Positions 1-64,000 of a DNA stretch of 64,000 bases are shown in pieces. The translations under genes were made by a program, and so were the position numbers. Positions within the stretch are counted from its first letter, which is position 1; each line of letters begins with the position of its first letter. Origin of the DNA: Haliotis cracherodii (Eukaryota); contig NW_027266297.1 in the NCBI RefSeq assembly GCF_022045235.1, forward strand, positions 43,152,001 to 43,216,000, written 5' to 3'. A model generated the notes under the pieces. The model was not told the origin of the DNA and did not search any database. It worked only from the letters and a program-made list of their open reading frames with translations.

Positions 1-307
1 CATGCTGAGGAAATACATCAAAACTGTTTGGCAGGAAACCAAGCAAGCAACGGCAAGGTAGTGGCTCCCGGAACGGCAGGCAAGGGGATAAGATGCAGGT
101 TAAGTCCTCTCGGAACAGAATGGTGGTCTGAAAAGGTAGAGAGAACATCGCCTGACAAAGGGTAAAAGTAAGGTATTCCGTATCCGGCCCAAAAGAGGGG
201 GAAAAACAGGACCAAAACTTTACTAGGTACCAACAGAACAGTACCCAGCAACCCAAGAGGAACAGCATATAAAGCCATGTTCCTCGGAAATGGTATGGTC
301 AACGGCA

Positions 308-987
308 TCAGGAGTTGGTCAGCTGCTGGGCCAGGACAAGTGAACCAAAGCTATGCATACCTTTGACGTCCTCCACACAAATGTTGCTGAGATAATGGCT
401 GGCAAAGAAAGTAGATGACCAGAAGTACCCCTCCATGATGGACCGGATGGAGACCTTAACATGGAGGGCCAGCAAAGAAGACAGGGCACGGATCTCATGT
501 GGATTGGAGGCTGTTGGTGGTGATAAGCCCTCAGGATAGGGGAACGAAGCCAAAGGGAGACTGTATTACAGGAGATCTCTGAAGAGACACAGGGATGAGG
601 GATGAACAGCCTCTGGCACTGCTTACGATGCTGCTGAGACACCTGAAGATAACGACTGAGAGCCCGAACCAGGCAATGGGTGAGCTCTAAGTCATCATCA
701 GGACCAATGATCTCCGAAATAGGCGGGACATGAAATTGCCGATCAGGTTGGCCAGGCATCTGATTTTTTGCGACAAAGTCCCAGCAAAGGCCAAGGTGAA
801 CCAAACCGTGAGGGCATTGGTCGAACTGGACTCGGGTCACATCCAGGGCATGAAGCTCGCTAACCCTGGCAGCAGTTGCAAGGGCCAGGAGAAAGCAAGT
901 CTTCAACGTGAGATCTTCAAACGTAAGTGGCTCATACAGGGCCCGGCGTAAGTCCTGCAAAACAACATTGAGATCCCAAGCTGACAC
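308..987 (-). pseudogene. DIRS tyrosine recombinase, frameshifted
   Basis: WDLNVVL...TLKTCFLLALATAARVSELHAL with the catalytic Arg motif. The C-terminal HEIR box and FASHYL lie in a different frame. Confidence 0.85.
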
Positions 988-1055
988 TTCTTAGTCTGGT
1001 CCTCTAGCCTAAAAAGAGGGCAAAGAGGGCGGGGAGCGATGATAGCCGGGAATCT

Positions 1056-2560
1056 CTAGCGATCTTCAAGACAGAATTGAGCGCAGCAAGATAAGCCGCA
1101 ACACGGGTTCGCTGGAGAGATGAAGGAGCCTGGAAAACCAAATCCGTGCTGGCCAGTAAGGCAGAACCAAAAGCAGATCCAGAGACAGGTCTGGGCCAAT
1201 TTCTGAATGACCTGAGGGAGAAGAACTTTTGGCGGAGAAGTGTACACGCTTAGGCCGACTTAGGACAGAGCAAGTCTGTCTACCTACCAAGCAGCTGGGT
1301 CTGGGGCTTGAGACACGTACACCAGCAATTGGTGGTTGCTCACTGTGTAGAAGACATCGACGTTGGGAGTTCCCAGGCGGTTGTAGAAGAACCGCAAGGC
1401 GTCCAGATGGAGCATCTACTCCGTGGGAAATGGACGATAGGGAAAGGACAACCTGGAATGTGACTGGCTCAGATGAGAAGATAAAGACCAAACGAAACAG
1501 GCGAAAAGTCTGTAGACCGAGTTGACCCCTGTTTGTTGATGTAGTACACCACTGTGGAGTTGTCGGATGATGAGACAGGTGTTTCGGAGGAGCAGACGCC
1601 AATGACGAAGTCGCCCGAATGATTGCCTCCAACTGTAGATTGTTGATGTGTCCACAGGAGTCCAAAGACCGGAAGCAGTTTCCTGGAGAAGACTGGCACC
1701 CCATCCCTGTAGAGACGTGTCCATGAAGAGATGGTGGGTGGCCTCTAAGCTTGTCATTGAGGAACCACTAAGATGTTCGATGGGACTAGCCACCACTCCA
1801 GAAACGGGTGTAATTCCTCTCAGCAGAGAAAGAAGGGGACCGGACAGGTCAGAGCGCAAAAGGGAAGGAGAAAGAAGGAGAATGGGACACAGTTGCAGAT
1901 GACCCCTGGATTTAAGATCCTTAGCTGAAGTTAACAGGCCAAGAAGGCCCTGTAGCCCTGTGCAAGAGATTTGAAATGGCTCTCCTGACCCCAGATTGGA
2001 GAGCAGCAAACTGATCCTGAGTAACCTGTATCAAGGCGAGGTCTGTCAGAAAGAGCCCGCCTGAAACGCGCTGAAGAATCGGGGTCTGAGGGATGCTTTG
2101 ACCGTGGATGCAGTTATCGAGGTAGGCTCCAAACCAAATACCCCTGCAGTGAAGAAACACAACGATGAGTTATATGTGTGAATAACAATGGAGTCATGTA
2201 AATTCCAAATGGGAGCACTTTCAACTGGAAGACGAAGCGAAGGAAACAACAAAGCAATGCGTGAATGGTAACATGCAGGTAGGCATCCTGTAGATCCAGA
2301 CTGATGAGGTAGTCCATCGGTTGTAGTAGGTGGAGAACGGATGGAGATCATCTGGAAATGTGGCGGAGGCGCAAGATAGTTGAGACTGAATATCACCAGA
2401 TTGTGGATCATCGTCAGTTTGGACGAAGCCTCCTTTGGCACTAGGAAGATAGGACTTTCACTGCTGAGAGAGCTGTGAAAAGAGGAGGCGTTCCAAGTTA
2501 CTAAGGAGACGAAAATGCTGTTGATTAGCATCCTAACTCTGGGTCTCCTTGGCAACAGTA
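1056..2560 (-). pseudogene. DIRS reverse transcriptase / RNase H / MT-like ORF, heavily frameshifted
   Basis: FLVPKE, LDLQDAYLHV, VLPFG, AYLDN (YxDD-like), MDTSLQGWGA and DNSTVVYYINKQG are spread across several frames. Confidence 0.8.
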
Positions 2561-3707
2561 GGGATCTGGCCATTGAAGAGAGCCAAACCAAACCAAGGAT
2601 GGTGCACCAATTACGTCTTGAAGGACGGATCCCAGGAAGACTGCTTGAGCAAGGCAGAGCGCCAAGCAATGGTGATGGATCCAAGACAGTATTGGAGGTA
2701 AGAGCCAATTCAAGGCAGAAAGGAGCTGGTCATCAGCCTCATAGGGATTCTTGTCCAAGCAGTCTTGTATGGCTCATGCAGTCTTGTATGGCTGTGTTGG
2801 CAGAAGCCACTGCCGACACTGGATAAAGGGAGTGACAAGAGAATCGGTCATCGGAATTGAGGAACTTGGCCAAGAAGAACAAACAAGCATCCGAACCTCT
2901 CCATCAACAGGAGGGTAGACGCTGGCAAAGTCCATAGAGTGGGAGATGAACCAAGCAGGCATATCCACAGGAGTAAGAGACTTGGCTGGAGACGCTTCGT
3001 CATAGTCTGGTACAAAATGTTGCTCATCATCCGAAGGACGGCATGGGCAGAGACGGTCGAGAGATGATGACACGCTGGAGAAGGAGAAGTATGGTAGGAC
3101 TCCAAACACCAGAGGAAGAAGCGCTCAAACACAACCAGGGTGTGAAGTGCGACTAGCAGCAAACAAAAACATAAAACGTCTAATAACCAACAAAAAAAAG
3201 GAGAGATTCACCAAAAGTTTAAGAAAACTATATCAAAAAGTAGATTAACAAGCAACCTCGTAAACATGAGACGCCTGAAAGTTAAATTGGCGACCAATGC
3301 GCGAATTGTGCTAAGTTACGAGGCCCTGAACAAAAATGGAATTATCAAGGTATAAACCACAAACAAGCAGATATATCAAGCAGGGGAAGGATATATGGAG
3401 GTAACACCACCTGAAGACAAAATCTGATGACAAAACAAGGTAAATAGAAATAGAGGAAGTAGGGGCCAAGGGGGATAACTCATGGATGCCAAGTCATGGG
3501 CTGTAATCTGTTTCAACTGTCTCTTTGTTCCAGCACTCTCTGTTAGTATAAGGTATGGAAGCTAAAACACTGCGTAGCATCAGCTAAGGAAAAACAAGTT
3601 CCTTTGAAACATTATTTACATGTTATATTATGTTTCATGGTTTATAACATCATAGATCTCGTCTTTGGTAAACCTAGAACCTCTAATTGAAATCCCTGCA
3701 GACTTAC

Positions 3708-6700
3708 GATCCAGTCTCTAGTTTTGCAACATTGACTTTTTCAGGCATTGTGTGTTTTTTCCTCTTTGCTAGGGTACTGTTTTCATTCCCGAAGTAGTCC
3801 TTGTACAGGATGCTCATGGCCTCCTTGTCCTTCAAGGTCACTGCATGGTGCAGGGCTGTGGTTTCATCAGCGGTACTCCGATAATGGGAAAGCTGGAATG
3901 GTAAGCAAAGATATAATAAGCCTACAAACAATAATGCATTTTACATCAAATTGTCTTGCTACTGATTTGTTTTCTTACTAAGAGCTATAAGATATTCTAA
4001 ATTAACAGATATCCTATTTCAACAGTGTAAATTGTTACAAAACCAAGGTAAATTCAAAGCTCAATCCTCACATATCGAATCTTTTCTGTATCCTTGATTA
4101 ACTTCTTAAGCAGTTTGTAATCTTTCATTTGGACAGCTCGGAATACCAGCTTGGAGTGTGCATACTTGGACACAAAGGACACCGATTGGCTGCACAGGGA
4201 AAAAAGAACAGAAGGTTTTTTTCAGTTAACTTGTAACACAAATAAAGACATGATGAACATAATGCAAATGAACATAAGCTTGTTTCTTACTTTGTTTCAA
4301 AGAAAGGATCTTTCCTGTACACATGGACAGCAGGATTTGGATGTAGAGTCAGCTCATCAGGCTTTTTGGGGACTTTTCTCTTGCGCTCTGAAACAAAAAC
4401 CATCTGTAATTACTACTGGACTCAAGCCATATTTAATTTAATCATAAAGTGAAGAAATGTTCCTGACATAACGAGGAACTGGTACAAAGGCATACTGACA
4501 CAAGGAGGTATCGGTACAAGGAGGTACTAGTACAAGGAGAAACTGACGCAAGGGAGGAGTGGTATAAGGAGGTACTGACACAAGGAGGTATCGGTACAAG
4601 GAGGTACTAGTACAATGAGAAACTGACGCAAGGGAGGAGTGGTATAAGGAGGTACTGACACAAGGAGGTATCGGCATAAGGGGGTACTAGTACAAGGAGA
4701 AACTGATGCAAGGGAGGAGTGGTATAAGGAGGTACTGACACAAGGAGGTACAGGCACAAGGAAGGAGTGGTATAAGGAGGTACTGACACAAGAAGGAACT
4801 GATACAAGGAAGGAGTGGTATAAGGAGGTACTGACAAAAGGAAGGAGTGGTATAAGGAGGTACTGACACAAGAAGGAACTGATGCAAGGAAGGGGTGGTA
4901 TAAGGAGGTACTGACACAAGGAGGAGTGGTATAAGGAGGTACTGACACAAGAAGGAACTGATGCAAGGAAGGGGTGGTATAAGGAAGTACTGACACAAGG
5001 AGGAGTGGTATAAGGAGGTACTGACACAAGGAGGAGTGGTATAAGTAGGTACTGACACAAGGAGGAGTGGTATTAGGAGGTACTGACACAAGGAGGAGTG
5101 GTATTAGGAGGTACTGACACAAGAAGGAACTGATGCAAGGAAGGGGTGGTATAAGGAGGTACTGACAAAAGGAAGGAGTGGTATAAGGAGGTACTGACAC
5201 AAGGAGGAGTGGTATAAGTAGGTACAGACACAAGGAACGAATGGTATTAGGAGGCACTGACACAAGGAGACACTGATGCAAGGAAGGAGTGGTATTAGGA
5301 GGTACTGACACAAGGAGACACTGATGCAAGGAACGAATGGTATTAGGAGGTACTGACACAAGGAAGGAGTGGTATAAGTAGGTACAGACACAAGGAACGA
5401 ATGGTATTAGGAGGCACTGACACAAGGAGACACTGATGCAAGGAAGGAGTGGTATTAGGAGGTACTGACACAAGGAGGAGTGGTATAAGTAGGTACAGAC
5501 ACAAGGAACGAATGGCATTAGGAGGCACTGACACAAGGAGACACTGATGCAAGGAAGGAGTGGTATAAGGAGGTACTGACACAAGGAGGAGTGGTATTAG
5601 CAGGTACTGACACAAGGAGGAGTGGTATAAGGAGGTACAGACACAAGGAATGAATAGTATTAGGAGGTACTGACACAAGGAGGAGTGGTATAAGTAGGTA
5701 CAGACACAAGGAACGAATGGTATTAGCAGGTACTGACACAAGGAGACACTGATGCAAGGAAGGAGTGGTATTAGGAGGTACTGACACAAGGAGGAGTGGT
5801 ATTAGCAGGTACTGACACAAGGAGGAGTGGTATAAGGAGGTACTGACACAAGGAGGAGTGGTATTAGCAGGTACTGACACAAGGAGGAGTGGTATTAGCA
5901 GGTACTGACACAAGGAGGAGTGGTATAAGGAGGTACTGACACAAGGAGGAGTGGTATTAGCAGGTACTGACACAAGGAGGAGTGGTATAAGGAGGTACTG
6001 ACACAAGGAGGAGTGGTATTAGCAGGTACTGACACAAGGAGGAGTGGTATAAGGAGGTACTGACACAAGGAAGGAGTGGTATTAGCAGGTACTGACACAA
6101 GGAGGAGTGGCATAAGTAGGTACAGACACAAGGAACGAATGGTATTAGGAGGCACTGACACAAGGAGGAGTGGTATTAGCAGGTACTGACACAAGGAGGA
6201 GTGGTATAAGGAGGTACTGACACAAGGAGGAGTGGTATTAGCAGGTACTGACACAAGGAGGAGTGGTATTAGCAGGTACTGACACAAGGAGGAGTGGTAT
6301 AAGGAGGTACTGACACAAGGAGGAGTGGTATTAGCAGGTACTGACACAAGGAGGAGTGGTATAAGGAGGTACTGACACAAGGAGGAGTGGTATTAGCAGG
6401 TACTGACACAAGGAGGAGTGGTATAAGGAGGTACTGACACAAGGAGGAGTGGTATAAGTAGGTAAAGACACAAGGAATGAATGGTATTAGGAGGTACTGA
6501 CACAAGGAGACACTGATGCAAGGAAGGAGTGGTAAAAGGAGGTACTGACACAAGGAATGAATGGTATTAGGAGGTACTGACACAAGGAGGAGTGGTATAA
6601 GTAGGTAAAGACACAAGGAATGAATGGTATTAGGAGGTACTGACACAAGGAGACACTGATGCAAGGAAGGAGTGGTAAAAGGAGGTACTGACACAAGGAA

Positions 6701-9700
6701 TGAATGGTATTAGGAGGTACTGACACAAGGAGGAGTGGTATTAGCAGGTACTGACACAAGGAGGAGTGGTATAAGGAGGTACTGACACAAGGAGGAGTGG
6801 TATAAGGAGGTACTGACACAAGGAGGAGTGGTATTAGCAGGTACTGACACAAGGAGGAGTGGTATAAGGAGGTACTGACACAAGGAGGAGTGGTATTAGC
6901 AGGTACTGACACAAGGAGGAGTGGTATAAGGAGGTACTGACACAAGGAGGAGTGGTATAAGTAGGTAAAGACACAAGGAATGAATGGTATTAGGAGGTAC
7001 TGACACAAGGAGACACTGATGCAAGGAAGGAGTGGTAAAAGGAGGTACTGACACAAGGAATGAATGGTATTAGGAGGTACTGACACAAGGAGGAGTGGTA
7101 TAAGTAGGTAAAGACACAAGGAATGAATGGTATTAGGAGGTACTGACACAAGGAGACACTGATGCAAGGAAGGAGTGGTAAAAGGAGGTACTGACACAAG
7201 GAATGAATGGTATTAGGAGGTACTGACACAAGGAGGAGTGGTATTAGCAGGTACTGACACAAGGAGGAGTGGTATAAGGAGGTACTGACACAAGGAGGAG
7301 TGGTATAAGGAGGTACTGACACAAGGAGGAGTGGTATAAGGAGGTACTGACACAAGGAGGAGTGGTATAAGGAGGTACAGACACAAGGAATGAATGGTAT
7401 TAGGAGGCACTGACACAAGGAGGAGTGGTATAAGGAGGTACTGACACAAGGAGGAGTGGTATAAGGAGGTACAGACACAAGGAATGAATGGTATTAGGAG
7501 GTACTGACACAAGGAGGAGTGGTATTAGGAGGTACTGACACAAGGAGGAGTGGTATAAGTAGGTACAGACACGAGGAATGAATGGTATTAGGAGGTGCTG
7601 ACACAAGGAGACACTTTCACAAGAGGTACTAGTACAAGGAGGTAACGACACAAGGACCTACTTCCACAAGAGGTACCAGTACAAGGAGGTAACGACACAA
7701 GGACCTACTTCCACAAGAGGTACCAGTACAAGGAGGTAACGACACAAGGACCTACTTCCACAAGAGGTACCAGTACAAGGAGGTAACGACATACGGATGT
7801 CCTGTCAAAACGAGGTAATGGTAAAAGGAGTAACTGGTACTAAGGCGCTGGTACTAGTACACAGAAACTGATATTGGTACAGAGATACTGATACAGAGAT
7901 ACTGATGGTACACTGGTACATAAGTGTTGTGACAAAAAGAGAAAGCAAAATGACTCAGAAGATATCGTATTTTCTTGAGTCTAGTGTGCACTCTTTTCCA
8001 AAAATACAAAGCTGTGTAGAAGGAGGTGTGCATTATACACACAATAATGAGTTTTGATTGTCTTTTTTCCCCTAACACAAAGACATTTCCGTGAGCATGT
8101 AACACCGGAAATGCCATATCAACAAATCCATATTGGAGTACGCAAATGTAATCTTATAATTATGCAGTCTGGTTATTAAAAGTGTTCATTGTATATCTGG
8201 ACTTTGGACTGTTTGTAATCTATTTCATTAATTTTATCTATTTAGATTAATTTTGGTGAAATTGCGTGTGAAGCGGCCGGAAGATTGCATGACTCACTAT
8301 TATTTACAGCAACCACAGTCAGATTACCGTTATTGACGCCTTGAAACAAACTTTAGTTGATAGAGAATGGATACATATATCATGAATGCCACACTTTGAC
8401 TCGTAAAAAGTCATATTTGTTGTAGTTTGACTATTCTGTGTCAACATAAAGTTCTTGCGATCACGTGCGCGGGAGCCTCAACGGTGGCTGGTCAAATTGT
8501 TCCATGTCAAAAAAATATCCGGCCATAGTGATCAGCTGCACCGAAGTGCTATGCTTATGGTTATTAATGTTTTAAATATATATAGTAAAAGCTGCATCGA
8601 AAATAACACGATATTGGAAGATATTCTTCCTGACAAATTCCGATCATTGCATCAAAATTCTTTAAAGTTATATCATTGGGTAAGTTTTAACCATATCACC
8701 GGTAGATTCCAAGAAAAATGTTTGGACAGCTGATTGCTGTTTCCGGCTTGGGTAACGAGAAAATACACAAGGTAATCTTAATCTCTGCATGTGAATTAAT
8801 GCCTAGCAGGACAGAAAATATTATTTAAACTGTAAATCAACATGTCTGGTGATTTTTTATCTCAATTTTCAAATTCGTTTCTTATCACAGGTTCATTTAC
8901 CTGAATTCGCTGAAGGGGTACGGTGTAATTTTCTGCTGTGTATAATATTCAACAACAAATTTTCCAAAATACTGAATCCCCTAGAGGGGATGCGCATTAT
9001 ACTTTGGGGCACACTATACTCAAGAAAATATGGTATGTGTTCAGCGGAAATTCAACAAACATCACTGAAATAACAAAGAATACAATTTCACCTTTCTTTT
9101 CTTTTGGCTCTCTCTTCTTTTTCTCTCCAGGTGTTTTCTTAGACTTTGTTGACTTTTCTTTCTTCCCCTTTGTCTTTTCTTTCTTCCCCTTTGAAACTTC
9201 CTTGATCTTCTTCTCTATCTTCCTCTTCTTTTCTGGAGGTTCAATCTGCACAACTTCTTCAACTACAAGGGGAACATCACACACATGGTACTACAGACAA
9301 TAAGAAATGTTGCTTTTTCCTGGAAGACTAAGGGATTTTTAAAGTCAGTGTATTAAGGAGAGAACTCAAAATTCACTATGCACAGAATCATATACGACTG
9401 GTCGATTTGGGAAAATATTGATGTCAAAGTGAACATTACATTAATGTTGTTGACTATTATTCTAATAAATGTTAAGAAATCACAAAATATCTGGGCAGAC
9501 CTAGATGAAACAAATACAAAAAAACAACAGCATTAGTACCAACAATCTTCATGAGCATGATGAAAATGGTTAAAATGCAAGTGCTTAATAAAAAAATATC
9601 ATGACTCATGAAACACTGTCAATAAAATTTAGTTTGAATGACTTGAATCAAATTTGGCCAAGCCTCATATCTTTTTAACAACAAAGCAGTTATCTCCCCT

Positions 9701-12700
9701 TACTGTCGCTGTCCACATCATCAGCAGCCATGTTTCCCTTGGTCACATCCTCTACAACCTTCAACAGCTTATCAGCTTCCAGTCGATCTTCATGGCACAG
9801 CAAATACACTTTTCCTATTTTTGTTACACGGACATTGAACAGAATGCACCCAGGGTCAATCTCATCTGCATAGTCCAATAAAAAGTCGTTATCAATAAAA
9901 GCGTATTTTGGGGACAACCATCGGATTTTGACAGTCTTGGTTGTGTTGTAGACATTGTTTCGAAGGCGACACAGAAACCAGCCGCCTGGAAGAAACAGAA
10001 CAATCAGTGAGTGAAATGACACGCCTTGAACTGTATTTCAGTAAAACCACAACATGGAAGGAAAGCCTAATGTTAGCCCAGGTTGTTAATGGTGTAACGA
10101 TACGGCGATAAGTATTGTAACGCGATATGAGGCCCTCGATACAATGCATCACTTTACAATCCCTGTATCGCAATACATACAACACATTTCATTAAAAGTC
10201 ATATTGATGTAAAAACATGTGAATGATAAGAGAAACTGTTCAACCACCAGCATACATAGATTTTTTGGTATTTCAAAATATGGACATAACTTAATGACGT
10301 AACATTCACAGAGCCCTCTAGCTAATTATTCAGGGTTGTGATTTACCTGCAAAAAGAAAGAATATCAACTTGTGAAATGAAAGTACTGTATCGAAATAGG
10401 AATCGTCTCGCTCCCATAGTATAGGGATATGTATGGCATCGCAACCCAAAACTGTAGCATTACACCTCTACTGGTTGTACATATCTGTTTCTTTGGGTAA
10501 ACCTCAAATGAAAGCAATGAGCTGAAACTATCCGTAGGTGACTTATATTTCATAACAAGGCCAATAAAAAGAAAAAGGCTGACATGCTAAAATATCTCTA
10601 TATACATTAAAATTAGGACCAAAAAAATGTGTATTTTCCAAATTTGCCATCCAAATCTAAGATAAGTTCCTGAAGCCTTACCTATAACAGCAAAAGTATT
10701 AAAACCATGGTGTTATACGTTTCTTTTAGAGGCCACAATAGGCTGGCCTGTAGTCTCCAGCACTGCAGGGGAGAAAGTCTGCCCCTGGTGTAAGATTCAA
10801 AGCCAGGCAATGTCATTAAAATCAGATCTTAGTTTTCGCTACCGCTAACCAAAGATCTGAGGACATCCCATTACGAGTCCTGTCAGAATGACCTTTCGCG
10901 AACATTGACCGACCAATGAAATCCACATTAGCCAATCAGAAGGCATGCAGCTATCTCGAGCTTTACGGCACTAGTTTCAAACTGGCGACAACGCTTCGAA
11001 ACACATATTTTGACGTATTCTGGATTTAAAAAATTTAAGACTGACCAATACAACATTCTGGAATGGCTTATAGATGGCCTAGATTGTATGGATATAATCA
11101 TAAAACCTGTAACTGTCGGAATACCCCTTGTTAAATATTTCGAGGTTGCATAATAAGAAAACACATTCCGACGGTCACTTTCAGGATCTGCTAAGCGATG
11201 CTCTGATTGGTTGGATGAAAGGTTATGCTGACGTGAACCATAATGGGATGTCCTCAGATCTTTAGCGGTAGTGAGAACTAAGATCTGATTTTAATGAGAT
11301 TGCAAAGACAGGCCCTGCTAGTGCTTACCTTCTTCATTCCTGACAGTGACATAGGTACCTCTGATGTACCAAAGTGTCTTTGCATTTGGGTCCTTTGTCG
11401 CTGCGGTCTTCTTGGTTGGTGTTGTCACTGATGGACTTTTTGCAGTCAAAGATGGCGCTCGACCTGCCAGGACTGGTTTGGATGTCAAGGAAACATTTAT
11501 ACCAGCTGATGATATTTTTTTGGACAACTTCCTAGTTGGTGTTGGTGCAGATTCATCAGATTCTGATGACTTTCTTTTTGCAAACGTCACTTGACGGGAC
11601 GATTTTTTGGTCACTGATTCTTCCCTGTCCAGTTGAATTGTCGGACGTTTTGACAAGGGTGTCTTGTTGGAAGTTGACCTTCGTTGCAAGCCTGACCTTC
11701 CTGGAGTAGACTTATCCTCATCACTCTTATCAAGTTCCTTTGTGGACTGACGAGACAATGATGGCCGTCCATCTACTTTATCAGTTGTGTCTCTTTTGTC
11801 GCTGGTCTGTTTTGTGAATGATAATCTACTGGATAGTCGTTTAACCTGGAGAAATATTAACTATGTTAATGACATCAGATGAAAATAATCTTTGGAATGG
11901 AATGATGATAGTAGATAGTCAGATCATAGCTGAACCTTCCCACATCAAACGTTTCATGCTCAAGAATGTACTCTAGTTTGTATTCAGAGTATTTTGCTTT
12001 TCTCAGTTCAGGAGGCCTATATTTCAAATCTAAAAGATTCAATCTATCTATCAAAATGAAAACAAGGGTGTCACTGTGTATTTGATTGTGTTAGGCGTGC
12101 TAACATCCAAATTCAAACATTTCTTTAGAATCCTCTGAAGAAATCCATCAGTTTGATATCATTATTGTATTACTAATGCTATTCAATTTAAATATCTGAA
12201 TACTGACAAAACATTCCTCATCAAGAAAACATTCTAATTTCTGTTTGTTAGTGTGTTGAAATTTGAAGAAATTGATAAAAAGTGTGTATTTCCCTCAATT
12301 CTTAACATACAGCAACATACCATTGATTTCATGGATGAATTATTAATAACCATCCAATCGAAGTACAATGTACATTTGTAATGGGACAATTGTAATGTCA
12401 AATATGAAAACAAAAGAGGAAGTTCTAGAGTGATTGATTGAGTGAGTTTAACACCGTTGTCAACAGTATTTCTATTAAATCATGGCATGTCAGCCAAATG
12501 CTGGAGTTATGCCCAAAGAGATGAAAATCCTTGACATTTGCCACTTTGGTGAAACCCACTAGCAAGTGTATGGTGCTGACAAACCACAAAAATATAATGA
12601 GGACGAAGGCTTGATTTAAGGAACTTGATTTAACTTGCATCAGGTGCATGTTGACATGATATCTAGTTGCACCCTGGTCCCATGAAGTTTAAGGTGAGGT

Positions 12701-15221
12701 GAGGTGTACTGGGGTTTAATGTCGCGTTTAAGATACTTATATAGCAACGAGCATGCATGTGAGTGTGTGTGTGGTTGCTTGTTCTATTCCAGACTAATGC
12801 CAATTTTACAGTGCTAGGCCAGTGAGATACCCCATTCAGACACAGTATACTGACTCTGTGTCGACCAGTTCTTGTTTTAACCCCTTAATGCCCAGCATCA
12901 GGCAGGGTAACAATAAGTACCATCTTCTAACATTTTTTCAAATGACGACTGCCGGGGATCGAAACCCCCGACTTCACTCTCTACAGGCAGATGCTCTACC
13001 AGACACTGACATTCTTTATTGTAAACGTCCTTTCGTACTCACTGACATTCGTTATTGTAAACATCCTTTCCCGCTCACTGACATTCTTTATTGTAAACGT
13101 CCTTCCGTGCTCACTGACGTTCTTTATTGTAAACGTCCTTTCGTACTCACTGACGTTCGTTATTGTAAACGTCCTTTCGCCCCCAAGGACTTTCATTATT
13201 GTAAACGTCCTTTCGTGCTCACTGACGTTCTTTATTGTAAACGTCCTTTCGTGCTCACTGATGTTCTTTATTGTAAAGTCATTTCTTGCTCACTGACATT
13301 CTTTATTGTAAACGTCCTTTCGTGCTCACTGTCAAACTTTATTGTAAATGTCCTTTCATGCTCAATGACATTCTTTATTGTAAAGTCCTTTCGTGCTCAC
13401 TGAATTTCTTTCGAACACATTGTTCTTTCTTTTCTTATGACATCTTTTCGTAACATTTGACTATTAATATTAATACTTTCGACCTTTATTTCAACTTTGT
13501 ATTTGTTTAACCTGCATCTGTTTGTTTTGTGTTTTGACCTTTATTAGTAACATTAAGTTCTTTATTCGCAATATTTGACCTTTATCGTGTAATTTTGTCC
13601 TTTTTTTTCAACTTTGTATTTTTTATAAAAAAAATGGCCGCCCATAAAGAGCACCTGATTGTCTTAAAAACGTTAAAAAATGCTACCATTTACTCACAAA
13701 TGAAGGAATCATGGCTGAAAAGGGTGGGGACAAAAGTCACCAATTCCAAAGAACTTTCCCCTTCAAATCTTCAACAAAAGTGTCTTAAATCTGAAATACA
13801 AAAGAAAATAAACATCTGTTATTTCATTGTCCTCTAGAACTTAAAACAACGGAAACAACTTATGCACAATATACAGTTAATAGCAATCATATACACATGC
13901 AGATATTTAATTCAGTAATTCAGGCTATTATGGCCCATTGTATATTTGTCTTACGTATATGAGTTAGTCACATGAATTTGTGAAACATTTTTACCTTGTA
14001 CGAAAAACATGTAAAATAATTGCAATACATTTTATTGCATCATCGTTTTTAGAATTGAGAAAAATGTTCATCATTTGCTTCTCTTTATGTTTTTGACACA
14101 ATTCAGGAAGATATGTTCTTCCAAGATGTTGATAACTATCACAAAACAATACAACATGAATTTCATCTTCGATAAACCCACTACAACATTGTGTACACAA
14201 TCTATAAACCTACTAGACTATGGAGGCGTTATGAATTGGCAAGGCTTGTGGAATACTTGCTAATGTTTGCAGCAATTACATCAAACACAGTCAGTCCTCT
14301 CTTTGATGACAAAAGTTCCATATTTGGTGCCAATGATTTACTAGGAGGTAGCCTTACTACCTCCTAACAAAACCTTGATGATCATTAATTATAACTACAA
14401 TCATAACCATTCCCAGTATAAACTCTTTGATATTTTGGTATTTCACTTGGCTTCAAAAGAGACAATATACAGATATAAGGTCTCTGACTTTGATATGACA
14501 AGCTTTGATAATTGTACTTGATAATAAATGCAGTATCACTTTTGAGAGTAATTTTTTTCTTACCTGAAAACAGATTTGATTTGATTGTATGTCAAAATAG
14601 ATTCCTAACATATTTCTTTGACAAGGAATATTAAGAATCTGCCACGGAGCTCCTTAGAAATTACTGAGGCCTAACAATCTTGAATCATGGCTTATTGCAT
14701 ACACGAACACCCTTCAACTGGAGTTGTGGCACCTATCACTGAAACCGGTGCAACAAAAGCCATGTTATCGGTTACCTGTACACAAAGTGACACACCCCCT
14801 CGAGGACAAAACTAAGGGACTACGCGATATCAAGCGAACGCTTAAATGCTAGATCAATTAACCTTTTCTAAACTGTTTTCCCGATTCAGTCGCCAGTAAC
14901 ATCTCATGAAATTAAGATCTGTGATACGTCGATGCAATGACAATGCATATTAACAACATATCAACGCCAAAGTGCGTTGACTACCGTTCCGAACGTTTCT
15001 GTCCGAGTTTTTACAAAATTGTGCCCAGCAGTTTGCGGAAGGGGACATATTTTGTGTATCAATGTCTTTCTGTCACTTACTTGCGTATGTTGATATTTGC
15101 TAAGTGTTGCATTTATATTTATGTATGTGTCTTCGCCTTACCTATTTTAGCTGTGTTTCGGTACACTCGCAATGAGAAAACACTGAGTGAGACACCGTCT
15201 CCGCAAAGCTTATACCTCCAT
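3708..15221 (-). CDS. 5' part of a multi-exon gene, probably an invertebrate ankyrin-repeat PARP (tankyrase/pme-5-like); continues beyond the window start
   Basis: Phase-compatible GT-AG exons: 15216-15221 (ME), 11329-11845 (VKRLSSR...TYVTVRNEE), 9704-9985 (GGWFLCRLRNNVY...KIRWLS...DYADEIDPGCIL), 9092-9262 (Lys-rich), 4291-4387 (LHPNPAVHVYRKDPFFET), 4072-4189 (SFVSKYAHSKLVFRAVQMKDYKLLKKLI), 3708-3892 (RSTADETTALHHAV, ankyrin-like). The exon structure is read from sequence. The family call is recalled similarity; no PARP domain is in the window. Confidence 0.75.
4480..7800. repeat. Intronic minisatellite with a ~31-bp core GGTACTGACACAAGGAGGAGTGGTAT(A/T)AG(G/C)A and longer variants, ending in a few copies of a longer unit
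   Basis: About 3.3 kb of direct tandem repetition, purine-rich on the + strand. Confidence 0.95.
10808..11302. mobile_element. MITE / non-autonomous DNA transposon with long imperfect terminal inverted repeats
   Basis: Left CAATGTCATTAAAATCAGATCTTAGTTTTCGCTACCGCTA...AAAGATCTGAGGACATCCCATTA is the reverse complement of right TAATGGGATGTCCTCAGATCTTTAGCGGTAGTGAGAACTAAGATCTGATTTTAATGAGATTG. Confidence 0.8.
12700..13002 (-). mobile_element. tRNA-derived SINE
   Basis: Reverse complement of the family at 46140: tRNA-like head GGTAGAGC...GGGTTTCGATCCCCGG and body GATGGTACTTATTGTTACCCTGCCTG. Confidence 0.7.
13003..13402. repeat. 36-bp tandem repeat CTCACTGACGTTCTTTATTGTAAACGTCCTTTCGTG, about 11 copies
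   Basis: Direct tandem repetition. Confidence 0.9.
13991..14215 (-). mobile_element. Non-LTR retrotransposon (LINE) ORF2 C-terminal remnant
   Basis: 'RLCTQCCSGFIEDEIHVVLFCDSYQHLG' matches the CxxC...EDExH...C..Y cysteine motif at the end of LINE ORF2. Confidence 0.6.
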
Positions 15222-15224
15222 TGC

Positions 15225-15282
15225 TAGCGGAAGTACTGAGTGATAGGGTATTTATATCGACTGGTAGTCGCTGATTGGCTCG
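15225..15282 (-). promoter_or_regulatory. Core promoter of the PARP-like gene
   Basis: On the minus strand: CCAAT box (~15274-15278), TATAAATA (~15250-15257), an Inr-like TCAGT, then ATG GAG followed by a GT donor at 15215. Confidence 0.55.
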
Positions 15283-17191
15283 TATGCCGCCGTCTTCATG
15301 CATGCCACAACTCGTCCAGTTGATATGAGCTATGTCAGCAGATTGGTCGGCTACAAATATTTCGCAATGTTGTCTACATCGCGGAAAATCAAACAGTGAA
15401 CATGAATGTTCATGTTAATCACTGTACGTAGAACTATATGGGTCAATTTCAGGGGGAGAATGTTTTCTCCGTTGTTCTTGGATCGTAAGTCGTGCTCGTC
15501 TTGAGTCTTAATTACAACAAATAAATACTAGTCAATTGATCGTCTCCATGACGCATCAAAACCCAATCCCGAAGCAGGTGGACTTTATCGTTGTCGTTCA
15601 TGCAATATTCGGTGGATTAAGAAGGAACTATCTGCTCCTCGATCCGTTCCGTTTTCATTCTCGGAGCTGACATTGTCCTTTGGGAATGTGACACTTTCTG
15701 CCCTTTAGAAGGATAACAAATACAGCTTAAAATTTGAATTATATTATAATTTACAGACAAGGGCATGATATTTGAACGATATGATTCAAATGTGCTGGGA
15801 CAGCATGCTAGTTTGGCCGAGTCTAAAGTTTCCCTTAATTTGTTCAGTAATGATGACGTCATCCAAGGCTTTAAAAGGTTGCTGGGGTTTTGTAAATATT
15901 TATATCCGATTTTTTTAGTAAATAGGAACAAAACAACGCTCACTTGAAACGTGATTGTTCAGCGAAGTAGAAATTGATATATGAGTAGTGAGGATGAAAT
16001 TATATTTTGTACTTCTGGCCAGTTATTAATGCTCAAGATTGCCGCAATGTTGGTGTGTGTGCGCGCGCGTTCGCGCGTGCGTGCGTGCGTGTGTGTGTTC
16101 AGTCAAATGTAGTCTCATCAAAATCAGATCTTTCACTCCGATATACGAAGCCTCTCTGTGAGAGATTTTGTTTAATGCAACTGAATATAAATGCATGTAA
16201 ATAACACATTCATATAATTGTCAACAAATAAGGGATATATCACGCCAAATCATATCTTATACATGCCTATGAGAGTATAATGACAATCAATTTTTACCAT
16301 TTAAGCTGAGAAACATTTCTAAGGTCTTGCGATCAGTGCAGTTTTGTAGAATGCGTAGTTCTCATTTTGGCACACATGCATTTATTTGATCCAAAGTACC
16401 ATAATAAAATGCTAAATGTTCTTGAAAGTTATGTGTATTTTTTTTATAACCGTTCAGAATAAGTCCAGGCCACGCAGCGATGTCAGTGTTGTGTCTGGAA
16501 CTTCTGTTGTGTGCTAATGTCCCCAGCTATCCCCCTTCAACCAGGAACTGACTAAACAGAAGAGCAAAAGTAACTATACCTCTCAGTTGATTTTATGCTA
16601 TGTTTGATGTTGAATTGAAAATATCTTAAGTTAGCGTTATTGTATCCCAAAATTGAAATATACTGGTGCCTAGTCAGCGCTCAAAGAATACTTCTACATC
16701 GTTTTATTTATAAAAAATATTATTTGATTTAAAACTGTTTTAAATTACAAAATTAAATGTTGCATAATACAAAACTACTGATGGGGATTTTAGAATTCGT
16801 ATCAAAGAAAATCAATCAATTTGCTTTTATCGGCACAAATGTACGTTTCAACCTGGTAAGGTCATGCTGTTGAAAATTCATTTCTTACCCCAGTCTTCAA
16901 TGAACCAATTTCTATTTACACAAATTTACCAGTCACAGATTACATTTAACAAACTGTTACAGGTATGATAATGTTTAAGTAGAAGCAAATTGAACAACTC
17001 TTCTTTCAATTTTCAAATACATAAAATACAAACTTTGTTTTACCTCTCAGTTTATAATTACCATTCTATTGTCTATGCTTGATGGATGTCCAAACACTGG
17101 TAGCTATAAGTGCCACATGATTATCTAACTTATCTTCGTTTGATGTTTCTTTTTCACATGTAACTAGTCTCTGTGTATTTCGTTTTCGTTT

Positions 17192-17453
17192 CGTTTGTTT
17201 GTTGTTTAACGCCGCACTCAGCAATATTCCAGCTATATGACGGCGGTCTGTAAATAATCGAGTCTGGACCAGACAATCCAGTGATTGACATCATGAGCAT
17301 CGATCCGCGCAATTGGGATCGATGACATGCATCAACCAAGTCAGCGAGCCTGACCACCCGATCCCGTTAGTCACCTTTTACGACAAGCATAGTCGCCTTT
17401 TACGGCAAGCATGGGTTTCTGAAGACCTATTCTACCCCGGAATCTTCACGGGT
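17192..17453 (-). mobile_element. Interspersed SINE-like repeat with an (AAAC)n tail; related copies near 18500-18900, 47915-48100, 52303-52503 and 57890-58200
   Basis: GTTTGTTTGTTGTTTAACGCCGCACTCAGCAATATTCCAGCTATATGACGGCGGTCTGTAAATAATCGAGTCTGGACCAGACAATCCAG recurs several times in the window. Confidence 0.85.
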
Positions 17454-19557
17454 CCTATGTGTATTTCAAGACCTGTAAATTACTCTTGAAAACAATGAAT
17501 TGTATACTCTGTTTTGCCATCAAACACCCTTCTCCTATGTAAGTACTCCTGGGAGAGAATGCCAGCTAAATCGTGCCGAATGTCATTACACTGTAGCAAT
17601 GCAATCCAAATCGGTCCTAGGGTTTCGATGTGTTTGACTTTGCAACTGCTGCATTAAACCTGATGCCTGCCGCCCATTATGTCTTTTTTTAAAAGATGTT
17701 TTGTGTGATATCGGTATACAGTTCCCCTGTTGTCCAAGAATCCGTTACGCGATGACGTCATGAGCCCTTTAGCACTGAGTAATTTAGACTGGTTCCCCTT
17801 CCTTCCTGCGTTCTTTGGAAAGTTGAGCAAGAGCAGCGACACCAAGCGGAGGATCCGGAAACCAGTCTATGAGTAATTATATACGTCAACGCCAGAGAAT
17901 AACCAGTTTCGATTATCCATTGGTCGTAAAAGGCAAAAAGTACTGACGATGCCACCCAAAAGTCAATTCCCTAAATTTCGGAATGAGTACGGTTGAAATT
18001 ATTTATAATGTCTTATGATAGAATGAGACGATGTGGGAATTAAAAATACACCAGTCCTGTTTTTCAGTCAAGAAATTCAATTCAGCTTCATACCCCGACC
18101 AACGGTTATTCTATGGTTGACGATTGGTTAACGAGATTGATAAACTTGCAACTTTTCTCGAGCCTTAAGTCTCTTCTGTTATTCATAAGATATCACATTA
18201 TTTCCTGGCAAAATTCCCAACCCGTACCCACAACCGCACCCACACCCATAGAGCATCATTAAAAAAGGGAGCAGGAACAAAACCATTTCACAAGCAAGGA
18301 AATGAATGATTGATAAGTTTATCCCTTGATTAGGATCACAAGGTGGAAGTCATCAATTATAGTCGTCAACCTCTGATGGATCACCTGTGATTATAAAGTA
18401 TCTACATGTGCATGATCAGGAAAGATATATAAGAGTATTTCCATCAAATTTCATTGCGGAGTGCAGCAAATTAGTACAAACACGGATAGATTTTTGATTT
18501 GCTGCTTATCAGTTCTCTCAGCAATATTTCAGCTGTATGACGACGGCCTGTGCCAGTGATTAACATTGTGAGCTACGTCCCGCGCCTTAGGAGTGAGTTA
18601 GTTAAAAATTAGCGTCGCGTCGGCATTATTTGAGCCATATAGCGACCCACGCCGTAGGAGAACGATGGTCAAACAAGTCACCGAACCTGACCACCCGATA
18701 AATTTAGTCGCTTCTTACGACTGGTATAGCTGCTATGAACCTATTCTACCCTGGTATTGTCATGGGTGTACATCCCTAGAGAATCAGGTATATCCACGAT
18801 CAATTGTGTGGATCGATGCTCATGATGTCAATCACTGGATTATTTCCAGACCGTCGCCATACAGCTGGTATATTGCTGAGTGCGGCTTCAAACAACAAAC
18901 AAACAGCATCAGGTATACGTATAGTAATATGTTTCGCATAGTCACAATTATTGGATGACCCAAAATATTAAAGTAGGGACGGTTTCAACATCACGAGAGC
19001 AAACACGACTCATTTATCCTTTTAGCAGTATCATTTCTGATATCTTTAGTAGCATCGTTGAATTGCTCGACATAGTTTTCTATATCAACCATCATGTCCT
19101 ATGTCCAATGAGTTCCACAACGCAATTAAAGAAACGCATAAACGAAACATTGATTTATTTCATTTTTATTTCGAACTGAGTCACCAACGGGTCATCTGTA
19201 AAAGAAAATGGAAAGGTTTATTTATCATTTCACCACTGTTTCGAGTATTTGACTGACATCTAGTATGTGGCATATAGCTTGCTAAGCACTAACATTAGTA
19301 CATGCGGGCATGGTGGGGTGCATTGCTTCTGGTGATAAAAGCTTGTAGCTTTGTTTATTAGATTTCAATTGAACAGAAATCAGAACGGTAGCTCCATATC
19401 AGTATCCGAACATCTTTATCGTTGGTAATTATTACACATATATATCCTTCGCCATGAAATATCATGTAAACAGATCAAAGAATCATACATAAAAAAGGGA
19501 ATTACAAGAATACAAATCTCACCTTGAGAACAAATCGGAGGGGGTGGTCGCCCTCTT

Positions 19558-20868
19558 TCAAAGACCACTGGCACCTGGTCCTTTGCCTTCGGGAGGTGGT
19601 GGGCATCCGGTTGGTGGTGGAGGGCGATCACCTTCCTGTGGTGCTTGTCTGTGTGGACGGGATTCACCTTCTGGAGGGGGAGGACATCCGGTTGGTGGTG
19701 GAGGACGATCACCTTCCTGTGGTGCTTGTCTTCGTGGACGGGATTCACCTTCTGGAGGGGGAGGACATCCGGTTGGAGGTGGAGGGCGATCACCTTCCTG
19801 TGGTGCTTGTCTTCGTGGACGGAATTCACCTTCTGGAGGGGGAGGACATCCGGTTGGTGGTGGAGGGGGGTCACCTTCCTGTGGTGCTTGTCTGCGTGGA
19901 CGGGATTCGCCTTCTGGAGGGGGAGGACATCCGGTTGGTGGTGGAGGACGGTCACCTTCCTGTGGTGCTTGTCTGCGTGGACGGGATTCACCTTCTGGAG
20001 GGGGAGGACATCCGGTTGGAGGTGGAGGGCGATCACCTTCCTGTGGTGCTTGTCTTCGTGGACGGGATTCACCTTCTGGAGGGGGGGGACATCCGGTTGG
20101 AGGTGGAGGGCGATCACCTTCCTGTGGTGCTTGTCTTCGTGGACGGAATTCGCTTTCTGGAGGGGGAGGACATCCGGTTGGTGGTGGAGGGGGGTCACCT
20201 TCCTGTGGTGCTTGTCTGCGTGGTCGGGATTCACCTTCTGGAGGGGGAGGACATCCGGTTGGTGGTTGAGGGCGATCACCTTCCTGTGGTGCTTGTCTTC
20301 GTGGACGGAATTCGCCTTCTGGAGGGGGAGGACATCCGGTTGGTGGTGGAGGGGGGTCACCTTCCTGTGGTGCTTGTCTGCGTGGACGGGATTCACCTTC
20401 TGGAGGGGTGGGAGGACATCCGGTTGGTGGTGGAGGACGGTCACCTTCCTGTGGTGCTCGTCTGCGTGGTCGGAATTCACCTTCTGGAGGGGGAGGACAT
20501 CCGGTTGGTGGTGGAGGGGGGTCACCTTCCTGTGGTGCTTGTCTGCGTGGTCGGGATTCACCTTCTGGAGGTGGAGGACATCCGGTTGGTGGTGGAGGGC
20601 GATCACCTTCCTGTGGTGCTTGTCTGCGTGGTCGGGATTCACCTTCTGGAGGGGGAGGACATCCGGTTGGTGGTGGAGGGGGGTCACCTTCCTGTGGTGC
20701 TTGTCTGCGTGGACGGGATTCACCTTCTGGAGGGGGGGGACATCCGGTTGGTGGTGGAGGGCGATCACCTTCCTGTGGTGCTTGTCTCCGAAAGCGAGAT
20801 TCTAGAAGAGGATAAGACCAACATGAAGCGACACAAGAGAGCGCCAGTAGCAGCAAGAAAGTCTTCAT
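19558..20868 (-). CDS. Gene A: secreted Pro-rich, single-Cys repeat polyprotein (436 aa; signal peptide, short propeptide, 15 x 27-aa units)
   Basis: ATG at 20868 in a CACC-ATG context, TATAAA at 20906-20911, signal peptide MKTFLLLLALSCVASCWS, propeptide YPLLESRFRR, units QAPQEGD(R/P)PPPPTGCPPPPEGE(S/F)RPRR, uninterrupted frame. A 3'-UTR intron (19196-19522) precedes a terminal exon with AATAAA (~19165-19170). Confidence 0.9.
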   Translation of the reverse strand: MKTFLLLLALSCVASCWSYPLLESRFRRQAPQEGDRPPPPTGCPPPPEGESRPRRQAPQEGDPPPPPTGCPPPPEGESRPRRQAPQEGDRPPPPTGCPPPPEGESRPRRQAPQEGDPPPPPTGCPPPPEGEFRPRRRAPQEGDRPPPPTGCPPTPPEGESRPRRQAPQEGDPPPPPTGCPPPPEGEFRPRRQAPQEGDRPQPPTGCPPPPEGESRPRRQAPQEGDPPPPPTGCPPPPESEFRPRRQAPQEGDRPPPPTGCPPPPEGESRPRRQAPQEGDRPPPPTGCPPPPEGESRPRRQAPQEGDRPPPPTGCPPPPEGESRPRRQAPQEGDPPPPPTGCPPPPEGEFRPRRQAPQEGDRPPPPTGCPPPPEGESRPRRQAPQEGDRPPPPTGCPPPPEGESRPHRQAPQEGDRPPPPTGCPPPPEGKGPGASGL

Positions 20869-22035
20869 GGTGAGAGTGATACTGTTGTCTCGGTACAACA
20901 CATCTTTTATACACATCCAGTCCAAGCCAGATGGCTCATTATTAACTCGCAGGAATTACTATTTATTCTGCATGTTTCGTTCTATTGTCATCCAAATAGT
21001 TTTGCTGATTGAAGTGGAAATGTGACTGGAATATGAAAAGTTGATTACTTTTGTGATTAGGATCTTATCTTAAGAGACAAATATCGAAAGATGCCATTTC
21101 TTCTGTGACAGTACTGCATTCATCACTTTGATTGAAAATCAATATTTCCTTCCAAAATGAAAATACTTATTAAAAGCCACATGTGCCATATTTGAGGATA
21201 CATTACGAGCAATAATTTAGGCTGAGAACAGAACAGTATGCTGTATACATCTCATTAACTCAAATGCAACATCATCTCTTTCTTTACAAAAGTGAACATA
21301 ATGGCAATTTCATGTTGGCCGCCATCTTGTCTTTACCGATTTTCGTTCTGTGAGGTTAGTTTTAGTTCAGTTATGTCAGGTGCACCTATCTGGAAGTGAA
21401 GGTTTACGCTAGATAACGCTGTATACACTTTTTGCATGTTTAATCGTTGATGTAGAATTATGCTGTAAATCCCATAATGCAAACTGACTGACGCCTCCAA
21501 TTCTGTACAGACAGATAGGACTGATCACATGAAGTAACATTTTGGCTTCATTTGCGAATAATTTACGAACTGATATATCTATGTTCTCTGTTTAAAAGTT
21601 ATGAACAATTTTGACAATTCTTTAATGACATTTGACTTCAAGTAAATACACAGCCTAGTGATGCTAGTGATCTCAAATGAAATGAACCTTGCTGGCAGAA
21701 GAGAGAAATTGGCAGCAACCTACATCGAGAATATCCATATGCCGTTTTATCTGTTTTATGCAAAGATTAATGCAATGTTTTTCTTGGCTGAAAGGACAAC
21801 GACTTTTTAAAAAGTAATTCTCTTACAACTAGCACAATGAGGCTATGAACTTATTTTACCTGGACTCCATGAAAAGCTGTGTAATCAGAAACTAAACAGT
21901 TACAATCTGCGAGTAGCGCAAGAATATCACGAAAGTATGCACTGCATGGAGTTGCGCATTCACCAAGTTTCAGCACTTCCGCTTAGAAAAAATGAAAGAT
22001 TTGTTTGCATGAGAAAGTTGTTTGTACAATCGTCA

Positions 22036-22196
22036 TAGCGGTCGGTTGCGTATTGGTTAAAACATTTGTTCGTTACGCCGAAGGCCCGGGTTCGATTCCC
22101 CACGTGGGTAAATTGTGTTAAGCTCGTTCCTCTTGTCCTCCGCCGTGATTTTGCTGGAATATATTTCTAAAAGCTGTGTAAAACCATATTCACTCA
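22036..22196 (+). mobile_element. tRNA-derived SINE; related minus-strand copies at 48295-48460, 54680-54805 and 58640-58800
   Basis: tRNA-like head with B box GGGTTCGATTCCC and a CACTCA-type tail. Confidence 0.7.
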
Positions 22197-22299
22197 TGAT
22201 TTTATTGAAATACTTTTCGTTTTTCACAATTTTAAAAACTAAAACTCATCGTTCGTTGTTTAAACTCAATACTACAACGACAGCGTGCCTACACATCGC

Positions 22300-22558
22300 T
22301 GAATTTAGCCAGTGTCATTCTTATTACAATGACAGTCTCGCCTGAAACCTATGATTGTGGGTTCGAATCCCGTTTCGCCCCGATTATGTTTCTAGGTTTG
22401 TCAAGAACCATACCCATGCTCGTGGGTTTCACCAAAGTGTTACACGTCTGAGACCTGCATCACTTCGGACTTTCCTCCAACAATACACTGACACGCCGAT
22501 ATATAGCTGGAATATTATTCAAAGCGGCGTTAAATCAAACTCACTCACTCACTCACTC
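22300..22558 (+). mobile_element. SINE-like repeat with an (ACTC)n tail; related copies at 26405-26670, 31342-31514 and 49095-49310
   Basis: GGGTTCGAATCCCG...TTTCTAGGTTTGTCA...CTGAGACCTGCATCACTTCGG...AAAGCGGCGTTAAATCAAACTCACTCACTC. Confidence 0.7.
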
Positions 22559-23124
22559 AATGATATACGTCATTTTCCCCCGGTAAAACTGAAAGTGAGG
22601 TTCTTAATAGAAATAAAGATCATCAACTCTTTCGTAATGCCTTATATTGTTTCATTAGTTATAATAAGTAGTTAGAAGAAGAAATGTGCCACATATTGTT
22701 GACCATTTTATAAACTGATGACACAAGGGAACAACACGCTTTGACACACTATAACCATGAACATGTGTATGATCAGATTCCTGAAATCCGTGTAAGAGTG
22801 AATATTATCCTACCCTATTTTTTATCCCCGGGATGAAATTCTCTAGTGTCAGGATGATTCTCCCTAATGAATTTGAACCCATACCAGTGTGTTTAATCCT
22901 ATCAACACACATGCATATTTACCCATCCAACCCCCCAACCACCCTCTCTACCCTCATTTCTCACCCCACATCCCAACAAAACAAGATGAAAATGCAAGTA
23001 TCAACATAAATAACACTAGAATATTTTAACCTGTTGCTGGTATTGAAGACTGTCATGGGAAAAGATACAGTGATTCAAGTTAGTGTAAATTATCCAAGGA
23101 TACATTTTCTTATTTTAGGTGATC

Positions 23125-23363
23125 AGGTGAGGTGGGGTGAAATTGGGTTTAACGACGCGTCCAAGATTATTGCACTTATATTCCGACGTGCATGCACTTG
23201 TGTGTGTGTGTGTTGGGGGGGGGGAGCTGGGCTGCTTGTACTACAGGACTGTAGCAACAAGTATCATCTTTGAACGTCTTTTGGTGTGGCGCGGCCGGGG
23301 ATCGAACCCCGGACCTTCCGCTCTCCGGGCGGACGCTCTACCACTAGACACCACGGAGGCGGT
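23125..23363 (-). mobile_element. tRNA-derived SINE
   Basis: Reverse-complement head ACCGCCTCCGTGGTGTCTAGTGGTAGAGCGTCCGCCCGGAGAGCGGAAGGTCCGGGGTTCGATCCCCGG. Confidence 0.75.
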
Positions 23364-24058
23364 TCTGGGATTAATTACCCTTTATTTTTGGACATAACTT
23401 ATCTCAGATTCCCGACACTGAGGTGGGATACTATACTCTAGAGTAAATATTTAGGTAGGATATAATCCTTACTTACATATTGCCTAAAAAAAGGATCATT
23501 CTCCTTCGGTGAAATGGATCCATGCATCACGTGATTTTGTCATCTAATAATGGTGCCGATGCGCACTCAGTGACTGAGAAGGATAAAAATGTATAAGACA
23601 ATATTTGTCGAGTTTCTTCACCGTTTTCGAGGAGGGTACTAGGCCTCGGACTGTCATCCAAGTAGCTCGCTCGGTCAAAAACATACAGTGATGTACACAA
23701 TGTATGTATGTGTGATAATTTTACTTTATGTTTATTTCATGCGATGAAACAGGATGAGTACCGACCGAAGTGACAGGTTTTATAATTAACGTGCGTCATA
23801 ATCAGAAGAAAACTCTGCTAAAAGCATGTATTTACAATCAAATAGTGATGCTACTCTGCGTTCGTGAAGAAGATGAAGACGTCCCATCGGTGGCACACGT
23901 CACAAACACATGCTGAAGTCTTTTACAATAACTGCATTTGACACACATGACACAAGAGTTCCGTTAGGATTTCAGGAGATAATAGGTTCCCATTCACCAG
24001 GTTTGTCGTTTAGGTCAGGAAGTATCTCGTACAGACCCTGAAACAAATTTATCATATA

Positions 24059-24233
24059 CAGTAAACTACGATTATAACGAACACGCTTATAATGAACTGA
24101 CGGATATAACGAACTTACGTTTTGGTCCCGACTATTTGCAGTAGTTATGCTGTACATATGCTTATAACGAACTACGGTTATAACGAACTAAAATTTGTAG
24201 TCCCTTTGAGTTCGTTATAACCGTAGTTTACTG
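24059..24233. mobile_element. Tc1/mariner (pogo/Tigger-type) MITE
   Basis: TIRs CAGTAAACTACG(A/G)TTATAACGAAC flanked by TA on both sides (24057-58 and 24234-35). Confidence 0.85.
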
Positions 24234-24900
24234 TACTTCATTGTGAAAGACTGTGTTTTCTTAAGTTGAGAAAAGTGATATCTTCATAACACATAACACT
24301 TGATATTTCACTGCAGTGCAAATTACATTTGCTTTTTCACTGACCACAACACTTTGACGGAACTATTGTCATACAAGAGCTTCTTCCCTGCAAATTGTCT
24401 CCCTTTATCGTAAGTGTTGGCCCGTACACAAACTGTTGATTTCCTTTTTAAGTTAGTTCCACATTGACAAGGCAAAATGATGACAGATGATCATTTATGA
24501 AGTTAATATCACTTCTTTCTGTTTGTTATTCTCTTGAAAATGTGTCGTTATAAACTGTAAATTTCTCATTTAACTCATCAATCAAGATTGTTCCTTTCCT
24601 AAAGCGCCATTTTTGTTACCTGACCAGCTTTCAAGAATAGTGTTTTCGTGGTTGATTTTGTATATAATCATATCCAAATGTATGATTAATAATTTTAGTG
24701 ATCTTTTGTAATTTTGTATTACTTTTGCTGATATGTTTTAAGATTTTGCAAACTCGGAACTACTTTTTACGTCGCAATATCAAGGGGTGGTGAAACGTCC
24801 CTGCATGTTGGATAGGGAGAAATTACGTTTCAAGGTTTTATATTTGTTGTGACAAAAATTAATTTCCGGTAGACAACTATACTGAAAATGTATAATAAAT

Positions 24901-25012
24901 AGGATATTCCATATGTCGAGTGAAATATCATGTTTCTAACATCTCGTGACAGATGAAAGGAGATAACTCGACGAAAGAAATATGATATTTCAATCGACAC
25001 GTGAAATGTCCT
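24901..25012. mobile_element. Short degenerate inverted-repeat element (MITE remnant)
   Basis: AGGATATTCCATATGTCGAGTGAAATATCATGTTTCT is approximately the reverse complement of AGAAATATGATATTTCAATCGACACGTGAAATGTCCT. Confidence 0.55.
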
Positions 25013-25679
25013 CTATATATCCAATACAGGCGATGCAAGTCTATAATACTTGGCAAATCTAGATTACTTCAGTTTCAAAATACAAAATTCAGTGTGTAAG
25101 AAACAGTGACTGGGAATATTATTGTTGCCTACCATAAAACCAGGAATACAACAACTATGTGTCACAAGAATTCATTAATTTAGAATCCAGCGGGAATCCA
25201 GACCTAAATAGTTATCTTGTATCCCACGCTTGTCGAAAGAGCCGAGTTGATAGGAAGAGGCGATCAGACTTGATAAATGCTTGTGTGTCACCAGGCCCGA
25301 TATAGTGGATCGTTCCTCATGTTTCTAGCATGTCTGGTCCAGGCTTGATTATCTGGAACATCACTAAAAGCGGCGTTAAACAACATTCACTCGCTGACAG
25401 TTTATACAACAGGTAACAACAGCTGTTTTTTAAATGCACCCATTTGTTAGCATTTGTGTTCAATATTTTTAACGATTTTTCTTGTTAATTTCTATCTCAA
25501 AGATACACCTTACGGTGTGTAATAAGATATGTACACGCCGTGATGCCTTCTGCAGTTTCGTATATCGTCCTATTCAAAATATAATGTACATAATCTCTTT
25601 CGCTCTTTGTCCGGTTGAGGATAGTTATATCATATGTATCTTAAAATGGAGATTCACGTTTTAATCACCGACAATATTT

Positions 25680-25804
25680 CAATGACAATGCAAAGAATCA
25701 CGCAACCCGTACTGGTAATTACTGCTAGTAATGATGTGCCATCTGGCTTGGACTTGAAGTGTATAAAAGCAATGCTGTCCCGAGACATGAGCATCACTTT
25801 CATC
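25680..25804 (+). promoter_or_regulatory. Conserved core promoter of the repeat-gene family (gene B copy); paralogous copies at 20869-20995(-), 30000-30125, 38104-38230(-) and 42314-42440
   Basis: Shared block (C)CATCTGG(C/T)TTGGACTNGA(A/T)GTGTATAAAAG, then an Inr-like TCACT just before the ATG. TATA at 25762-25767, E-box CATCTG at 25740-25745. Confidence 0.75.
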
Positions 25805-26308
25805 ATGAAGACGTTCCTGGTACTGCTGGCGCTCTCCTTTGTGGCCACATGTTGGTCTCAAGCACAACAGGACGGAGACCGCCCACTACCACCAACCGGA
25901 TGTCCTCCACCTCCAGAAGGTGAATCCCGACCACGCAGACAAGCACGACAAGAAGGTGACCACCCACCTCCACCAACCGGATGCCCTCCCCCACCTGAAG
26001 GTCAATCTGGCCCAAAGGAACAAGCACAGGAAGGCGACCGCCCTCCTCCACCAACCGGATGTCCTCCCCCTCCAGAAGGTAGAGAACAATCCCGACCACG
26101 CAGACAAGCACAACAGGAAGGTGACCGCCCACCACCAACGACTGGAAGTTCTCTCCTACCTGAAGGTCAATCTGGCCCACAAGGACAAGCACCACAGGAA
26201 GGTGACCGCCCACCTCCACCAACTGGATGCCCTCCACCTTCAGAAGGTAAAAGGCAAGGTGCTAGAGGTCCTGGAGGAAGAAGGCCACCTCCTCCACGCA
26301 GGAACTAA
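25805..26308 (+). CDS. Gene B: secreted Pro-rich Cys repeat protein, paralog of A (167 aa, 5 units plus a basic tail)
   Basis: Signal peptide MKTFLVLLALSFVATCWS, TATA 43 nt upstream, units ending alternately in SRPRR and SGPKE/SGPQG, tail KRQGARGPGGRRPPPPRRN. 3'-UTR intron 26321-26904, AATAAA at 26928-26933. Confidence 0.9.
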   Translation: MKTFLVLLALSFVATCWSQAQQDGDRPLPPTGCPPPPEGESRPRRQARQEGDHPPPPTGCPPPPEGQSGPKEQAQEGDRPPPPTGCPPPPEGREQSRPRRQAQQEGDRPPPTTGSSLLPEGQSGPQGQAPQEGDRPPPPTGCPPPSEGKRQGARGPGGRRPPPPRRN

Positions 26309-29300
26309 CCGATACTCACGGTGAGCTTCTTATATTTTTAACAGAATGATTCTTTTTTCTGTTTACAGAACATTTAAATGCAAAGAATATATGTACACGT
26401 AATAGTGAGTCGGTGAGTAAGGGTTAAACGCCGCTTTTAACAGTATTCCAGTTATATCTCGGCGTGTCAGCTTAATGTGGGAGGAAAAATGCAGGTCTCA
26501 GACGTTTCCCACTTCAGTGAAACCCATGAGCACGGGTATGGTGCTGACAAACCTAGAAACATAATTGGGGCGAACCGGTATTCGAACCCACAATAATAGG
26601 TTTCTGCCATGCCAAAGGGATGCAACTCTGCACAGCGAATCGCGGTGCCTCAGACGACTGGGCCACCCGTGATAAGGATGTTCAGATACTGGTATTGATC
26701 GAGCTACATTTCAGATTTGCCTTCAAGTTGTATCTAATAAAAACTAATAATTTTTTTTATTGAAGCCGCTTTCGTCACACGCAGTAATATATGATCATGG
26801 TTTCACGTTGAATACATAGGGCATTGCAAAATGATTCCTGTATGTTATATATTACATGTATGTTGGAAACTGTATTGTAATGTTAATCTGCCTTTCTTTT
26901 ACAGATGACTCCTTCATAATAGATCGCAATAAAAAAATCAAATCTTTCGTTATGAATTTGTTTCATTAAGTTGGGACATATTCGTTTGTACTCTGAATAT
27001 GCGACATATTGTCCCCAGAACTCTCTTGCTTGGTTGATCGCTTGTCAACGTACCCCGATGGCGTGTGGCGTTGCTCGTGTTTTCAGCTGTTTGTCTGTCG
27101 GTGACACCCTAGTATCAAGGCCGAAATGAGACAGTTCGATCATAGCTCGACGTTTTCCTTCCCAATGACTTCCATGGCACGGACGCCTGAGTCAGTAGAG
27201 CTGCCCAGAACTTCCATGAAGGCGATTAAGTTAAATAATGTTCCTCCGTTGGTCCAATCTTGTGAATGTCTTGATGACGTGGCTGATTTGATTGAGTGTC
27301 ATCGTAGGGCGTTTCTCATGCTTCGTTCAGTTGTTGTCTGTCTGTCTCTGGCTATCTGTTTTGAGGCAGCCATGAGATAGTTTGAATACTGTTGCAAGTG
27401 TTCATTCACTCGGACACTCCCATCTGAAGAAATGTCTTGGTTCACAACTGACACGTGCTGTCTCCGGGGAGTTAGCTCTAAGAGGAAATGAAGGGCAACA
27501 ACATTGGCATCGCGGTTCCAGACAATTTAGTACAATGCATATAAATAGTCAAACAACAAATACACAATAAGTGGATTACCTGCTCTGACATCACAAACAC
27601 AACAATAAGCGGTTTTCCAGCTCAAACATCCACGTCAACCACAACGTGGGTTTTTTCGAAGAACACTTGCCTTAAGGTATTGTACAGTTAGCGTTCTAGC
27701 AATCGGCTAACTGTCAGGGACGTACAGTCGATTACTCTGTCCAGAATTTAGCATCACAAGTATATTGAACACATTGACAACAATATAACATACTTAGTCA
27801 GGTGATAAAGCACCGATCCTCATTACCTGACCCTACCTGAGGGGCCATAATGTTGGGAATACCCTCATTTGTCATGATTAATTATCTAGACTTTTTGTCA
27901 CTTCTGCATTTTAGAAGTCTGTGAATGAGTGGAGTAGGATTTACAGCATCAGTCTTTATTTCCACATTTAAAACTCGGTTAACCCTGTACGGTAAAGAAT
28001 TACCTCAAAATTGACATATTTACGTTCACTGAAAGTGACTCTAACATCAAAAGTGACTCTAACATCAAAAGGCACTCAAGAAGGTGACCAACACAGAACT
28101 TCTATCACTTCTTTAAACTTAAGTACAGCAAAATATTAATTGAGATCTATATTGCATAATCCTTACCCTTGGATACAGTTGGTGAACTTTCTCTTATGTT
28201 GTGATTGTGACCTACACATGTCAGCAAAGGGGTCCTCCCATTTGTCAGACACCCACTTGTCAGACAGTGGAATATATTTTAAATGCCACACACCCATTTA
28301 CTCATAATGATATGACCCAGGCACTTGCAATCTCTTTGAAGTTTTAAACGACTTGGTTAAACAGTAAATATGTTTGTTTTCACGAAAGTTTGCTAGATGG
28401 TGCTTAGTGCTTGTTTTTACAAGTGAGTTCAATAGACTTCGTTAACATAACCAGTTTGTTTTCGCAAGTGAGTACCCCAATTAAAAGTAAACTGTGATCC
28501 CTTTGAAGTGTTTGTACTTCATATGTTACTGTTTCACACTTTCTTGTCACTGATATGTTTAAAGAGTAGATCTGTTAGTCTCACAACTAAGTTCTTTGGA
28601 GTTGTTTTTACTGAAATTAGTATCAATATTATATAAGACATATGATCAGAAGAATCACGCCTCACATTGACAATGGCAAGTCCATGATGACACATGGGGA
28701 AGCGACCACCCTCCTACACTTACCTACATAGGTAGTCCACCCCAATTAGAGGAACAGCTAAATCTTCAATCCACAATGGACTATGCAAAGGCTGATTGGC
28801 CCAAATTTAGGAAGGAATTTATATCATTTAAATCCAAAAAATCAAAACGGTCTGTCCGTTTCAAAAGGGAAAGATGCTATGATACCCAGTCTCTCCATAA
28901 AAGGAAAAGCACTAAAATTCTATACAATTCAAAGGTATACAAAATTCAGGAAAGTCTTCATGGTGATCATGAGAGTCAAGTTTATGACTCTTCCATCTTG
29001 TCTACCACTTTTAGTGTTCGACACACATTCGATGAAAAGGGGTTTATCTAATTTGAAGTAACTTTTTAAGGTAGGTAAAGGCTGTTTTTTGTATAGAAAT
29101 CTAGAATAGTGCTGGAAATCACAGCGCACACATTGGCAGATTTTTCCAACGCAGTAGTGACACATTGAACTGATGAACCACATGGTAGAACGGTAGTGTA
29201 TGGTAGGGTCCAGTGATGAGGATCGGATGGTTTGTGATCTGATCACATGAAGTAGGTTATATTTCCCGACGACGTGGATCGGTGCTGGTGCTCTAAACAC

Positions 29301-30125
29301 TGGTGTGATTGGATTACTTACTCATGCACTCACTCTCCAGTTTGCAGATATCTGGAATAAGTTGTCTGCATAAACTGTCTGAAACATGATCCAGGAATAG
29401 GAATAGAAAGACTGATGTCAAAACGTTTTGATTGTCCTCCATACAGTACGAATGCCATCAAAACAACTTGATATACAGACACGCGCTCTACGCTTCTCTA
29501 AGAGATATAGGTAGTGCTGATAATTCAACTGAAAATTAGAGAATGTATAAACTCGATGATTGTTACATCAAAGTCATCTGGACCAAACAAGCCAGTGGTA
29601 TTCATCAGGTTGAACTGGCGGTGAAACTCGGGACGTGAGTCTAAACTTCTTTCATATATTCAGGGACGGTGAGATAAAATTATGTCAATCGATCCCTCGG
29701 GACATATGTTGTGTTGTACCCTGTGTGTGAGCCTATGTACCCCTCGCCTGAGACACGGGGTAGATCACACAATATACCCCTCGATCGGTTGACAACTTAT
29801 AGTGTTCCAGCTATCTGACGGCCGCCTTGAAATAATCGTGACAAGTTCAAACAAACCAACAGCTAGCTATATTCCAGTTATATGCGGGCGGTCTGTAAAT
29901 ATTCGAGTCTGGATCAGGCAATCCAGTGATTGATATTACTAGCAAAGTCAGAGTACAGGGACATATAACCAAGTCACCCAACATGATCATCCGAGCAACT
30001 GACAATACAAAGAGTCACGCAACACCGTAATGTAATAATCACTGCGAGGTAATGATGTACCCTCTGGCTTGAACTGGAAGTGTATAAAAGCAGTGCTGTC
30101 CCGAGACATGTGCATCACTTTCACC

Positions 30126-30656
30126 ATGAAGACATTGCTGATACTACTTGCGCTCTCCTTTGTTGCCACATGTTGGTCTCAAGCACCACAGGAAGGTGAC
30201 CGACCGCCTCCACCAACCGGATGCCCTCCCCCTTCAGAAGGTGAATCCCGACAGCGCAGACAAGCAGGACAAGAAGGTGACGGCCTACCTCCACCAACCA
30301 CATACCCTGCCCATCCTGAAGGTCGATCTGGCCCACAGGAACAAGAACCACAGGAAGGTGACCGTGCTCCTCCACCAACCGGATGCCCTCCCCCTCCTGA
30401 AGGTGAATCTGGCCCACAGGAACAAGAACCACAGGAAGGTGACCGTGCTCCTCCACCAACCGGATGCTCCCCCCCTCCTGAAGGTCGATCTGGCCCACAG
30501 GAACAAGAACCACAGGAAGGTGACCGTGCTCCTCCACCAACCGGATGCCCTCCCCCTCCTGAAGGTGAATCTGGCCCACGGGAACAAGCAACACAGGACG
30601 GTGACCGTCCTCCTCCACCAACCGGAGGTCTAATGAGTATGAAACACCGATTATAG
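30126..30656 (+). CDS. Gene C: paralog of A/B (176 aa as read), 3'-truncated by a foreign segment; may be a pseudogene
   Basis: MKTLLILLALSFVATCWS plus 5.5 units. Homology stops abruptly at 30626 (...PPPPTG) and the last codons (GLMSMKHRL) come from unrelated DNA. TATA at 30083-30088; the E-box reads CCTCTG. Confidence 0.7.
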   Translation: MKTLLILLALSFVATCWSQAPQEGDRPPPPTGCPPPSEGESRQRRQAGQEGDGLPPPTTYPAHPEGRSGPQEQEPQEGDRAPPPTGCPPPPEGESGPQEQEPQEGDRAPPPTGCSPPPEGRSGPQEQEPQEGDRAPPPTGCPPPPEGESGPREQATQDGDRPPPPTGGLMSMKHRL

Positions 30657-31341
30657 ACCCAAAGCTGAGTGATTTGCAATTTTAACACTTAAACAAGGCA
30701 TTTGAAGGCGTTGTGCAATATAGGGGAATGCCCTCGCTAAAAATAGGTCAGTGACGCTACACTCTGTACATACAACATGAAGTAGAAATATCTCTACAGT
30801 TCTGTACTTTTCAATGATATGAGAAAGGGAACAATTGTTTTAAGGTTACACCCTAACTGTATCAAATAAAAGGACTATTTATCGAGGTTGGAGGGGTTTT
30901 AGATTTACATTAATAATACAGCTTTAGTCAAGCAGGACATTTTGTACTATGTCACTTTACTATCAGGTCGGCTAGCGAGACATGGACAGGTCCCAGCAAT
31001 GTAAGCAAGCCTATCGCTGTCAACACAATGTCTATAATAACTAGGTCACCTTATTATGCTGGACTGCATACCAACGCAAGGTCTCAGCTGAACATGTTGA
31101 TACATGTTTATTCACCTGTATAGACTTGTTGGATGGGTTTAATAGTAGAGGGGACTTTTATTAGTAGCGGCGTTAGGTATGATTTAGATCGCATACTGTT
31201 CAGTAACCTGTAACCCCTTTCTTTACCTTCATAGGCAAGGTAGCGTTTTTCAAAGGGAGCGTGTATTGAACAGGGAAGTGAACTCTTCTTATTGAATGTA
31301 ATAAAGATAGACAGCTTTTCAGTATGCTATCAGTCAAGGAG

Positions 31342-31514
31342 TGAGGGAGTGAGTTGGGTTTAACGCCGCTTTTAACAGTATTCCAGTTATATCGAGGCGT
31401 GTCTTAATGTGGGAGGAAAGCCCGAAGTGATGCAGGTCTCAGACGTTAACCACTTCGGTGAAACCCACGAGCACGAGGTATGGTGCTGACAGACGACTGG
31501 GCCACCCATGCCCC
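31342..31514 (-). mobile_element. SINE insertion with a 15-bp target-site duplication
   Basis: CTATCAGTCAAGGAG occurs at 31327-31341 and again at 31515-31529, flanking a SINE of the 22300 family. Confidence 0.8.
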
Positions 31515-32196
31515 CTATCAGTCAAGGAGCGATGGTTAAGCAGAACGGACGTGTTTGAGTATAATTGTTGTTAACAATAAATGTACACATCGCTAAAAGC
31601 ATTGGAACACAGTGTCTCCTATCAGTCAGCGCGCGACCCTCGGAGAGAGTGGACGTGTTTGAAAGTCGTCTGTGAATCTTTTCAAGTACAGATTATCTCA
31701 CGACCTAAGGTAATAGTTGAAAGTTGAATAAAACTTAAGAAATAAAATATTCCTTTCACTAACTCAATGTTATTGTATATAAATATAGTGCCTAATGACT
31801 TTAAACATCAAGAAAACAATTTTAAAGAAACAATGATAAATTTTCCCTACATATCATGAGGATATTATTAAGAGAATATGAAAAGTTTTAATTTCATTAC
31901 TTGTAGGATAGAAGAGAAACAGAAACATGAAATCCCTCTCAGACTTGGAGACATGGGCTATGAGTCACAACTGTACGAGTGATCCAGATGTAAATCTAAA
32001 AAGAATTGAGTTACTAGCTAACCATGTCGGTATCATAAAAAACGTATGCAAGGTCGTAGTTAACTTTTTTTTACAAGAAGGGGGCGGGGGGGGGGGGGGG
32101 GGGGGCAAATATTTGTACAAGTATCACTTGTCCCCAACTTGTATTTTCATGATTCAAATAAAACTGTTTTCTATAATTACCCCCGACTGGCTACGG

Positions 32197-34940
32197 CACT
32201 GGTATGCTTGCAATCAATGTAACAGAGTGTTTACACAGAATCACAATCTTCTCCGACATATAAGAACAACCAGAGGTATGAGTGTAATCAATGTGGCAAG
32301 TCTTATGCACGCATGGATAAATACAAAAGCCACAGTTGTCAACCGAGCCTGAAGAGACCCAGCCAGCCAACTAATACACGCAACGTTTGTGGTCATGTTC
32401 GGTGTTTCTTGTGAGCCATGTTCCACAAAGGGACGAGAATGAAGACAATGCCATCGTCCACTGCCCGAGAGATTCTATTCTCGACGTGTGGATCAGTGTG
32501 ATAGCTGCCTAGCCGACGGGAGAGATATAAGGAGAGGCGACTTAACCAGGTTCGTGGGTCGGCGCTGGAAGGGTCACTGAGGACTACAACACTGACTCCC
32601 AGTGAAACAGACAGCCTTGACATTCTTAAGTTTGTGGCGAATGAACAATTCAACATAGAGACTTTATAACATGAATTTCTCAAAGCAAAAACTAGGTATG
32701 AAATGGTTTCTGACCTTAAAAATCTAATACATCAAATATAATGAAAACAATGAAAGCATTTTGTCAGAACCCACCCTCCGAACAACACGTTTCTGGACCC
32801 ACAATTCAAATGAAATAGAATCACTTTTAGCTGAAGTTTTTCAGAAATTATATAAAGACTCCCAAGAGTTTCAGGCCGCGGGGAGTGGATGGATATTAAA
32901 TCGTATTATCCATATAGAAGTTAATACAGCTGAATATACCCCCTGTCAGGGAGTAGTTACTTTCCCCTTCCTAAATATCTCGCGAATAAAAAGGCCATTT
33001 TGAACATACAAAACCAGGATAAAAAATGCTTTATTTGGTCCACTTTGGCTGCTTTACATCCAACAGATCATGCCAACAGAGTGAGCCATTATCAGCAGTA
33101 TGAAAATGAACTTTATCTCAATGGCATTGAAATGCCAGTACCTCTATCACAAATTCACAAAGTCGAAAAGCAAAACCAAATTTCTATCAACGTATTTGGT
33201 TATAAAAAAGAAGAAGGGGTGTTCCCATTGCATATCAGTAAACTCCATTTTAAATCAGAGGTAGATTTATTATTGCTTAGTGAGGGGGACAAAAGGCATT
33301 TCAGTTTGATAAGGAATTTTAGTCGTCTCATGGGGGATAGGACAAAATACGGTCATACAACATTTTAATGCAGACGTTGTCTTCTGGGGTTATGAGGCAG
33401 GATTTGTAGGAAAACCATATACCCCATTGCTTTGATCATAGCATTCAAAAAGTTTAAATGTCAGAAAGTGATGATGACATATCGGTCAAATCCAAGCATA
33501 TCCATAGACTCCTTTATGTCCCATTCGTTATTGAATCGGTTGCAAAGAAGGTCATGGGTTGCAAGGGTAATCCAAGTCAATCCCTTACTTCAATATATCA
33601 GAAACATGAACCATCAGGGTTTTCATACAAGATCGTGAGTTCAGATTCTGGCTACAGTAAACCTGCTGTGACGTACAGTACAGTACACACTGTATCCAGC
33701 AGTTCATTCAGCGTCTTGCGAAGGAATAAATGGATCTTGATAAAATACTAGAAAATGTAGTTCCAATGAACTCAACAAATGAACAAGAACAACCATTTCA
33801 AATGGCTACGGTTTGCCATATTTGTAAAGAGGACCTTGGTCTTGACCTGTTCGAGATAATGATCTCATCACTGGTCAATATCGAGGAGCATCAAATCAAT
33901 TGTGCAAATTACAATTTCAGTTTAGAAAGGCCAAAGGTCAAAACGTAAGTTTTAACGTTTCTATATTCTTGTCAAAATTTGAAAGGTTATGATTCCCACA
34001 ACACATATCATGGCAGGGTTGATTGTATAGCAAACAGTTTGGAAAAATACATATCTTCCTCACTAGGTTGTCTGAGATTTATTGATTCTCTCCAGTTTCT
34101 GAGCGCTCCCTTGGACAAATTAGTGAATAACATGACCAATGATTGCAAGAGCAAGTCTGGAATTCTGAACATGGAGAATCTAAATTCAAACAGTTAAAAC
34201 AGGAAACTTCTGATAATGTGCAAATTTGATCGACTTATGAGAAAATGGAATTATCCTTATGACTTCATGGATGATGAATTAAAATTTGATTTAACTGAAC
34301 CTCCAAAGAATTTTTCTTCAGTTTATTGACAGACAGTCATATATCCCACGCTGACTAGATCCTAACACCTTTATCAAGCAATAGATAATCCATGGTATTG
34401 CTTGATAAAGGTGTTAGGATCTACACCGAAACGTCGCACTAATTGTAATAAAGAAGTTGTTCATCCATAGAACTCGTCTTACTTCATCACTCCAACTTCT
34501 AAATGCCACTGAAAGAAGTTCCATAAAACCAACCCTCAGAGTCTAACAAAAAAGTGTTCGGCAAGTTTAAAGATGAAGCTGAAGTTTACCCCAAGATTTC
34601 ATTCTGTGGTCTTTGGCCTAAACTGTATTCTTATGCTGTTGAAGCTCTTAAGAAAGATCAGGAAACTGATGATCCAAATTGTGTTATTAAAGAGGAGCAA
34701 AAAGCCAAAGGAACTTCAAAAACTGTAATTAAAAGAAAACTGAGACATAAAATGTACAAACAATGCCTCATAAAGCATACTCAGTTCAGACACCAGATGA
34801 CACAAGTTCAGAGTCGTACCCATCAGCTTTATACCGTTCAAATCAATAAAATCAGTCTATCCCCTTTTGATGATAAAATGCCTGTCCTGGAAGACGGGGT
34901 AGACACATTAGCTCACGGACATTATACAATCAAGTCTTAA
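32197..34940 (+). pseudogene. Polinton/Maverick-type protein-primed DNA polymerase B with N-terminal C2H2 fingers; frameshifted and internally deleted
   Basis: YACNQCNRVFTQNHNLLRH; GSGWIL; GSSYFPLP..LANKKAILNIQNQDKKCFIWSTLAAL; ISINVFGY; CHICKEDL; NLKGYDSH; LRFIDSLQFLSAPLDKLV; YPYDFMD; GKFKDE; KLYSY; KAKG; KISLSPFDDK..LEDGVDTLAHGHY. Confidence 0.85.
34356..34520 (+). mobile_element. Probable Penelope-like element pLTR fragment with an inverted 5' duplication, located at the PolB deletion
   Basis: Perfect 28-bp inverted repeat (34356-34383 / 34396-34423). The right arm continues as CTTGATAAAG-GTGT-taggatct-ACAC-CGAAACG, resembling a PLE hammerhead-like core, followed by AATAAA. Confidence 0.45.
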
Positions 34941-35546
34941 GACACCATTTCATATCTAGTCTTTTGTGTGTGATGTATTATGATTCAGCAGTGTTAGACT
35001 GACACATGTTGTATTGTAAATACAAGATTATATATTATGTGAATATGAATGCTACATTACAGATGTAATTACCTGAGTTGTTGTCTTTAAGGGTTCAATG
35101 TTAATCTTTATTTATTATGTATATTATTTTGCACTTATATATGTCTTTTGTACAGATGTGTTGAATGATTAAGCACACATATATGTATTGTGTCCATTGT
35201 ATGTGTAATTATTGCTATGAATACATAATGTTGAATAAATATGTTAAATATATCAATTGCGTTTGTGAATATTTTATGGAACTTCAACTCAAATAGTTAT
35301 GTTAACTGGAGAGTACACAATTAATAATAGTGTGATGTGGTTAGACCCACGTGGTAACAGAATAATGACACTGACTGATTCGCGTTAGTACACTTTTGAC
35401 AAACTACAGGTAAATTCAAATAAAATGCTGAAATATGGCAGACTGTCCTCTCGTCAAAAGAACAAACAATTAGTATATTCTATACACATGTTTTTATTGC
35501 ACATAAATATACCCAAAACATAACAATACAGTTACAGAATAGTGTT

Positions 35547-36231
35547 TTAATGTACAAGAGTTAAATGATTATCAAACACCAACAACAACATCATCATTAT
35601 CTTGGTCATCATCAGATTGGTTGACAAGTTCACTTCATCCAGTGACAAGTCCACATGAGAGAGGATATCTTTGACCACTGGTTTCATCCACTGAGTGATT
35701 TTATGATCCATTTCATTGCTATCCATGTCAGGATCTAACTGTTTCATTTTCTCCAGAATAGGTTTGAAGAGTGATCCATTTCCAAAGTAGCCAGTATATC
35801 TGATGGCTCTCACAAGTCTTTCAAGGAAAGTAGTTTTCCAGCATTTCTTTAATTTCTTTTCAACCCATCTCTCACTCTTTCCTTCATCTTCATACAGTTC
35901 TTTCTTTTCCCAGATCTCTTCCTTGCAAGTTTTTAGTGTTTGTTCCCACATGTATTCCAGTCCTTTGACTTCCCTCTCTTTATCAGCTTCATTAGGTTTA
36001 TGTGTTGTGTCTACTGGATTCAGAATATTCTGTGGTATCTATTTAGCTCGTTTCTTCAAGGGTTGCCATTCATTCTCTGGGCACCAGGGTCCCGTTCCAC
36101 AAAGCGATCTTAGTGCTACGATTGTCTTAAGTGTTAAAGAATGGGAGTTACGACCGACTCAGGTTCTCTCATGACGTTGAAGGTCATGATTGTTTTCAAA
36201 CATGATACCACACTCGTCACAGGAAGTCATG
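35547..36231 (-). pseudogene. Disrupted accessory ORF of the Polinton-like segment (C2H2-like N-terminus plus charged helical region)
   Basis: MTSCDECGIMFENNHDLQRHERT, a short insertion, WCPENEWQPLKKRAK*, then EYMWEQTLKTCKEEIWEKKELY. Convergent with PolB. Confidence 0.5.
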
Positions 36232-36455
36232 GTCTCGTCTTCTGACTCCACAGTTCTCTCAGTTGTGTACTCTAACCTATAGGTTCAGTCTCTGGTATTA
36301 ACGGTTGACTCGTGTTAGACGACCTCTCAAATACAGACTTGTTCTCATTCGAGCTCAATGTTGCTATAGGCCTAATTGGGTCTGACACGAATAATATATA
36401 AGACTGTAACCTGTTTGATTCCAGCGTAATAGGACGTAAGTCAATAGTTAGATTT

Positions 36456-38103
36456 CATCCGGTTGGTGGTGGAGGGCCGTCACCTTCCTGTGGTACTTGT
36501 CTGCGTGGGCAAGATTCACCTTCTGAAGGGGGAGGACATCCGGTTGGTGGTGGAGGGCGATCACCTTCCTGTGGTACTTGTCTGCGGGGGCAGGATTCAC
36601 CTTCAGGAGGGGGTAGACATCCGGTTGGTGGCGGTCACCTTCGTGTTGTGCTTGTCTGCGGTTTTCACCTTCGGGAGCTGGAGGATATCCGGTTGGTGGT
36701 AAAAGGTGGTCACCTTCCTGTGGTACTTGTCTGTGTGGGCAGGATTCACCTTCGGGAGGTGGAGGACATCCGGTTGGTGGTGGAGGGCCGTCACATAACT
36801 GTTGTGTTTGTCTTCGTGGACGGAATTCACCTTCTGGAGGGAGAGGACATCCGGTTGGGGGTGGAGGGACGTCACCTTCCTGTGGTGTTTGTCCTCGTGG
36901 ACGGGATTCGCCTTCTGGAGGGGGAGGACATCCGGTTGGTGTTGGAGGGCGGTCACCTTCCTGTTGTATTTGTCCACGTGGGCGGGATTCACCTTCGGGA
37001 GGGGGTGGACATCCGGTTGGTCCCGGTCATCTTCGTGTTGTGCTTGTCTGCGTGAGCGGGATTCACTTTCTGGAGGGGGAGGACATCCGGTTGGTGTTGG
37101 AGGGCAGTCACCTTCCTGTTGTACTTCTCTGTGTGGGCAGGATTCACCTTCTTGAGGAGGACATCCGGTTGAGGTCGGAGGGCCGTCACCTTCCTGTGGT
37201 GCTAAGTACATACAAACCAACAGCATAGCGACATGTGAATAGCATAACTTTTGAGCTTGGAACTCTGGCTTACTCGCTTATTCTGCTAACTACGTAATGT
37301 CTCGCATGAATTAGTGATATTGCACGAGTTCGCTGTTAGCGGTATTAGTTTGTTGTTGTAGGCCGACATATTCCAGCTATATGGCGGTGGTCTGTACATA
37401 TTCGAGTCTGGATCAGGCAATCCAGTGATTGATATTACTAGCAAAGTCCCCCGCCATCAGAGCACGGTGACATATAATCAAACAAGTCACCGAACATGAC
37501 CATCCGATCCAATTTAATCGACTCTTACGAGTAGCAATACAATTCTTAGCACATGTCACGGAGTTTGATGTGGGAGGAAAGCTGGAAATGGTGCAGATCT
37601 TAGACGTTTATTATTTTCGTGATTCCTCGAAAACACCGATAGTCCTGACATCTATAATCATTATTCATTCACCTTCGGGAGGTGGAGGACATCCGGTTGG
37701 TGGTGGAGGGCCGTCACATATTGTTATGTTTGTCCTCGTGGACGGGATTCACCTTCTGGAGGGGGGGGGGGGGGGGGGGTGAGGGCACATCCGGTTGTGG
37801 GTGGAGGGACCTCACTTGCCTGTGGTGCTTGTCCTTTTACTGTCACCTTCCTGTTGTATTTGTCTGCGTGGGCAGGATTCACCTTCTGAGGGGGATACAT
37901 CGGGTTGGGGGTGGAGGGCCGTCACCTTCCTGTGGTGCTTCGCCGTGGACGGGATTCACCTTCACGAGGGGGAGGACATCCGGTTGAAGGGGGAGGGCCG
38001 TCACCTGACTGTGGTTCTTGTCTGCGTGGGCGTACTTCTAGAAGAGGATAAGACCAACATGTGGCAGCACAAGAGAGCGCCAGAGCGCCAGGAAAGTCTT
38101 CAT
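36456..38103 (-). pseudogene. Gene D: pseudogene of the gene-A subtype
   Basis: ATG AAG ACT TTC CTG at 38103 with a 1-nt frameshift in the signal peptide, propeptide WSYPLLEVRPRR as in A, degenerate frameshifted units, an interruption at ~37205-37665 and truncation at 36456. TATA at 38141-38146. Confidence 0.85.
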
Positions 38104-39811
38104 GATGAGAATGAGGCTGCTGTCTCGGCACATCATATCTTTTATACACTTCCAGTCCAAACCAGATGGCTCATCGTTAACGCACATTATTTGCTACGGA
38201 GCATGCCTGTTTCGTTGCATTGCCATTGAAATAGATTTCGTGATTAATAATGTGACTCACTTTAAATTGAAAATACAGAGTGTTGATTTATGTCTTATTT
38301 GGTCCTTTTAGAGAACAAATAGCGAAAGAGGCCATGTGTTCTGCGAATTACTGCATTCAACCTTTTAATTGAAAAGATAATATTGCCTTTCAAAGTACAA
38401 ACACTAATTAAAACGCCATATGTGCCTCTTTGAAAGGGGACCAAATTGTACGCAGTATCCATTTCAAAGTAATTGCTCAAGGTAGCTGGCGTTAGGTGTT
38501 GTACAGCCTTTGGACATAGTTTCATCACAGGAGTAGAATTCTTCTGTACAAATTGTCAGACTTCCCCAATGATGCAGTGACAGCTAGAACTTGTCATACT
38601 ATTGGAAATAAGCTGGTTTAGCAGAGGTACCGCTGTACACGACCAACCCACACAACAACACAAGACCTGAGTGAATCAACAGTCAGTTTATAAGACAGTC
38701 ACAGAATCTTATATATAATCAGTCAAATAGAAATGTTTACAATCAATATTTAGAGCATGTTTTTTGACAATCCGTTATAGAAGTACATATATGTTAAGAA
38801 CACCAGGTGAACATGATATAGAATCATTACACAAGATACATGCTACATTAGTAGTACATATTCCAAGGTACACAACGTACCACAGTTTACATGTGATTGA
38901 ATCTGGTGTACCCGATATACTCTAAGTAATGTATTACCCGAGTGGGCTTTCAATCACGATACATACAGTTCAGCTACAATACATATTCCAAAAGGTAAAC
39001 AGCGTAATACAGTTAACAGAATAGGCATAATCCTTACACAAAAGTAGTACAATGGGAATATCTAAGATATACACACACGTTACAGTTACCAATTACACTT
39101 GCAGGTAGTGCCAAGGGTAATAGCATACACTTAAGATTTAACATAGTACAACATTGCAACGTTTCTTACCTGTGTGAATAAAGAGTTAGTTTATTAGACA
39201 GCAACAGAACGATTTGTGACTGTCTGTCGTCCGTATTCATACCTATTCTAGATACTACAGATAATCTCTTTTACTGATTAAACTGACGTTGTTATTGGGA
39301 ATTTTAGTGGCGATATCTAGACAGAATTATATAATTAAGTTCGACCGAGGCATTAATGGTAAAGGTGTTTATGATTGAAGTTTAGTCAGAATAACTGTTT
39401 ACCTGTTGCTAGTATGCCACGAATGTACACGTGGTACGGGTGATTTGATAAGGGTGGATGATAAACAACTGTAGACACAGATAAAGATATTAATGTCTTA
39501 CATTTGTTTGCCTAACTCTGTCTGACCCATGAGAGATGCTGGTCCTGTCCGACATGGGTTATCGGGTTGACCCTTGGCAGTCTAAAGATGATGGAACGTG
39601 ATCGTTTGTTGTAATATTACCTTATTTCACAATTTCCAACTCTTAATGTGTGGCATTTAGAGTGATAAAATATTTGTCAAACTTTGTCCATTTCCCCAAG
39701 TTAATAATACAATGGCGAACGCGTGCATGAGATTAACAGAATGTACATCGCCTCTGAAAAAACATTGGGCCTCATATAATTTATTGATTTAAGAAGAATT
39801 TATAAACTGAT

Positions 39812-41905
39812 CCTAGGCTGTGCAGTAATTTCTTACAACGACAATGTGCAGACACACTGCTGATATTAGCCATTGTCATAGGCTGTGCAGTAATTTCTTA
39901 CAACGACAATGTGCCGACACACTGCTGATATAAAAGCGACTGTCCTAGGCTGTGCAGTAATTTCTTACAACGACAATGTGTCGACACACTGCTGATATAA
40001 GCCATTGTCATAGGCTGTGCATAATTTCTTACAACGACAATGTGCCGACACAATGATGATATAGGCCACTGTCCTAGGCTGTGCAGTAATTTCTTACAAC
40101 AACGATGTGCAGACACACTGATGATATAAGCCATTGTCATAGGCTGTGCAGTAATTCTTACAACGACAATGTGCAGAAACACTGCTGATATAAGCCATTG
40201 TCATAGGCTGTGCAGTATTTTCTTACAACGACAATGTGCCGACACACTGCTGATATAAGCCACTGTCATAGGCTGTGCAGTAATTTCTTACAACGACAAT
40301 GTGCCGACACACTGCTGATATAAGCCATTGTCACAGGCTGTGCAGTATTTTCTTACAACGACAATGTGCAGACACACTGCTGATATAAGCCACTGTCATA
40401 GGTTGTGCAGTAATTTCTTACAACGACAATGTGTCGACACACTGCTGATATAAGCCACTATAACAGGCTGTGCAGTAATTTCTTACAATGACAATGTGCC
40501 GACACACTGCTGATATAAGCCATTGTCATAGGCTGTGCAGTAATTCTTACAACGACAATGTGCAGAAACACTGCTGATATAAGCCACTGTCATAGGCTGT
40601 GCAGTATTTTCTTACAACGACAATGTGCCGACACATTGCTGATATAAGCCACTGTCATAGGTTGTGCAGTAATTTCTTACAACGACAATGTGCCGACACA
40701 CTGCTGATATAAGCCATTGTCACAGGCTGTGCAGTATTTTCTTACAACGACAATGTGCAGACACACTGCTGATATAAGCCACTGTCATAGGTTGTGCAGT
40801 AATTTCTTACAACGACAATGTGTCGACACACTGCTGATATAAGCCACTATAACAGGCTGTGCAGTAATTTCTTACAATGACAATGTGCAGACACACTGCT
40901 GATATAAGCCACTGTCATAGGCTGTGCAGTATTTTCTTACAATGACAATGTGCAGACACACTGTTGATATAAGCCATTGTCATAGACTGTGCAGTAATTT
41001 CTTACAACGACAATGTGCCGACACACTGCTGATATAAGCCACTGTCCTAGGCTGTGCAGTAATTTCTTACAATGACAATGTGTCGACACACTGCTGATAT
41101 AAGCCATTGTCATAGGCTGTGCAGTATTTTCTTACAACGACAATGTGCCGACACACTGCTGATATAAGCCATTGTCATAGGTTTGCAGTATTTTCTTACA
41201 ACGACAATGTGCCGACACACTGCTGATATAAGCCATTGTCATAGGCTGTGCAGTAATTTCTTACAACGACAATGTGCAGACACATTGCTGATATAAGCCA
41301 CTGTCCTAGGCTGTGCAGTAATTTCTTACAACGACAATGTGCCGACACACTGCTGATATAAGCCACTGTCAAAGGATGTGCAGTATTTTCTTACAACGAC
41401 AATGTGTCGACACACTGCTGATATAAGCGACTGTCATAGAATGTGCAGTATTTTCTTACAACGACAATGTGCAGACACAATGATGATATAAGCCATTGTC
41501 ATAGGCTTTGCAGTAATTTCTTACAACGACAATGTGCCGACACACTGCTGATATAAGCCATTGTCACAGGCTGTGCAGTATTTTCTTACAACGACAATGT
41601 GCAGACACACTGCTGATATAAGCTATTGTCATAGGCTGTGCAGTATTTTCTTACAACGACAATGTGTAGACACACTGCTGATATAAGCCATTGTCACAGG
41701 CTGTGCAGTATTTTCTTACAACGACAATGTGCCGACACACTGCTGATATAAGCCACTGTCATAGGCTGTGCAGTATTTTCTTACAACGACAATGTGCCGA
41801 CACATTGCTGATATAAGCCACCGTCATAGGCTGTGCAGTAATTTCTTACAACAACAATGTGCCCACACACTGCTGATATAAGCCACTGTCAAAGGATGTG
41901 CAGCA
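39812..41905. repeat. 65-bp tandem repeat GGCTGTGCAGTA(A/T)TTTCTTACAACGACAATGTGC(C/A)GACACACTGCTGATATAAGCCA(T/C)TGTCATA, about 32 copies
   Basis: Direct tandem repetition with period 65 (e.g. 40271 and 40336). Confidence 0.95.
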
Positions 41906-42440
41906 ACACACACAATTGAATCCAGCAGGAATCCTGTATCCCGTGCTTGTCGTCAGAGCCGAGTATAGAGGAACAGGTGGCCAGGTTCGGTAACTGATTG
42001 TGTGTCATTGAGACTGATAGCGTGAATTGTTGCTCATTTTATCAGTCATTGGTTTGTCTGGTCCAGGCTTGATTATGTACAGACCGCCGTGGTATAGCCT
42101 GGAACATCGCGGAGTTAAACAACAGTCACTCGCTGATTATTAAGTAACAGCAGCTCCATCAGATGTAATTTGGAATATATTCTCGTCAATTTCTTATCTC
42201 CTTAAGGCGTGTAATAAGCTATGTACACGTCAATTGTGCTGTTCAAATTACATTATCTCTTTCGTTCATTGAGCCTTAAATTGAAGCGTCACGTTTTAAT
42301 CATCGAAACTGTTTCAATGACAATGCAAAGAGTCACGCAACACCGATTGGTAATTACTGCGAGGTAATGATGTGCCATCTGGCTTGGACTTGAAGTGTAT
42401 AAAAGCTGTGCTGTGCCGAGACATGAGTATCACTTTCACC

Positions 42441-44537
42441 ATGAAGACGTTCCTGGTACTGCTGGCGCTCGCCTTTGTTGCCACATGTTGGTCGCAAACA
42501 CCTCAGAGTGAAGGCAAGCGCCCACTATCAACAACGAAACCGTCACCCCCTATAGAAGGTCAATCTGGTCCCGAAAGTCAAAGAGGCGAAGGACCACAAA
42601 GTCAAAGCGGTGAAGGACCCCAAAGAGGTGAAGGATCCCAAAGAGGCGAAGGACCCCAAAGAGGTGAAGGATCCCAAAGAGGTGAAGGATCCCAAAGAGA
42701 CGATGGACCCCAAAGTCAAAGAGGTGAAGGACCCCAAATAGGTGAAGGATCCCAAAGAGGCGAAGGACCCGAAAGTCAAAGAGGTGAAGGACCCCAAAGA
42801 GGTGAAGGATCCCAAAGAGGCGAAGGACCCCAAAGAGGTGAAGGACCCCAAAGAGGCGAAGGACCCCAAAGAGGTGAAGGACCCCAAAGGGGTGAAGGAT
42901 CCCAAAGAGGCGAAGGACCCCAAAGAGGTGAAGGATCCCAAAGAGGCGAAGGACCCCAAAGAGGTGAAGGACCCCAAAGGGGTGAAGGATCCCAAAGAGG
43001 CGAAGGACCCCAAAGTCAAAGAGGTGAAGGACCCCAAAGAAGTGAAGGATCCCAAAGAGGCGAAGGACCCCAAAGTCAAAGAGGTGAAGGACCCCAAAGA
43101 AGTGAAGGATCCCAAAGAGACGATGGACCCCAAAGTCAAATAGGTGAAGGATCCCAAAGAGGCGAAGGACCCCAAAGAGGTGAAGAACCCCAAAGAGGTG
43201 AAGGATCCCAAAGAGACGATGGACCCCAAAGTCAAAGAGGTGAAGGACCCCAAATAGGTGAAGGATCCCAAAGAGGCGAAGGACCCGAAAGTCAAAGAGG
43301 TGAAGGACCCCAAAGAGGTGAAGGATCCCAAAGAGGCGAAGGACCCCAAAGAGGTGAAGGACCCCAAAGGGGTGAAGGATCCCAAAGAGGCGAAGGACCC
43401 CAAAGTCAAAGAGGTGAAGGACCCCAAAGAAGTGAAGGATCCCAAAGAGGCGAAGGACCCCAAAGTCAAAGAGGTGAAGGACCCCAAAGTCAAAGAGGCG
43501 AAGGACCCCAAAGTCAAAGAGGCGAAGGACCCCAAAGTCAAAGAGGTGAGGGACCCCAAAGTCAAAGAGGCGAAGGACCCCAAAGAAGTGAAGGATCCCA
43601 AAGAGGCGAAGGACCCCAAAGTCAAAGAGGTGAAGGACCCCAAAGTCAAAGAGGGGAAGGACCCCAAAGTCAAAGAGGCGAAGGACCTAAAAGTCAAAGA
43701 GGCGAAGGCCCCCAAAGTCAAAGAGGTGAGGGACCCCAAAGTCAAAGAGGTGAGGGACCCCAAAGTCAAAGAGGTGAAGGACCCCAAAGTCAAAGAGGTG
43801 AGGGACCCCAAAGTCAAAGAGGCGAAGGACCCCAAAGTCAAAGAGGGGAAGGACCCCAAAGTCAAAGAGGTGAGGGACCCCAAAGTCAAAGAGGTGAGGG
43901 ACCCCAAAGTCAAAGAGGTGAGGGACCCCAAAGTCAAAGAGGTGAGGGACTTCAAAGTCAAAGAGGCGAAGGACCCCAAAGTCAAAGAGGGGAAGGACCC
44001 CAAAGTCAAAGAGGTGAGGGACCCCAAAGTCAAAGAGGTGAAGGACCCCAAAGTCAAAGAGGTGAAGGACCCCAAAGTCAAAGAGGTGAGGGACTTCAAA
44101 GTCAAAGAGGCGAAGGACCCCAAAGTCAAAGAGGGGAAGGACCCCAAAGTCAAAGAGGTGAGGGACCCCAAAGTCAAAGAGGTGAAGGACCCCAAAGTCA
44201 AAGAGGTGAAGGACCCCAAAGTCAAAGAGGCGAAGGACCCCAAAGTCAAAGAGGGGAAGGACCCCAAAGTCAAAGAGGTGAGGGACTTCAAAGTCAAAGA
44301 GGCGAAGGACCCCAAAGTCAAAGAGGTGAGGGACCCCAAAGTCAAAGAGGTGAGGGACCCCAAAGTCAAAGAGGTGAGGGACCCCAAAGTCAAAGAGGTG
44401 AGGGACTTCAAAGTCAAAGAGGCGAAGGACCCCAAAGTCAAAGAGGGGAAGGACCCCAAAGTCAAAGAGGTGAGGGACCCCAAAGTCAAAGAGGTGAGGG
44501 ACCCCAAAGTCAAAGAGGTGAAGGACCCGAACTTTGA
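42441..44537 (+). CDS. Gene E: secreted Gly/Gln/Glu/Arg/Pro/Ser repeat protein (698 aa) with the family's promoter and signal peptide but a different repeat
   Basis: MKTFLVLLALAFVATCWS, one degenerate ancestral unit (QTPQSEGKRPLSTTKPSPPIEGQSGPE), then ~650 aa of QRGEG(P/S) hexamers and QSQRGEG(P/L) octamers in an unbroken frame. TATA at 42398-42403, AATAAA at 44605-44610 and 44614-44619. Confidence 0.9.
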   Translation: MKTFLVLLALAFVATCWSQTPQSEGKRPLSTTKPSPPIEGQSGPESQRGEGPQSQSGEGPQRGEGSQRGEGPQRGEGSQRGEGSQRDDGPQSQRGEGPQIGEGSQRGEGPESQRGEGPQRGEGSQRGEGPQRGEGPQRGEGPQRGEGPQRGEGSQRGEGPQRGEGSQRGEGPQRGEGPQRGEGSQRGEGPQSQRGEGPQRSEGSQRGEGPQSQRGEGPQRSEGSQRDDGPQSQIGEGSQRGEGPQRGEEPQRGEGSQRDDGPQSQRGEGPQIGEGSQRGEGPESQRGEGPQRGEGSQRGEGPQRGEGPQRGEGSQRGEGPQSQRGEGPQRSEGSQRGEGPQSQRGEGPQSQRGEGPQSQRGEGPQSQRGEGPQSQRGEGPQRSEGSQRGEGPQSQRGEGPQSQRGEGPQSQRGEGPKSQRGEGPQSQRGEGPQSQRGEGPQSQRGEGPQSQRGEGPQSQRGEGPQSQRGEGPQSQRGEGPQSQRGEGPQSQRGEGPQSQRGEGLQSQRGEGPQSQRGEGPQSQRGEGPQSQRGEGPQSQRGEGPQSQRGEGLQSQRGEGPQSQRGEGPQSQRGEGPQSQRGEGPQSQRGEGPQSQRGEGPQSQRGEGPQSQRGEGLQSQRGEGPQSQRGEGPQSQRGEGPQSQRGEGPQSQRGEGLQSQRGEGPQSQRGEGPQSQRGEGPQSQRGEGPQSQRGEGPEL

Positions 44538-44886
44538 ACACTCTTTAAAACGAATTACTGTCGTAACGAAGGTTATCACTTCAGGTGACACTTCTTGTTA
44601 ATGAAATAAAACTAATAAATACTGAACGATTTTGTTATGCATATGTCTTGCACGCGTGGGTTTGCAATAGAAATGCGTGACGCTGTATTACTAAGTGTAT
44701 GAGAAACGACACATCGCGGGTCCCCCCCCCCCCCCCCCCCCCAAGCCGCAATGCCACGATATGAGTGATTCATTGTTCAGAGCTGAGTTAATTCACTCAC
44801 TTAAGGGGCCAATTCTAGCGGTGGGAAGCGACTAAATGGACCGGCTGGCCAGACTCGGTGACTTGATTGATTGGTGTCATCGGACG

Positions 44887-45433
44887 CATCTTCCCGAGGC
44901 AAGAGAGTTGACTGACTTTAAAAGTCCTGTTTCCACCCTTGCCGAACTAGGCTGGAATTCCTGGGCTCGATCGTAGCGCCACCAGTGGCTATTACCAGTT
45001 ATGTCCATTCTATGCCTCTCCCATATGGACCAATCAGATTCCACCTCTCGTATCACATGCATTTGCTTCAAACAATATGGCGGTGCCCAGTCAAGACGAT
45101 CTGATCGACCATCAAGATCTTTTTTTTTGATAAACGGTTCTTACTTCGCGAAATACATCAAATCACGTGAGCATCTTGATTAAAAACATGAAAAGATTTG
45201 GAAAATATCTGTTGACAACGAGTTGGCGATGCACATGCTTTGCAAATCCTGCAATCGACCGAACTCTGTATGACAGTTTACGAACCAGATTTTTATTTCG
45301 GTTCGCGAATTTGATTGGACTATGCATAGAATCGTTAGTCCAGCCAAAATCTAACTCCATAATCCCAGCCTAGTTCGGCAAGGGTGGAAACTGGACTTTT
45401 ATAGTCAGTTAACACACTTGCCTCGGGAAGATG
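44887..45433. mobile_element. MITE with a 9-bp TSD (Mutator/MULE-like) nested in a SINE; related fragments at ~58255-58310 and ~60026-60090
   Basis: TIRs CATCTTCCCGAGGCAAG... and ...CTTGCCTCGGGAAGATG extend about 70 bp. TSD CATCGGACG at 44878-44886 and 45434-45442. Confidence 0.85.
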
Positions 45434-46139
45434 CATCGGACGTCGACGGCGTCGTTGCTCGTAATATCAATCACCCGATTGTCCGGTCAAGACTCGAACA
45501 TTTAGATGCAGCCATCGTATTGATGGAGTGCTGCTGAGTGCGGCCTACAACAACAAAATAATACCGTGACAATATCACTACTCTATGCTGCGCGAGGTAT
45601 TATGTCGTTAGCGGAATAAGTCGAGTAAACCAGACCTACAAGTTCAAAAGCTAGGCGACAAAGCATAAACATTTCCCATTGACATGCCGCTATGCTTGAT
45701 GAACGCAGGTGTTAAACGGGTCAAAGCTCAACCCCCGTTTCTGCATTTGTTCTGGCCAGAGTTAATAGGGATTGACCTTGAATATTATTCGAGGGAAGCG
45801 TAAACGTAAAGAAGTTTTTAAAAGCATTCCACAATAGGTCATTTGATTTAGATTTATGACCATTATGCTCAAACGTTTCATAATGGAAAAATTATGTTCA
45901 ACCACAACGCTGAGAATTCCCAACTTTGCGTCTGCCGCATAACAACTTTAAGCCGAAAGGTTAATGTGAATGATTGTCCAGTTGGTTGAAATGGCAGAGA
46001 ATTCTTAGCTGGGTTTGTGAAATATGTCGGATATTCAGCAATCATATACTGGTGAGTGTTGTGTGCAATTCTTGTATTTTCCTACAAACACAAATATTGT
46101 TAGGAGATTTGTCAGCTTGTATGTTTCACAAATGAAGAG

Positions 46140-46389
46140 ACCGCCTCAATGGTCTAGTGGTAGAGCGTCCGCCCGCAGAGCGAAAGGTCGGGGTTCGATC
46201 CCCGATCGCGTCAAACCAAAAGACGTTACAAAATGGTACTTGTTGTTACCCTGTCTGGCGCTCGGTTTTAGGGGCTTAAACAAGGACTGGCCGGCTCGGA
46301 GTCAGTATACTGTGTCTTAGTGGGGTAACTGCGACATGGCATCTCAGTGGGCAAGCACTATAAAATCGGCATTAGTCCGGACAGGTACA

Positions 46390-46425
<36 letters not shown>
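46140..46425 (+). mobile_element. tRNA-derived SINE with a (CA)n tail
   Basis: A box TGGTCTAGTGG and B box GGTTCGATCCC, followed by a non-tRNA body shared with the 12700 and 23125 copies. Confidence 0.8.
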
Positions 46426-46426
<1 letters not shown>

Positions 46427-46992
46427 ATTCTAATATAAGTCCATTAATCTTGGATGCAACGTTAAACCCCATTAGAAGTATGGGCGGACACGCCGTGATA
46501 TAACTGAAATATTGTTCATATTTAGCGGCGTTTACCTCACTCACACACACAGATACCGTCAAATATTATCCGAAACTTGTACTGAAAGGACAAAGTATGA
46601 TAAGATCCGGTTTTTTTTGCACATCTGCAAAATTTACGAAATAATAGCAAAATGTTTTGAAAAGGTTATAAAATATCTCAAATGTGTTCACAAGCATGCC
46701 AAATGGAAAAGTATTTCCGGTTTTTAGCATTTGAACACAAGCAAGTCTTTGGTCGGAACTGATGTTTTTTGGAGACAGGTGTAATAACATAGAGTAGAAT
46801 TGTCACGGATTTTATCTTGAAGTTGGAAAATATGAACCAAACAAGCATTCGAAAGAAAGACAAGTTACATGAACATGTCCTGTATATTGTCAAGAAGGGC
46901 CTGTCACCTTCTGACAAACTGGCTCAACAACACGGTTTCTCTCGACAGGAAAAACTACCCGAACAACAATGGAAATAACCTGTTGAACAACA

Positions 46993-47274
46993 ATGGAAAC
47001 AACCTACACGAGCACAGATAGTCAGCGTCGCATGTGGAAGAGCATACGCAGAGAACATTTTGTCCTCAAGGGAAAGTTGGAGCGGTCACTTCAGGAACTG
47101 GACAAGAAACATGAGTTGGCATCGAGAAGGATGCAGACAAGGATAAACCAGGCCCTTCATCGGGCCCAGAAAGCAGAGAGGGAAAAGAGCCTCCGGGTTA
47201 TGGAACGTTGCAATATTTACCGGAGAGTATATGAACGGTTATTACGTGTCCCTGACAATCTCACTCGGTATTGA
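46993..47274 (+). CDS. Small basic, probably helical/coiled-coil hypothetical protein (93 aa)
   Basis: ACA-ATG-G start, charged heptad-like sequence (LKGKLERSLQELDKKHELASRRMQTRINQAL), more GC-rich than its flanks, and a good splice acceptor TTTCTCTCGACAG ending at 46948. No family recognised. Confidence 0.45.
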   Translation: METTYTSTDSQRRMWKSIRREHFVLKGKLERSLQELDKKHELASRRMQTRINQALHRAQKAEREKSLRVMERCNIYRRVYERLLRVPDNLTRY

Positions 47275-50200
47275 ACACATGTAAAATAATGTGATAACGT
47301 AACTGTAGGTAAAATATCCTGTTGGTCTGAACCCGTTTTGTTTTTATTTGTTTGGGGTTTTTTGTTTAACGCTGCGCAGCAATATTCCAGCTATATGACG
47401 GCGGTCTGTCAATAATTGGTTGCTGAAAACCTATTCTAACCCGTATCTTCAAGGGTAGGGTTTGAATCCGTACATACATTGCTGTTTAATCCTCAGATGG
47501 TATGTACTTGTCACATATGAACAGTTATGAAAGCAAGAATAGTTTACATAAATTTGCAAGTTTTAGCGAGTTGACTGAAAGCGAAAAATATACTCACTCA
47601 CGTTGTCTCATATACCCCGGTCACACTCGTTTCACACTGTTAAGATTATTGCATGATCAAATACAGTAAATGTAAGACGGCTCAATATCATTACTGCTAA
47701 ACAAACTTAAGAAAACATTGGTGTGAGCACCTCGATTTGAGACAGTAGGCGTTCGCGTACAACGGAAAAGTCCATTGCCATTGAATATGGGACTGTGGTG
47801 GAGTGTGACGCGGTGGAGTGGAGTTCGCGCCATTTTTCGTATTTTGCAAAAATTGTTAAAGGCACATGTGGATATTACCTGTCGATGGTTGTGGTTTATG
47901 AGAAGCATGAATGTTGTAAGAAGCGACTCACGGGATCGGGTGGTCAGGCTCGCTGACTTGGTTAATGCATGTCATCGTATCCCAAATGCGTTGATCATGA
48001 TGTCAGTCACTGGATTGTCTGGTCCAGACTCGGTTATTTACGGACCGCCGTCATATAGCTGGAATATTGCCGAGTGCAGCGTTACACAACAAACAAACAA
48101 ATGTTGGAAGAGAATGCCAGATTGTGGCAGATGTTACACGTCTGCCATATTGTTGAAACCCACAAGCACAGGTAAGGAGCTGGCAAACCTAAAAACGTAA
48201 TCAGACTGACTGCACAACTTATGTACCGAGGCCCAAACCATACCTGGATATTTGAACATATTCTGCCCTGAATCCCAACAAAGGGTTCCTACATGAGTGG
48301 GTGAGTGAGTATGATTTTACGCCGCATTTAGCAATATTCCAGAAATATCACGGCGGGGGTCACGGAAATGGGCTTCACACATTGTACCCATGTCGGGAAT
48401 CGAACCTGGGTCTTCGGCGTGATGAGCGAGCTCTTTAACCACCAGGCTACTCGACCGCCCCAGTTGCCACGAGAAAGGAGTGAACAATCAGTTCATCATG
48501 GTTCACACACATGGGTCCAGACACCACACTTTACCCTATTGAGAACTAGAAATGTCAGGTCCCTTGATTTCATCCAGTGTGGGCAGAAACGCCTAATCCG
48601 CAAATGCAGAATTAAACAGTTGGTCTGGAATGATAAAAACCAATCATGCTGAAACTATTTGGATATGTTTTATCGATGTAAGTGTTGAGTGCAGTTGGTG
48701 CTCGTTTGTGTAGGGGGAGGAGCAAAGATTGCTCATTAAATGAAAACTCATTTGACAATGATGGCAACCAATAACGCATTGCTGCTATTAATGAGTGAGT
48801 GTTGTGTAAGGCAATAGATGAGGAAAGTACAGCTATATGATCACAGCATGTAATGTAATCCTGCCTGGACCAGAGAGAGCTTGTGGGTGAGCAAGTAGTT
48901 TCGCATGGCTATTAGCAATTTTCTAGACAATTCACACCAGAAATGGGCTTCACACATTATGCCAAACGTAACCACTTTCACAGCAATTGAATGTCTGGAT
49001 GGACAGACCAGTGGTTGATTTTGTGAGCTGGATGTCAAGTTAAGATCAGATAAAACTGTCACTGCTGAAATTTCCATAACACCTCCAATGCAATAAATGC
49101 TGCTTTGAACAGTATTCCAGTTATACCAGGTGTGTCAGTTTTATGTGAGAGGAAAGCCCAAAGTGATGCAGGTCTCAGACATTTACCACTTTGGTAAAAC
49201 CCACGAGAACAGGTATGGTGCTGACAAACCTAGAAAATTATTATGGCGAACGGTATTTGAACAAACAGTAATAGGTTTCCAGCGTGACTAAGGGACGCAA
49301 CTCTGCACAATAAAAACAACCAACCATTGGGACCTAGGATTTTTCAAAGGATGGGGCTTCAAAATTTGAAATCTTTACTTCAGTGTGAGTGGGTGTGAAG
49401 GCTCAAATGTCAAATTTTTAACTCACATGTGCATTTAAATAATAAGGTATTTTTGTCATTGGGGTCCAAATGTGATTTTCAAAAGTGGGGAAAACAAACT
49501 GCAACGTCTTCTGCATGACAAGAGAACACTATACAAGACTCAAACAATGACTGGACATAGAAGTGTTCTTTTATTGTGTTAACATACATGGATCTGAAGA
49601 TTAAGAATGATATTGACATAATTACCCTTTTCAGTTGAGTGCTATCATTATGAATAAATAGTAATCAGAAACTATTGTTGGAGGTAGAACTCACCGAAGT
49701 TTACCATTCACTTGACATCAACAAGAAGTACAGGACACATAAGCTGACATATTTGAGTTACATAAACAATCAATTCATATTTACATAATGCCCATTAAGA
49801 ATGCATTTCTTCATAATGTCACAAAAAAACAGGAAAGTGATTCCTATTTAATTTCTACTGTTGGCAATTCAAATACTAGTAATCAGGGCACTGTTGTGAT
49901 GTCTGATCATTAAACTGAGAATGTTTCCATGATGTATTCAAAAAAGGGGCAAAACCAAACTGGCAACAAAGTAAAATCATTCATATATTCATCAGACAAA
50001 TACATGCACTTTATACTATTGAAAGTATTACAAAGGTAAGAGGGAGAAGGTTGGCTTTGACATCTCAAGTATTTCCCTCATATCATGTCAGCTTGATGTG
50101 GGCGGAAAGTCTGAAGCGATGCAGTATGTCGACACTTTGATGATACCCAACAGCCTGGGTGTGGTGCTGACAAACCAAGGGTCATTATCAGGGCAAATCT

Positions 50201-51554
50201 AGGATTCAAACCCATGGTCAGGAGATCCTAGCATTGCTAAGGGAGACAACTCTGTACAGACCACAGTCATCCAAATGGCCGTAGTAGTGAACCACCACAT
50301 TAAATAAATATATGTACATGTACCATGCAAGGTGACAATTACTGCTTAACTTCTGAAGAGATGTAGTAGAATATCTTTTCTCATGGCATATATGCTTGTC
50401 ATTAATTTAATTGCAGTCATACCAAATTTGCACCTCAGGCTATTGAAACACAAACTCTTTAGATGCAAGAAAAGTCTCCGAGTAACTGAAATGAACATAC
50501 TATAAATGTTCAATCACATGAAAAAACATACAGGATAGAATTTTACCAAACGAATATTTGTAAAACCTTTCATTCATTCACACAGGCTTCACGTACCATA
50601 CTTAGGTTAATACACAGTACAGAAAACACCCACAAACTACAGCCTGACAACACGGCTACACCTGTAGAGAACCACTCCTCAGTTGTCAGGGAAATCCTGG
50701 TCCTGTTTATTACCCTCAGTTACCCAGGGAATTATTTCTCTATTCTATTACGATAAATACCCTGCATCAATTCATGACCATAGTTTCATTTGGGAAGTGA
50801 TGTCACTATATCAATCTCTCTTATCATAACTTCCCACAGAATTTACATGAGTGTAACTGATTAGATGCTTTAAAATGCAAATAAAATCGGACTCAGAACG
50901 AAGCAATAACAGCACCAATGTCAAGGGTGTTAAATATAATAGAATAGAGATCAAATACCCTGGCTAATGAAGAATGTCTCTCCGAGCTATCTCTCTTGTC
51001 TCTACCTTGGATAACATCTCTGGCACATGACCTCGAAGTCAACAACCAATCAAAACGTCTTGTCTGAAGTTCCCAGTTGAAATTGAGACATATTGGAGAT
51101 TTCATACACTGGATAGACAAGGATGCTGTTTAGGATGGGATCCTTGCCATAACTCTACACCAGTTTAAAGAAAACTTAAAGGCAGTCAAGATACTTAATT
51201 AAAGTACAAACATTATCATAATCATAGACTGTATGGTTGCCATGGTTGTGCTCCTATTTAACAAAAATTTCATCATAACTTGAGTTAGCAAATAGGGCTT
51301 TACCTTGCTTTAAGCAAAATTGCAACACTAACAAGATCAGGTGCACACAATAGGGTTGTAACCAACTTGGGACAATTCCCTGTTTGTTTTGGCATAAGAG
51401 AACAATATAATTTTTGCAAAAGAATAAAAATACCTATAAAAAAAAAACAATTTGCAAAATGTTTTATGAAAAAATATAACGAATGCAAACTCATATTTGA
51501 TGCCAAAGTCTACTTGTTTGAATACTTCCTGTTGCCAGCAGAAACGGACCACAG

Positions 51555-52004
51555 CAATCTCATTAAAAGCAAATCTTTTACTCTGACACTGTACCTGTGT
51601 GTGAAGATCTGACAACCCCACCATTAAAGGGCTCATCAGGTGAACCTTGAGTGAAATTTGACTACCCATTCTAAATGAAAGATGCATTGCTTCTTGAGCC
51701 GAACAGATGTCAGCTTTCTAAACTGATTCAACTTCCATCTCTTCACCACCTTGATTTGGAAATTTTTATTTTTAACAAAAGAAAGCAAACACAGACCACA
51801 AATATTCCTTTGATGGTACTCAGTTTTGGGTGTTTGGGTCTTCTTTTATTTACATTCTGAACTGGTTATTTAAGTTCATTTACTTGATACACAAATCAGA
51901 TATACTGCCCTGAGAAAGTTGACCTGACCTTCTGTGGAAGGGTTGTCAGATCATCACACAGAGAGGTACTGTATTGGAATAAAGGTCTGATTGTAATGAG
52001 ATGG
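51555..52004. mobile_element. Old inverted-repeat element just downstream of the ASNA1 stop codon
   Basis: CAATCTCATTAAAAGCAAA...GTACCTGTGTGTGAAGATCTGACAACCC pairs imperfectly with GGGTTGTCAGATCATCACACAGAGAGGTAC...TCTGATTGTAATGAGAT. The termini resemble those of the 10808 MITE. Confidence 0.55.
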
Positions 52005-52076
52005 TGATCACGGCAGTTATTTGTTACACAGATGAAGGAGGGTCCTCTCGTCCAGGTGACAAGGGCCAGGAGGTCG

Positions 52077-55000
52077 TTAGTCCGGGGAATAGGGCTCCAT
52101 CAAGTGTTTGGAGAAAGATTTGATCTTGTCCACACCACGGACCTCTGCATCTAGCAGGGGCAGTTTCGTAATATGAAAGTCTTCATACAAGTCAGATATC
52201 TGGAAATGTGGAAAAATTATACATAAAATGGTTTGAAAAATATGTTCTTTTTACTTTTTTTAAATGTTTTGTCTGCTGACTAAAGGACAAACTTTAAAGA
52301 AGTTTGTTTGTTTGTTGTTTAATGTCACATACAGCAATATTGCAGCTATATGATGGCGGTCTGTAATTAACATGAGTCTGGACCAGACAATCCAGCGATC
52401 AGTGAGCCTGACCACCTGATCCCGTTAGTCGCCTCTTACAAGCATAGTCGCCTTTTACAGCAAGAATGGGTTGAAGTCCAATTCAACCCCGGTTCTTTAC
52501 GGGTATAAATTGAAGTGACTTAATGTTGACTTGCACCCAATCAGTAATTTTAAATCCTAATTAACCCATCTGTTTCTGGCCACATATCCCAGTTGGGGAG
52601 TTAGGTGGTGAGTTTATGATATCTCATCTTGACCATAAAATGATTACGGACGGACACAAAGACATGCTAGTTTAGGAGGGTTTCAGTAAAAGCCTTTTGC
52701 AGAGCCATCATTTTGAGTCACTAGTGGTTAATGGTCTAAGGATGATGAAAGCAAGGGCAGGATAACACCCTTTCATTCAGAGAATTGTAACTAATGGATC
52801 CTCACTTTTGATGGCTCTTACAACAAGCATGGGGTACTGAGGAACTTCTCTACCCACACATCCCAACAAGCATATTCATTCTAGGTCCAGCATTTACCTG
52901 GTCCAGATACTTGGCCTGTATCTTCTGCCTAGCTCTGCAGAGATTGCACGGCTCTTCCCCTTTCTTTGCCATGTGAAGCTGGTTGACGATGATGTTGTGA
53001 GTGTCGATCTGGTACTGAGTCAGCTCTTGGACCAGTCTCTCTGTCTCGTACAGAGACAGAAACTCAGCGATGCACACACACACGAATGTTGTCTGGTCCT
53101 GAGGTCAGAGGTCATGATTAGAATAGCATTTATAATAGACTAACATCATTTATAGGCAATGATTAATGAAAAACAACAGAGAAAAGCTGTCTTATACTGT
53201 GATTAATGGTCTAAGAATGTTGTTTTCTTGTCACAAAGAAAATATAACATTCTGGGCTAAGCCTGAGAAGTAACTCTTTGGTTAACAGATGCCTTTGATT
53301 CACATATGACCAGGACTCGGTTGTATGAAAATTTAATGAACTTATAGGATCATTTAACCCTAACAGTCAAGGCTGTCATTTTCAAGGCTTTTCTTGTTGG
53401 GTTATTAGACTGTCTGTCAATATTTTTTTTAAATCCAGCATACTATATTAGTCGTAAGAACAAAGACACACTACGAAAATCACAAATTTTCCAACAAGAT
53501 TTATTTAACCAACAAATAAATAAATTGTAATGCTTTCATAAACAAGTATATGTCATTTTGCACAAGTTCAAGGCTTTTCAAGATATTTTGGTGATTTTCA
53601 AGGCTTTTCAAGGTTGACACAAAAGATCAAGGCTTTTCAATAGGGACCTTAAAATTCAAGGCCTTTTCAAACCTACAGAACTTTGTATAATGACAAATTA
53701 ATGGTGTCCTCAATCCTCCATAACCTAATGGCCCATTAACATACTGATGGTGTCATGAAAAGTTTGATAAAACAGAATTCAAAGGCACATTAATTCATGG
53801 AAGCATAGTGACACCGTAATGAATAATTAATGTTTGATACAACCGGTCCTGTGCCAAAAGAATCTGTCGATGGTTGGATATCCACTAATGTAAAATACCA
53901 TTGCCGTGTATCAAAGAGAAAACACACTTGCGGAATAATTTGTCGCTAAATTCTAACAAAATCTCAAAGTAGCCCATGGGGAGATTGCTAATATATGTGA
54001 ACTACACTTACCGCATTCCTGAACTGTTCGTTGACCTGTCTGATGGTCACCAGCATGTCGTCAAACTTCTGGGACATCTGATCAGCATTCAAGTCTTGCA
54101 TCCCCAACATGCCTGCCATCTGCAAACACAGCATCATTTACCAGTCAAGTCCAGACTTGAGGTAAAATGAAGGATCATCTGTTGGACACTTACAGCTGAA
54201 AATAAATTATTGGTACTCTACCCTGAAATTGGGAAGTACTTGATTCTGATTGGTCAATCTGAAGTATCAAATCAGAATAACCATCTCTGTTTGAAACATC
54301 AGAATTGTCCCCGTCATAGATAATATCAACAGAAAATGTTTCTTTCACAGTCATTCACTGCTTGCACACATCAAAATGGACATACATTTTTTTTTCTAAC
54401 TTTATGTATTTTTCAGAAAGTTGTTTTGGTCACTCGATTTAGTGGTGAGAAAAAGCTTTGCAGTCTTCATAAGAATATATATACAATGCATTAGTTAACT
54501 TATTATTCAAAATTGTAACTTTTCCTTGATTTTTGTTGTTATATATATCTATGTTTCTCATGCATCAAATTAAGAGTTGGCGAGTAAATGAGAATAAACT
54601 TTAACTATTTTTATGTGATTTTATTTGTGATACCTACCTTAAATGTGAAGCTGTGCTGGGGCACTTTAGCAGTCATAGAGTGAGTGAGTGAGTATTGTTT
54701 TACGCCACTTTTAGCAATATTCCAGCAATATCACTGCGGGGGGACACCAGAAATGGGCTTCACACATTGTGCGAACGCTTTAACCACTAGGCTACCCGAC
54801 TGCCCCTTAGCAGTCCTAGAAAGATTCCTTCAAATTGTTCAAGCACCACTCACTTTGCCTGGTGGCCCACGTGTTATGATGTTTAACATTCAAACTCTTA
54901 ATGCTTACCCTAGTCATAAAGAGACAATTTCTGAGTTTCACAAAAGGCACTAATTCCAATGTCGGGAGACATGGCAGACCAAGAGTAAACTGTAACACTC

Positions 55001-58000
55001 ACTGAAGAGCAGAGACCCTCTTTAAGAGATACATGTACTAACTTGTTAGTAGATGGAAGAAATCTTCCATGAATACTGTAGCCTCTACAAAAGTACCAAT
55101 TAAGTGTTGGCCTACAATCCAAGTCCATTATTATGCATAATCGAAATGAAAAGGCTGCAGTGCTCCTGATAATGTGCAGTACTGGTCATTATCAGAACTA
55201 ACAAGTACCATACATCTTTTTTCAAAATAATAAATATCTTACTACTCATTCAAAGACCATCATTCAAAGACCTCGTGCTGTACCTTAATATAACCAAGAC
55301 GAGAGAACTCGAGTGTGTTATTAGCCAATGGCAGTTCAGGATTGGGAGAAAATCAATTTGATGCTGACATGAAATAAGAGGAAGAGGATTTAAGAGGAAG
55401 GTAATGCCTGGTATGGTATGATAAAAAATTATCATGAAAGTGTATAGTGTTGTTTTGACACGGTTGTAATTTGTTTGAATGCATCATATACTAAGTGTGA
55501 CTTGCAGACTGACTTTACAAAGTTACCCAGTGCCTGTACCTACTTATTTCATCTCAAAACATTAATTGTTTGCAGTAATCAAGCTGATAATGGTGACAAT
55601 TGCAAAAGTTTAACCTTTTGTTAAGAGAGATTTACACTGAAACCTTTCAAATTTAATAAGAGTGTGAGCATGGTGAGTGAGTGAGCTTGCTTTGATGCTA
55701 CTTTGAATAGTATTTCATTCACATCACAGTGTGTCAGCTTAATGTGGGAGGAAAGCCTGAAATGAACCATGGGCATTGTGCTGACAAGCAGGAAATATAA
55801 TCAGGGTGCATCAGGATTCAAATCCAAGATCATAGTTTTCCGACTTGCCTAAGGGACGCAACCCTGTACAGCAAACTGCAGCACCTTAGTTTACTGGGAC
55901 ATCCGTTCGCCCATATAAATATATGTGTGTGTGTGTAGTAGGTTGAGATAAAAGCAACTTACCTGGGAAATAAAAGGGCTGATTTGGTTTTTGAGGCGGA
56001 GCAGTTTCCCAAGACCCTTCTCTATAACAGTTGGGAATGACAGGAGACGAAGCGTGTGGCCGGTCGGGGCAGTGTCAAACACTACCACTGAGAAATTCAT
56101 ATTCTTTACAAGCCTGTGTGGTAGAAACAGACACATAGTTGAAAAGCAAAGCCATGTCACCATTGAAGATATTTTACTTTTAAACTGTAATCCATTCCTT
56201 TTTTAAATTGTAAATGCACTTGCACAATTCAATCACAAGTGTAGTCCACATATATGATGTTGTGGCAAAATTGGCCTACAATATCATTTGACGGACTGCT
56301 GACACAAATACGGTTTGTTTACTTGTACTATGCAGTCAATGCTGGTTGTCAGGCTGCACACTCCAGCATGACAACACCTTCTGCCTTCAGCAGAAAACGG
56401 AACACATCCAACATCTGAGTAGCTCAGTCCTTCACACAATAAGCAAGGCCAATTTGTTTTTCTTGACTTTTCTACAACCTCTCTATATTTTAAGAACTGA
56501 AATAGACAAAATATTTCCTAGTTTTGCTTGAAAATGTGCTCATTTGAAACATCTCCTTCTTGGTATTCTTCCTATTAACGGTACATATATTTGGAGGCAG
56601 AACATTTTTTATATGGCTTACCTCCTGTAAAGACTGACAAAAGATAAACAAAGTGAAAAGAAACAATACTGGCCTTGCCTAGAATTAACATAGGGACTGA
56701 CCCATCAACAATATTCTAAAAGTCAAAGATGTCAGGTCCTTCATTCAAAACATTCACACACTTCAAAAAAAAAAACCAAAAGAATCCATAGATGTGTAGA
56801 TACCTTTTTTTCAATTGAAGGGTGTCTGACTGTCAATACTGCTTTGATATTTTATTATTTTATTCAATGATATTAGTACATATGGTACGTGGGAACCTAC
56901 ATTTTCCTCAGAAGATTTATAATTGGTGATGGTGTTCTTTGCAAAATGAATGAGAGGGACTTTCCCAACTTTGACTTGTATTGCAGCTTCACACTTAAGA
57001 TGGACATTGTACACATGTTGGAGAACGAACCCAGTTCTTTGATGTCAAAAGTGAACACTTTAACCCCCACCCACCCTTGCCTGTATCTACTGTTGTTCAA
57101 GACTAACCTCATCACTTCAGCAAAGCTCATAGCTTCATCAATACCAGGGAAAGCTCCAAGCAACTCTTGTACCATATTCTTCCCCATGTTCATCATGTCG
57201 GCTGAAACACAGATGTGGCATTCATCCTCCATTCTATCAGGATATAAAACCTGGACCCACAGCCTCCATAGCTTTATATTAGGAAGTGACAGCATTCCCA
57301 GCTGTATTAGGCACAATCAATAATGCAATAAAGATACCAGTAATGCAATAAGGATACCAGTAATTCAATATGAGTAACCAATAATGAAACAAGGATACCA
57401 ATAATGCAACAAGGATACCAGTAATGCATTAAGGATACCAGTAATGCAAAAGGAATACCAGTAATGCAACGAGGATACCAGTAATGCAATATGAGTACCA
57501 ATAATGCAACAAGGATACCAGTAATGCAATAAGGATGCCAGTCATGCAACAAGGTTACAGTAACGCAATAAGGATACCAGTAATGCAATATGTGTACCAG
57601 TAATGCAACGAGGATACCAGTAATGCAATAAGGATACCAGTAATTCAATAAGGAGAGAAAGAATAGTATCATCTGATGGTATTATTAACTTTGTGTCCTT
57701 CACAAAACGTTAACGGTTCCATCGAAACAAAGCAACACTGACACATGGGTTCCGGGTATTTATTATAATAGAATGCAGATATAATGCACTGGATAATCAA
57801 GGATGATTCCTATCATACAACATCACCAACCTGTACAAGACAGTTATCACTACAGCATTGTGTCTAAGCTGTTTCTTATTTGTTAAGCATGTCATCGTAT
57901 CCCAATTATGTAGATCGACGCTCATGATGTCAATCGCTGGATTGTCTGTTCAAGACTCGATTATTTACAGATTGCTGTCATATAGGTGGAATACTGTTGA

Positions 58001-61000
58001 GTGCGGCGTTAAACAACAAAAAATCATTAATCATCAATCAATTCTTGTTTACTCACTGTTTAACACCGCTCAAAGCAATATTCAACCTATATGACAACAC
58101 TCTGTAAATTATCAAGTCTGGACCAGACAATCTGGTGATTGACATCAATCAAGTCATCAAGCCAGACCATCCCATCTAACTTGCTGGGCACTATTATTCT
58201 CATCCGGAATCCTCTCAGGTGTTGTTTCTAAGTTATGCTGCATAAAACGGATGCATCTTCCCAAGGCAAGGGACTGGACTTTTATAGTCAGTTAACTACC
58301 TTGCCTTAGGAGGGTGGGTCAGATGGCCACAGCCTCATTGTGGTGGGAAAAAACCATAGAAAGTTATTCTTCTGACAGACTATACATATGCACAGTATAC
58401 CTTATATAATTTTATGTGACATTTGGATCTTACCTTGTTCAAAATATTCATCTGGCAACTCAGAGAAACCCAGATTTGGGTCAATTTCCTGGAAAAGATG
58501 ATAGAAAGATTAAGAACCACAGATAATAAATTACAGGATCTACGATGAACATGTATCTAAATATTTTTACATATTAATACTGTTTATGCATCTTAATTCC
58601 TGTCAGTATATATTCAATAAAAACAAAGGCCATTGATGTTTAGTGAGTGAGTATTGGTCTTAGGCCGCTTTGAGCAATATTGCACAACTTGCTGGAGAAC
58701 ACTAGTCAAGGGCTTCACACATTAGACACAGGTAGTGAATTGAAACAGGGTCTTCTGCGTTACAAGCAAATGCTTGAACCACTAGACTATACAACTCCAC
58801 TAGGAGTTACAACATCATTAAACAGCACGACATAGATGCTGTTGTATCAATGAGCCAGTATGGTTTTACGCCGCTTTTAGCAATATTCCAGCAATATCAT
58901 GGCAGGGGACACCAGCAATGGGATTAACACATTGTACCTATGTGGGGAATCTGACATGTATTCACACATTTATACTCGGGAGTATGAACGCTCGTGTGCC
59001 ATGCCAAACACAACAGAACATGGAAGGAAGCCACCATAGTTTACTCAGACATTGCATCCATACATGACGTCATCATATGACGTAACGAGATATGTGTACC
59101 TTGGATATTGCGGGAAACTGTATCACACAAGATGTAAACTACATGGAGAATACACCATAGAATCGAAATTGGGCCGTCAGCATGATAAGTGAAAAAGTGA
59201 CAAAGGATTGAATTCAGTGCTTGAAATGATACTACTATCTGTACTAAAACATTGCATTGAAAGAATAAGAAAGACATAAGTTAATCCTGTCTTCAACAAT
59301 CAACATAGTTACAATAAGATATGTTCATGATCATGATGATGCCCATGTATTATCATGTAAGTATATGGTCAAATGAGTTGTGGTATCAGTATTGTGATGC
59401 AGCAAACTGTGGCTCCTTACACAACTGGGCCCGGCCTGAACCTGAACATTATGGTCAACAGAGACACAACACTATGCCGTGCTATTCCAATACATGTATG
59501 CCCACAGATGTATGTTTCACAGATGTATTCCAGCTTTTCCCTACAAGGTCGGTCGAAATAAAAATAAATAGCAATGTCAATCATTTATTTATTATAAGAA
59601 AGTAATTCTGCTGTGGAGCTAAAACTGTAGCAGGCCTCTTGAATTACGGATATTGATGAAGACATAGAATTTATACATAACATTTTGTATTGTATAAGAG
59701 GGTCTATATTAGCAGCAGGAGACATAATAAAAATAAACATCTTTATGTTTAATTTATTCCTTTTCCAGCTGCTTTTCAGTAGGGACGGCAGGCCCTTGAC
59801 ATGAAGAATTAAATATGTGTTGCCTAATATAGAATCACAAACAGTATTGCAAGGTATGTTGTGTAGTTCTTGCTTCTGTGAAAACCAAGGCAGCATATGT
59901 CCCCAGAACCTGTAACTCAAGTTTGGGACTGGAAGGTAACAGTGTGTGACCCAACTTTGGTCATGACTATCATCCTACCACAACTGTTGCTCATGGTGTC
60001 AACCATTGGTTTGTCTAGACCAGGTCATCTTCCTGAGGCAAGAGCATCCACGAGCCAATTTATCAAAGTCTAGTTTCCACTCTTGCCACATCAAGCACAC
60101 CTTCCTGTGCTAAATATGATTGGACTTTATCAATAGTCCAATCAGAGAGTTTCATAAAATCGACATCAGTATTCCGTCAACATATGGCATGTCATATGGC
60201 ATGTGCATTTTGTGCAGAAGTTCTTTCAACATTTAAGCAAAGATAAGTATTTTCTAAGTCTTCAAAATTTAATCCAATTCGCCCAAGTACTGTGCTTGTA
60301 AGCGGTCGTTAAACAATCATTAAACACGACAGGTACACATTCGTATGACAGTGATTTACCTGCCTGACTTTGTTGACTCGAATATTTCTTTTAACTCTTT
60401 ATCTTTTAAACCCCTCAAGGAATGCCCTTGTTTGTCTGTCACGGATGAAACAGCGAATGTTTTCATAATGTAGTACAAAACCTGGACTTACCATGGCATA
60501 GAGATTAGGAAATCCCTGCACAAGAGTTGGAACCTTTGAGAACTTCTGGTTAAATGCATCAGAAATGTTATGAGCAGGATCTGTTGAGATCATGAGAACA
60601 GTCTCTCTTTTCTTGGCCAACTGAACAGCAAGACTGCAGCTGTAACACACAACACAGCATAATTTCATCACAGATTGTAAAATGTATGGGAATATGTGCT
60701 GCAATCTGGTTCCAAAACTTTGTTAAGGGACAGGACATCTAGCATTCTGAAGATTTGTCTGTAAACAATAGCTGATACCATGGATACCCACCGAGCTTAC
60801 TCAGCTCTGCTCTCCTTAATCACCGTCAGAATGTTTAGTTTCCATGACCACCATGACGAGTAAGGCTTGTCATGTGACCTGACTTTTCTCTAGTTAATAA
60901 ACATACGCAACTATTATGAAAAAACAACAAACGGGCCAAATGCAATCCTTTTGGTGCGCTTTACATATTGTTTTGCATTATTATACAGATACACAGATAC

Positions 61001-62729
61001 AACTGTGACAGTGAGGTGCATGACAATATGCCTGTACACATCAAAGTGACTGTATTGCTAGCATGAAAGTTATGTTCATAAAGATGTGTTGACTCGTCCA
61101 AAATGAAAGAGATGAAAAACACATAAAGTGAACTGTGTAAGATGTGACTGAGGTACTAGGCTGGCCATAAGGAACTCTGTGTAGGAGAGTGATTGGCTTC
61201 ATAAGACCAAGGCATATTTTTATTGTAATCTATGTTTTGATAAACACTGGTTTCTAATCTAATGAAGCTGACAATCGGTATTTTGTAATTCATCCGTAAG
61301 AAAAACAAACAAGCTTTACTTCAATTTGCTTCTTGTAAAAAACATCTGAAACCAGTTACTCTGTTCAGTGCTTGCGCTGTGCGGAGCTCTATTGTTTGGG
61401 TTGAATCATGTGACACTCAGAAATCATGTCATGCATGATTATAAAACACACAGAACCACCGATGTACTATCCCTTCAAATGGGATTGGATCTTGAACATC
61501 TTCGCATGTATAGAACCGATATACCTGTTGATGGTTGAATAGCGTAGCAATGTACCACAATGAATATCAACATAGTGGGCAAATTGGGAAGTGTTGTAAG
61601 GTTCATATATTTGTACATTTAGCACATTAAGAGGTATTCTAACATTGCATTCAATGCAGTAATGTGAAACCAAGTATGAAAAGCTATAAAATATTAAGTT
61701 AAAAGTTATAACAGTCTGAATTTGGATATCTTTAACTGGAATTTGGAAACTTTTACCAACAGTAAGATGATTTACTGCCACTCTCATGTCTGCCTCTGAA
61801 AATGCAAAGACAAATCCCTGTTCGGCATCTAATTTTAGAGTCATGACAGTTGAAACAGACCAAAGGTGGGGTGGCGAACTGTCCAAGGTATATACCAAAA
61901 TGGAATTGAGATATGAGACACTAAGTCTTGACCATCTAGAATGTACTAGGGCTGGGACGGGTAGCTCGGGTAGGACCCACAGTACTACCCGGGCACGTAG
62001 TTACGTGATATATTATAATATTTAATTACAAAAACCCACTACAGCTCAGTGGTTATGCTACAAGCCGCTAATGTTCGCATTTCTTTCTGACAATGCACAC
62101 ATTCCTTTTGACTTGTATATGTTTGAGTAAGGATAACGCTCCAGTCAACTTCAGTGTACGCATGATCTGATCGTTTGGTACATGTATCAAAATAGTTTTT
62201 GCCTGGGCTGCGGTAAAAGAATTCACAATCAGACTCTTGAGACCTACAGTGGGTATCCGGGTAGGGTCGGGTAAAAGGGGGTCGTGTACCCGGGTGGTAA
62301 ATTTGGACTCGTCCCAGCCCTAGTATGTAGCCCTAGCCGGTGGGTGTGGATGGTCTCGAGGAATGAAGCGCTCATAAAATTAAGTTTACGTGTAAACATA
62401 TCAACATTTGATGCCTGATTTTAAGAGCCTTCTCTAAGATGTCTTAGTAAGACCATGGCTTTTACATGAATTCCGAAAAGCAGTTGGGGACAGATCAGCC
62501 AAAAAAATATCAGCGAGTCAAAAACCATGACGTGTGACTAGGCTAAATGACTTGCACGTTGAGCTTCCGATAGATGGATCTCTCTCCTTGTTGGTTATTA
62601 CCTGGTAGTGGTTTTCCCTACTCCACCTTTTCCACCGACAAAGACCCATTTCAAAGATGTTTGCTCTACTATATTCTTCAAAGATGGTTCATAAGTAAGA
62701 TCCTCGTCTGGATCTATGGATGCAGCCAT
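52077..62729 (-). CDS. ASNA1: ATPase GET3/ASNA1 (TRC40, tail-anchored protein targeting factor), complete, 8 exons, 335 aa
   Basis: Exons 62602-62729, 60492-60639, 58434-58488, 57108-57201, 55963-56113, 54012-54119, 52898-53098 and 52077-52199 are all GT-AG and in phase (1008 nt). Motifs [74 protein letters not shown]. Confidence 0.97.
57321..57650. repeat. 20-bp intronic tandem repeat TAATGCAATAAGGATACCAG, about 16 copies
   Basis: Direct tandem repetition. Confidence 0.9.
61947..62322. mobile_element. hAT-like MITE in ASNA1 intron 1
   Basis: TIRs TAGGGCTGGGACG and CGTCCCAGCCCTA, subterminal TACCCG repeats, imperfect 8-bp flanks GAATGTAC / GTATGTAG. Confidence 0.7.
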
Positions 62730-64000
62730 ATTGCCGGAAAGCTAAAGGGAGATAACTGCTACATAAATCGCGTTTAGTCTTTCAAGGAAATGTCTCTTCG
62801 TGGGTTACCTTGAGCGTCAAGAGGTCATGCCAAAACTGCATGGGGTTGGGGTTGGGGTTGGGGTTGGACTGTGTGTCATTCTACAGAAACTGGCAAAATG
62901 TTGTTTCTGACTAAAACATGTTATTCTCGTCTTGTTTTTATGAAAACATTTTTCACTCCTCTGTGATAACGCAGCTTGCTTGTGAGGAAGAGAATTTATA
63001 GATGTCAGCTTCTTTATTGCAATGTTAACAGAGGTCATTGTGATCAAGTGTGATTTGCGCAGTAATGGCATTTGAAGATTATGGAGGTTCCTTTTTGGCA
63101 GATCACTGAGTGCAGTTTGAAATTTTAACTCTAGTTTCTCTTATTAAAATATAATACTTCCAGTAAAGACATACGTTATGCAAACAAGATCCTTTTCAGT
63201 AAGTTTCACAAACAATATAGTAACATTGTTACATTTTTTCGATATATTTATTAGATATTCTTCTTGCCACAACGAAACTTGGCATCACGTCAACAGCAAG
63301 CCTTGGGCTTACGGTCAAATGGGGTGTAATTATTTGAAAAGAGTCACATGACCAGAATGTTCTGGAAGAGGGAGTCAGGAGAGGCATGATGGAGACAAGA
63401 CTTAGTGCCTCGTATGTTTTGGTTTTTTTTAAATTTGACCCTACAGTTAAAATGATAGTGATTTAATTCTGAGTCACTACCGTATAGTGTGATATCAGGA
63501 TAAGGTGAACATGTTTACAGTGAAAACTAAAAGATACAGGTTAGGGATACACGAAACACATTGATAACGTTCAACCAAATGTAAATTCTACCATGAATTT
63601 GGAATATACTCCATTTTGATTGGTCAGTCAGAGGTATCAAATCACAATTGAAACAGACGATTATCACTATCACCGCGGAAGCTAATATTAAAAAAAGTGG
63701 TACCTCTTTTACTGTCATAGTAGGTGGGCATACTTAAATAATTATTCGTACAACTATATATAGGCGACGGAATGCATAGTTGTGGTTTCTACAGTATTTT
63801 AAAAATAATTCGGGGCAATACATATCGTGCAAATACATGATAGAGCATGCCCGACCTAATGACCAGAAGATGTATACAATCAAGTTTTTACTTCGAGTGC
63901 ACATTTCACAACTTTTGCTCTTAAAATACAATTTCCGTATTTATTACTGCAGCTAGGTTTCAACACATGTAAAATAGCTTTATATAATCTTTCTTTAACA

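Follow-up and report, generated by a model that had tools for sequence, protein, structure and literature searches.

A lineage-restricted gene family probably encoding secreted tandem-repeat proteins in the abalone Haliotis cracherodii

Apidaecin-type precursors of the honeybee (PF00807) consist of a signal peptide followed by tandem Pro-rich peptides split by basic processing sites, with copy number varying among paralogs; the apidaecins themselves are cationic 18-20-mers without Cys. The mammalian salivary proline-rich protein (PRP) genes PRH1/2 and PRB1-4 form a tandem cluster whose secreted, disordered, Pro/Gly/Gln-rich products contain 3.5 to 15 repeats of 20-21 residues, include truncated variants and serve as precursors that proprotein convertases cut into several peptides (PMC3235478). 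Within molluscs, shell-matrix repeat proteins belong to fast-evolving multigene families with no homologues outside the lineage (PMC2034539; PMC6003135). The conotoxin, myticalin and MgCRP-I type families (PMC5577615; PMC4558851) are clustered mollusc multigene families with a strongly conserved signal (pre-pro) part and a mature part that is hypervariable.

We analyzed a 64,000-nt stretch of H. cracherodii contig NW_027266297.1 (hereafter the window), for which the original prediction had described a cluster of five paralogous genes for secreted repeat proteins. All five start codons were present at the predicted places (A, 20868, - strand; B, 25805, +; C, 30126, +; D, 38103, -; E, 42441, +), and the predicted state of each copy was upheld: A, B and E are intact, C is truncated, and D is a frameshifted and decayed pseudogene. 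The five loci are therefore real, but they are a subset of a family of 16 loci on three contigs of the Haliotis genome, 11 of them with an intact open reading frame. The 16 loci came from three independent queries, and further own-genome searches gave only loci of this set. Eight intact tandem genes, the F genes, lie on another contig (C13) and encode Gly/Pro-rich products of 556-868 aa, all in open frames that end in the common tail described below; three dispersed relics complete the family. Similarity between copies is far above chance (BLAST E-values of 1e-29 to 1e-104), and these matches, together with the alignments, bear out the proposal of paralogous genes in which the 5' module is conserved and the repeat payload changes fast. 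Products of intact members range from 167 to 868 aa, and the defective copies (C, D, G, H and I) decay as expected once constraint is lost. Judging from the sequences, the five window loci very probably belong to a lineage-restricted multigene family of secreted, disordered tandem-repeat proteins. This type of gene is common in molluscs; the family itself is new. A search for the PARP catalytic domain gave no match within the window; the nearest lies some 55 kb upstream.

Alignment of the five 5' regions revealed a conserved block from approximately -160 to +54, upstream of which the paralogs could not be aligned. All five loci carry a TATAAAAG box exactly 43 nt 5' of the ATG, so that the first T of the TATA falls at -43 in every copy, and the block also contains an invariant GTGTATAAAAG. 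Among A, B, E and F8 (one of the F genes), identity is 0.81 from -100 to -44, 0.83 from -43 to -1 and 0.85 across the signal peptide, then falls to 0.44 in the 55 nt that follow. The signal peptide is 18 residues long (MKTFLLLLALSCVASCWS in A, MKTFLVLLALSFVATCWS in B, MKTLLILLALSFVATCWS in C and MKTFLVLLALAFVATCWS in E), and comparison between clades gave a pS of 0.38 and a pN of 0.09. We consider the upstream block a putative promoter with a TATA/Inr core and a short leader. Because an AG dinucleotide lies 16 nt 5' of the ATG, an upstream non-coding exon is possible.

Gene A lies on the - strand. Its conserved upstream block (20869..21030) has the first T of TATAAAAG at 20911 and an Inr-like TCACTC, which would give a leader of roughly 10 nt; the block, recognized in alignments, by pattern match and in the sequence, is a putative promoter. 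The CDS (19558..20868; 436 aa) encodes the signal peptide, a YPLLESRFRR propeptide and 15 units of 27 aa with the consensus QAPQEGD[RP]PPPPTGCPPPPEGE[SF]RPRR, which TRF reports as an array with an 81-nt period, 14.8 copies and 93% matches. The product is 37% Pro and contains 15 Cys and 14 RxRR sites; because RFRR also follows the signal peptide, all 15 units are bounded by such sites. A donor (AAG/GTGAG) 35 nt past the stop codon and an acceptor (TTTTACAG/ATGAC) delimit a putative 3'UTR intron (19196..19522), followed by a putative terminal exon (19150..19195) with AATAAA at 19170 and 19159. Three blocks within this intron and exon are homologous to the intron and terminal exon of gene B.

Gene B, on the + strand, comprises a conserved upstream block (25645..25804; TATA at 25762), a 167-aa CDS (25805..26308) with the signal peptide, five Pro/Cys units and a tail ending RRPPPPRRN, a putative 3'UTR intron (26321..26904) whose donor lies 12 nt past the stop codon, and a putative terminal exon (26905..26940) with AATAAA at 26928. 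A SINE occupies approximately 26405-26640 of the intron. The linkers between B units alternate between RPRR and GPKE/GPQG, and a GKR site is present. In gene C, also on the + strand, the upstream block (30003..30125; TATA at 30083) precedes a 176-aa open reading frame (30126..30656) of 5.5 units in which RxRR sites are rare. Homology stops mid-unit and the frame ends in GGLMSMKHRL before the stop codon; since the tail, intron and poly(A) module are missing downstream, we regard C as truncated.

At locus D, the 5' module (38050..38260, - strand; TATA at 38146, ATG at 38103) has a 1-nt deletion within the signal peptide, and a stop follows after 21 codons. Decayed, frameshifted Pro/Cys arrays (36456..38019, - strand) lie at 36456-37200, with 84% identity to the A array, and at 37867-38019; a search for a 3' module at this locus found none. 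Gene E (+ strand) has a conserved upstream block (42281..42440; TATA at 42398) and a 698-aa CDS (42441..44537) in which the signal peptide and one decayed Pro/Cys unit without Cys are followed by about 650 aa of QRGEGPQS-type repeats of 6-8 residues each, the majority being the octapeptide GEGPQSQR. The payload of E had been called unrelated to that of the other genes. Its first unit, however, is a decayed Pro/Cys unit, and E is therefore not wholly unrelated behind its leader. Homology of E to Pro/Cys units is limited to that first unit: local DNA alignment of the E and C13 repeats to the Pro/Cys unit was no better than codon-shuffled controls (z of -0.3 to -2.9) and so gives no support for deriving those repeats from that unit. 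In the 3'UTR of E (44538..44620, + strand; AATAAA at 44605 and 44614) the intron has been lost, both junctions leaving remnants, and the sequence shares homology with the C13 genes' terminal exon. Neither E nor the C13 genes contain any RxRR site. FITZAP, the abalone sperm polyampholyte sp6, was considered as an identity for E; it is described as a protein of about 6 kDa with an N-terminal poly-Asp region and two exons (PMC6952181). We rejected this identity on the paper's description, as no family member has poly-Asp and members are 167-868 aa long.

The C-terminal tail, donor, intron, acceptor and AATAAA are common to A, B and the C13 genes, and wherever the 3' module is present the donor lies 3-35 nt past the stop codon. 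Each gene appears to have one coding exon, after which come an intron in the 3'UTR and a short exon with the poly(A) signal. The proposal that the 5' end is a free-standing secretion cassette did not hold up, because these 3' elements are shared too. With 3' ends conserved as well as 5' ends, the copies are best regarded as whole-gene duplicates with internal array turnover. The family probably grew through tandem duplication of whole genes, and one such event would have copied a head-to-head pair, as A-B and D-E look like two copies of one pair. Both gene ends stay conserved, and the inner arrays would grow, shrink and be swapped via slippage and unequal exchange. The payloads are of three types: Pro/Cys 27-mers in A, B, C and D, the octapeptide GEGPQSQR in E, and GPGGPE/GPGGQERQ blocks in the eight C13 genes.

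That the proteins belong to no recognized named family was confirmed in Pfam (E<=10), the PDB, libraries of 5.8 billion and 1.84 billion proteins, and literature motif searches. Gene A matched no Pfam family at E<=0.01 or E<=10, and F8 no Pfam domain at E<=10. No homologues of A were found in the protein libraries, a phmmer search with B against 1.84 billion representatives retrieved only one marginal, unrelated repeat protein, and matches to E were limited to low-complexity tails of unrelated enzymes. F8 retrieved collagen-like PF01391 proteins only, with weak matches that are compositional. In the PDB, A had no match and F8 matched marginally to the collagen-like region of BclA. Ten family peptide motifs searched as literature substrings gave no match. 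Orphan repeat genes of this kind are easily overlooked, as the libraries searched gave no match even to these genes' own products.

As in the PRH/PRB cluster, clustered paralogs vary in repeat number and carry convertase sites, as gene A does with its Pro-rich composition, 15 repeats and 14 RxRR sites, but this is an analogy only. Neither A nor B recovered a PRP or any other named eukaryotic protein, and no sequence similarity of the abalone family to the PRPs was found; PRP genes have several exons rather than the apparent single CDS exon found here, and the abalone units are acidic, with one Cys flanked by PPPP runs. A conserved signal region, variable remainder and clustered genes are also shared with the conotoxin, myticalin and MgCRP-I type families. 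However, the mature products of those families are short, cationic or Cys-knotted peptides with no tandem arrays, and the abalone family diverges by repeat replacement, not point substitution. The C13 proteins, with 82-140 GPGG motifs and short Gly-X-Y runs, recall spider flagelliform silk (GPGGX) and collagen. F8 lacks a spidroin terminal domain, having no Pfam domain, and the GPGG motif alone is held in common with spidroins. Assignment of the C13 proteins to collagen (PF01391) was rejected because F8 has no Pfam match and the Gly-X-Y runs extend to at most 8-9 triplets and are interrupted by RQ.

We propose that the products enter the secretory pathway, where a furin-type convertase would cut A at its 14 RxRR sites to release about 15 acidic peptides. 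The predicted A peptide has 25 residues and a pI of 4.4 (4.41), and would start with Gln, its single Cys being flanked on each side by a polyproline run. From B and C, where sites are fewer, longer pieces that contain several Cys would be expected. Convertase cleavage of A is suggested by its sites and is about as plausible as not, if anything slightly less so. It would not be a family trait, because E and the C13 genes contain no RxRR sites and C has few of them. The most likely role, which we offer tentatively, is that of bulk extracellular material from a specialized secretory epithelium, for example a matrix, coating or secretion that is elastic or disulfide-cross-linkable. Gly accounts for 45% and Pro for 24% of the F proteins, whose pI is 4.4. 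Since Ser/Thr, Tyr, Cys and Asp are missing from them, they do not match mucins, DOPA adhesives or the classical Asp-rich proteins of shell. Taken as a whole, the account of a lineage-restricted family of secreted disordered repeat proteins, shaped by whole-gene duplication and array turnover, with cleavage of A and a bulk extracellular role, is in our judgment reasonably probable. If expressed, the family would be a compact natural case of an animal building new secreted materials or peptides, in which gene ends with apparent regulatory, secretion and mRNA-processing signals are kept and the array between them is freely replaced, giving three unrelated payloads in one family; it would also add an undescribed, probably abundant secretory product for abalone. 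For materials work the family offers defined, sequence-simple polymers, namely polyproline-Cys rods, GPGG elastomer-like chains and an Arg/Glu polyampholyte.

A more specific and distinctly speculative possibility is that valency is encoded across A, B and C. How many polyproline-Cys-polyproline modules stay joined after convertase cleavage would depend on the RxRR linker count (one Cys per piece in A, two in B and up to four in C), and disulfides might link the secreted mixture into rods, chains or networks whose length is tunable, or else the single-Cys 25-mer might represent a new dimeric signalling or defence peptide class. The E and C13 proteins would then supply Cys-free polyampholyte or elastomer phases of the same secretion.

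Alternatively, A and in part B could chiefly be multi-copy precursors of a bioactive peptide (hormone, pheromone, defence or venom-like), the array amplifying dose as in apidaecin or neuropeptide polyproteins and the other members being a by-product of duplication. Such a precursor would have its peptides bounded by basic sites, as all 15 A units are, and the Arg codons of the RPRR sites in A differ synonymously (CGT/CGA and CGC/CGA). B, in turn, contains the GKR site, a classical cleavage/amidation signal. Gene A shares with apidaecin precursors a signal peptide, tandem copies and intervening basic sites, a likeness of design and not homology, and its nearest language-model neighbor in the Atlas is an apidaecin polyprotein cluster (0.85). 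This neighbor is a lead only, and its score is under the Atlas lead threshold of 0.9. Moreover, A does not match the apidaecin family PF00807 in Pfam even at E<=10, and its predicted peptide is an acidic 25-mer with one Cys, unlike the cationic Pro-rich antimicrobial peptides. The sites are missing from most C units and from all of E and the F genes, and eight near-identical, site-free F genes suggest bulk material. We therefore consider a peptide-precursor role unlikely.

It is also rather improbable that the family comprises shell-matrix proteins of the mantle with repetitive low-complexity domains, comparable to the pearl oyster shematrins and to Has-vm2 and Has-tsfgr1 of the tropical abalone. 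The architecture matches, with a signal peptide, repeat domain and short conserved C-terminal motif in both, and abalone mantle expresses secreted repeat proteins, rich in Pro or Gly, that lack homologues (PMC2034539; PMC6003135). However, the repeat motifs are unlike those of the family described here, and the conserved Leu, Ile, Val and Ser of the Has-vm2 repeats (PMC2034539) are missing from its units. The acidic character is due to Glu rather than Asp. Six family motifs were looked for in 28 supplementary files on the Haliotis laevigata (greenlip abalone) shell proteome and none occurred there; this is a comparison with another species, in which fast repeat evolution has to be considered.

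That the arrays are non-coding minisatellites, open only for want of stop codons, behind a 5' block that is a dispersed repeat or dead gene remnant, is highly improbable: the A array does contain long open reading frames in each of the six possible frames, as do the other arrays in most frames, and a 31-nt satellite in the window likewise yields long spurious ones, but A, E and the B-C pair show synonymous bias in the signal-peptide frame, three clades have kept the start codon, signal peptide, tail, splice donor and acceptor and poly(A) signal, unit lengths are multiples of three, and broken copies show decay. Stop-free repeat units by themselves hold several frames open. We compared pN/pS between units, using 38 units cut by position for E. 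The arrays are under coding constraint in the signal-peptide frame, where unit-to-unit pN/pS is 0.17-0.19 in A and 0.05 in E, compared with 0.8-8.9 in the other sense frames. Antisense values for A were 1.0-6.8 in two of the three frames tested and 0.20 in the frame that shares wobble positions; because this last frame scores like the sense frame, orientation is judged from the start codon, signal peptide, TATA and poly(A) signals. Variable sites in A, which are few in number and come from non-independent units, fall at codon positions 1, 2 and 3 in counts of 1, 5 and 8. Between B and C, pN/pS is 0.50 in frame and approximately 1.2-1.3 out of frame.

All five loci of the original prediction were found exactly where it had placed them, with start codons at 20868 (- strand, locus A), 25805 (+, B), 30126 (+, C), 38103 (-, D) and 42441 (+, E). 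An alignment of their 5' regions spans roughly -160 to +54 and includes an invariant GTGTATAAAAG, and the first T of a TATA box lay 43 nt upstream of the ATG in 5/5 loci. An Inr-like TCAC(T/C) about 10 nt before the ATG makes the proposed very short 5' leader plausible, and an AG at -16 would allow for a non-coding exon further upstream. An in-frame ATG is present six codons 5' of the main one (MSITFT-MKTF...) in B (25787), C (30108), E (42423) and a group of eight intact genes on another contig (F1-F8, hereafter the C13 genes), and is absent from A and D. Because this upstream ATG lies 5' of the expected start site, it is probably outside the transcript. Among A, B, E and F8, identity was 0.81-0.85 from -100 through the signal peptide and 0.44 directly beyond.

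As predicted, A, B and E are intact, C is truncated and D is a pseudogene. The A product (436 aa) consists of a signal peptide, YPLLESRFRR and 15 units, 27 aa long, in each of which one Cys is flanked by two PPPP runs, and carries 14 RxRR sites in total. B encodes 167 aa with 5 units, RPRR linkers alternating with GPKE/GPQG, a GKR site and a tail ending in RRPPPPRRN. The array of C (176 aa) holds 5.5 units and stops mid-unit, and D has no product, with a 1-nt deletion within the signal peptide and frameshifted arrays. In E (698 aa), the signal peptide is followed by one decayed, Cys-free Pro/Cys unit and then by about 650 aa of QRGEGPQS-type repeats; the description of this payload as an unrelated repeat fits the latter and not the first unit.

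The predicted fixed secretion cassette is indeed conserved at the 5' end, but conservation is not confined there, as A, B and the C13 genes also share a 3' module. This comprises a common tail region at the C terminus, a GT donor located 3-35 nt past the stop, a putative 3'UTR intron of 327-584 nt and a putative acceptor, (T)nCAG with ATG(A/G)C directly after the junction, followed within about 25 nt by AATAAA. E has lost the intron, but its terminal exon is retained and shares homology with that of the C13 genes. We searched C and D for the 3' module and it was absent from both, confirming the truncation of C and the decay of D. The distance from the stop to the presumed last junction was always <50 nt. 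Expressed genes avoid nonsense-mediated decay when the stop lies within this distance of the last junction, so the stop positions are compatible with such escape. Copies of a tRNA-derived SINE occur in the window at 22344-22557, 26405-26640, 31340-31494, 48301-48461, 49094-49309, 54683-54770 and 58848-58951; of these, one sits in B's putative 3'UTR intron, and each C13 gene examined has related copies in its intron.

The loci had been described as a cluster of five paralogs. Paralogy held, but the family is not limited to five: a whole-genome search with the cassette identified 16 family loci, to which two further cassette queries added none, and an exact-pattern search recovered 14 of the 16. 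The C13 genes are the largest branch, arranged head-to-tail at G000:C13:7476861-7522940 (7.477-7.521 Mb) with a spacing of 4-8 kb and nearly identical 5' cassettes. They encode eight intact proteins of 556-868 aa, built of GPGGPE and GPGGQERQ blocks in arrays of varying length (45% Gly, 24% Pro, pI ~4.4, no Cys), with an RPTPPQQRN terminus in 8/8. Their output is probably a high-dosage secretory product, and the presence of eight near-identical genes suggests selection for dosage, as in other bulk secretory products. Three dead relics of C13 type (G, H and I) are dispersed at G000:C45:24298282, G000:C45:7174921 and G000:C34:12805890; the inactivating lesions among them are an in-frame stop codon following 37 codons, the loss of both ATG and TATA box, and a frameshifting 1-nt insertion.

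In a tree built from the cassette, the loci fell into three clades with good support: (B, C, E), (A, D) and (F1-F8, G, H, I). The intergenic region of A-B is collinear with that of D-E at each end, pointing to duplication of a head-to-head gene pair. The centre of the D-E region is occupied by a 65-nt satellite (39806-41903; 32 copies, 91% identity) that is missing from the otherwise collinear A-B region. Between C and D, TE-like ORFs are found at 31927-35951, one C2H2 zinc-finger-like motif among them; a Pfam search of three of these ORFs gave no match. These ORFs may be responsible for C being truncated.

No stop interrupts any of the six frames of the A array, so long ORFs by themselves are no proof of coding. 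With array units cut by position, unit-to-unit variation was largely synonymous in the signal-peptide frame alone: A gave pS 0.138 and pN 0.023 in the signal-peptide frame (ratio 0.17; 0.8 and 6.9 in the other sense frames) and in E a ratio of 0.05 (versus 7.2 and 1.4), from small counts and units that are not independent. Between B and C, pN/pS was 0.50 in frame and ~1.2-1.3 out of frame, and the signal peptide compared between clades had pS 0.38 and pN 0.09. All three tests indicate coding constraint. The antisense frame with common wobble positions scores equal to the sense frame, so the assignment of gene orientation depends on the ATG, the signal peptide, and the TATA and poly(A) signals.

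No named family had been recognised in these proteins, and our searches agreed. Pfam gave no match even at E<=10, and a library of 5.8 billion proteins yielded no match to A and compositional matches only to F8 and E. An exhaustive phmmer search with B retrieved one marginal, unrelated protein, and a PDB search gave no meaningful match. Ten family peptide motifs had no occurrence in a text search of 8.4 million papers, nor were family motifs found in the supplements of the greenlip abalone shell proteome. The nearest language-model Atlas neighbour of A was an apidaecin polyprotein cluster (0.85, below the Atlas's own lead threshold). Tested for membership in the apidaecin, collagen, spidroin, mammalian salivary proline-rich protein (PRP) and FITZAP families, the proteins belonged to none.

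The observation behind the original prediction is upheld, and its interpretation is borne out in part and widened. This is a new orphan family whose general kind is already known. Conotoxins combine a conserved signal with a variable mature region, and both this pattern and homologue-less secreted repeat proteins are familiar within molluscs. Secreted low-complexity repeat proteins without homologues occur in abalone mantle and shell (PMC2034539; PMC6003135), and work on mussel peptide families describes a conserved signal with a variable mature region (PMC5577615; PMC4558851). In design, the family most resembles the mammalian salivary PRP cluster, in which clustered paralogs carry variable numbers of 20-21-residue Pro/Gly/Gln repeats and precursors are cut by a convertase (PMC3235478).

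The aligned loci display paralogy, conserved 5' and 3' modules and array turnover. Transcription would begin from the TATA box and secretion would proceed via the signal peptide, which ends with Cys at -3 and Ser at -1, small residues compatible with a cleavage site. The N-terminal Gln of mature B, C and E probably cyclises. In A, RPRR followed by Gln matches the furin consensus R-X-(K/R)-R, 15/15 units are bounded by furin-type sites, and the Arg codons of these sites vary synonymously, making processing of the precursor into acidic 25-mers with one Cys each a serious, if still tentative, possibility. That single Cys could give dimers or cross-links. Furin-type sites are not family-wide: they are missing from both E and the C13 genes. 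We propose with modest confidence that the family contributes extracellular material; the protein composition is a poor fit to roles as mucin, DOPA adhesive or Asp-rich shell protein.

The window is of animal origin. Downstream of the cluster, exons of GET3/ASNA1 (ArsA_ATPase, PF02374) at ~52892-60644 (-) represent the sole copy found in the genome, a good candidate synteny anchor. A PARP-like gene had been named as a neighbour, but no PARP catalytic-domain match occurs within the window, in 8000-18000 or elsewhere. The closest one is ~55 kb upstream of the window (G000:C34:43097086-43097268, -), so the window may contain only the 5' exons of that gene, or a different gene. A 3.3-kb satellite at 4473-7834 (31-nt unit, 93-nt super-unit) has a strong + strand purine skew and + strand stops; its - strand gives ORFs of <=325 aa (CQYLLIPLL...), probably artefacts given a period not divisible by three. 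GC-rich sequence at 1-3200 holds, on the - strand, a series of long ORFs of retroelement-like appearance, one of which had no match in a Pfam search. Elsewhere in the genome, G000:C7:25190671-25249396 contains four Egg_lysin exon matches (PF01303, sperm-lysin family) in ~60 kb, all above the family cut-off, possibly a lysin and sp18 gene pair. They speak for a vetigastropod (abalone) genome, as this family is known only from abalone and close vetigastropod relatives.

Follow-up and report, generated by a model that had tools for sequence, protein, structure and literature searches.

A candidate abalone polyprotein gene predicted to release many copies of an acidic, single-cysteine peptide from a conserved-leader gene family

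Gene A and its repeat units

Gene A lies on the minus strand of the window (the whole 64-kb stretch of Haliotis cracherodii DNA that was analysed) as one open frame of 436 codons running from 20868 to 19558. Re-translation bore out the anatomy described in an earlier, sequence-only reading, namely a leader closed by RFRR, 15 units with their linkers, Gln starts and a lone Cys. The leader measures 28 amino acids. Its first 18 codons (20815..20868, minus strand) form a signal peptide by sequence and hydropathy, opening with MK, passing through a hydrophobic core of 13 residues and closing in C-W-S, with small residues at −3 and −1; the translation continues with a 10-residue propeptide (20785..20814, minus strand) made up of YPLLE and SRFRR, which holds the first convertase-type site and ends the leader. 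Units 1–14 follow (19648..20784, minus strand), each of 81 nt except unit 5 with 84 nt, and the frame closes with unit 15, the tail GKGPGASGL and the stop codon (19558..19647, minus strand), an end that is seen both in the translation and in a probable RNA contig of a related species (species B).

At the protein level 13 of the units are 27 amino acids long, unit 5 is one residue longer (28) and unit 15 carries the 9-amino-acid tail. RPRR closes 13 units and RPHR one (unit 14); counted over the whole protein there are 14 convertase-type sites of the form R-X-[KR]-R and one R-X-H-R, all positioned precisely at unit borders. Gln is the first residue in 14/15 units, with Arg in its place in unit 5, and every unit (15/15) harbours exactly one Cys inside PPPPTGCPPPP, i.e. 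between two tetraproline runs. Tandem Repeats Finder described the array as 14.8 copies of an 81 nt period with 93% matches, and reported no indels. Two types of unit alternate, GDR...ES and GDP...EF (R8/S23 versus P8/F23); six units encode the exact predicted 25-mer, which contains 10 Pro, and the other units are one to three positions off. Because the units were copied from one another recently, their similarity inside gene A does not count as independent evidence, and the 15 sites carry the weight of only a few separate observations.

Several frames of the array are free of stops, so that openness of the frame alone is weak evidence; the coding frame was identified from the leader, the TATA box and the pattern of synonymous changes. 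AlphaFold, run on the single gene A sequence, placed its one helix in the signal peptide and left the rest without structure (mean pLDDT 48), which fits a chain that would be extended and disordered beyond the signal helix.

Paralogues within the window and two types of linker

Four paralogues of gene A (B, C, D and E) are present within the window, of which D is a decayed pseudogene. Gene B (25805..26308, plus strand) encodes 167 amino acids in five units, with RPRR after units 1 and 3 and SGPKE or SGPQG otherwise; gene C (30126..30656, plus strand) encodes 176 amino acids in six units, with RQRR after unit 1 only and SGPQE or SGPRE otherwise. Each of these two proteins has four Cys. Pseudogene D (36456..38102, minus strand) is the nearest kin of gene A and shares the plan of its propeptide (YPLLE followed by VRPRR); it carries a leader frameshift caused by a 1-nt deletion, stops, an inserted block of ~460 nt (~37210–37670), and linkers that have eroded to RPRG, CPRR and CPHR through Arg-to-Cys or Arg-to-Gly changes. 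Gene E (42441..44537, plus strand) combines an A-type promoter and leader with a 698-amino-acid protein containing ~80 octapeptides of the QRGEGPQS type; it has neither Cys nor RxxR, and a Pfam scan of it gave no match. Ahead of the octapeptides, the N-terminal segment of gene E resembles a degenerate, Cys-less unit.

The basic linker (SRPRR or SRQRR) and the SGPQE type (with its variants SGPKE, SGPQG and SGPRE) differ at 6–7 of 15 nucleotides and, judging from the sequences, both are old. Genes A and D use the basic linker exclusively, whereas in B and C it follows unit 1 (in B also unit 3) and is replaced elsewhere by neutral or acidic linkers. Because a basic linker stands after unit 1 in A, B and C, all three would release a near-identical first 25-mer, which gene A multiplies. 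The arrangement in front of unit 1 also varies. A pentapeptide, YPL(L/Q)(E/D), follows the leader in A, D and a distant set of genes described below, and, being common to all of these, is ancestral; in A and D there follow a linker-like SR(F/P)RR and then unit 1, while in B, C and E the pentapeptide has been deleted and unit 1 stands directly behind the signal-peptidase site. With RxRR before unit 1 in A and D, or the signal-peptidase site in B, C and E, every intact gene would expose an N-terminal Gln.

The window also contains four non-coding satellites: a 31-bp unit extending over 3.1 kb with a strong G and A skew (4502–7610), a 36-bp unit in 11 copies (13004–13411), a 65-bp unit in 32 copies (39806–41903) and a 20-bp unit in 17 copies (57321–57654). 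A GC-rich block on the minus strand (319–2708) contains overlapping ORFs of ~200 amino acids that by eye resemble the remnant of a retroelement or recombinase and for which a Pfam scan returned only a sub-threshold DUF7807; besides gene E, eight ORFs of the window were scanned and gave nothing useful.

A promoter and leader cassette at sixteen or more loci

When the gene A protein was compared with its own genome, the matches were confined to this cluster and the remainder were compositional. The promoter and leader module, by contrast with the cargo, is found at at least 16 loci of the genome, and the signal peptide is conserved in the paralogues and across these loci. Eight tandem genes with the gene A promoter and leader are spaced ~6–7 kb apart on another contig (C13:7476708-7521319, loci L028-L037; L037:269-1939). 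These are the genes that share the pentapeptide with A and D; they encode ORFs of ~556 amino acids built from GPGGPEGPGGQERQ repeats (43% Gly, 23% Pro), and a Pfam scan of one of them returned no useful match. R-X-X-R sites were found neither in these eight genes nor in gene E. Three further, dispersed cassettes (L038, C45:24.298 Mb; L039, C45:7.175 Mb; L040, C34:12.806 Mb) have decayed, showing premature stops, a frameshift or mutation of the TATA box. The cargo behind the cassette has thus been swapped wholesale, and consists of Cys units, QRGEGPQS units or GPGG units.

Two other loci of this genome point to an abalone: a pair of tandem molluscan haemocyanin genes with eight functional units each (C78:7546637-7622521), and Egg_lysin exons of the lysin/sp18 type (C7:25190671-25249396). 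Families of arthropod cuticle proteins and of sea-urchin bindin were looked for in the genome and not found, nor was COX1 or a mitochondrial contig.

Gene signals and selection

On the minus strand a TATAAAAG box (20904..20911) is located 43 nt 5′ of the gene A ATG and is the same in 5/5 paralogue promoters, and an AATAAA poly(A) signal (19354..19359) lies ~200 nt 3′ of the stop codon. The proximal 170 nt of the promoter and the leader can be aligned over the five copies A–E in the window, with the TATA box and its surroundings invariant.

Comparison of unit 1, including its RxRR and Cys, gave dN/dS values of 0.16 (A–B), 0.07 (A–C) and 0.22 (B–C), at dS of 0.34–0.50. For A versus C the Fisher p was 3e-4 with unit 1 and 3e-5 with leader and unit 1 combined. 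The Cys codon and the linker Arg codons show synonymous changes only between the paralogues. By this codon analysis unit 1, together with its RxRR and its Cys, is under purifying selection across the paralogues. Pseudogene D serves as a control for decay, as it has lost both frame and sites, whereas the 1.3 kb repeat of gene A stays in frame despite a 3-nt insertion. The TATA box, signal peptide, poly(A) signal and selection all indicate that gene A is a real gene, and a functional, single-exon abalone gene is the best explanation for the locus.

Relatives and expression

Most of the gene region of the window was recovered in nine DNA-type sequencing runs of the same species, and parts of the gene A stretch were present in runs of other species (coded B, C and D). 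In species B and C, DNA contigs extend from the promoter through the leader into the first units, with ~98% identity over promoter and leader, a species B contig differing from gene A at 6 of 343 letters. RFRR is intact in both of these species, with one synonymous change in a species C contig. Differences in the unit codons of the relatives are nearly all R8/P8, S23/F23 or synonymous, as within the array itself, and a minor D7N unit variant occurs in species C and D; in the RPRR and Cys codons of these contigs no changes other than synonymous ones were found.

Two runs of probable RNA type (species B and D; the type is a guess) contain units at high depth and leave the promoter uncovered. One probable RNA contig joins a unit to the tail, stop codon and 3′ flank that belong to gene A itself, and another bears the SGPKE linker of gene B. 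The 84-nt leader (window 20785–20868) is uncovered by the probable RNA contigs of these two related species, possibly through a 3′-biased library or through a break in assembly at a leader that is present at many loci. Three runs from the source species that are probably RNA contained no gene A words, and expression, if real, would therefore be restricted to a tissue or stage.

Searches for homologues

A Pfam scan of gene A returned no families at E ≤ 1. A phmmer search against 1.84 billion representatives gave only six weak compositional matches, the best at 2.9e-10 with 22% identity, and no homologue; word-index protein searches with the full gene A protein and with its first 82 residues found no match. 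Repeats of the collagen or extensin kind were also sought, and the gene A unit has no uninterrupted Gly-X-Y or Ser-Pro(n) and no match to Pfam Collagen. By exact look-up the protein collection contains none of the proteins of genes A, B, C and E, and it appears to be without abalone gene models; since the window's own proteins are missing from it, the lack of relatives there is weak evidence and says little on other molluscs. The literature searched yielded no description of the family, and its unit, leader and repeat motifs were in none of the paper texts covered. Taken by sequence, the locus seems to be restricted to abalone.

Predicted processing and product

The sequence-only reading had proposed that gene A encodes a furin-type polyprotein. 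That gene A is a secreted, disordered polyprotein of this type, releasing many copies of one acidic peptide, is the interpretation we favour, at somewhat better than even likelihood. The sites themselves, convertase P-domains (PF01483) found above cut-off at at least five genome loci in a profile search, and the selection on unit 1 speak for it. Among known furin substrates, ADAMTS4 (RPRR) has Pro and Notch1 (RQRR) has Gln at P3; O-glycosylation of Ser or Thr near cleavage sites, on the other hand, could block cutting. For the chemistry of processing there are published precedents in human salivary pro-proteins (PMC10454625) and in abalone FITZAP (PMC6952181). The proposal is nevertheless weaker than first stated, because most genes of the same cassette have no basic sites, the linkers of B and C are mostly of the SGPQE type and the uncut chain is balanced in charge; the products stand as predictions.

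The processing steps that we infer would begin with removal of the 18-residue signal peptide from the precursor. Furin-type proprotein convertases of the trans-Golgi or of secretory granules would then cleave on the C-terminal side of RFRR and of every RPRR or RPHR, a carboxypeptidase of the D/E type would trim the exposed Arg residues back to Pro, and the new N-terminal Gln would cyclise to pyroglutamate. The predicted output is ~14 acidic 25-mers in two main variants (R8/S23 and P8/F23), along with a 29-mer from the last unit and the short propeptide. Calculated monoisotopic masses of the two main pGlu forms are 2575.18 and 2576.16 Da, and a disulfide dimer of the main form (2575.18 Da) would have a mass of 5148.34 Da. 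Side-chain charge ranges from −2 to −3 over the predicted peptides; the net charge of about −2 given previously holds for side chains alone and becomes about −3 once pGlu and a free C-terminus are counted.

With both ends blocked and a high proline content, such a peptide should resist proteases. Its thiol would be positioned between two extended tetraproline segments and, as the only one in the chain, could pair only between chains, i.e. in a dimer or a mixed disulfide. Exact sequence and not only composition has been kept between old paralogues (dS near 0.5), from which specific partner binding may be suggested; we tentatively place the action of the peptide there rather than in a bulk material.

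The main competitor is that the gene A protein stays largely uncut, as a charge-balanced, Pro-rich polyampholyte with 15 thiols forming a cross-linked network in mucus, adhesive, egg coat or matrix, with RPRR serving as a charge block. We regard this as unlikely but worth serious weight. The A-type promoter and leader do stand before the eight 556-amino-acid GPGGPEGPGGQERQ-repeat genes and the 698-amino-acid gene E, from which basic sites are absent; the full gene A pro-protein has 60 acidic versus 56 basic residues, so that Arg could serve charge patterning; and SGPQE-type linkers keep stretches of several units joined in B and C. Yet at dS of up to 0.5 A and D still have RxRR ahead of unit 1, and A, B and C still have it behind that unit; conservation of exact sequence is unusual in bulk materials, and the gene A motifs are missing from the supplements of the H. 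laevigata shell proteome (6.2 million characters searched). Further, convertases readily cut R-X-R-R where it lies exposed in disordered proteins of the secretory pathway, as the salivary pro-proteins illustrate (PMC10454625).

It is highly improbable that gene A is an apidaecin-like, multi-copy precursor of a Pro-rich antimicrobial peptide: although it has the same architecture, and apidaecin was the closest ESM-Atlas cluster (score 0.85, a lead only), neither Pfam Apidaecin (PF00807) nor any other family was matched, and the predicted product is acidic where such peptides are cationic and Arg/Pro-rich, a distinction that the sequence-only reading had drawn correctly. Equally remote is a non-functional or unexpressed frame, with a minisatellite expanding in a dying gene copy, since the stop-free repeat in several frames, the decay of neighbour D and of three distant copies and the absence of its words from the three same-species probable RNA runs are set against an intact leader, TATA box and poly(A) signal, 1.3 kb free of frameshifts, purifying selection against the paralogues, and units with the 3′ tail at high depth (promoter uncovered) in runs, probably of RNA, from two related species.

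If the peptides released from the favoured polyprotein are real, abalone would make large molar amounts of an undescribed type of acidic, end-blocked peptide with one thiol between polyproline rods. The family is a natural experiment in which one promoter and leader cassette is fitted with exchangeable repeat cargoes, and a two-state linker would free or join the units. Abalone are raised in aquaculture, and some of their species are endangered; a lineage-specific secretory family with high expression could matter for their mucus, feeding, reproduction or disease.

Comparison with known systems

The architecture of gene A is already known from other systems; the predicted peptide, the linker with its two states and the family built on one cassette are novel variations on it. 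Conotoxins and frog skin peptides are secretory gene superfamilies with a conserved leader and a variable cargo. The abalone family is like them in that promoter and signal sequence are common to at least 16 loci and the cargo has been replaced; it differs in that the cargo consists of tandem low-complexity repeats and not of folded, Cys-rich toxins.

Insect apidaecin precursors (PF00807) have, like gene A, a signal peptide, many tandem copies of a short Pro-rich sequence and basic release sites. Apidaecins, however, are cationic and Cys-free, and are separated by dipeptidyl spacers, whereas the predicted gene A peptide is acidic and has one Cys; membership of gene A in this family was rejected on the unmatched PF00807 HMM, despite the ESM Atlas lead. 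From the same genus, FITZAP (sp6) is, like the predicted gene A product, a small, anionic, disordered secreted peptide, and its observed masses in red abalone fit processing by furin and carboxypeptidase B (PMC6952181). FITZAP was also rejected as the identity of gene A, as both gene structure and sequence differ: it is encoded by two exons as a single peptide with a poly-Asp tract, and it lacks Pro-richness, repeats and homology to gene A.

Human salivary proline-rich proteins (PRB/PRH) are alike to gene A in being secreted, disordered, Pro-rich tandem repeats encoded in a tandem gene cluster. No homology to their products was found by the Pfam scan or by phmmer against the 1.84 billion representatives. 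Processing of their pro-proteins involves cleavage at R-S-X-R by convertases in the Golgi or in granules, which goes to completion in the basic class, then trimming by carboxypeptidase, and an N-terminal pGlu on many products (PMC10454625). In the salivary Pa isoform a Cys replaces the Arg of the site, and the protein is left uncut and forms a disulfide dimer (PMC10454625), which parallels the cut and uncut linkers and the lone Cys of the abalone family. The salivary products are 40–150 residues long, basic or in the form of N-terminally acidic phosphoproteins, and have no regular Cys, in contrast to the predicted 25-mer of gene A with its fixed Cys between tetraprolines.

A broader and decidedly speculative proposal, which we think improbable as a whole, is that linkers code the thiols per chain throughout this Cys-unit branch, cuttable SRPRR versus uncuttable SGPQE-type linkers setting one in A, one to three in B and C, and none in E. 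On this view gene A would turn out large amounts of a monovalent PPII-Cys-PPII peptide, proof against proteases, which either forms dimers that act as a specific ligand or serves to cap or tune an extracellular network of disulfide-linked chains; the branch as a whole would be a convergent and more regular counterpart, in a kelp-grazing mollusc, of the human salivary proline-rich proteins.

Follow-up and report, generated by a model that had tools for sequence, protein, structure and literature searches.

Within a 64,000-nucleotide stretch of Haliotis cracherodii DNA (the window), a cluster of paralogous genes encodes tandem units of 81 bp, and the question it raises is why the linker between units carries a basic, putatively cleavable motif at some borders and a Gly-Pro motif at others. 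The first-pass annotation proposed that this alternation is a code, setting product length and Cys valency across the paralogs so as to supply the terminators, extenders and cross-linkers of a disulfide network. The reading preferred here, to which we give a probability of roughly 0.6, is that a furin-type convertase would cut the RxRR linkers but not the SGPxE linker, and that product length is a by-product of unit duplication rather than a tuned valency code.

A family of proline-rich repeat genes

Judged by its sequence, this abalone paralog cluster (Table 1) is likely to encode repetitive proline-rich proteins, probably secreted by a gland. Genes A, B, C and F share an 18-aa hydrophobic N-terminal leader that is signal-like by inspection and is constrained (pS 0.28 and pN 0.05 between the signals of B and C), and the predicted products contain 27-41% Pro, in short units that are likely to be disordered. 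All 29 matches of the 81-bp Cys unit in the abalone's own genome, a lower bound, fall within the window, and the 30 kb flanking it on either side contain no additional family member. As there are at least 12 intact-looking family starts in the genome (four in the window and eight on contig C13), and three different repeat types behind one leader cassette, the family is a good model for the rebuilding of molluscan secretory proteins through repeat turnover. The genus is supported by a 50-aa ASNA1 exon in the window, which is 100% identical to three Haliotis species, whereas no other among the 120 matches listed exceeds 98%; elsewhere, seven convertase P-domain matches were recorded in the genome.

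Table 1. Positions of the genes, linkers and neighbouring features within the window
Feature	Position	Strand	Description
Gene A	20868-19558	-	436 aa; 15 units behind an 18-aa signal-like leader and a short pro-piece that ends in RFRR
Gene B TATA-like box	25762..25768	+	Part of promoter and signal cassette common to the family; from sequence and cassette matches
Gene B	25805-26308	+	167 aa; 5 units between a signal-like leader and a basic Pro-rich tail; 4 mature Cys
B linker 1, SRPRR	25925..25939	+	Predicted convertase site
B linker 2, SGPKE	26006..26020	+	Without basic site
B linker 3, SRPRR	26090..26104	+	DNA context also matches SRPRR-QAP linker of distant Gly/Pro/Glu members
B linker 4, SGPQG	26171..26185	+	Without basic site
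Gly-Lys-Arg in B unit 5	26246..26254	+	Ahead of 17-aa tail with five Arg
Donor-like GTGAG 3' of B stop	26321..26326	+	Splice donor candidate from sequence scan
SINE-like high-copy interspersed repeat	26421..26671		3' of B; thousands of divergent contigs per read run
Gene C	30126-30656	+	176 aa; B paralog; SRQRR, SGPQE x3, SGPRE; unit 6 cut short
Dispersed repeat replacing C 3' end	30633..30924	+	Supplies last codons and stop; from alignment and repeat matches
Broken A paralog, pieces E (38103-37667) and D (37203-36456)	36456..38103	-	Split by inserted repeat
Gene F	42441..44537	+	Family cassette, one decayed unit with SGPES linker, Cys-free (SQ)RGEGPQ repeat, 698 aa

The best reading of A, B, C and F is as a fast-evolving, secretory, proline-rich family that appears undescribed, because neither an exact match nor a homolog could be found, nor any paper containing six of its motifs. 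None of the four proteins had an exact match in the collection searched, and none matched a Pfam family at E up to 1, a search limited by low complexity. Two low-complexity queries, P0001 and residues 1-110 of P0003, gave the weak negative result of no homologs among 7988 and 7983 scored candidates respectively, while phmmer against 1.84 billion representatives, similarly limited, returned a single weak match (E = 8e-4) to an unrelated-looking repeat protein. In literature coverage mostly outside subscription journals nothing was found on the family or on the six motifs. The motifs likewise had no relevant match in 25 of the 27 supplementary files (files 25 and 26 lying outside the search) of an abalone shell proteome (PMC6003135), which comes from another species whose motifs may differ; one QEGD match lay in an unrelated protein.

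Linker classes and their origin

The two linker classes at one position are real, SRPRR or SRQRR at some borders of B and C and SGPKE, SGPQG, SGPQE or SGPRE at the others, 'cleavable' being a motif prediction for the RxRR forms. The split is not a chance one: among the 23 full linkers of A, B and C, the 17 of RP type differ from one another by 1.7 nt on average and the six of SGP type by 1.3 nt, as against a mean of 7.1 nt and a minimum of 5 of 15 nt between types. On these distances the two classes are separate DNA haplotypes, passed on by inheritance and differing at 5 or more of the 15 bases. All six SGP linkers of B and C open with TCTGGCCCA, and gene F has TCTGGTCCC; the uncuttable linker likely had a single origin in a clade of B, C and F, in which case product length tracks which units were duplicated. 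In a cassette tree of nine rows without an outgroup, a 98/94 split sets A and E off from all other rows, and B, C and F are grouped at 92/88, a node that is unstarred and not strongly supported. The broken A paralog, with its frameshifts, stops and 14 decayed units, retains RxRR in 3/12 linkers, and its point decay yields SCPRR, SRPRG and SCPHR but never the SGP type (0/12). SRPRR-QAP linkers are present in two broken Gly/Pro/Glu relatives elsewhere in the genome, so that the site is likely older than the spread of the Cys unit; nine sister genes hold one Cys in total, and mature Cys is absent from 7/8 family genes on contig C13.

The share of RxxR at unit borders falls from 14/14 in A (13 of them RxRR) to 2/4 in B and 1/5 in C. 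Gene A, which lies outside the interval 25805-30626, has 15 units of 27-29 aa, each with one Cys, joined by nine SRPRR, four FRPRR and one SRPHR linkers. The claim that all its linkers are cleavable to monomers therefore agrees with the motif prediction for the 13 that fit RxK/RR and is overstated for the last, which fits RxxR only. Variants within the array comprise eight synonymous against five replacement changes (binomial p = 0.01; 13/15 units, A5 and A15 being left out for length), which points to constraint on the coding sequence. Removal of the 18-aa signal and cutting at RxK/RR would give, from gene B, products of 27 aa with one Cys, 55 aa with two and 67 aa with one, Ser replacing Cys in unit B4; this is the alternation of monomer, two-Cys dimer and Cys-depleted last piece that had been proposed. 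A simple two-unit duplication in B (period 165) was considered and set aside, its support being unclear from unit-body distances of 11 (B1-B3), 12 (B2-B4) and 12 (B1-B2). The Gly-Lys-Arg in unit 5, overlooked by the first-pass annotation, may serve as a dibasic cut and amidation signal. Donor-like sites similar to that beyond the B stop follow the stops of A and of the contig C13 genes, while C and F fail the GTRAG scan.

Gene C is colinear with B (83% over 576 bp) and, as had been claimed, only its first linker is of the cleavable type, SRQRR being followed by four SGPxE; the predicted products are 27 aa with one Cys and 131 aa with three. Units 3-5 are recent, near-identical copies, the bodies of C3 and C5 being identical and C4 4 nt different. 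Just ahead of a Cys codon the gene breaks into the dispersed repeat, which has an 87% match at contig C34:12875511-12875697 and matches of 73-75% on contigs C2 and C4, and the family tail is missing. On this alignment C is a 3'-truncated copy and likely a damaged one, although against decay its reading frame is still open and it retains a TATA box as well as an AATAAA that lies 209 nt past the stop. The shortening of the last unit and the run into foreign DNA had escaped the earlier description. Comparison of B with C gives pS 0.32 and pN 0.085 in unit 1, again a sign of constraint, and pN 0.19 against pS 0.02 in unit 2, where the excess of pN could be adaptive instead of reflecting decay; the equal total of exactly four Cys in B and C may also be selected. 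As a contig of organism C resembles the start of gene C (22 differences over 224 nt), an undamaged gene of this kind may exist elsewhere. A loose contig end in organism E has the same stop context, which counts against an assembly error there.

Conservation was compared in 8 of the 21 read runs listed, the RNA nature of some being a guess. In run X7, contigs identical to B cover 25806-25939, 25917-26040 and 26067-26303. A contig of organism F at 26073-26249 has linkers 3 and 4 of B intact, with two identified changes, that in linker 4 silent; linkers 1 and 2 sit in contigs with one and three changes, too few for a switch of class, and two changes in its contig at 25888-26102 are unplaced. Linker state is not random: the B classes are kept under a second organism label, F, although its contigs differ by only 1-1.5%, so that little time has elapsed. 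Organisms B, C and E likewise have contigs with SGP-type linkers. Three gaps in cover were not counted as evidence: the last 142 nt of C (30609-30750) in all four probable RNA runs, 30583-30760 in all four DNA runs of other organisms, and the lack in the latter four of any contig at least 99% alike to C. Runs X18 and X19, from the study of X7, contain hardly any words of the genes, a scarcity that does not establish tissue specificity.

Predicted products and rival explanations

Should a furin-type convertase cleave at RxRR and leave the SGPxE linkers joined, as predicted, gene A would release about 14-15 near-identical 27-aa peptides with an N-terminal Gln, likely to start as pyroglutamate and to have the C-terminal Arg trimmed. 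Each would carry one Cys flanked by two polyproline runs, and would in all likelihood be secreted as a disulfide dimer or bound to other Cys-bearing secretion, while the three chains of B (1+2+1 Cys) could form closed small oligomers only. Product length would then be set by which unit was duplicated, comparable to the gain and loss of convertase sites in salivary proline-rich proteins.

Linker state would set both length and valency if RxRR is cut, and the predicted products do have one, two and three Cys; organism F preserves the 1/2/1 layout of B together with the missing Cys of B4, consistent with function, and all four probable RNA runs (bulk) contain contigs of both the A type and the B type. 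The further step, in which blocks of one, two and three thiols, supplied according to paralog ratio, tune a disulfide network, is not supported because the predicted pieces carry too few Cys. By Flory-Stockmayer arithmetic, the weight-average thiol functionality of fully cut products is 1.0-1.13 for A, 1.5 for B and 2.5 for C; an equimolar mix of the three reaches 1.35-1.43, against a gel threshold of more than 2. Fully cut products would gel only with C > 6.5-7.5 x A + B, and values above 2 are reached only in C-dominated mixes or by uncut precursors. Yet the only source of trithiol is the 3'-truncated gene C, Cys has gone from 2/6 SGP units (B4 and C2, through two different codon changes), and the linker pattern tracks gene descent and unit duplication. 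The code is unlikely as originally stated, and such tuning by paralog ratios is very improbable. Somewhat better placed, though still quite unlikely, is a switch from gel to sol, in which uncut or partly cut A, with its 15 thiols, cross-links until convertase cutting reduces it to dimers and SGP linkers leave longer pieces. The functionality of A is 15 before any cutting and drops below the gel limit only once about 60-70% of the linkers have been cleaved (2.18 at 0.6, 1.78 at 0.7), but adjacent Cys may pair inside one chain in the ER. The accessible parts of PMC10454625 describe precedents on both sides, cleavage being partial in acidic salivary proline-rich proteins and complete before secretion in basic ones. 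A slightly less probable version couples this built-in switch, collapsing at about two-thirds of linkers cut, to an insulin-like three-chain product of B, whose 1+2+1 Cys would form two precursor-templated disulfides, with uncuttable linkers retained to fix the geometry. If cleavage does control gelation, the family would offer a simple hydrogel that is encoded genetically and tuned by a protease.

The genes could instead be precursors of bioactive peptides, with A as the bulk source of a peptide for signalling, metal binding or defence, B and C as variants, and B also freeing a cationic tail at GKR. Apidaecin precursors join a signal peptide to tandem Pro-rich units of similar length, freed at basic sites, and the apidaecin cluster is the top Atlas look-alike of A (0.85) and B (0.81), scores below 0.9 being leads only. 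An N-terminal Gln and a GKR motif, both usual in peptide precursors, are present, and five of the 17 residues in the B tail are Arg. However, proline-rich antimicrobial peptides are cationic, whereas the trimmed 27-aa units have a net charge of -2 to -3, the last product of B alone reaching +3; unlike apidaecin precursors, the neutral to acidic, Cys-bearing abalone units have no match to the PF00807 HMM, and the sister genes are long Gly/Pro/Glu/Gln polymers resembling bulk material. A peptide precursor is accordingly an unlikely description. Least probable of all is that RPRR is never cut, leaving full-length disordered matrix or mucus proteins in which linkers merely shift charge. It would fit the absence of RxK/RR from all eight contig C13 relatives and from F, and the change from RP to SGPxE, which swaps three basic residues for one acidic, and the net charge of -14 on the chain of C. 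It sits poorly with predicted sites that lie exactly at unit borders ahead of Gln, with the extra RFRR directly after the leader of A, and with the two varying Arg codons of the A linker, which change mostly silently.

Comparison with known systems

The shematrins, KRMPs and Has-vm2 are molluscan repetitive (RLCD) proteins encoded by lineage-restricted, duplicated secreted genes that evolve by repeat slippage, gain and loss (accessible parts of PMC4897951, PMC2034539 and PMC1676022). The abalone leader cassette carries differing repeat types in the same manner, but has predicted convertase sites between repeats, unlike these families as those parts describe them. Neither of two candidate identities was retained: the Pro-rich repeat of Has-vm2 has conserved Leu, Ser, Ile and Val (PMC2034539, in part), of which Leu, Ile and Val are missing from the abalone unit, a comparison by description only, and HGAP is described as Cys-rich and of 96 aa (PMC11108583, in part).

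The closest comparison is with the human salivary proline-rich proteins (PRB1/2/4 basic proteins, PRH1), which the accessible parts of PMC10454625 and PMC10573131 describe as clustered, secreted Pro/Gln/Gly-rich precursors, convertase-cut at RxxR and trimmed of C-terminal Arg, in which gain or loss of a convertase site alters product length. In the Pa isoform (an allele of PRH1), Cys103 replaces Arg103 and the protein is an uncut disulfide dimer (same sources). The abalone genes are likewise clustered, putative Pro-rich precursors with RxxR sites at which cleavage is predicted. They differ in being molluscan, in that nearly all units carry Cys, that A has a site every 27 aa, and that an uncut linker is marked by a haplotype of 5-9 nt rather than a single change; Pfam gave no match that would indicate homology. 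With too few Cys for a network, the family therefore looks like a sea-snail parallel of the human salivary proline-rich proteins, a likeness that is apparently one of convergence.

Linker types and repeat units of the polyprotein genes

The proline-rich repeat genes A, B, C and F belong to a real family of abalone polyproteins, apparently not described before, in which linkers of two types are inherited: an RP type (SRPRR or RxRR) predicted to be a convertase site and an SGP type (SGPxE or SGPQG) predicted to stay uncut. Searches, weakened by low complexity, found no homolog, Pfam family or literature motif for the gene products.

Location of features in the window and on contig C13 of the same genome
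Feature	Position	Strand	Description
Gene A	20868-19558	minus	15 units, one Cys each
Gene B	25805-26308	+	single open frame, 18-aa hydrophobic leader, 27-aa units
Gene B C-terminus	26246-26305	+	GKR motif followed by a tail of 17 residues, five of them Arg, with four tandem Pro
Gene C	30126-30656	+	single open frame, 18-aa hydrophobic leader, 27-aa units
Piece E of broken A paralog	37667-38103	minus	frameshifted start
Gene F	42441-44537	+	family cassette, one decayed unit, then (SQ)RGEGPQ polymer; 698 aa
Eight tandem genes	C13:7476861-7523000		556-868 aa; cassette/leader as in window genes
ASNA1/GET3 ATPase exons	55891-60722	minus	
Fragmented frames	319-2729	minus	
Fragmented frames	31912-34940	+	
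Minisatellite arrays	4473-7834, 13004-13411, 39806-41903, 57321-57654		periods 31, 47, 36, 65 and 20 bp

The unit of genes B and C is of the QAPQEGDRPPPPTGCPPPPEGE type plus a five-residue linker, and the 81-bp Cys unit has at least 29 matches in its own genome, all those found being inside the window. As the first-pass annotation had described, predicted cleavable and non-cleavable linkers alternate in gene B (SRPRR, SGPKE, SRPRR, SGPQG), and in gene C the first alone is predicted to be cleavable (SRQRR, then three SGPQE and one SGPRE). Cleavage at RxK/RR is predicted to give 27, 55 and 67 aa with 1, 2 and 1 Cys from B, a Cys being lost in its fourth unit, and 27 and 131 aa with 1 and 3 Cys from C. 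The accompanying statement that every linker of A is cleavable fits the 13 of 14 that read RxRR, the other being RPHR; A also lies outside the proposal's span, 25805-30626. The tail following GKR in gene B may be a cationic peptide in its own right, the chain upstream then being amidated.

The linkers fall into two DNA haplotypes, with mean distances of 1.7 and 1.3 nt within classes and 7.1 between (minimum 5). All six SGP linkers of B and C start TCTGGCCCA, and the remnant unit of gene F has TCTGGTCCC. In a tree of the promoter and leader cassette (9 rows, including one of the eight C13 genes, no outgroup), A and E stand apart from the rest (98/94), and B, C and F group at 92/88, which is not strong. 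The broken A paralog, which has the cassette at its head and is split by an insertion into pieces E and D, keeps RxRR in 3/12 linkers, the others having decayed to SCPRR, SRPRG or SCPHR; none of the 12 is of SGP type. Together, the haplotype gap, common starts, tree and lack of SGP in the broken paralog suggest that the SGP linker likely arose once. Genes B and C are colinear (83% over 576 bp) and have linker classes 1 and 2 in common. The third and fifth unit bodies of C are identical and the fourth is 4 nt off; the difference at linker 3 is attributed to recent expansion of an SGP unit in C.

Conservation of gene B and probable damage to gene C

Gene B was matched, whole or in part, in seventeen runs under six organism labels (B, C, E and F below, distinct from the genes). 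No run with gene B is recorded as RNA; four were guessed to be RNA, and in these 11-14 of 30 bins, mostly intergenic, have zero depth, the pattern expected of RNA. All four also yield contigs in which a linker is followed by the A-type QAPQE. Run X7, which has the organism label of the best-matching runs, yields contigs identical to gene B across most of the frame. Two changes are seen in an organism F contig (26073-26249): a silent one within linker 4 and a Q-to-K replacement that touches no linker. Both labels therefore share linkers 3 and 4 as well as the loss of Cys in the fourth unit; the contigs that span linkers 1 and 2 carry 1 and 3 changes, not enough for a class switch. In gene B, linker state, whose conservation the annotation had raised, is thus kept under a second label. 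Because these contigs are only ~1-1.5% different, this is taken to show inheritance more than selection. In organisms B and C an SGPQE linker is covered by DNA contigs with 2 differences, as is part of one in organism E. Among 13 units of gene A, 8 variants are synonymous and 5 are replacements (p=0.01), a sign of coding constraint. Constraint also shows between B and C in the leader and the first unit, and is not seen in the second (pN 0.19, pS 0.02).

Gene C is likely damaged, judging from its 3' sequence. Its sixth unit ends immediately ahead of the Cys codon, and the DNA from ~30633, which provides the final codons and stop, is a dispersed sequence matched at 87% at C34:12.875 Mb and also on contigs C2 and C4. 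It is without the RxxPPxxRN-type tail of B and the C13 genes, and without the donor-like site 3' of the stop present in A, B and the C13 genes. As the TATA box, open frame and downstream AATAAA are retained, it may still be expressed. The nearest organism C contig differs from gene C at 22/224 nt, against 30/224 between genes B and C, and a B-type contig of organism C differs from gene B at 4/133; these distances point to either fast change in gene C or a different paralog set.

The family elsewhere in the genome

The genome contains 17 matches to the cassette. The polymer of gene F is Cys-free and Arg/Glu-balanced. The C13 genes encode Gly/Pro/Glu/Gln/Arg repeats (GPGGPEG/QERQ; ~45-49% Gly, 24% Pro), which we take to resemble elastomeric GPGG proteins; no RxK/RR site occurs in any of the eight and no mature Cys in seven. 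Their ends are near-identical and repeat number varies, and the set looks dosage-amplified. Three further copies are broken (C45:24.30 Mb, C45:7.17 Mb, C34:12.81 Mb), the first and last having SRPRR-QAP linkers, several decayed, that join Gly/Pro/Glu blocks. The frameshift of piece E is also found in an organism C contig, so this break is older than that split.

Among the other window features, a 50-aa ASNA1 exon matches proteins of H. rubra, H. rufescens and H. asinina at 100% identity and the others among 120 matches listed at <=98%, which identifies the animal as an abalone. The fragmented frames presumably resemble a tyrosine-recombinase retroelement (319-2729) and a DNA-polymerase-bearing transposon remnant (31912-34940).

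Predicted products and comparison with known systems

It had been proposed that mono-, di- and multi-thiol products form a disulfide network set by paralog ratios. By Flory-Stockmayer theory, thiol self-condensation gels only above a weight-average functionality of 2. Computed values for fully cut products are 1.0-1.13 for A, 1.5 for B and 2.5 for C, and an equimolar mix reaches 1.35-1.43. The computed gel condition is C > 6.5-7.5 x A + B, and this need for excess C makes the scheme rest on a truncated gene; such a valency code is very improbable. For the uncut A product the computed functionality is 15, and it remains over 2 up to 60-70% cleavage of the linkers. A network, should there be one, would therefore more likely be controlled by how far A is cleaved.

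Convertase P-domains are encoded in the genome. The products would be secreted; precursors would be cut after RxRR, and Arg would then be trimmed and pyroglutamate formed. Thiols rarely leave the cell unpaired, so single Cys may pair into dimers or attach to another Cys-bearing secretion, and the 1+2+1 layout of gene B would permit a closed three-chain product. A mucus or matrix gland is our guess for the source tissue, because the sister genes are bulk polymers.

Has-vm2 and HGAP were rejected as identities of these genes, and no family motif was found in the 25 of 27 H. laevigata shell proteome supplements searched. Likeness to apidaecin precursors is in architecture only. Molluscan RLCD families evolve through slippage and duplication, according to PMC4897951. 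In PMC10454625 and PMC10573131, human salivary proline-rich proteins are cut by convertase at RxxR with removal of C-terminal Arg, gain or loss of sites fuses or splits products, and the uncut allele Pa carries a Cys and dimerises. The abalone family, with its predicted cleavage, would follow the same processing logic.

Follow-up and report, generated by a model that had tools for sequence, protein, structure and literature searches.

The question raised by this locus is how a gene that opens like gene B, a member of a Cys/Pro-rich family, came to encode a long Cys-free repeat. The window, that is, the whole stretch of DNA that was analysed, measures 64 kb. Gene E occupies positions 42441–44537 (+ strand) as one open frame of 698 amino acids followed by a stop codon. 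It is preceded by a B/C-type family promoter and 5′ UTR (42275–42440, +), the BLAST homology to B starting at 42275 (86.6% identity over 261 nt), and a TATA box lies at 42398–42404. A pattern for the TATA-containing family promoter matched 15 of the 16 family loci in a genome search, with no control match. The list of open reading frames includes an upstream ATG in frame with gene E, at 42423. The first 18 residues (42441–42494, +) were called by eye as a hydrophobic leader and likely signal peptide, with 96% identity to that of B and 89–91% to those of the Gly/Pro genes presented below; the same by-eye reading found no further hydrophobic stretch in the protein. The near-identity to B claimed for the promoter and leader is high, but does not exceed 91% for the promoter core and 96% for the signal peptide.

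The leader is followed by one eroded unit of Cys/Pro type (42495–42572, +), which contains no Cys and ends with a B/C-type EGQSGP linker. Its alignment scores of 75, 72 and 66 against A, B and C were reached by none of 200 codon shuffles of each, which identifies it as the ancestral unit expected at the start of the repeat. Its alignment with the Gly/Pro genes was not significant in the codon-shuffle test. A 5′ block (42573–43460, +) consisting mainly of 18-nt units (QRGEGP or QRGEGS) then gives way to a 3′ block (43461–44528, +) of 24-nt units (QSQRGEGP), both with higher-order duplications. A new repeat behind a B-type leader, as in the original prediction, is thus what the gene contains. 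Parsing from 42597 to 44528 yielded 90 units, with 36 of the 45 before 43461 measuring 18 nt and 43 of the 45 from 43461 onwards measuring 24 nt, in agreement with the proposed division into halves. The larger block said to occur twice was recovered, with its DDGP unit, as two exact copies of 181 nt at 42673 and 43189, and a second duplication of 188 nt is found in the 5′ block at 42912 and 43302. Four Leu variants, the number foreseen, are located at 43929, 44073, 44265 and 44385. The rule of one Arg and one Glu per unit is followed exactly in 80 units and broken in the other 10. The repeat is indeed free of Cys, aromatic residues and furin sites (no Cys, Phe, Trp or Tyr, and no RxxR).

Whether such a repeat could be a dispersed non-coding satellite was examined with a pattern for the unit. 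All 51 genome-wide matches sit inside gene E, with no match in the control, so this identity was ruled out. Whole-unit slippage alone preserves the reading frame of the repeat. Among the repeat variants, six types are synonymous and ten non-synonymous, covering 54 and 39 copies, respectively; purifying selection on the repeat was not significant in this test (p = 0.096).

At its 3′ end, the gene departs from the family plan. In A, B and the Gly/Pro genes, the stop codon is followed by an intron of 182–584 nt and then a short non-coding exon. The final two codons and stop of gene E (44529–44537, +) come without the family C-terminal peptide and the 3′ UTR splice donor. Downstream, a remnant of about 30 nt from the 3′ end of the family intron (44554–44584, +) aligns with the intron end of the C13, C45a and C34b genes and retains the acceptor AG at 44583–44584. 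Next come a last exon that is non-coding and a flank, both of Gly/Pro-lineage type (44585–44707, +; 77% identity to C34b, E = 7e-21) with AATAAA at 44605 and 44614. The C-terminal peptide and donor have therefore been lost, and the acceptor and last exon are still present. The repeat itself contains 18 donor-like sites (AG/GTGAG), from which splicing to the kept acceptor at 44583–44584 is possible.

The family was delineated by using the promoter and leader of gene E as a DNA query against the 1.18-Gb genome. All 16 scored matches were family loci: A, B, C, D and E in the window, eight genes on another contig, C13, and C45a, C45b and C34b. The Cys/Pro unit is confined to the window, where all 18 genome matches to its pattern are located. 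Paralog A (19558–20868, −) encodes 436 amino acids arranged in 27-residue Cys/Pro units, each with one Cys and one RxxR site, 15 such sites in all, and has a 3′ UTR intron with an acceptor near 19196. Judged from its sequence, A could be a multi-copy precursor from which about 15 Pro-rich peptides starting with Gln are releasable. Paralog B (25805–26308, +; 167 amino acids; acceptor near 26904) is nearest to E in its head and to A in its tail. Paralog C (30126–30656, +; 176 amino acids) also consists of Cys/Pro units; no intron or last exon of family type was detected downstream (30656–31000), and its 3′ end looks truncated. Paralog D (36400–38265, −) is a Cys/Pro gene broken by frameshifts, stops and an interruption.

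Other features of the window include a 65-bp minisatellite of 32 copies (39806–41903), which ends about 370 bp upstream of the promoter homology of gene E, and a G/A-skewed minisatellite of about 3.3 kb (4473–7834) with units of 31, 47 and 48 bp. An exon of an ArsA/GET3-type ATPase gene (57101–57193, −) gave one genome match and a PF02374 match just below the cut-off (E = 4e-5). An open reading frame at 31927–32352 (+) encodes one C2H2 zinc finger (PF00096, E = 2e-6). Fragments between 319 and 2826 are presumably from a DIRS-type retroelement; Pfam gave no confirmation.

The C13 array consists of eight tandem genes at C13:7476700–7523500, spaced 4.3–7.6 kb apart. All eight frames are open (556–868 amino acids) and encode a nearly Cys-free Gly/Pro/Glu/Gln/Arg repeat unlike that of E, with 43–47% Gly. 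The kilobases upstream of copies 2–8 are 97–99.9% identical, and the array reads as a recent dosage amplification. The coding strand of these genes is open over a long stretch a second time, in the +2 frame (550–860 amino acids, rich in Lys, Pro, Glu and Val), and antisense frames are also open; these extra frames probably follow from the codon bias of the repeat. C45a (on C45 near 24.298 Mb, −) is broken by stops, and its Gly/Pro units are mixed with RPRR-QAP remnants of the Cys/Pro unit; it therefore links the two repeat types as an intermediate. C45b ends after the leader and C34b is frameshifted, so that 4 of the 16 loci (D, C45a, C45b and C34b) are visibly broken. As the C13 genes and C45a carry other repeats, repeat replacement behind the family leader occurred more than once. 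The idea of a singular birth of a new protein in gene E received no support: eight genes with the same leader have another near-Cys-free repeat, the tail of E belongs to their lineage, charge balance is already found in A, and the repeat is present under four organism labels.

Searches for relatives outside the genome were negative. Restricted to proteins of near length, the protein collection yielded no homolog of A among 7991 candidates and none for residues 1–60 of E among 23. Three low-complexity matches to E, from 7993 near-length candidates, were rejected, two carrying PF00849/PF01479 and one being named a PI4-kinase. B gave a single match against 1.84 billion representatives (E = 8e-4); this protein, whose best Pfam hit is a Pcf11 repeat below the cut-off, was rejected. 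None of the five family proteins submitted had a Pfam match, and an exact look-up of nine sequences returned no record. In the literature searched, the main texts contained none of four family motifs, and no description of the gene E family was found. The 16-locus family is absent from the protein collections and papers searched.

The repeat of gene E had been proposed to be seeded from the linker of B and C. Its likeness to that linker does not exceed the level of shuffles. The 30-mer at the junction matches A, B and C at 17–18 of 30 positions, the level of codon shuffles, and the junction 15-mer has no match of at least 11 of 15 in A, B or C. Ser is written TCT in the linker and AGT in the QSQ of the repeat. 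The best matches, mostly not significant, are on the Gly/Pro side. All ten Gly/Pro genes match the 30-mer at 22 of 30 positions, and three of the four tested (C45a, C34b and C13_8) match the 15-mer at 13–14 of 15. E spells 68 of its 70 Gly-Pro pairs with CCC; most pairs in the Gly/Pro genes are spelled likewise, versus none of 8 in A, B and C. The best peptide match of the repeat, 7 of 10 residues, is in C45a. Codon shuffles were exceeded by the 30-mer in one of 14 paralog comparisons (the frameshifted C34b, p = 0.01, uncorrected), and no amino-acid level match of the repeat to the paralogs went beyond them. Descent of the unit from a Gly/Pro-type octapeptide (GPxGQxREGP pattern) is likely yet unproven, because just this one comparison beats the shuffles.

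Head and tail of gene E point to different relatives. In the head, E is 93% identical to B, 82–84% to the Gly/Pro genes and 79% to A. In the tail, it is 70–72% identical to the Gly/Pro genes and 49% to B, and A and B are 59% identical to each other, the distant tail alignments (45–59% identity) being near saturation. The tail of E scores 100–139 against the Gly/Pro genes, with shuffle maxima of at most 47 and with A, B, C and D at background, and the tails of A and B align with each other. In approximately unbiased (AU) tests with seven taxa, the grouping of E with B was rejected for the tail (p = 0.0007). It was preferred for the head, a short alignment of 186 columns, where the grouping of A with B had p = 0.047 and that of A with E was not rejected (p = 0.108). 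The alignments indicate that one of the two genes, E or B, is a recombinant. There is a modest lean towards E, because one exchange from promoter to first unit, from a neighbouring B-type gene, needs no unseen donor. Such a single exchange would account for the B/C-type leader end and linker of E; a recombinant B would give the same discordance, and the identities by themselves do not discriminate between the two genes.

If B is the recombinant, the repeat of E may have been born in place. E, B and C would then share a single Cys/Pro ancestor whose tail was of Gly/Pro type; the linker region of E itself would have been the source of its repeat, and B would have acquired an A-like tail later. 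The first unit and linker of E are of B/C type with the repeat directly after them, the conflict between head and tail can be assigned to B, and the comparisons of the repeat with the Gly/Pro genes are mostly not significant. This history is nevertheless rather unlikely, given the shuffle-level match of linker and repeat, the lack of a matching 15-mer and the differences in Ser and Gly-Pro codons. It also needs an unseen donor, because the tail of B is so much less like that of A than its head is like that of E.

The preferred account, held to be somewhat more probable than improbable, is that E is an intact recombinant with a single coding exon, a B-type head and a Gly/Pro-type tail. Recombination or gene conversion between a B-type and a Gly/Pro-type gene would have produced it, and the unit of six or eight codons would likely have grown by slippage after the exchange. 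The product, presumably uncleaved and hydrated, would be secreted as a disordered polymer with balanced charges that serves in a mucus or matrix gel. A bolder extension, considered quite unlikely, sees the same strong promoter, leader and 3′ exon as a REST-like cassette, whose cargo recombination switches: Cys/Pro peptides released by furin in A–C, Gly-rich polymers that stay uncleaved in E and the eight C13 genes. E would be a hybrid caught in the act, and could splice from any of its donor-like sites to give a ladder of polymer lengths ending with RGD and a single terminal Cys.

Presence of the gene elsewhere was evaluated on contigs of four of 14 matching sequencing runs, over the region 44481–44900. 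The runs come from four studies under four organism labels; for three of them RNA is a guess, and the records list none as RNA. The last two units of E were found on contigs of all four. Loose contig ends in runs X2 and X3 read as further variant units, and a contig of run X10 extends out of the repeat, past the stop and into the flank. Compared with the window, the flank contigs of X10 show 6 changes in about 160 letters and 10 in 181. A further X10 difference, at 44533, comes from one contig of depth below 5. X10 covers 44537–44816, which includes the predicted 3′ UTR, and the contigs of X1–X3 do not; within the region compared, none of the contigs of the four runs joined the repeat to 44585. 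The repeat is shared beyond one species label. Its presence in all four runs, together with the X10 contig, means that neither the repeat nor the shortened 3′ end is peculiar to this individual. Gene E is likely transcribed.

These observations bear on the view that E is a decaying paralog, whose body is now a minisatellite kept open just by units that are multiples of three. The four broken loci of the family, the C-terminal peptide and splice donor that E has lost, and the non-significant selection test would accord with decay. It is made barely credible by the intact promoter, TATA box, leader, stop and polyadenylation signals, by the retention of the repeat under four organism labels with assembly in the three putative RNA runs, and, weakly, by the absence of a stop among the 16 variant codon types.

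The preferred account can be extended to the product. The mature chain of gene E has a mass of 71 kDa, with 26% Gly and 141 Gln. The charges of the repeat are balanced, with 86 Arg and 1 Lys against 91 Glu and 6 Asp. In our own implementation of the formulas, a mean hydropathy of 0.26 was calculated for the mature chain, below the fold boundary of 0.42, with a net charge of −0.015 per residue, a charged fraction of 0.28 and a kappa of 0.06. These values predict an expanded, hydrated, disordered coil, and the disordered polyampholyte originally envisaged is what such a model returns, with its charges well mixed. Gene A has a similar net charge (−0.010) and charged fraction (0.278), and the charge balance of E was therefore inherited; E differs from A in having lost its Cys, its Pro tracts and its furin sites. 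The most likely role on this model would be that of a bulk-secreted disordered gel or matrix protein. That the 141 Gln could be cross-linked to partners carrying Lys is a guess.

A calcifying matrix is one place where such a protein might be used, the mantle then secreting E as an RLCD protein of the shell matrix. According to PMC4897951, RLCD-type repeats are found in about 30% of the shell proteins known from Lottia, Haliotis and Pinctada, and slippage and domain swapping were already described there for molluscan RLCD proteins. The Gly content of the mature chain also lies within the range set for silk-like structural proteins (at least 25% Gly in an 80-residue window) in PMC4944945, whose definition further asks for a signal peptide and no transmembrane helix; to these correspond, as judged by eye, the hydrophobic leader and the lack of a later hydrophobic stretch in E. 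The gene E family is not among the RLCD or silk-like families described in the accessible parts of these two papers. E is not acidic overall, with 6 Asp. A search of the nacre and prism proteome of H. laevigata (PMC6003135) returned no family motif in 24 of its 27 supplementary files, the matches there belonging to other proteins; this is a weak negative in view of the other species, the short tryptic peptides and possibly incomplete files. The shell-matrix role is accordingly regarded as very doubtful. Among individual candidates, Has-vm2 was rejected as a relative since its repeat residues are different in the excerpt of PMC2034539 that was available. Has-CL10contig2 has GN and GGSGGSGFG repeats, unlike E. 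A collagen or collagen-like identity was dismissed, as the longest Gly-X-Y run is two triplets in E (up to seven in C13_1) and Pfam gave no collagen match.

An immune function of the family was also weighed, with A, B and C as sources of furin-released Pro-rich peptides and E as a disordered binder akin to SpTransformer (Sp185/333). The family shares with SpTransformer, as presented in the available sections of PMC5491942, clustered two-exon genes, mosaic repeat elements and disordered Gly-rich products. The Atlas leads for B are apidaecin precursors (0.81) and Sp185/333 (0.78), and A has its 15 RxxR sites. Atlas scores below 0.9 are at chance level, however, and all leads for the family fall below this value. 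The five proteins lack Pfam matches, the units released from A, B and C would be near neutral rather than cationic, and the genomic frame of E has neither His nor RGD, whereas a His-rich region and RGD define SpTransformer in those sections of PMC5491942. The intron of the gene E family follows the stop codon, another difference from SpTransformer as described there. Immune effectors are thus a highly improbable identity. An apidaecin-like furin-cleaved multi-copy precursor was rejected for E itself, which has no RxxR against the 15 of A, and no apidaecin Pfam match.

With intact, hybrid and broken members side by side, one genome holds a record of the passage from a furin-cleaved Cys/Pro precursor to uncleaved Gly-rich polymers. 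Repeat replacement in molluscan secreted proteins becomes directly testable across abalone genomes. As a mode of evolution this is not new: REST genes and molluscan RLCD proteins already show it. The repeat of E is a simple natural polyampholyte with evenly mixed Arg and Glu, suited to materials tests.

Two other known systems offer close parallels. Primate involucrin has a single coding exon in which an ancestral 5′ segment was kept and a newer Gln/Glu-rich repeat grew in a polar manner and replaced the older one. Gene E resembles it in its single coding exon, its old 5′ segment and its newer Gln/Glu-rich repeat; involucrin is not secreted. The REST genes (semenogelins SEMG1/2, rodent Svs2–6 and Svp1) have a fixed promoter, signal peptide and non-translated last exon, with repeats built by slippage, as laid out in the accessible part of PMC7556508. 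Both they and the gene E family place a conserved promoter, signal peptide and 3′ non-translated exon around a divergent repeat-built coding part, and both REST genes and gene E have lost an ancestral Cys-containing part and possess Gln-rich repeats (PMC7556508, same part). REST genes are mammalian, from the WFDC locus with SEMG and PI3, whereas the gene E family belongs to an invertebrate-type genome of another phylum, and no homology to SEMG/PI3 was found in Pfam and protein-collection searches. The exon plan also differs, REST genes devoting a separate one of their three exons to the signal peptide (PMC7556508), and gene E carrying leader and repeat in one. For these two reasons, E was not accepted as a member of the REST family. 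Reproductive-gland expression and transglutaminase cross-linking are further marks of REST genes. As an analogy, the REST/semenogelin family is the closest working model for the gene E family.
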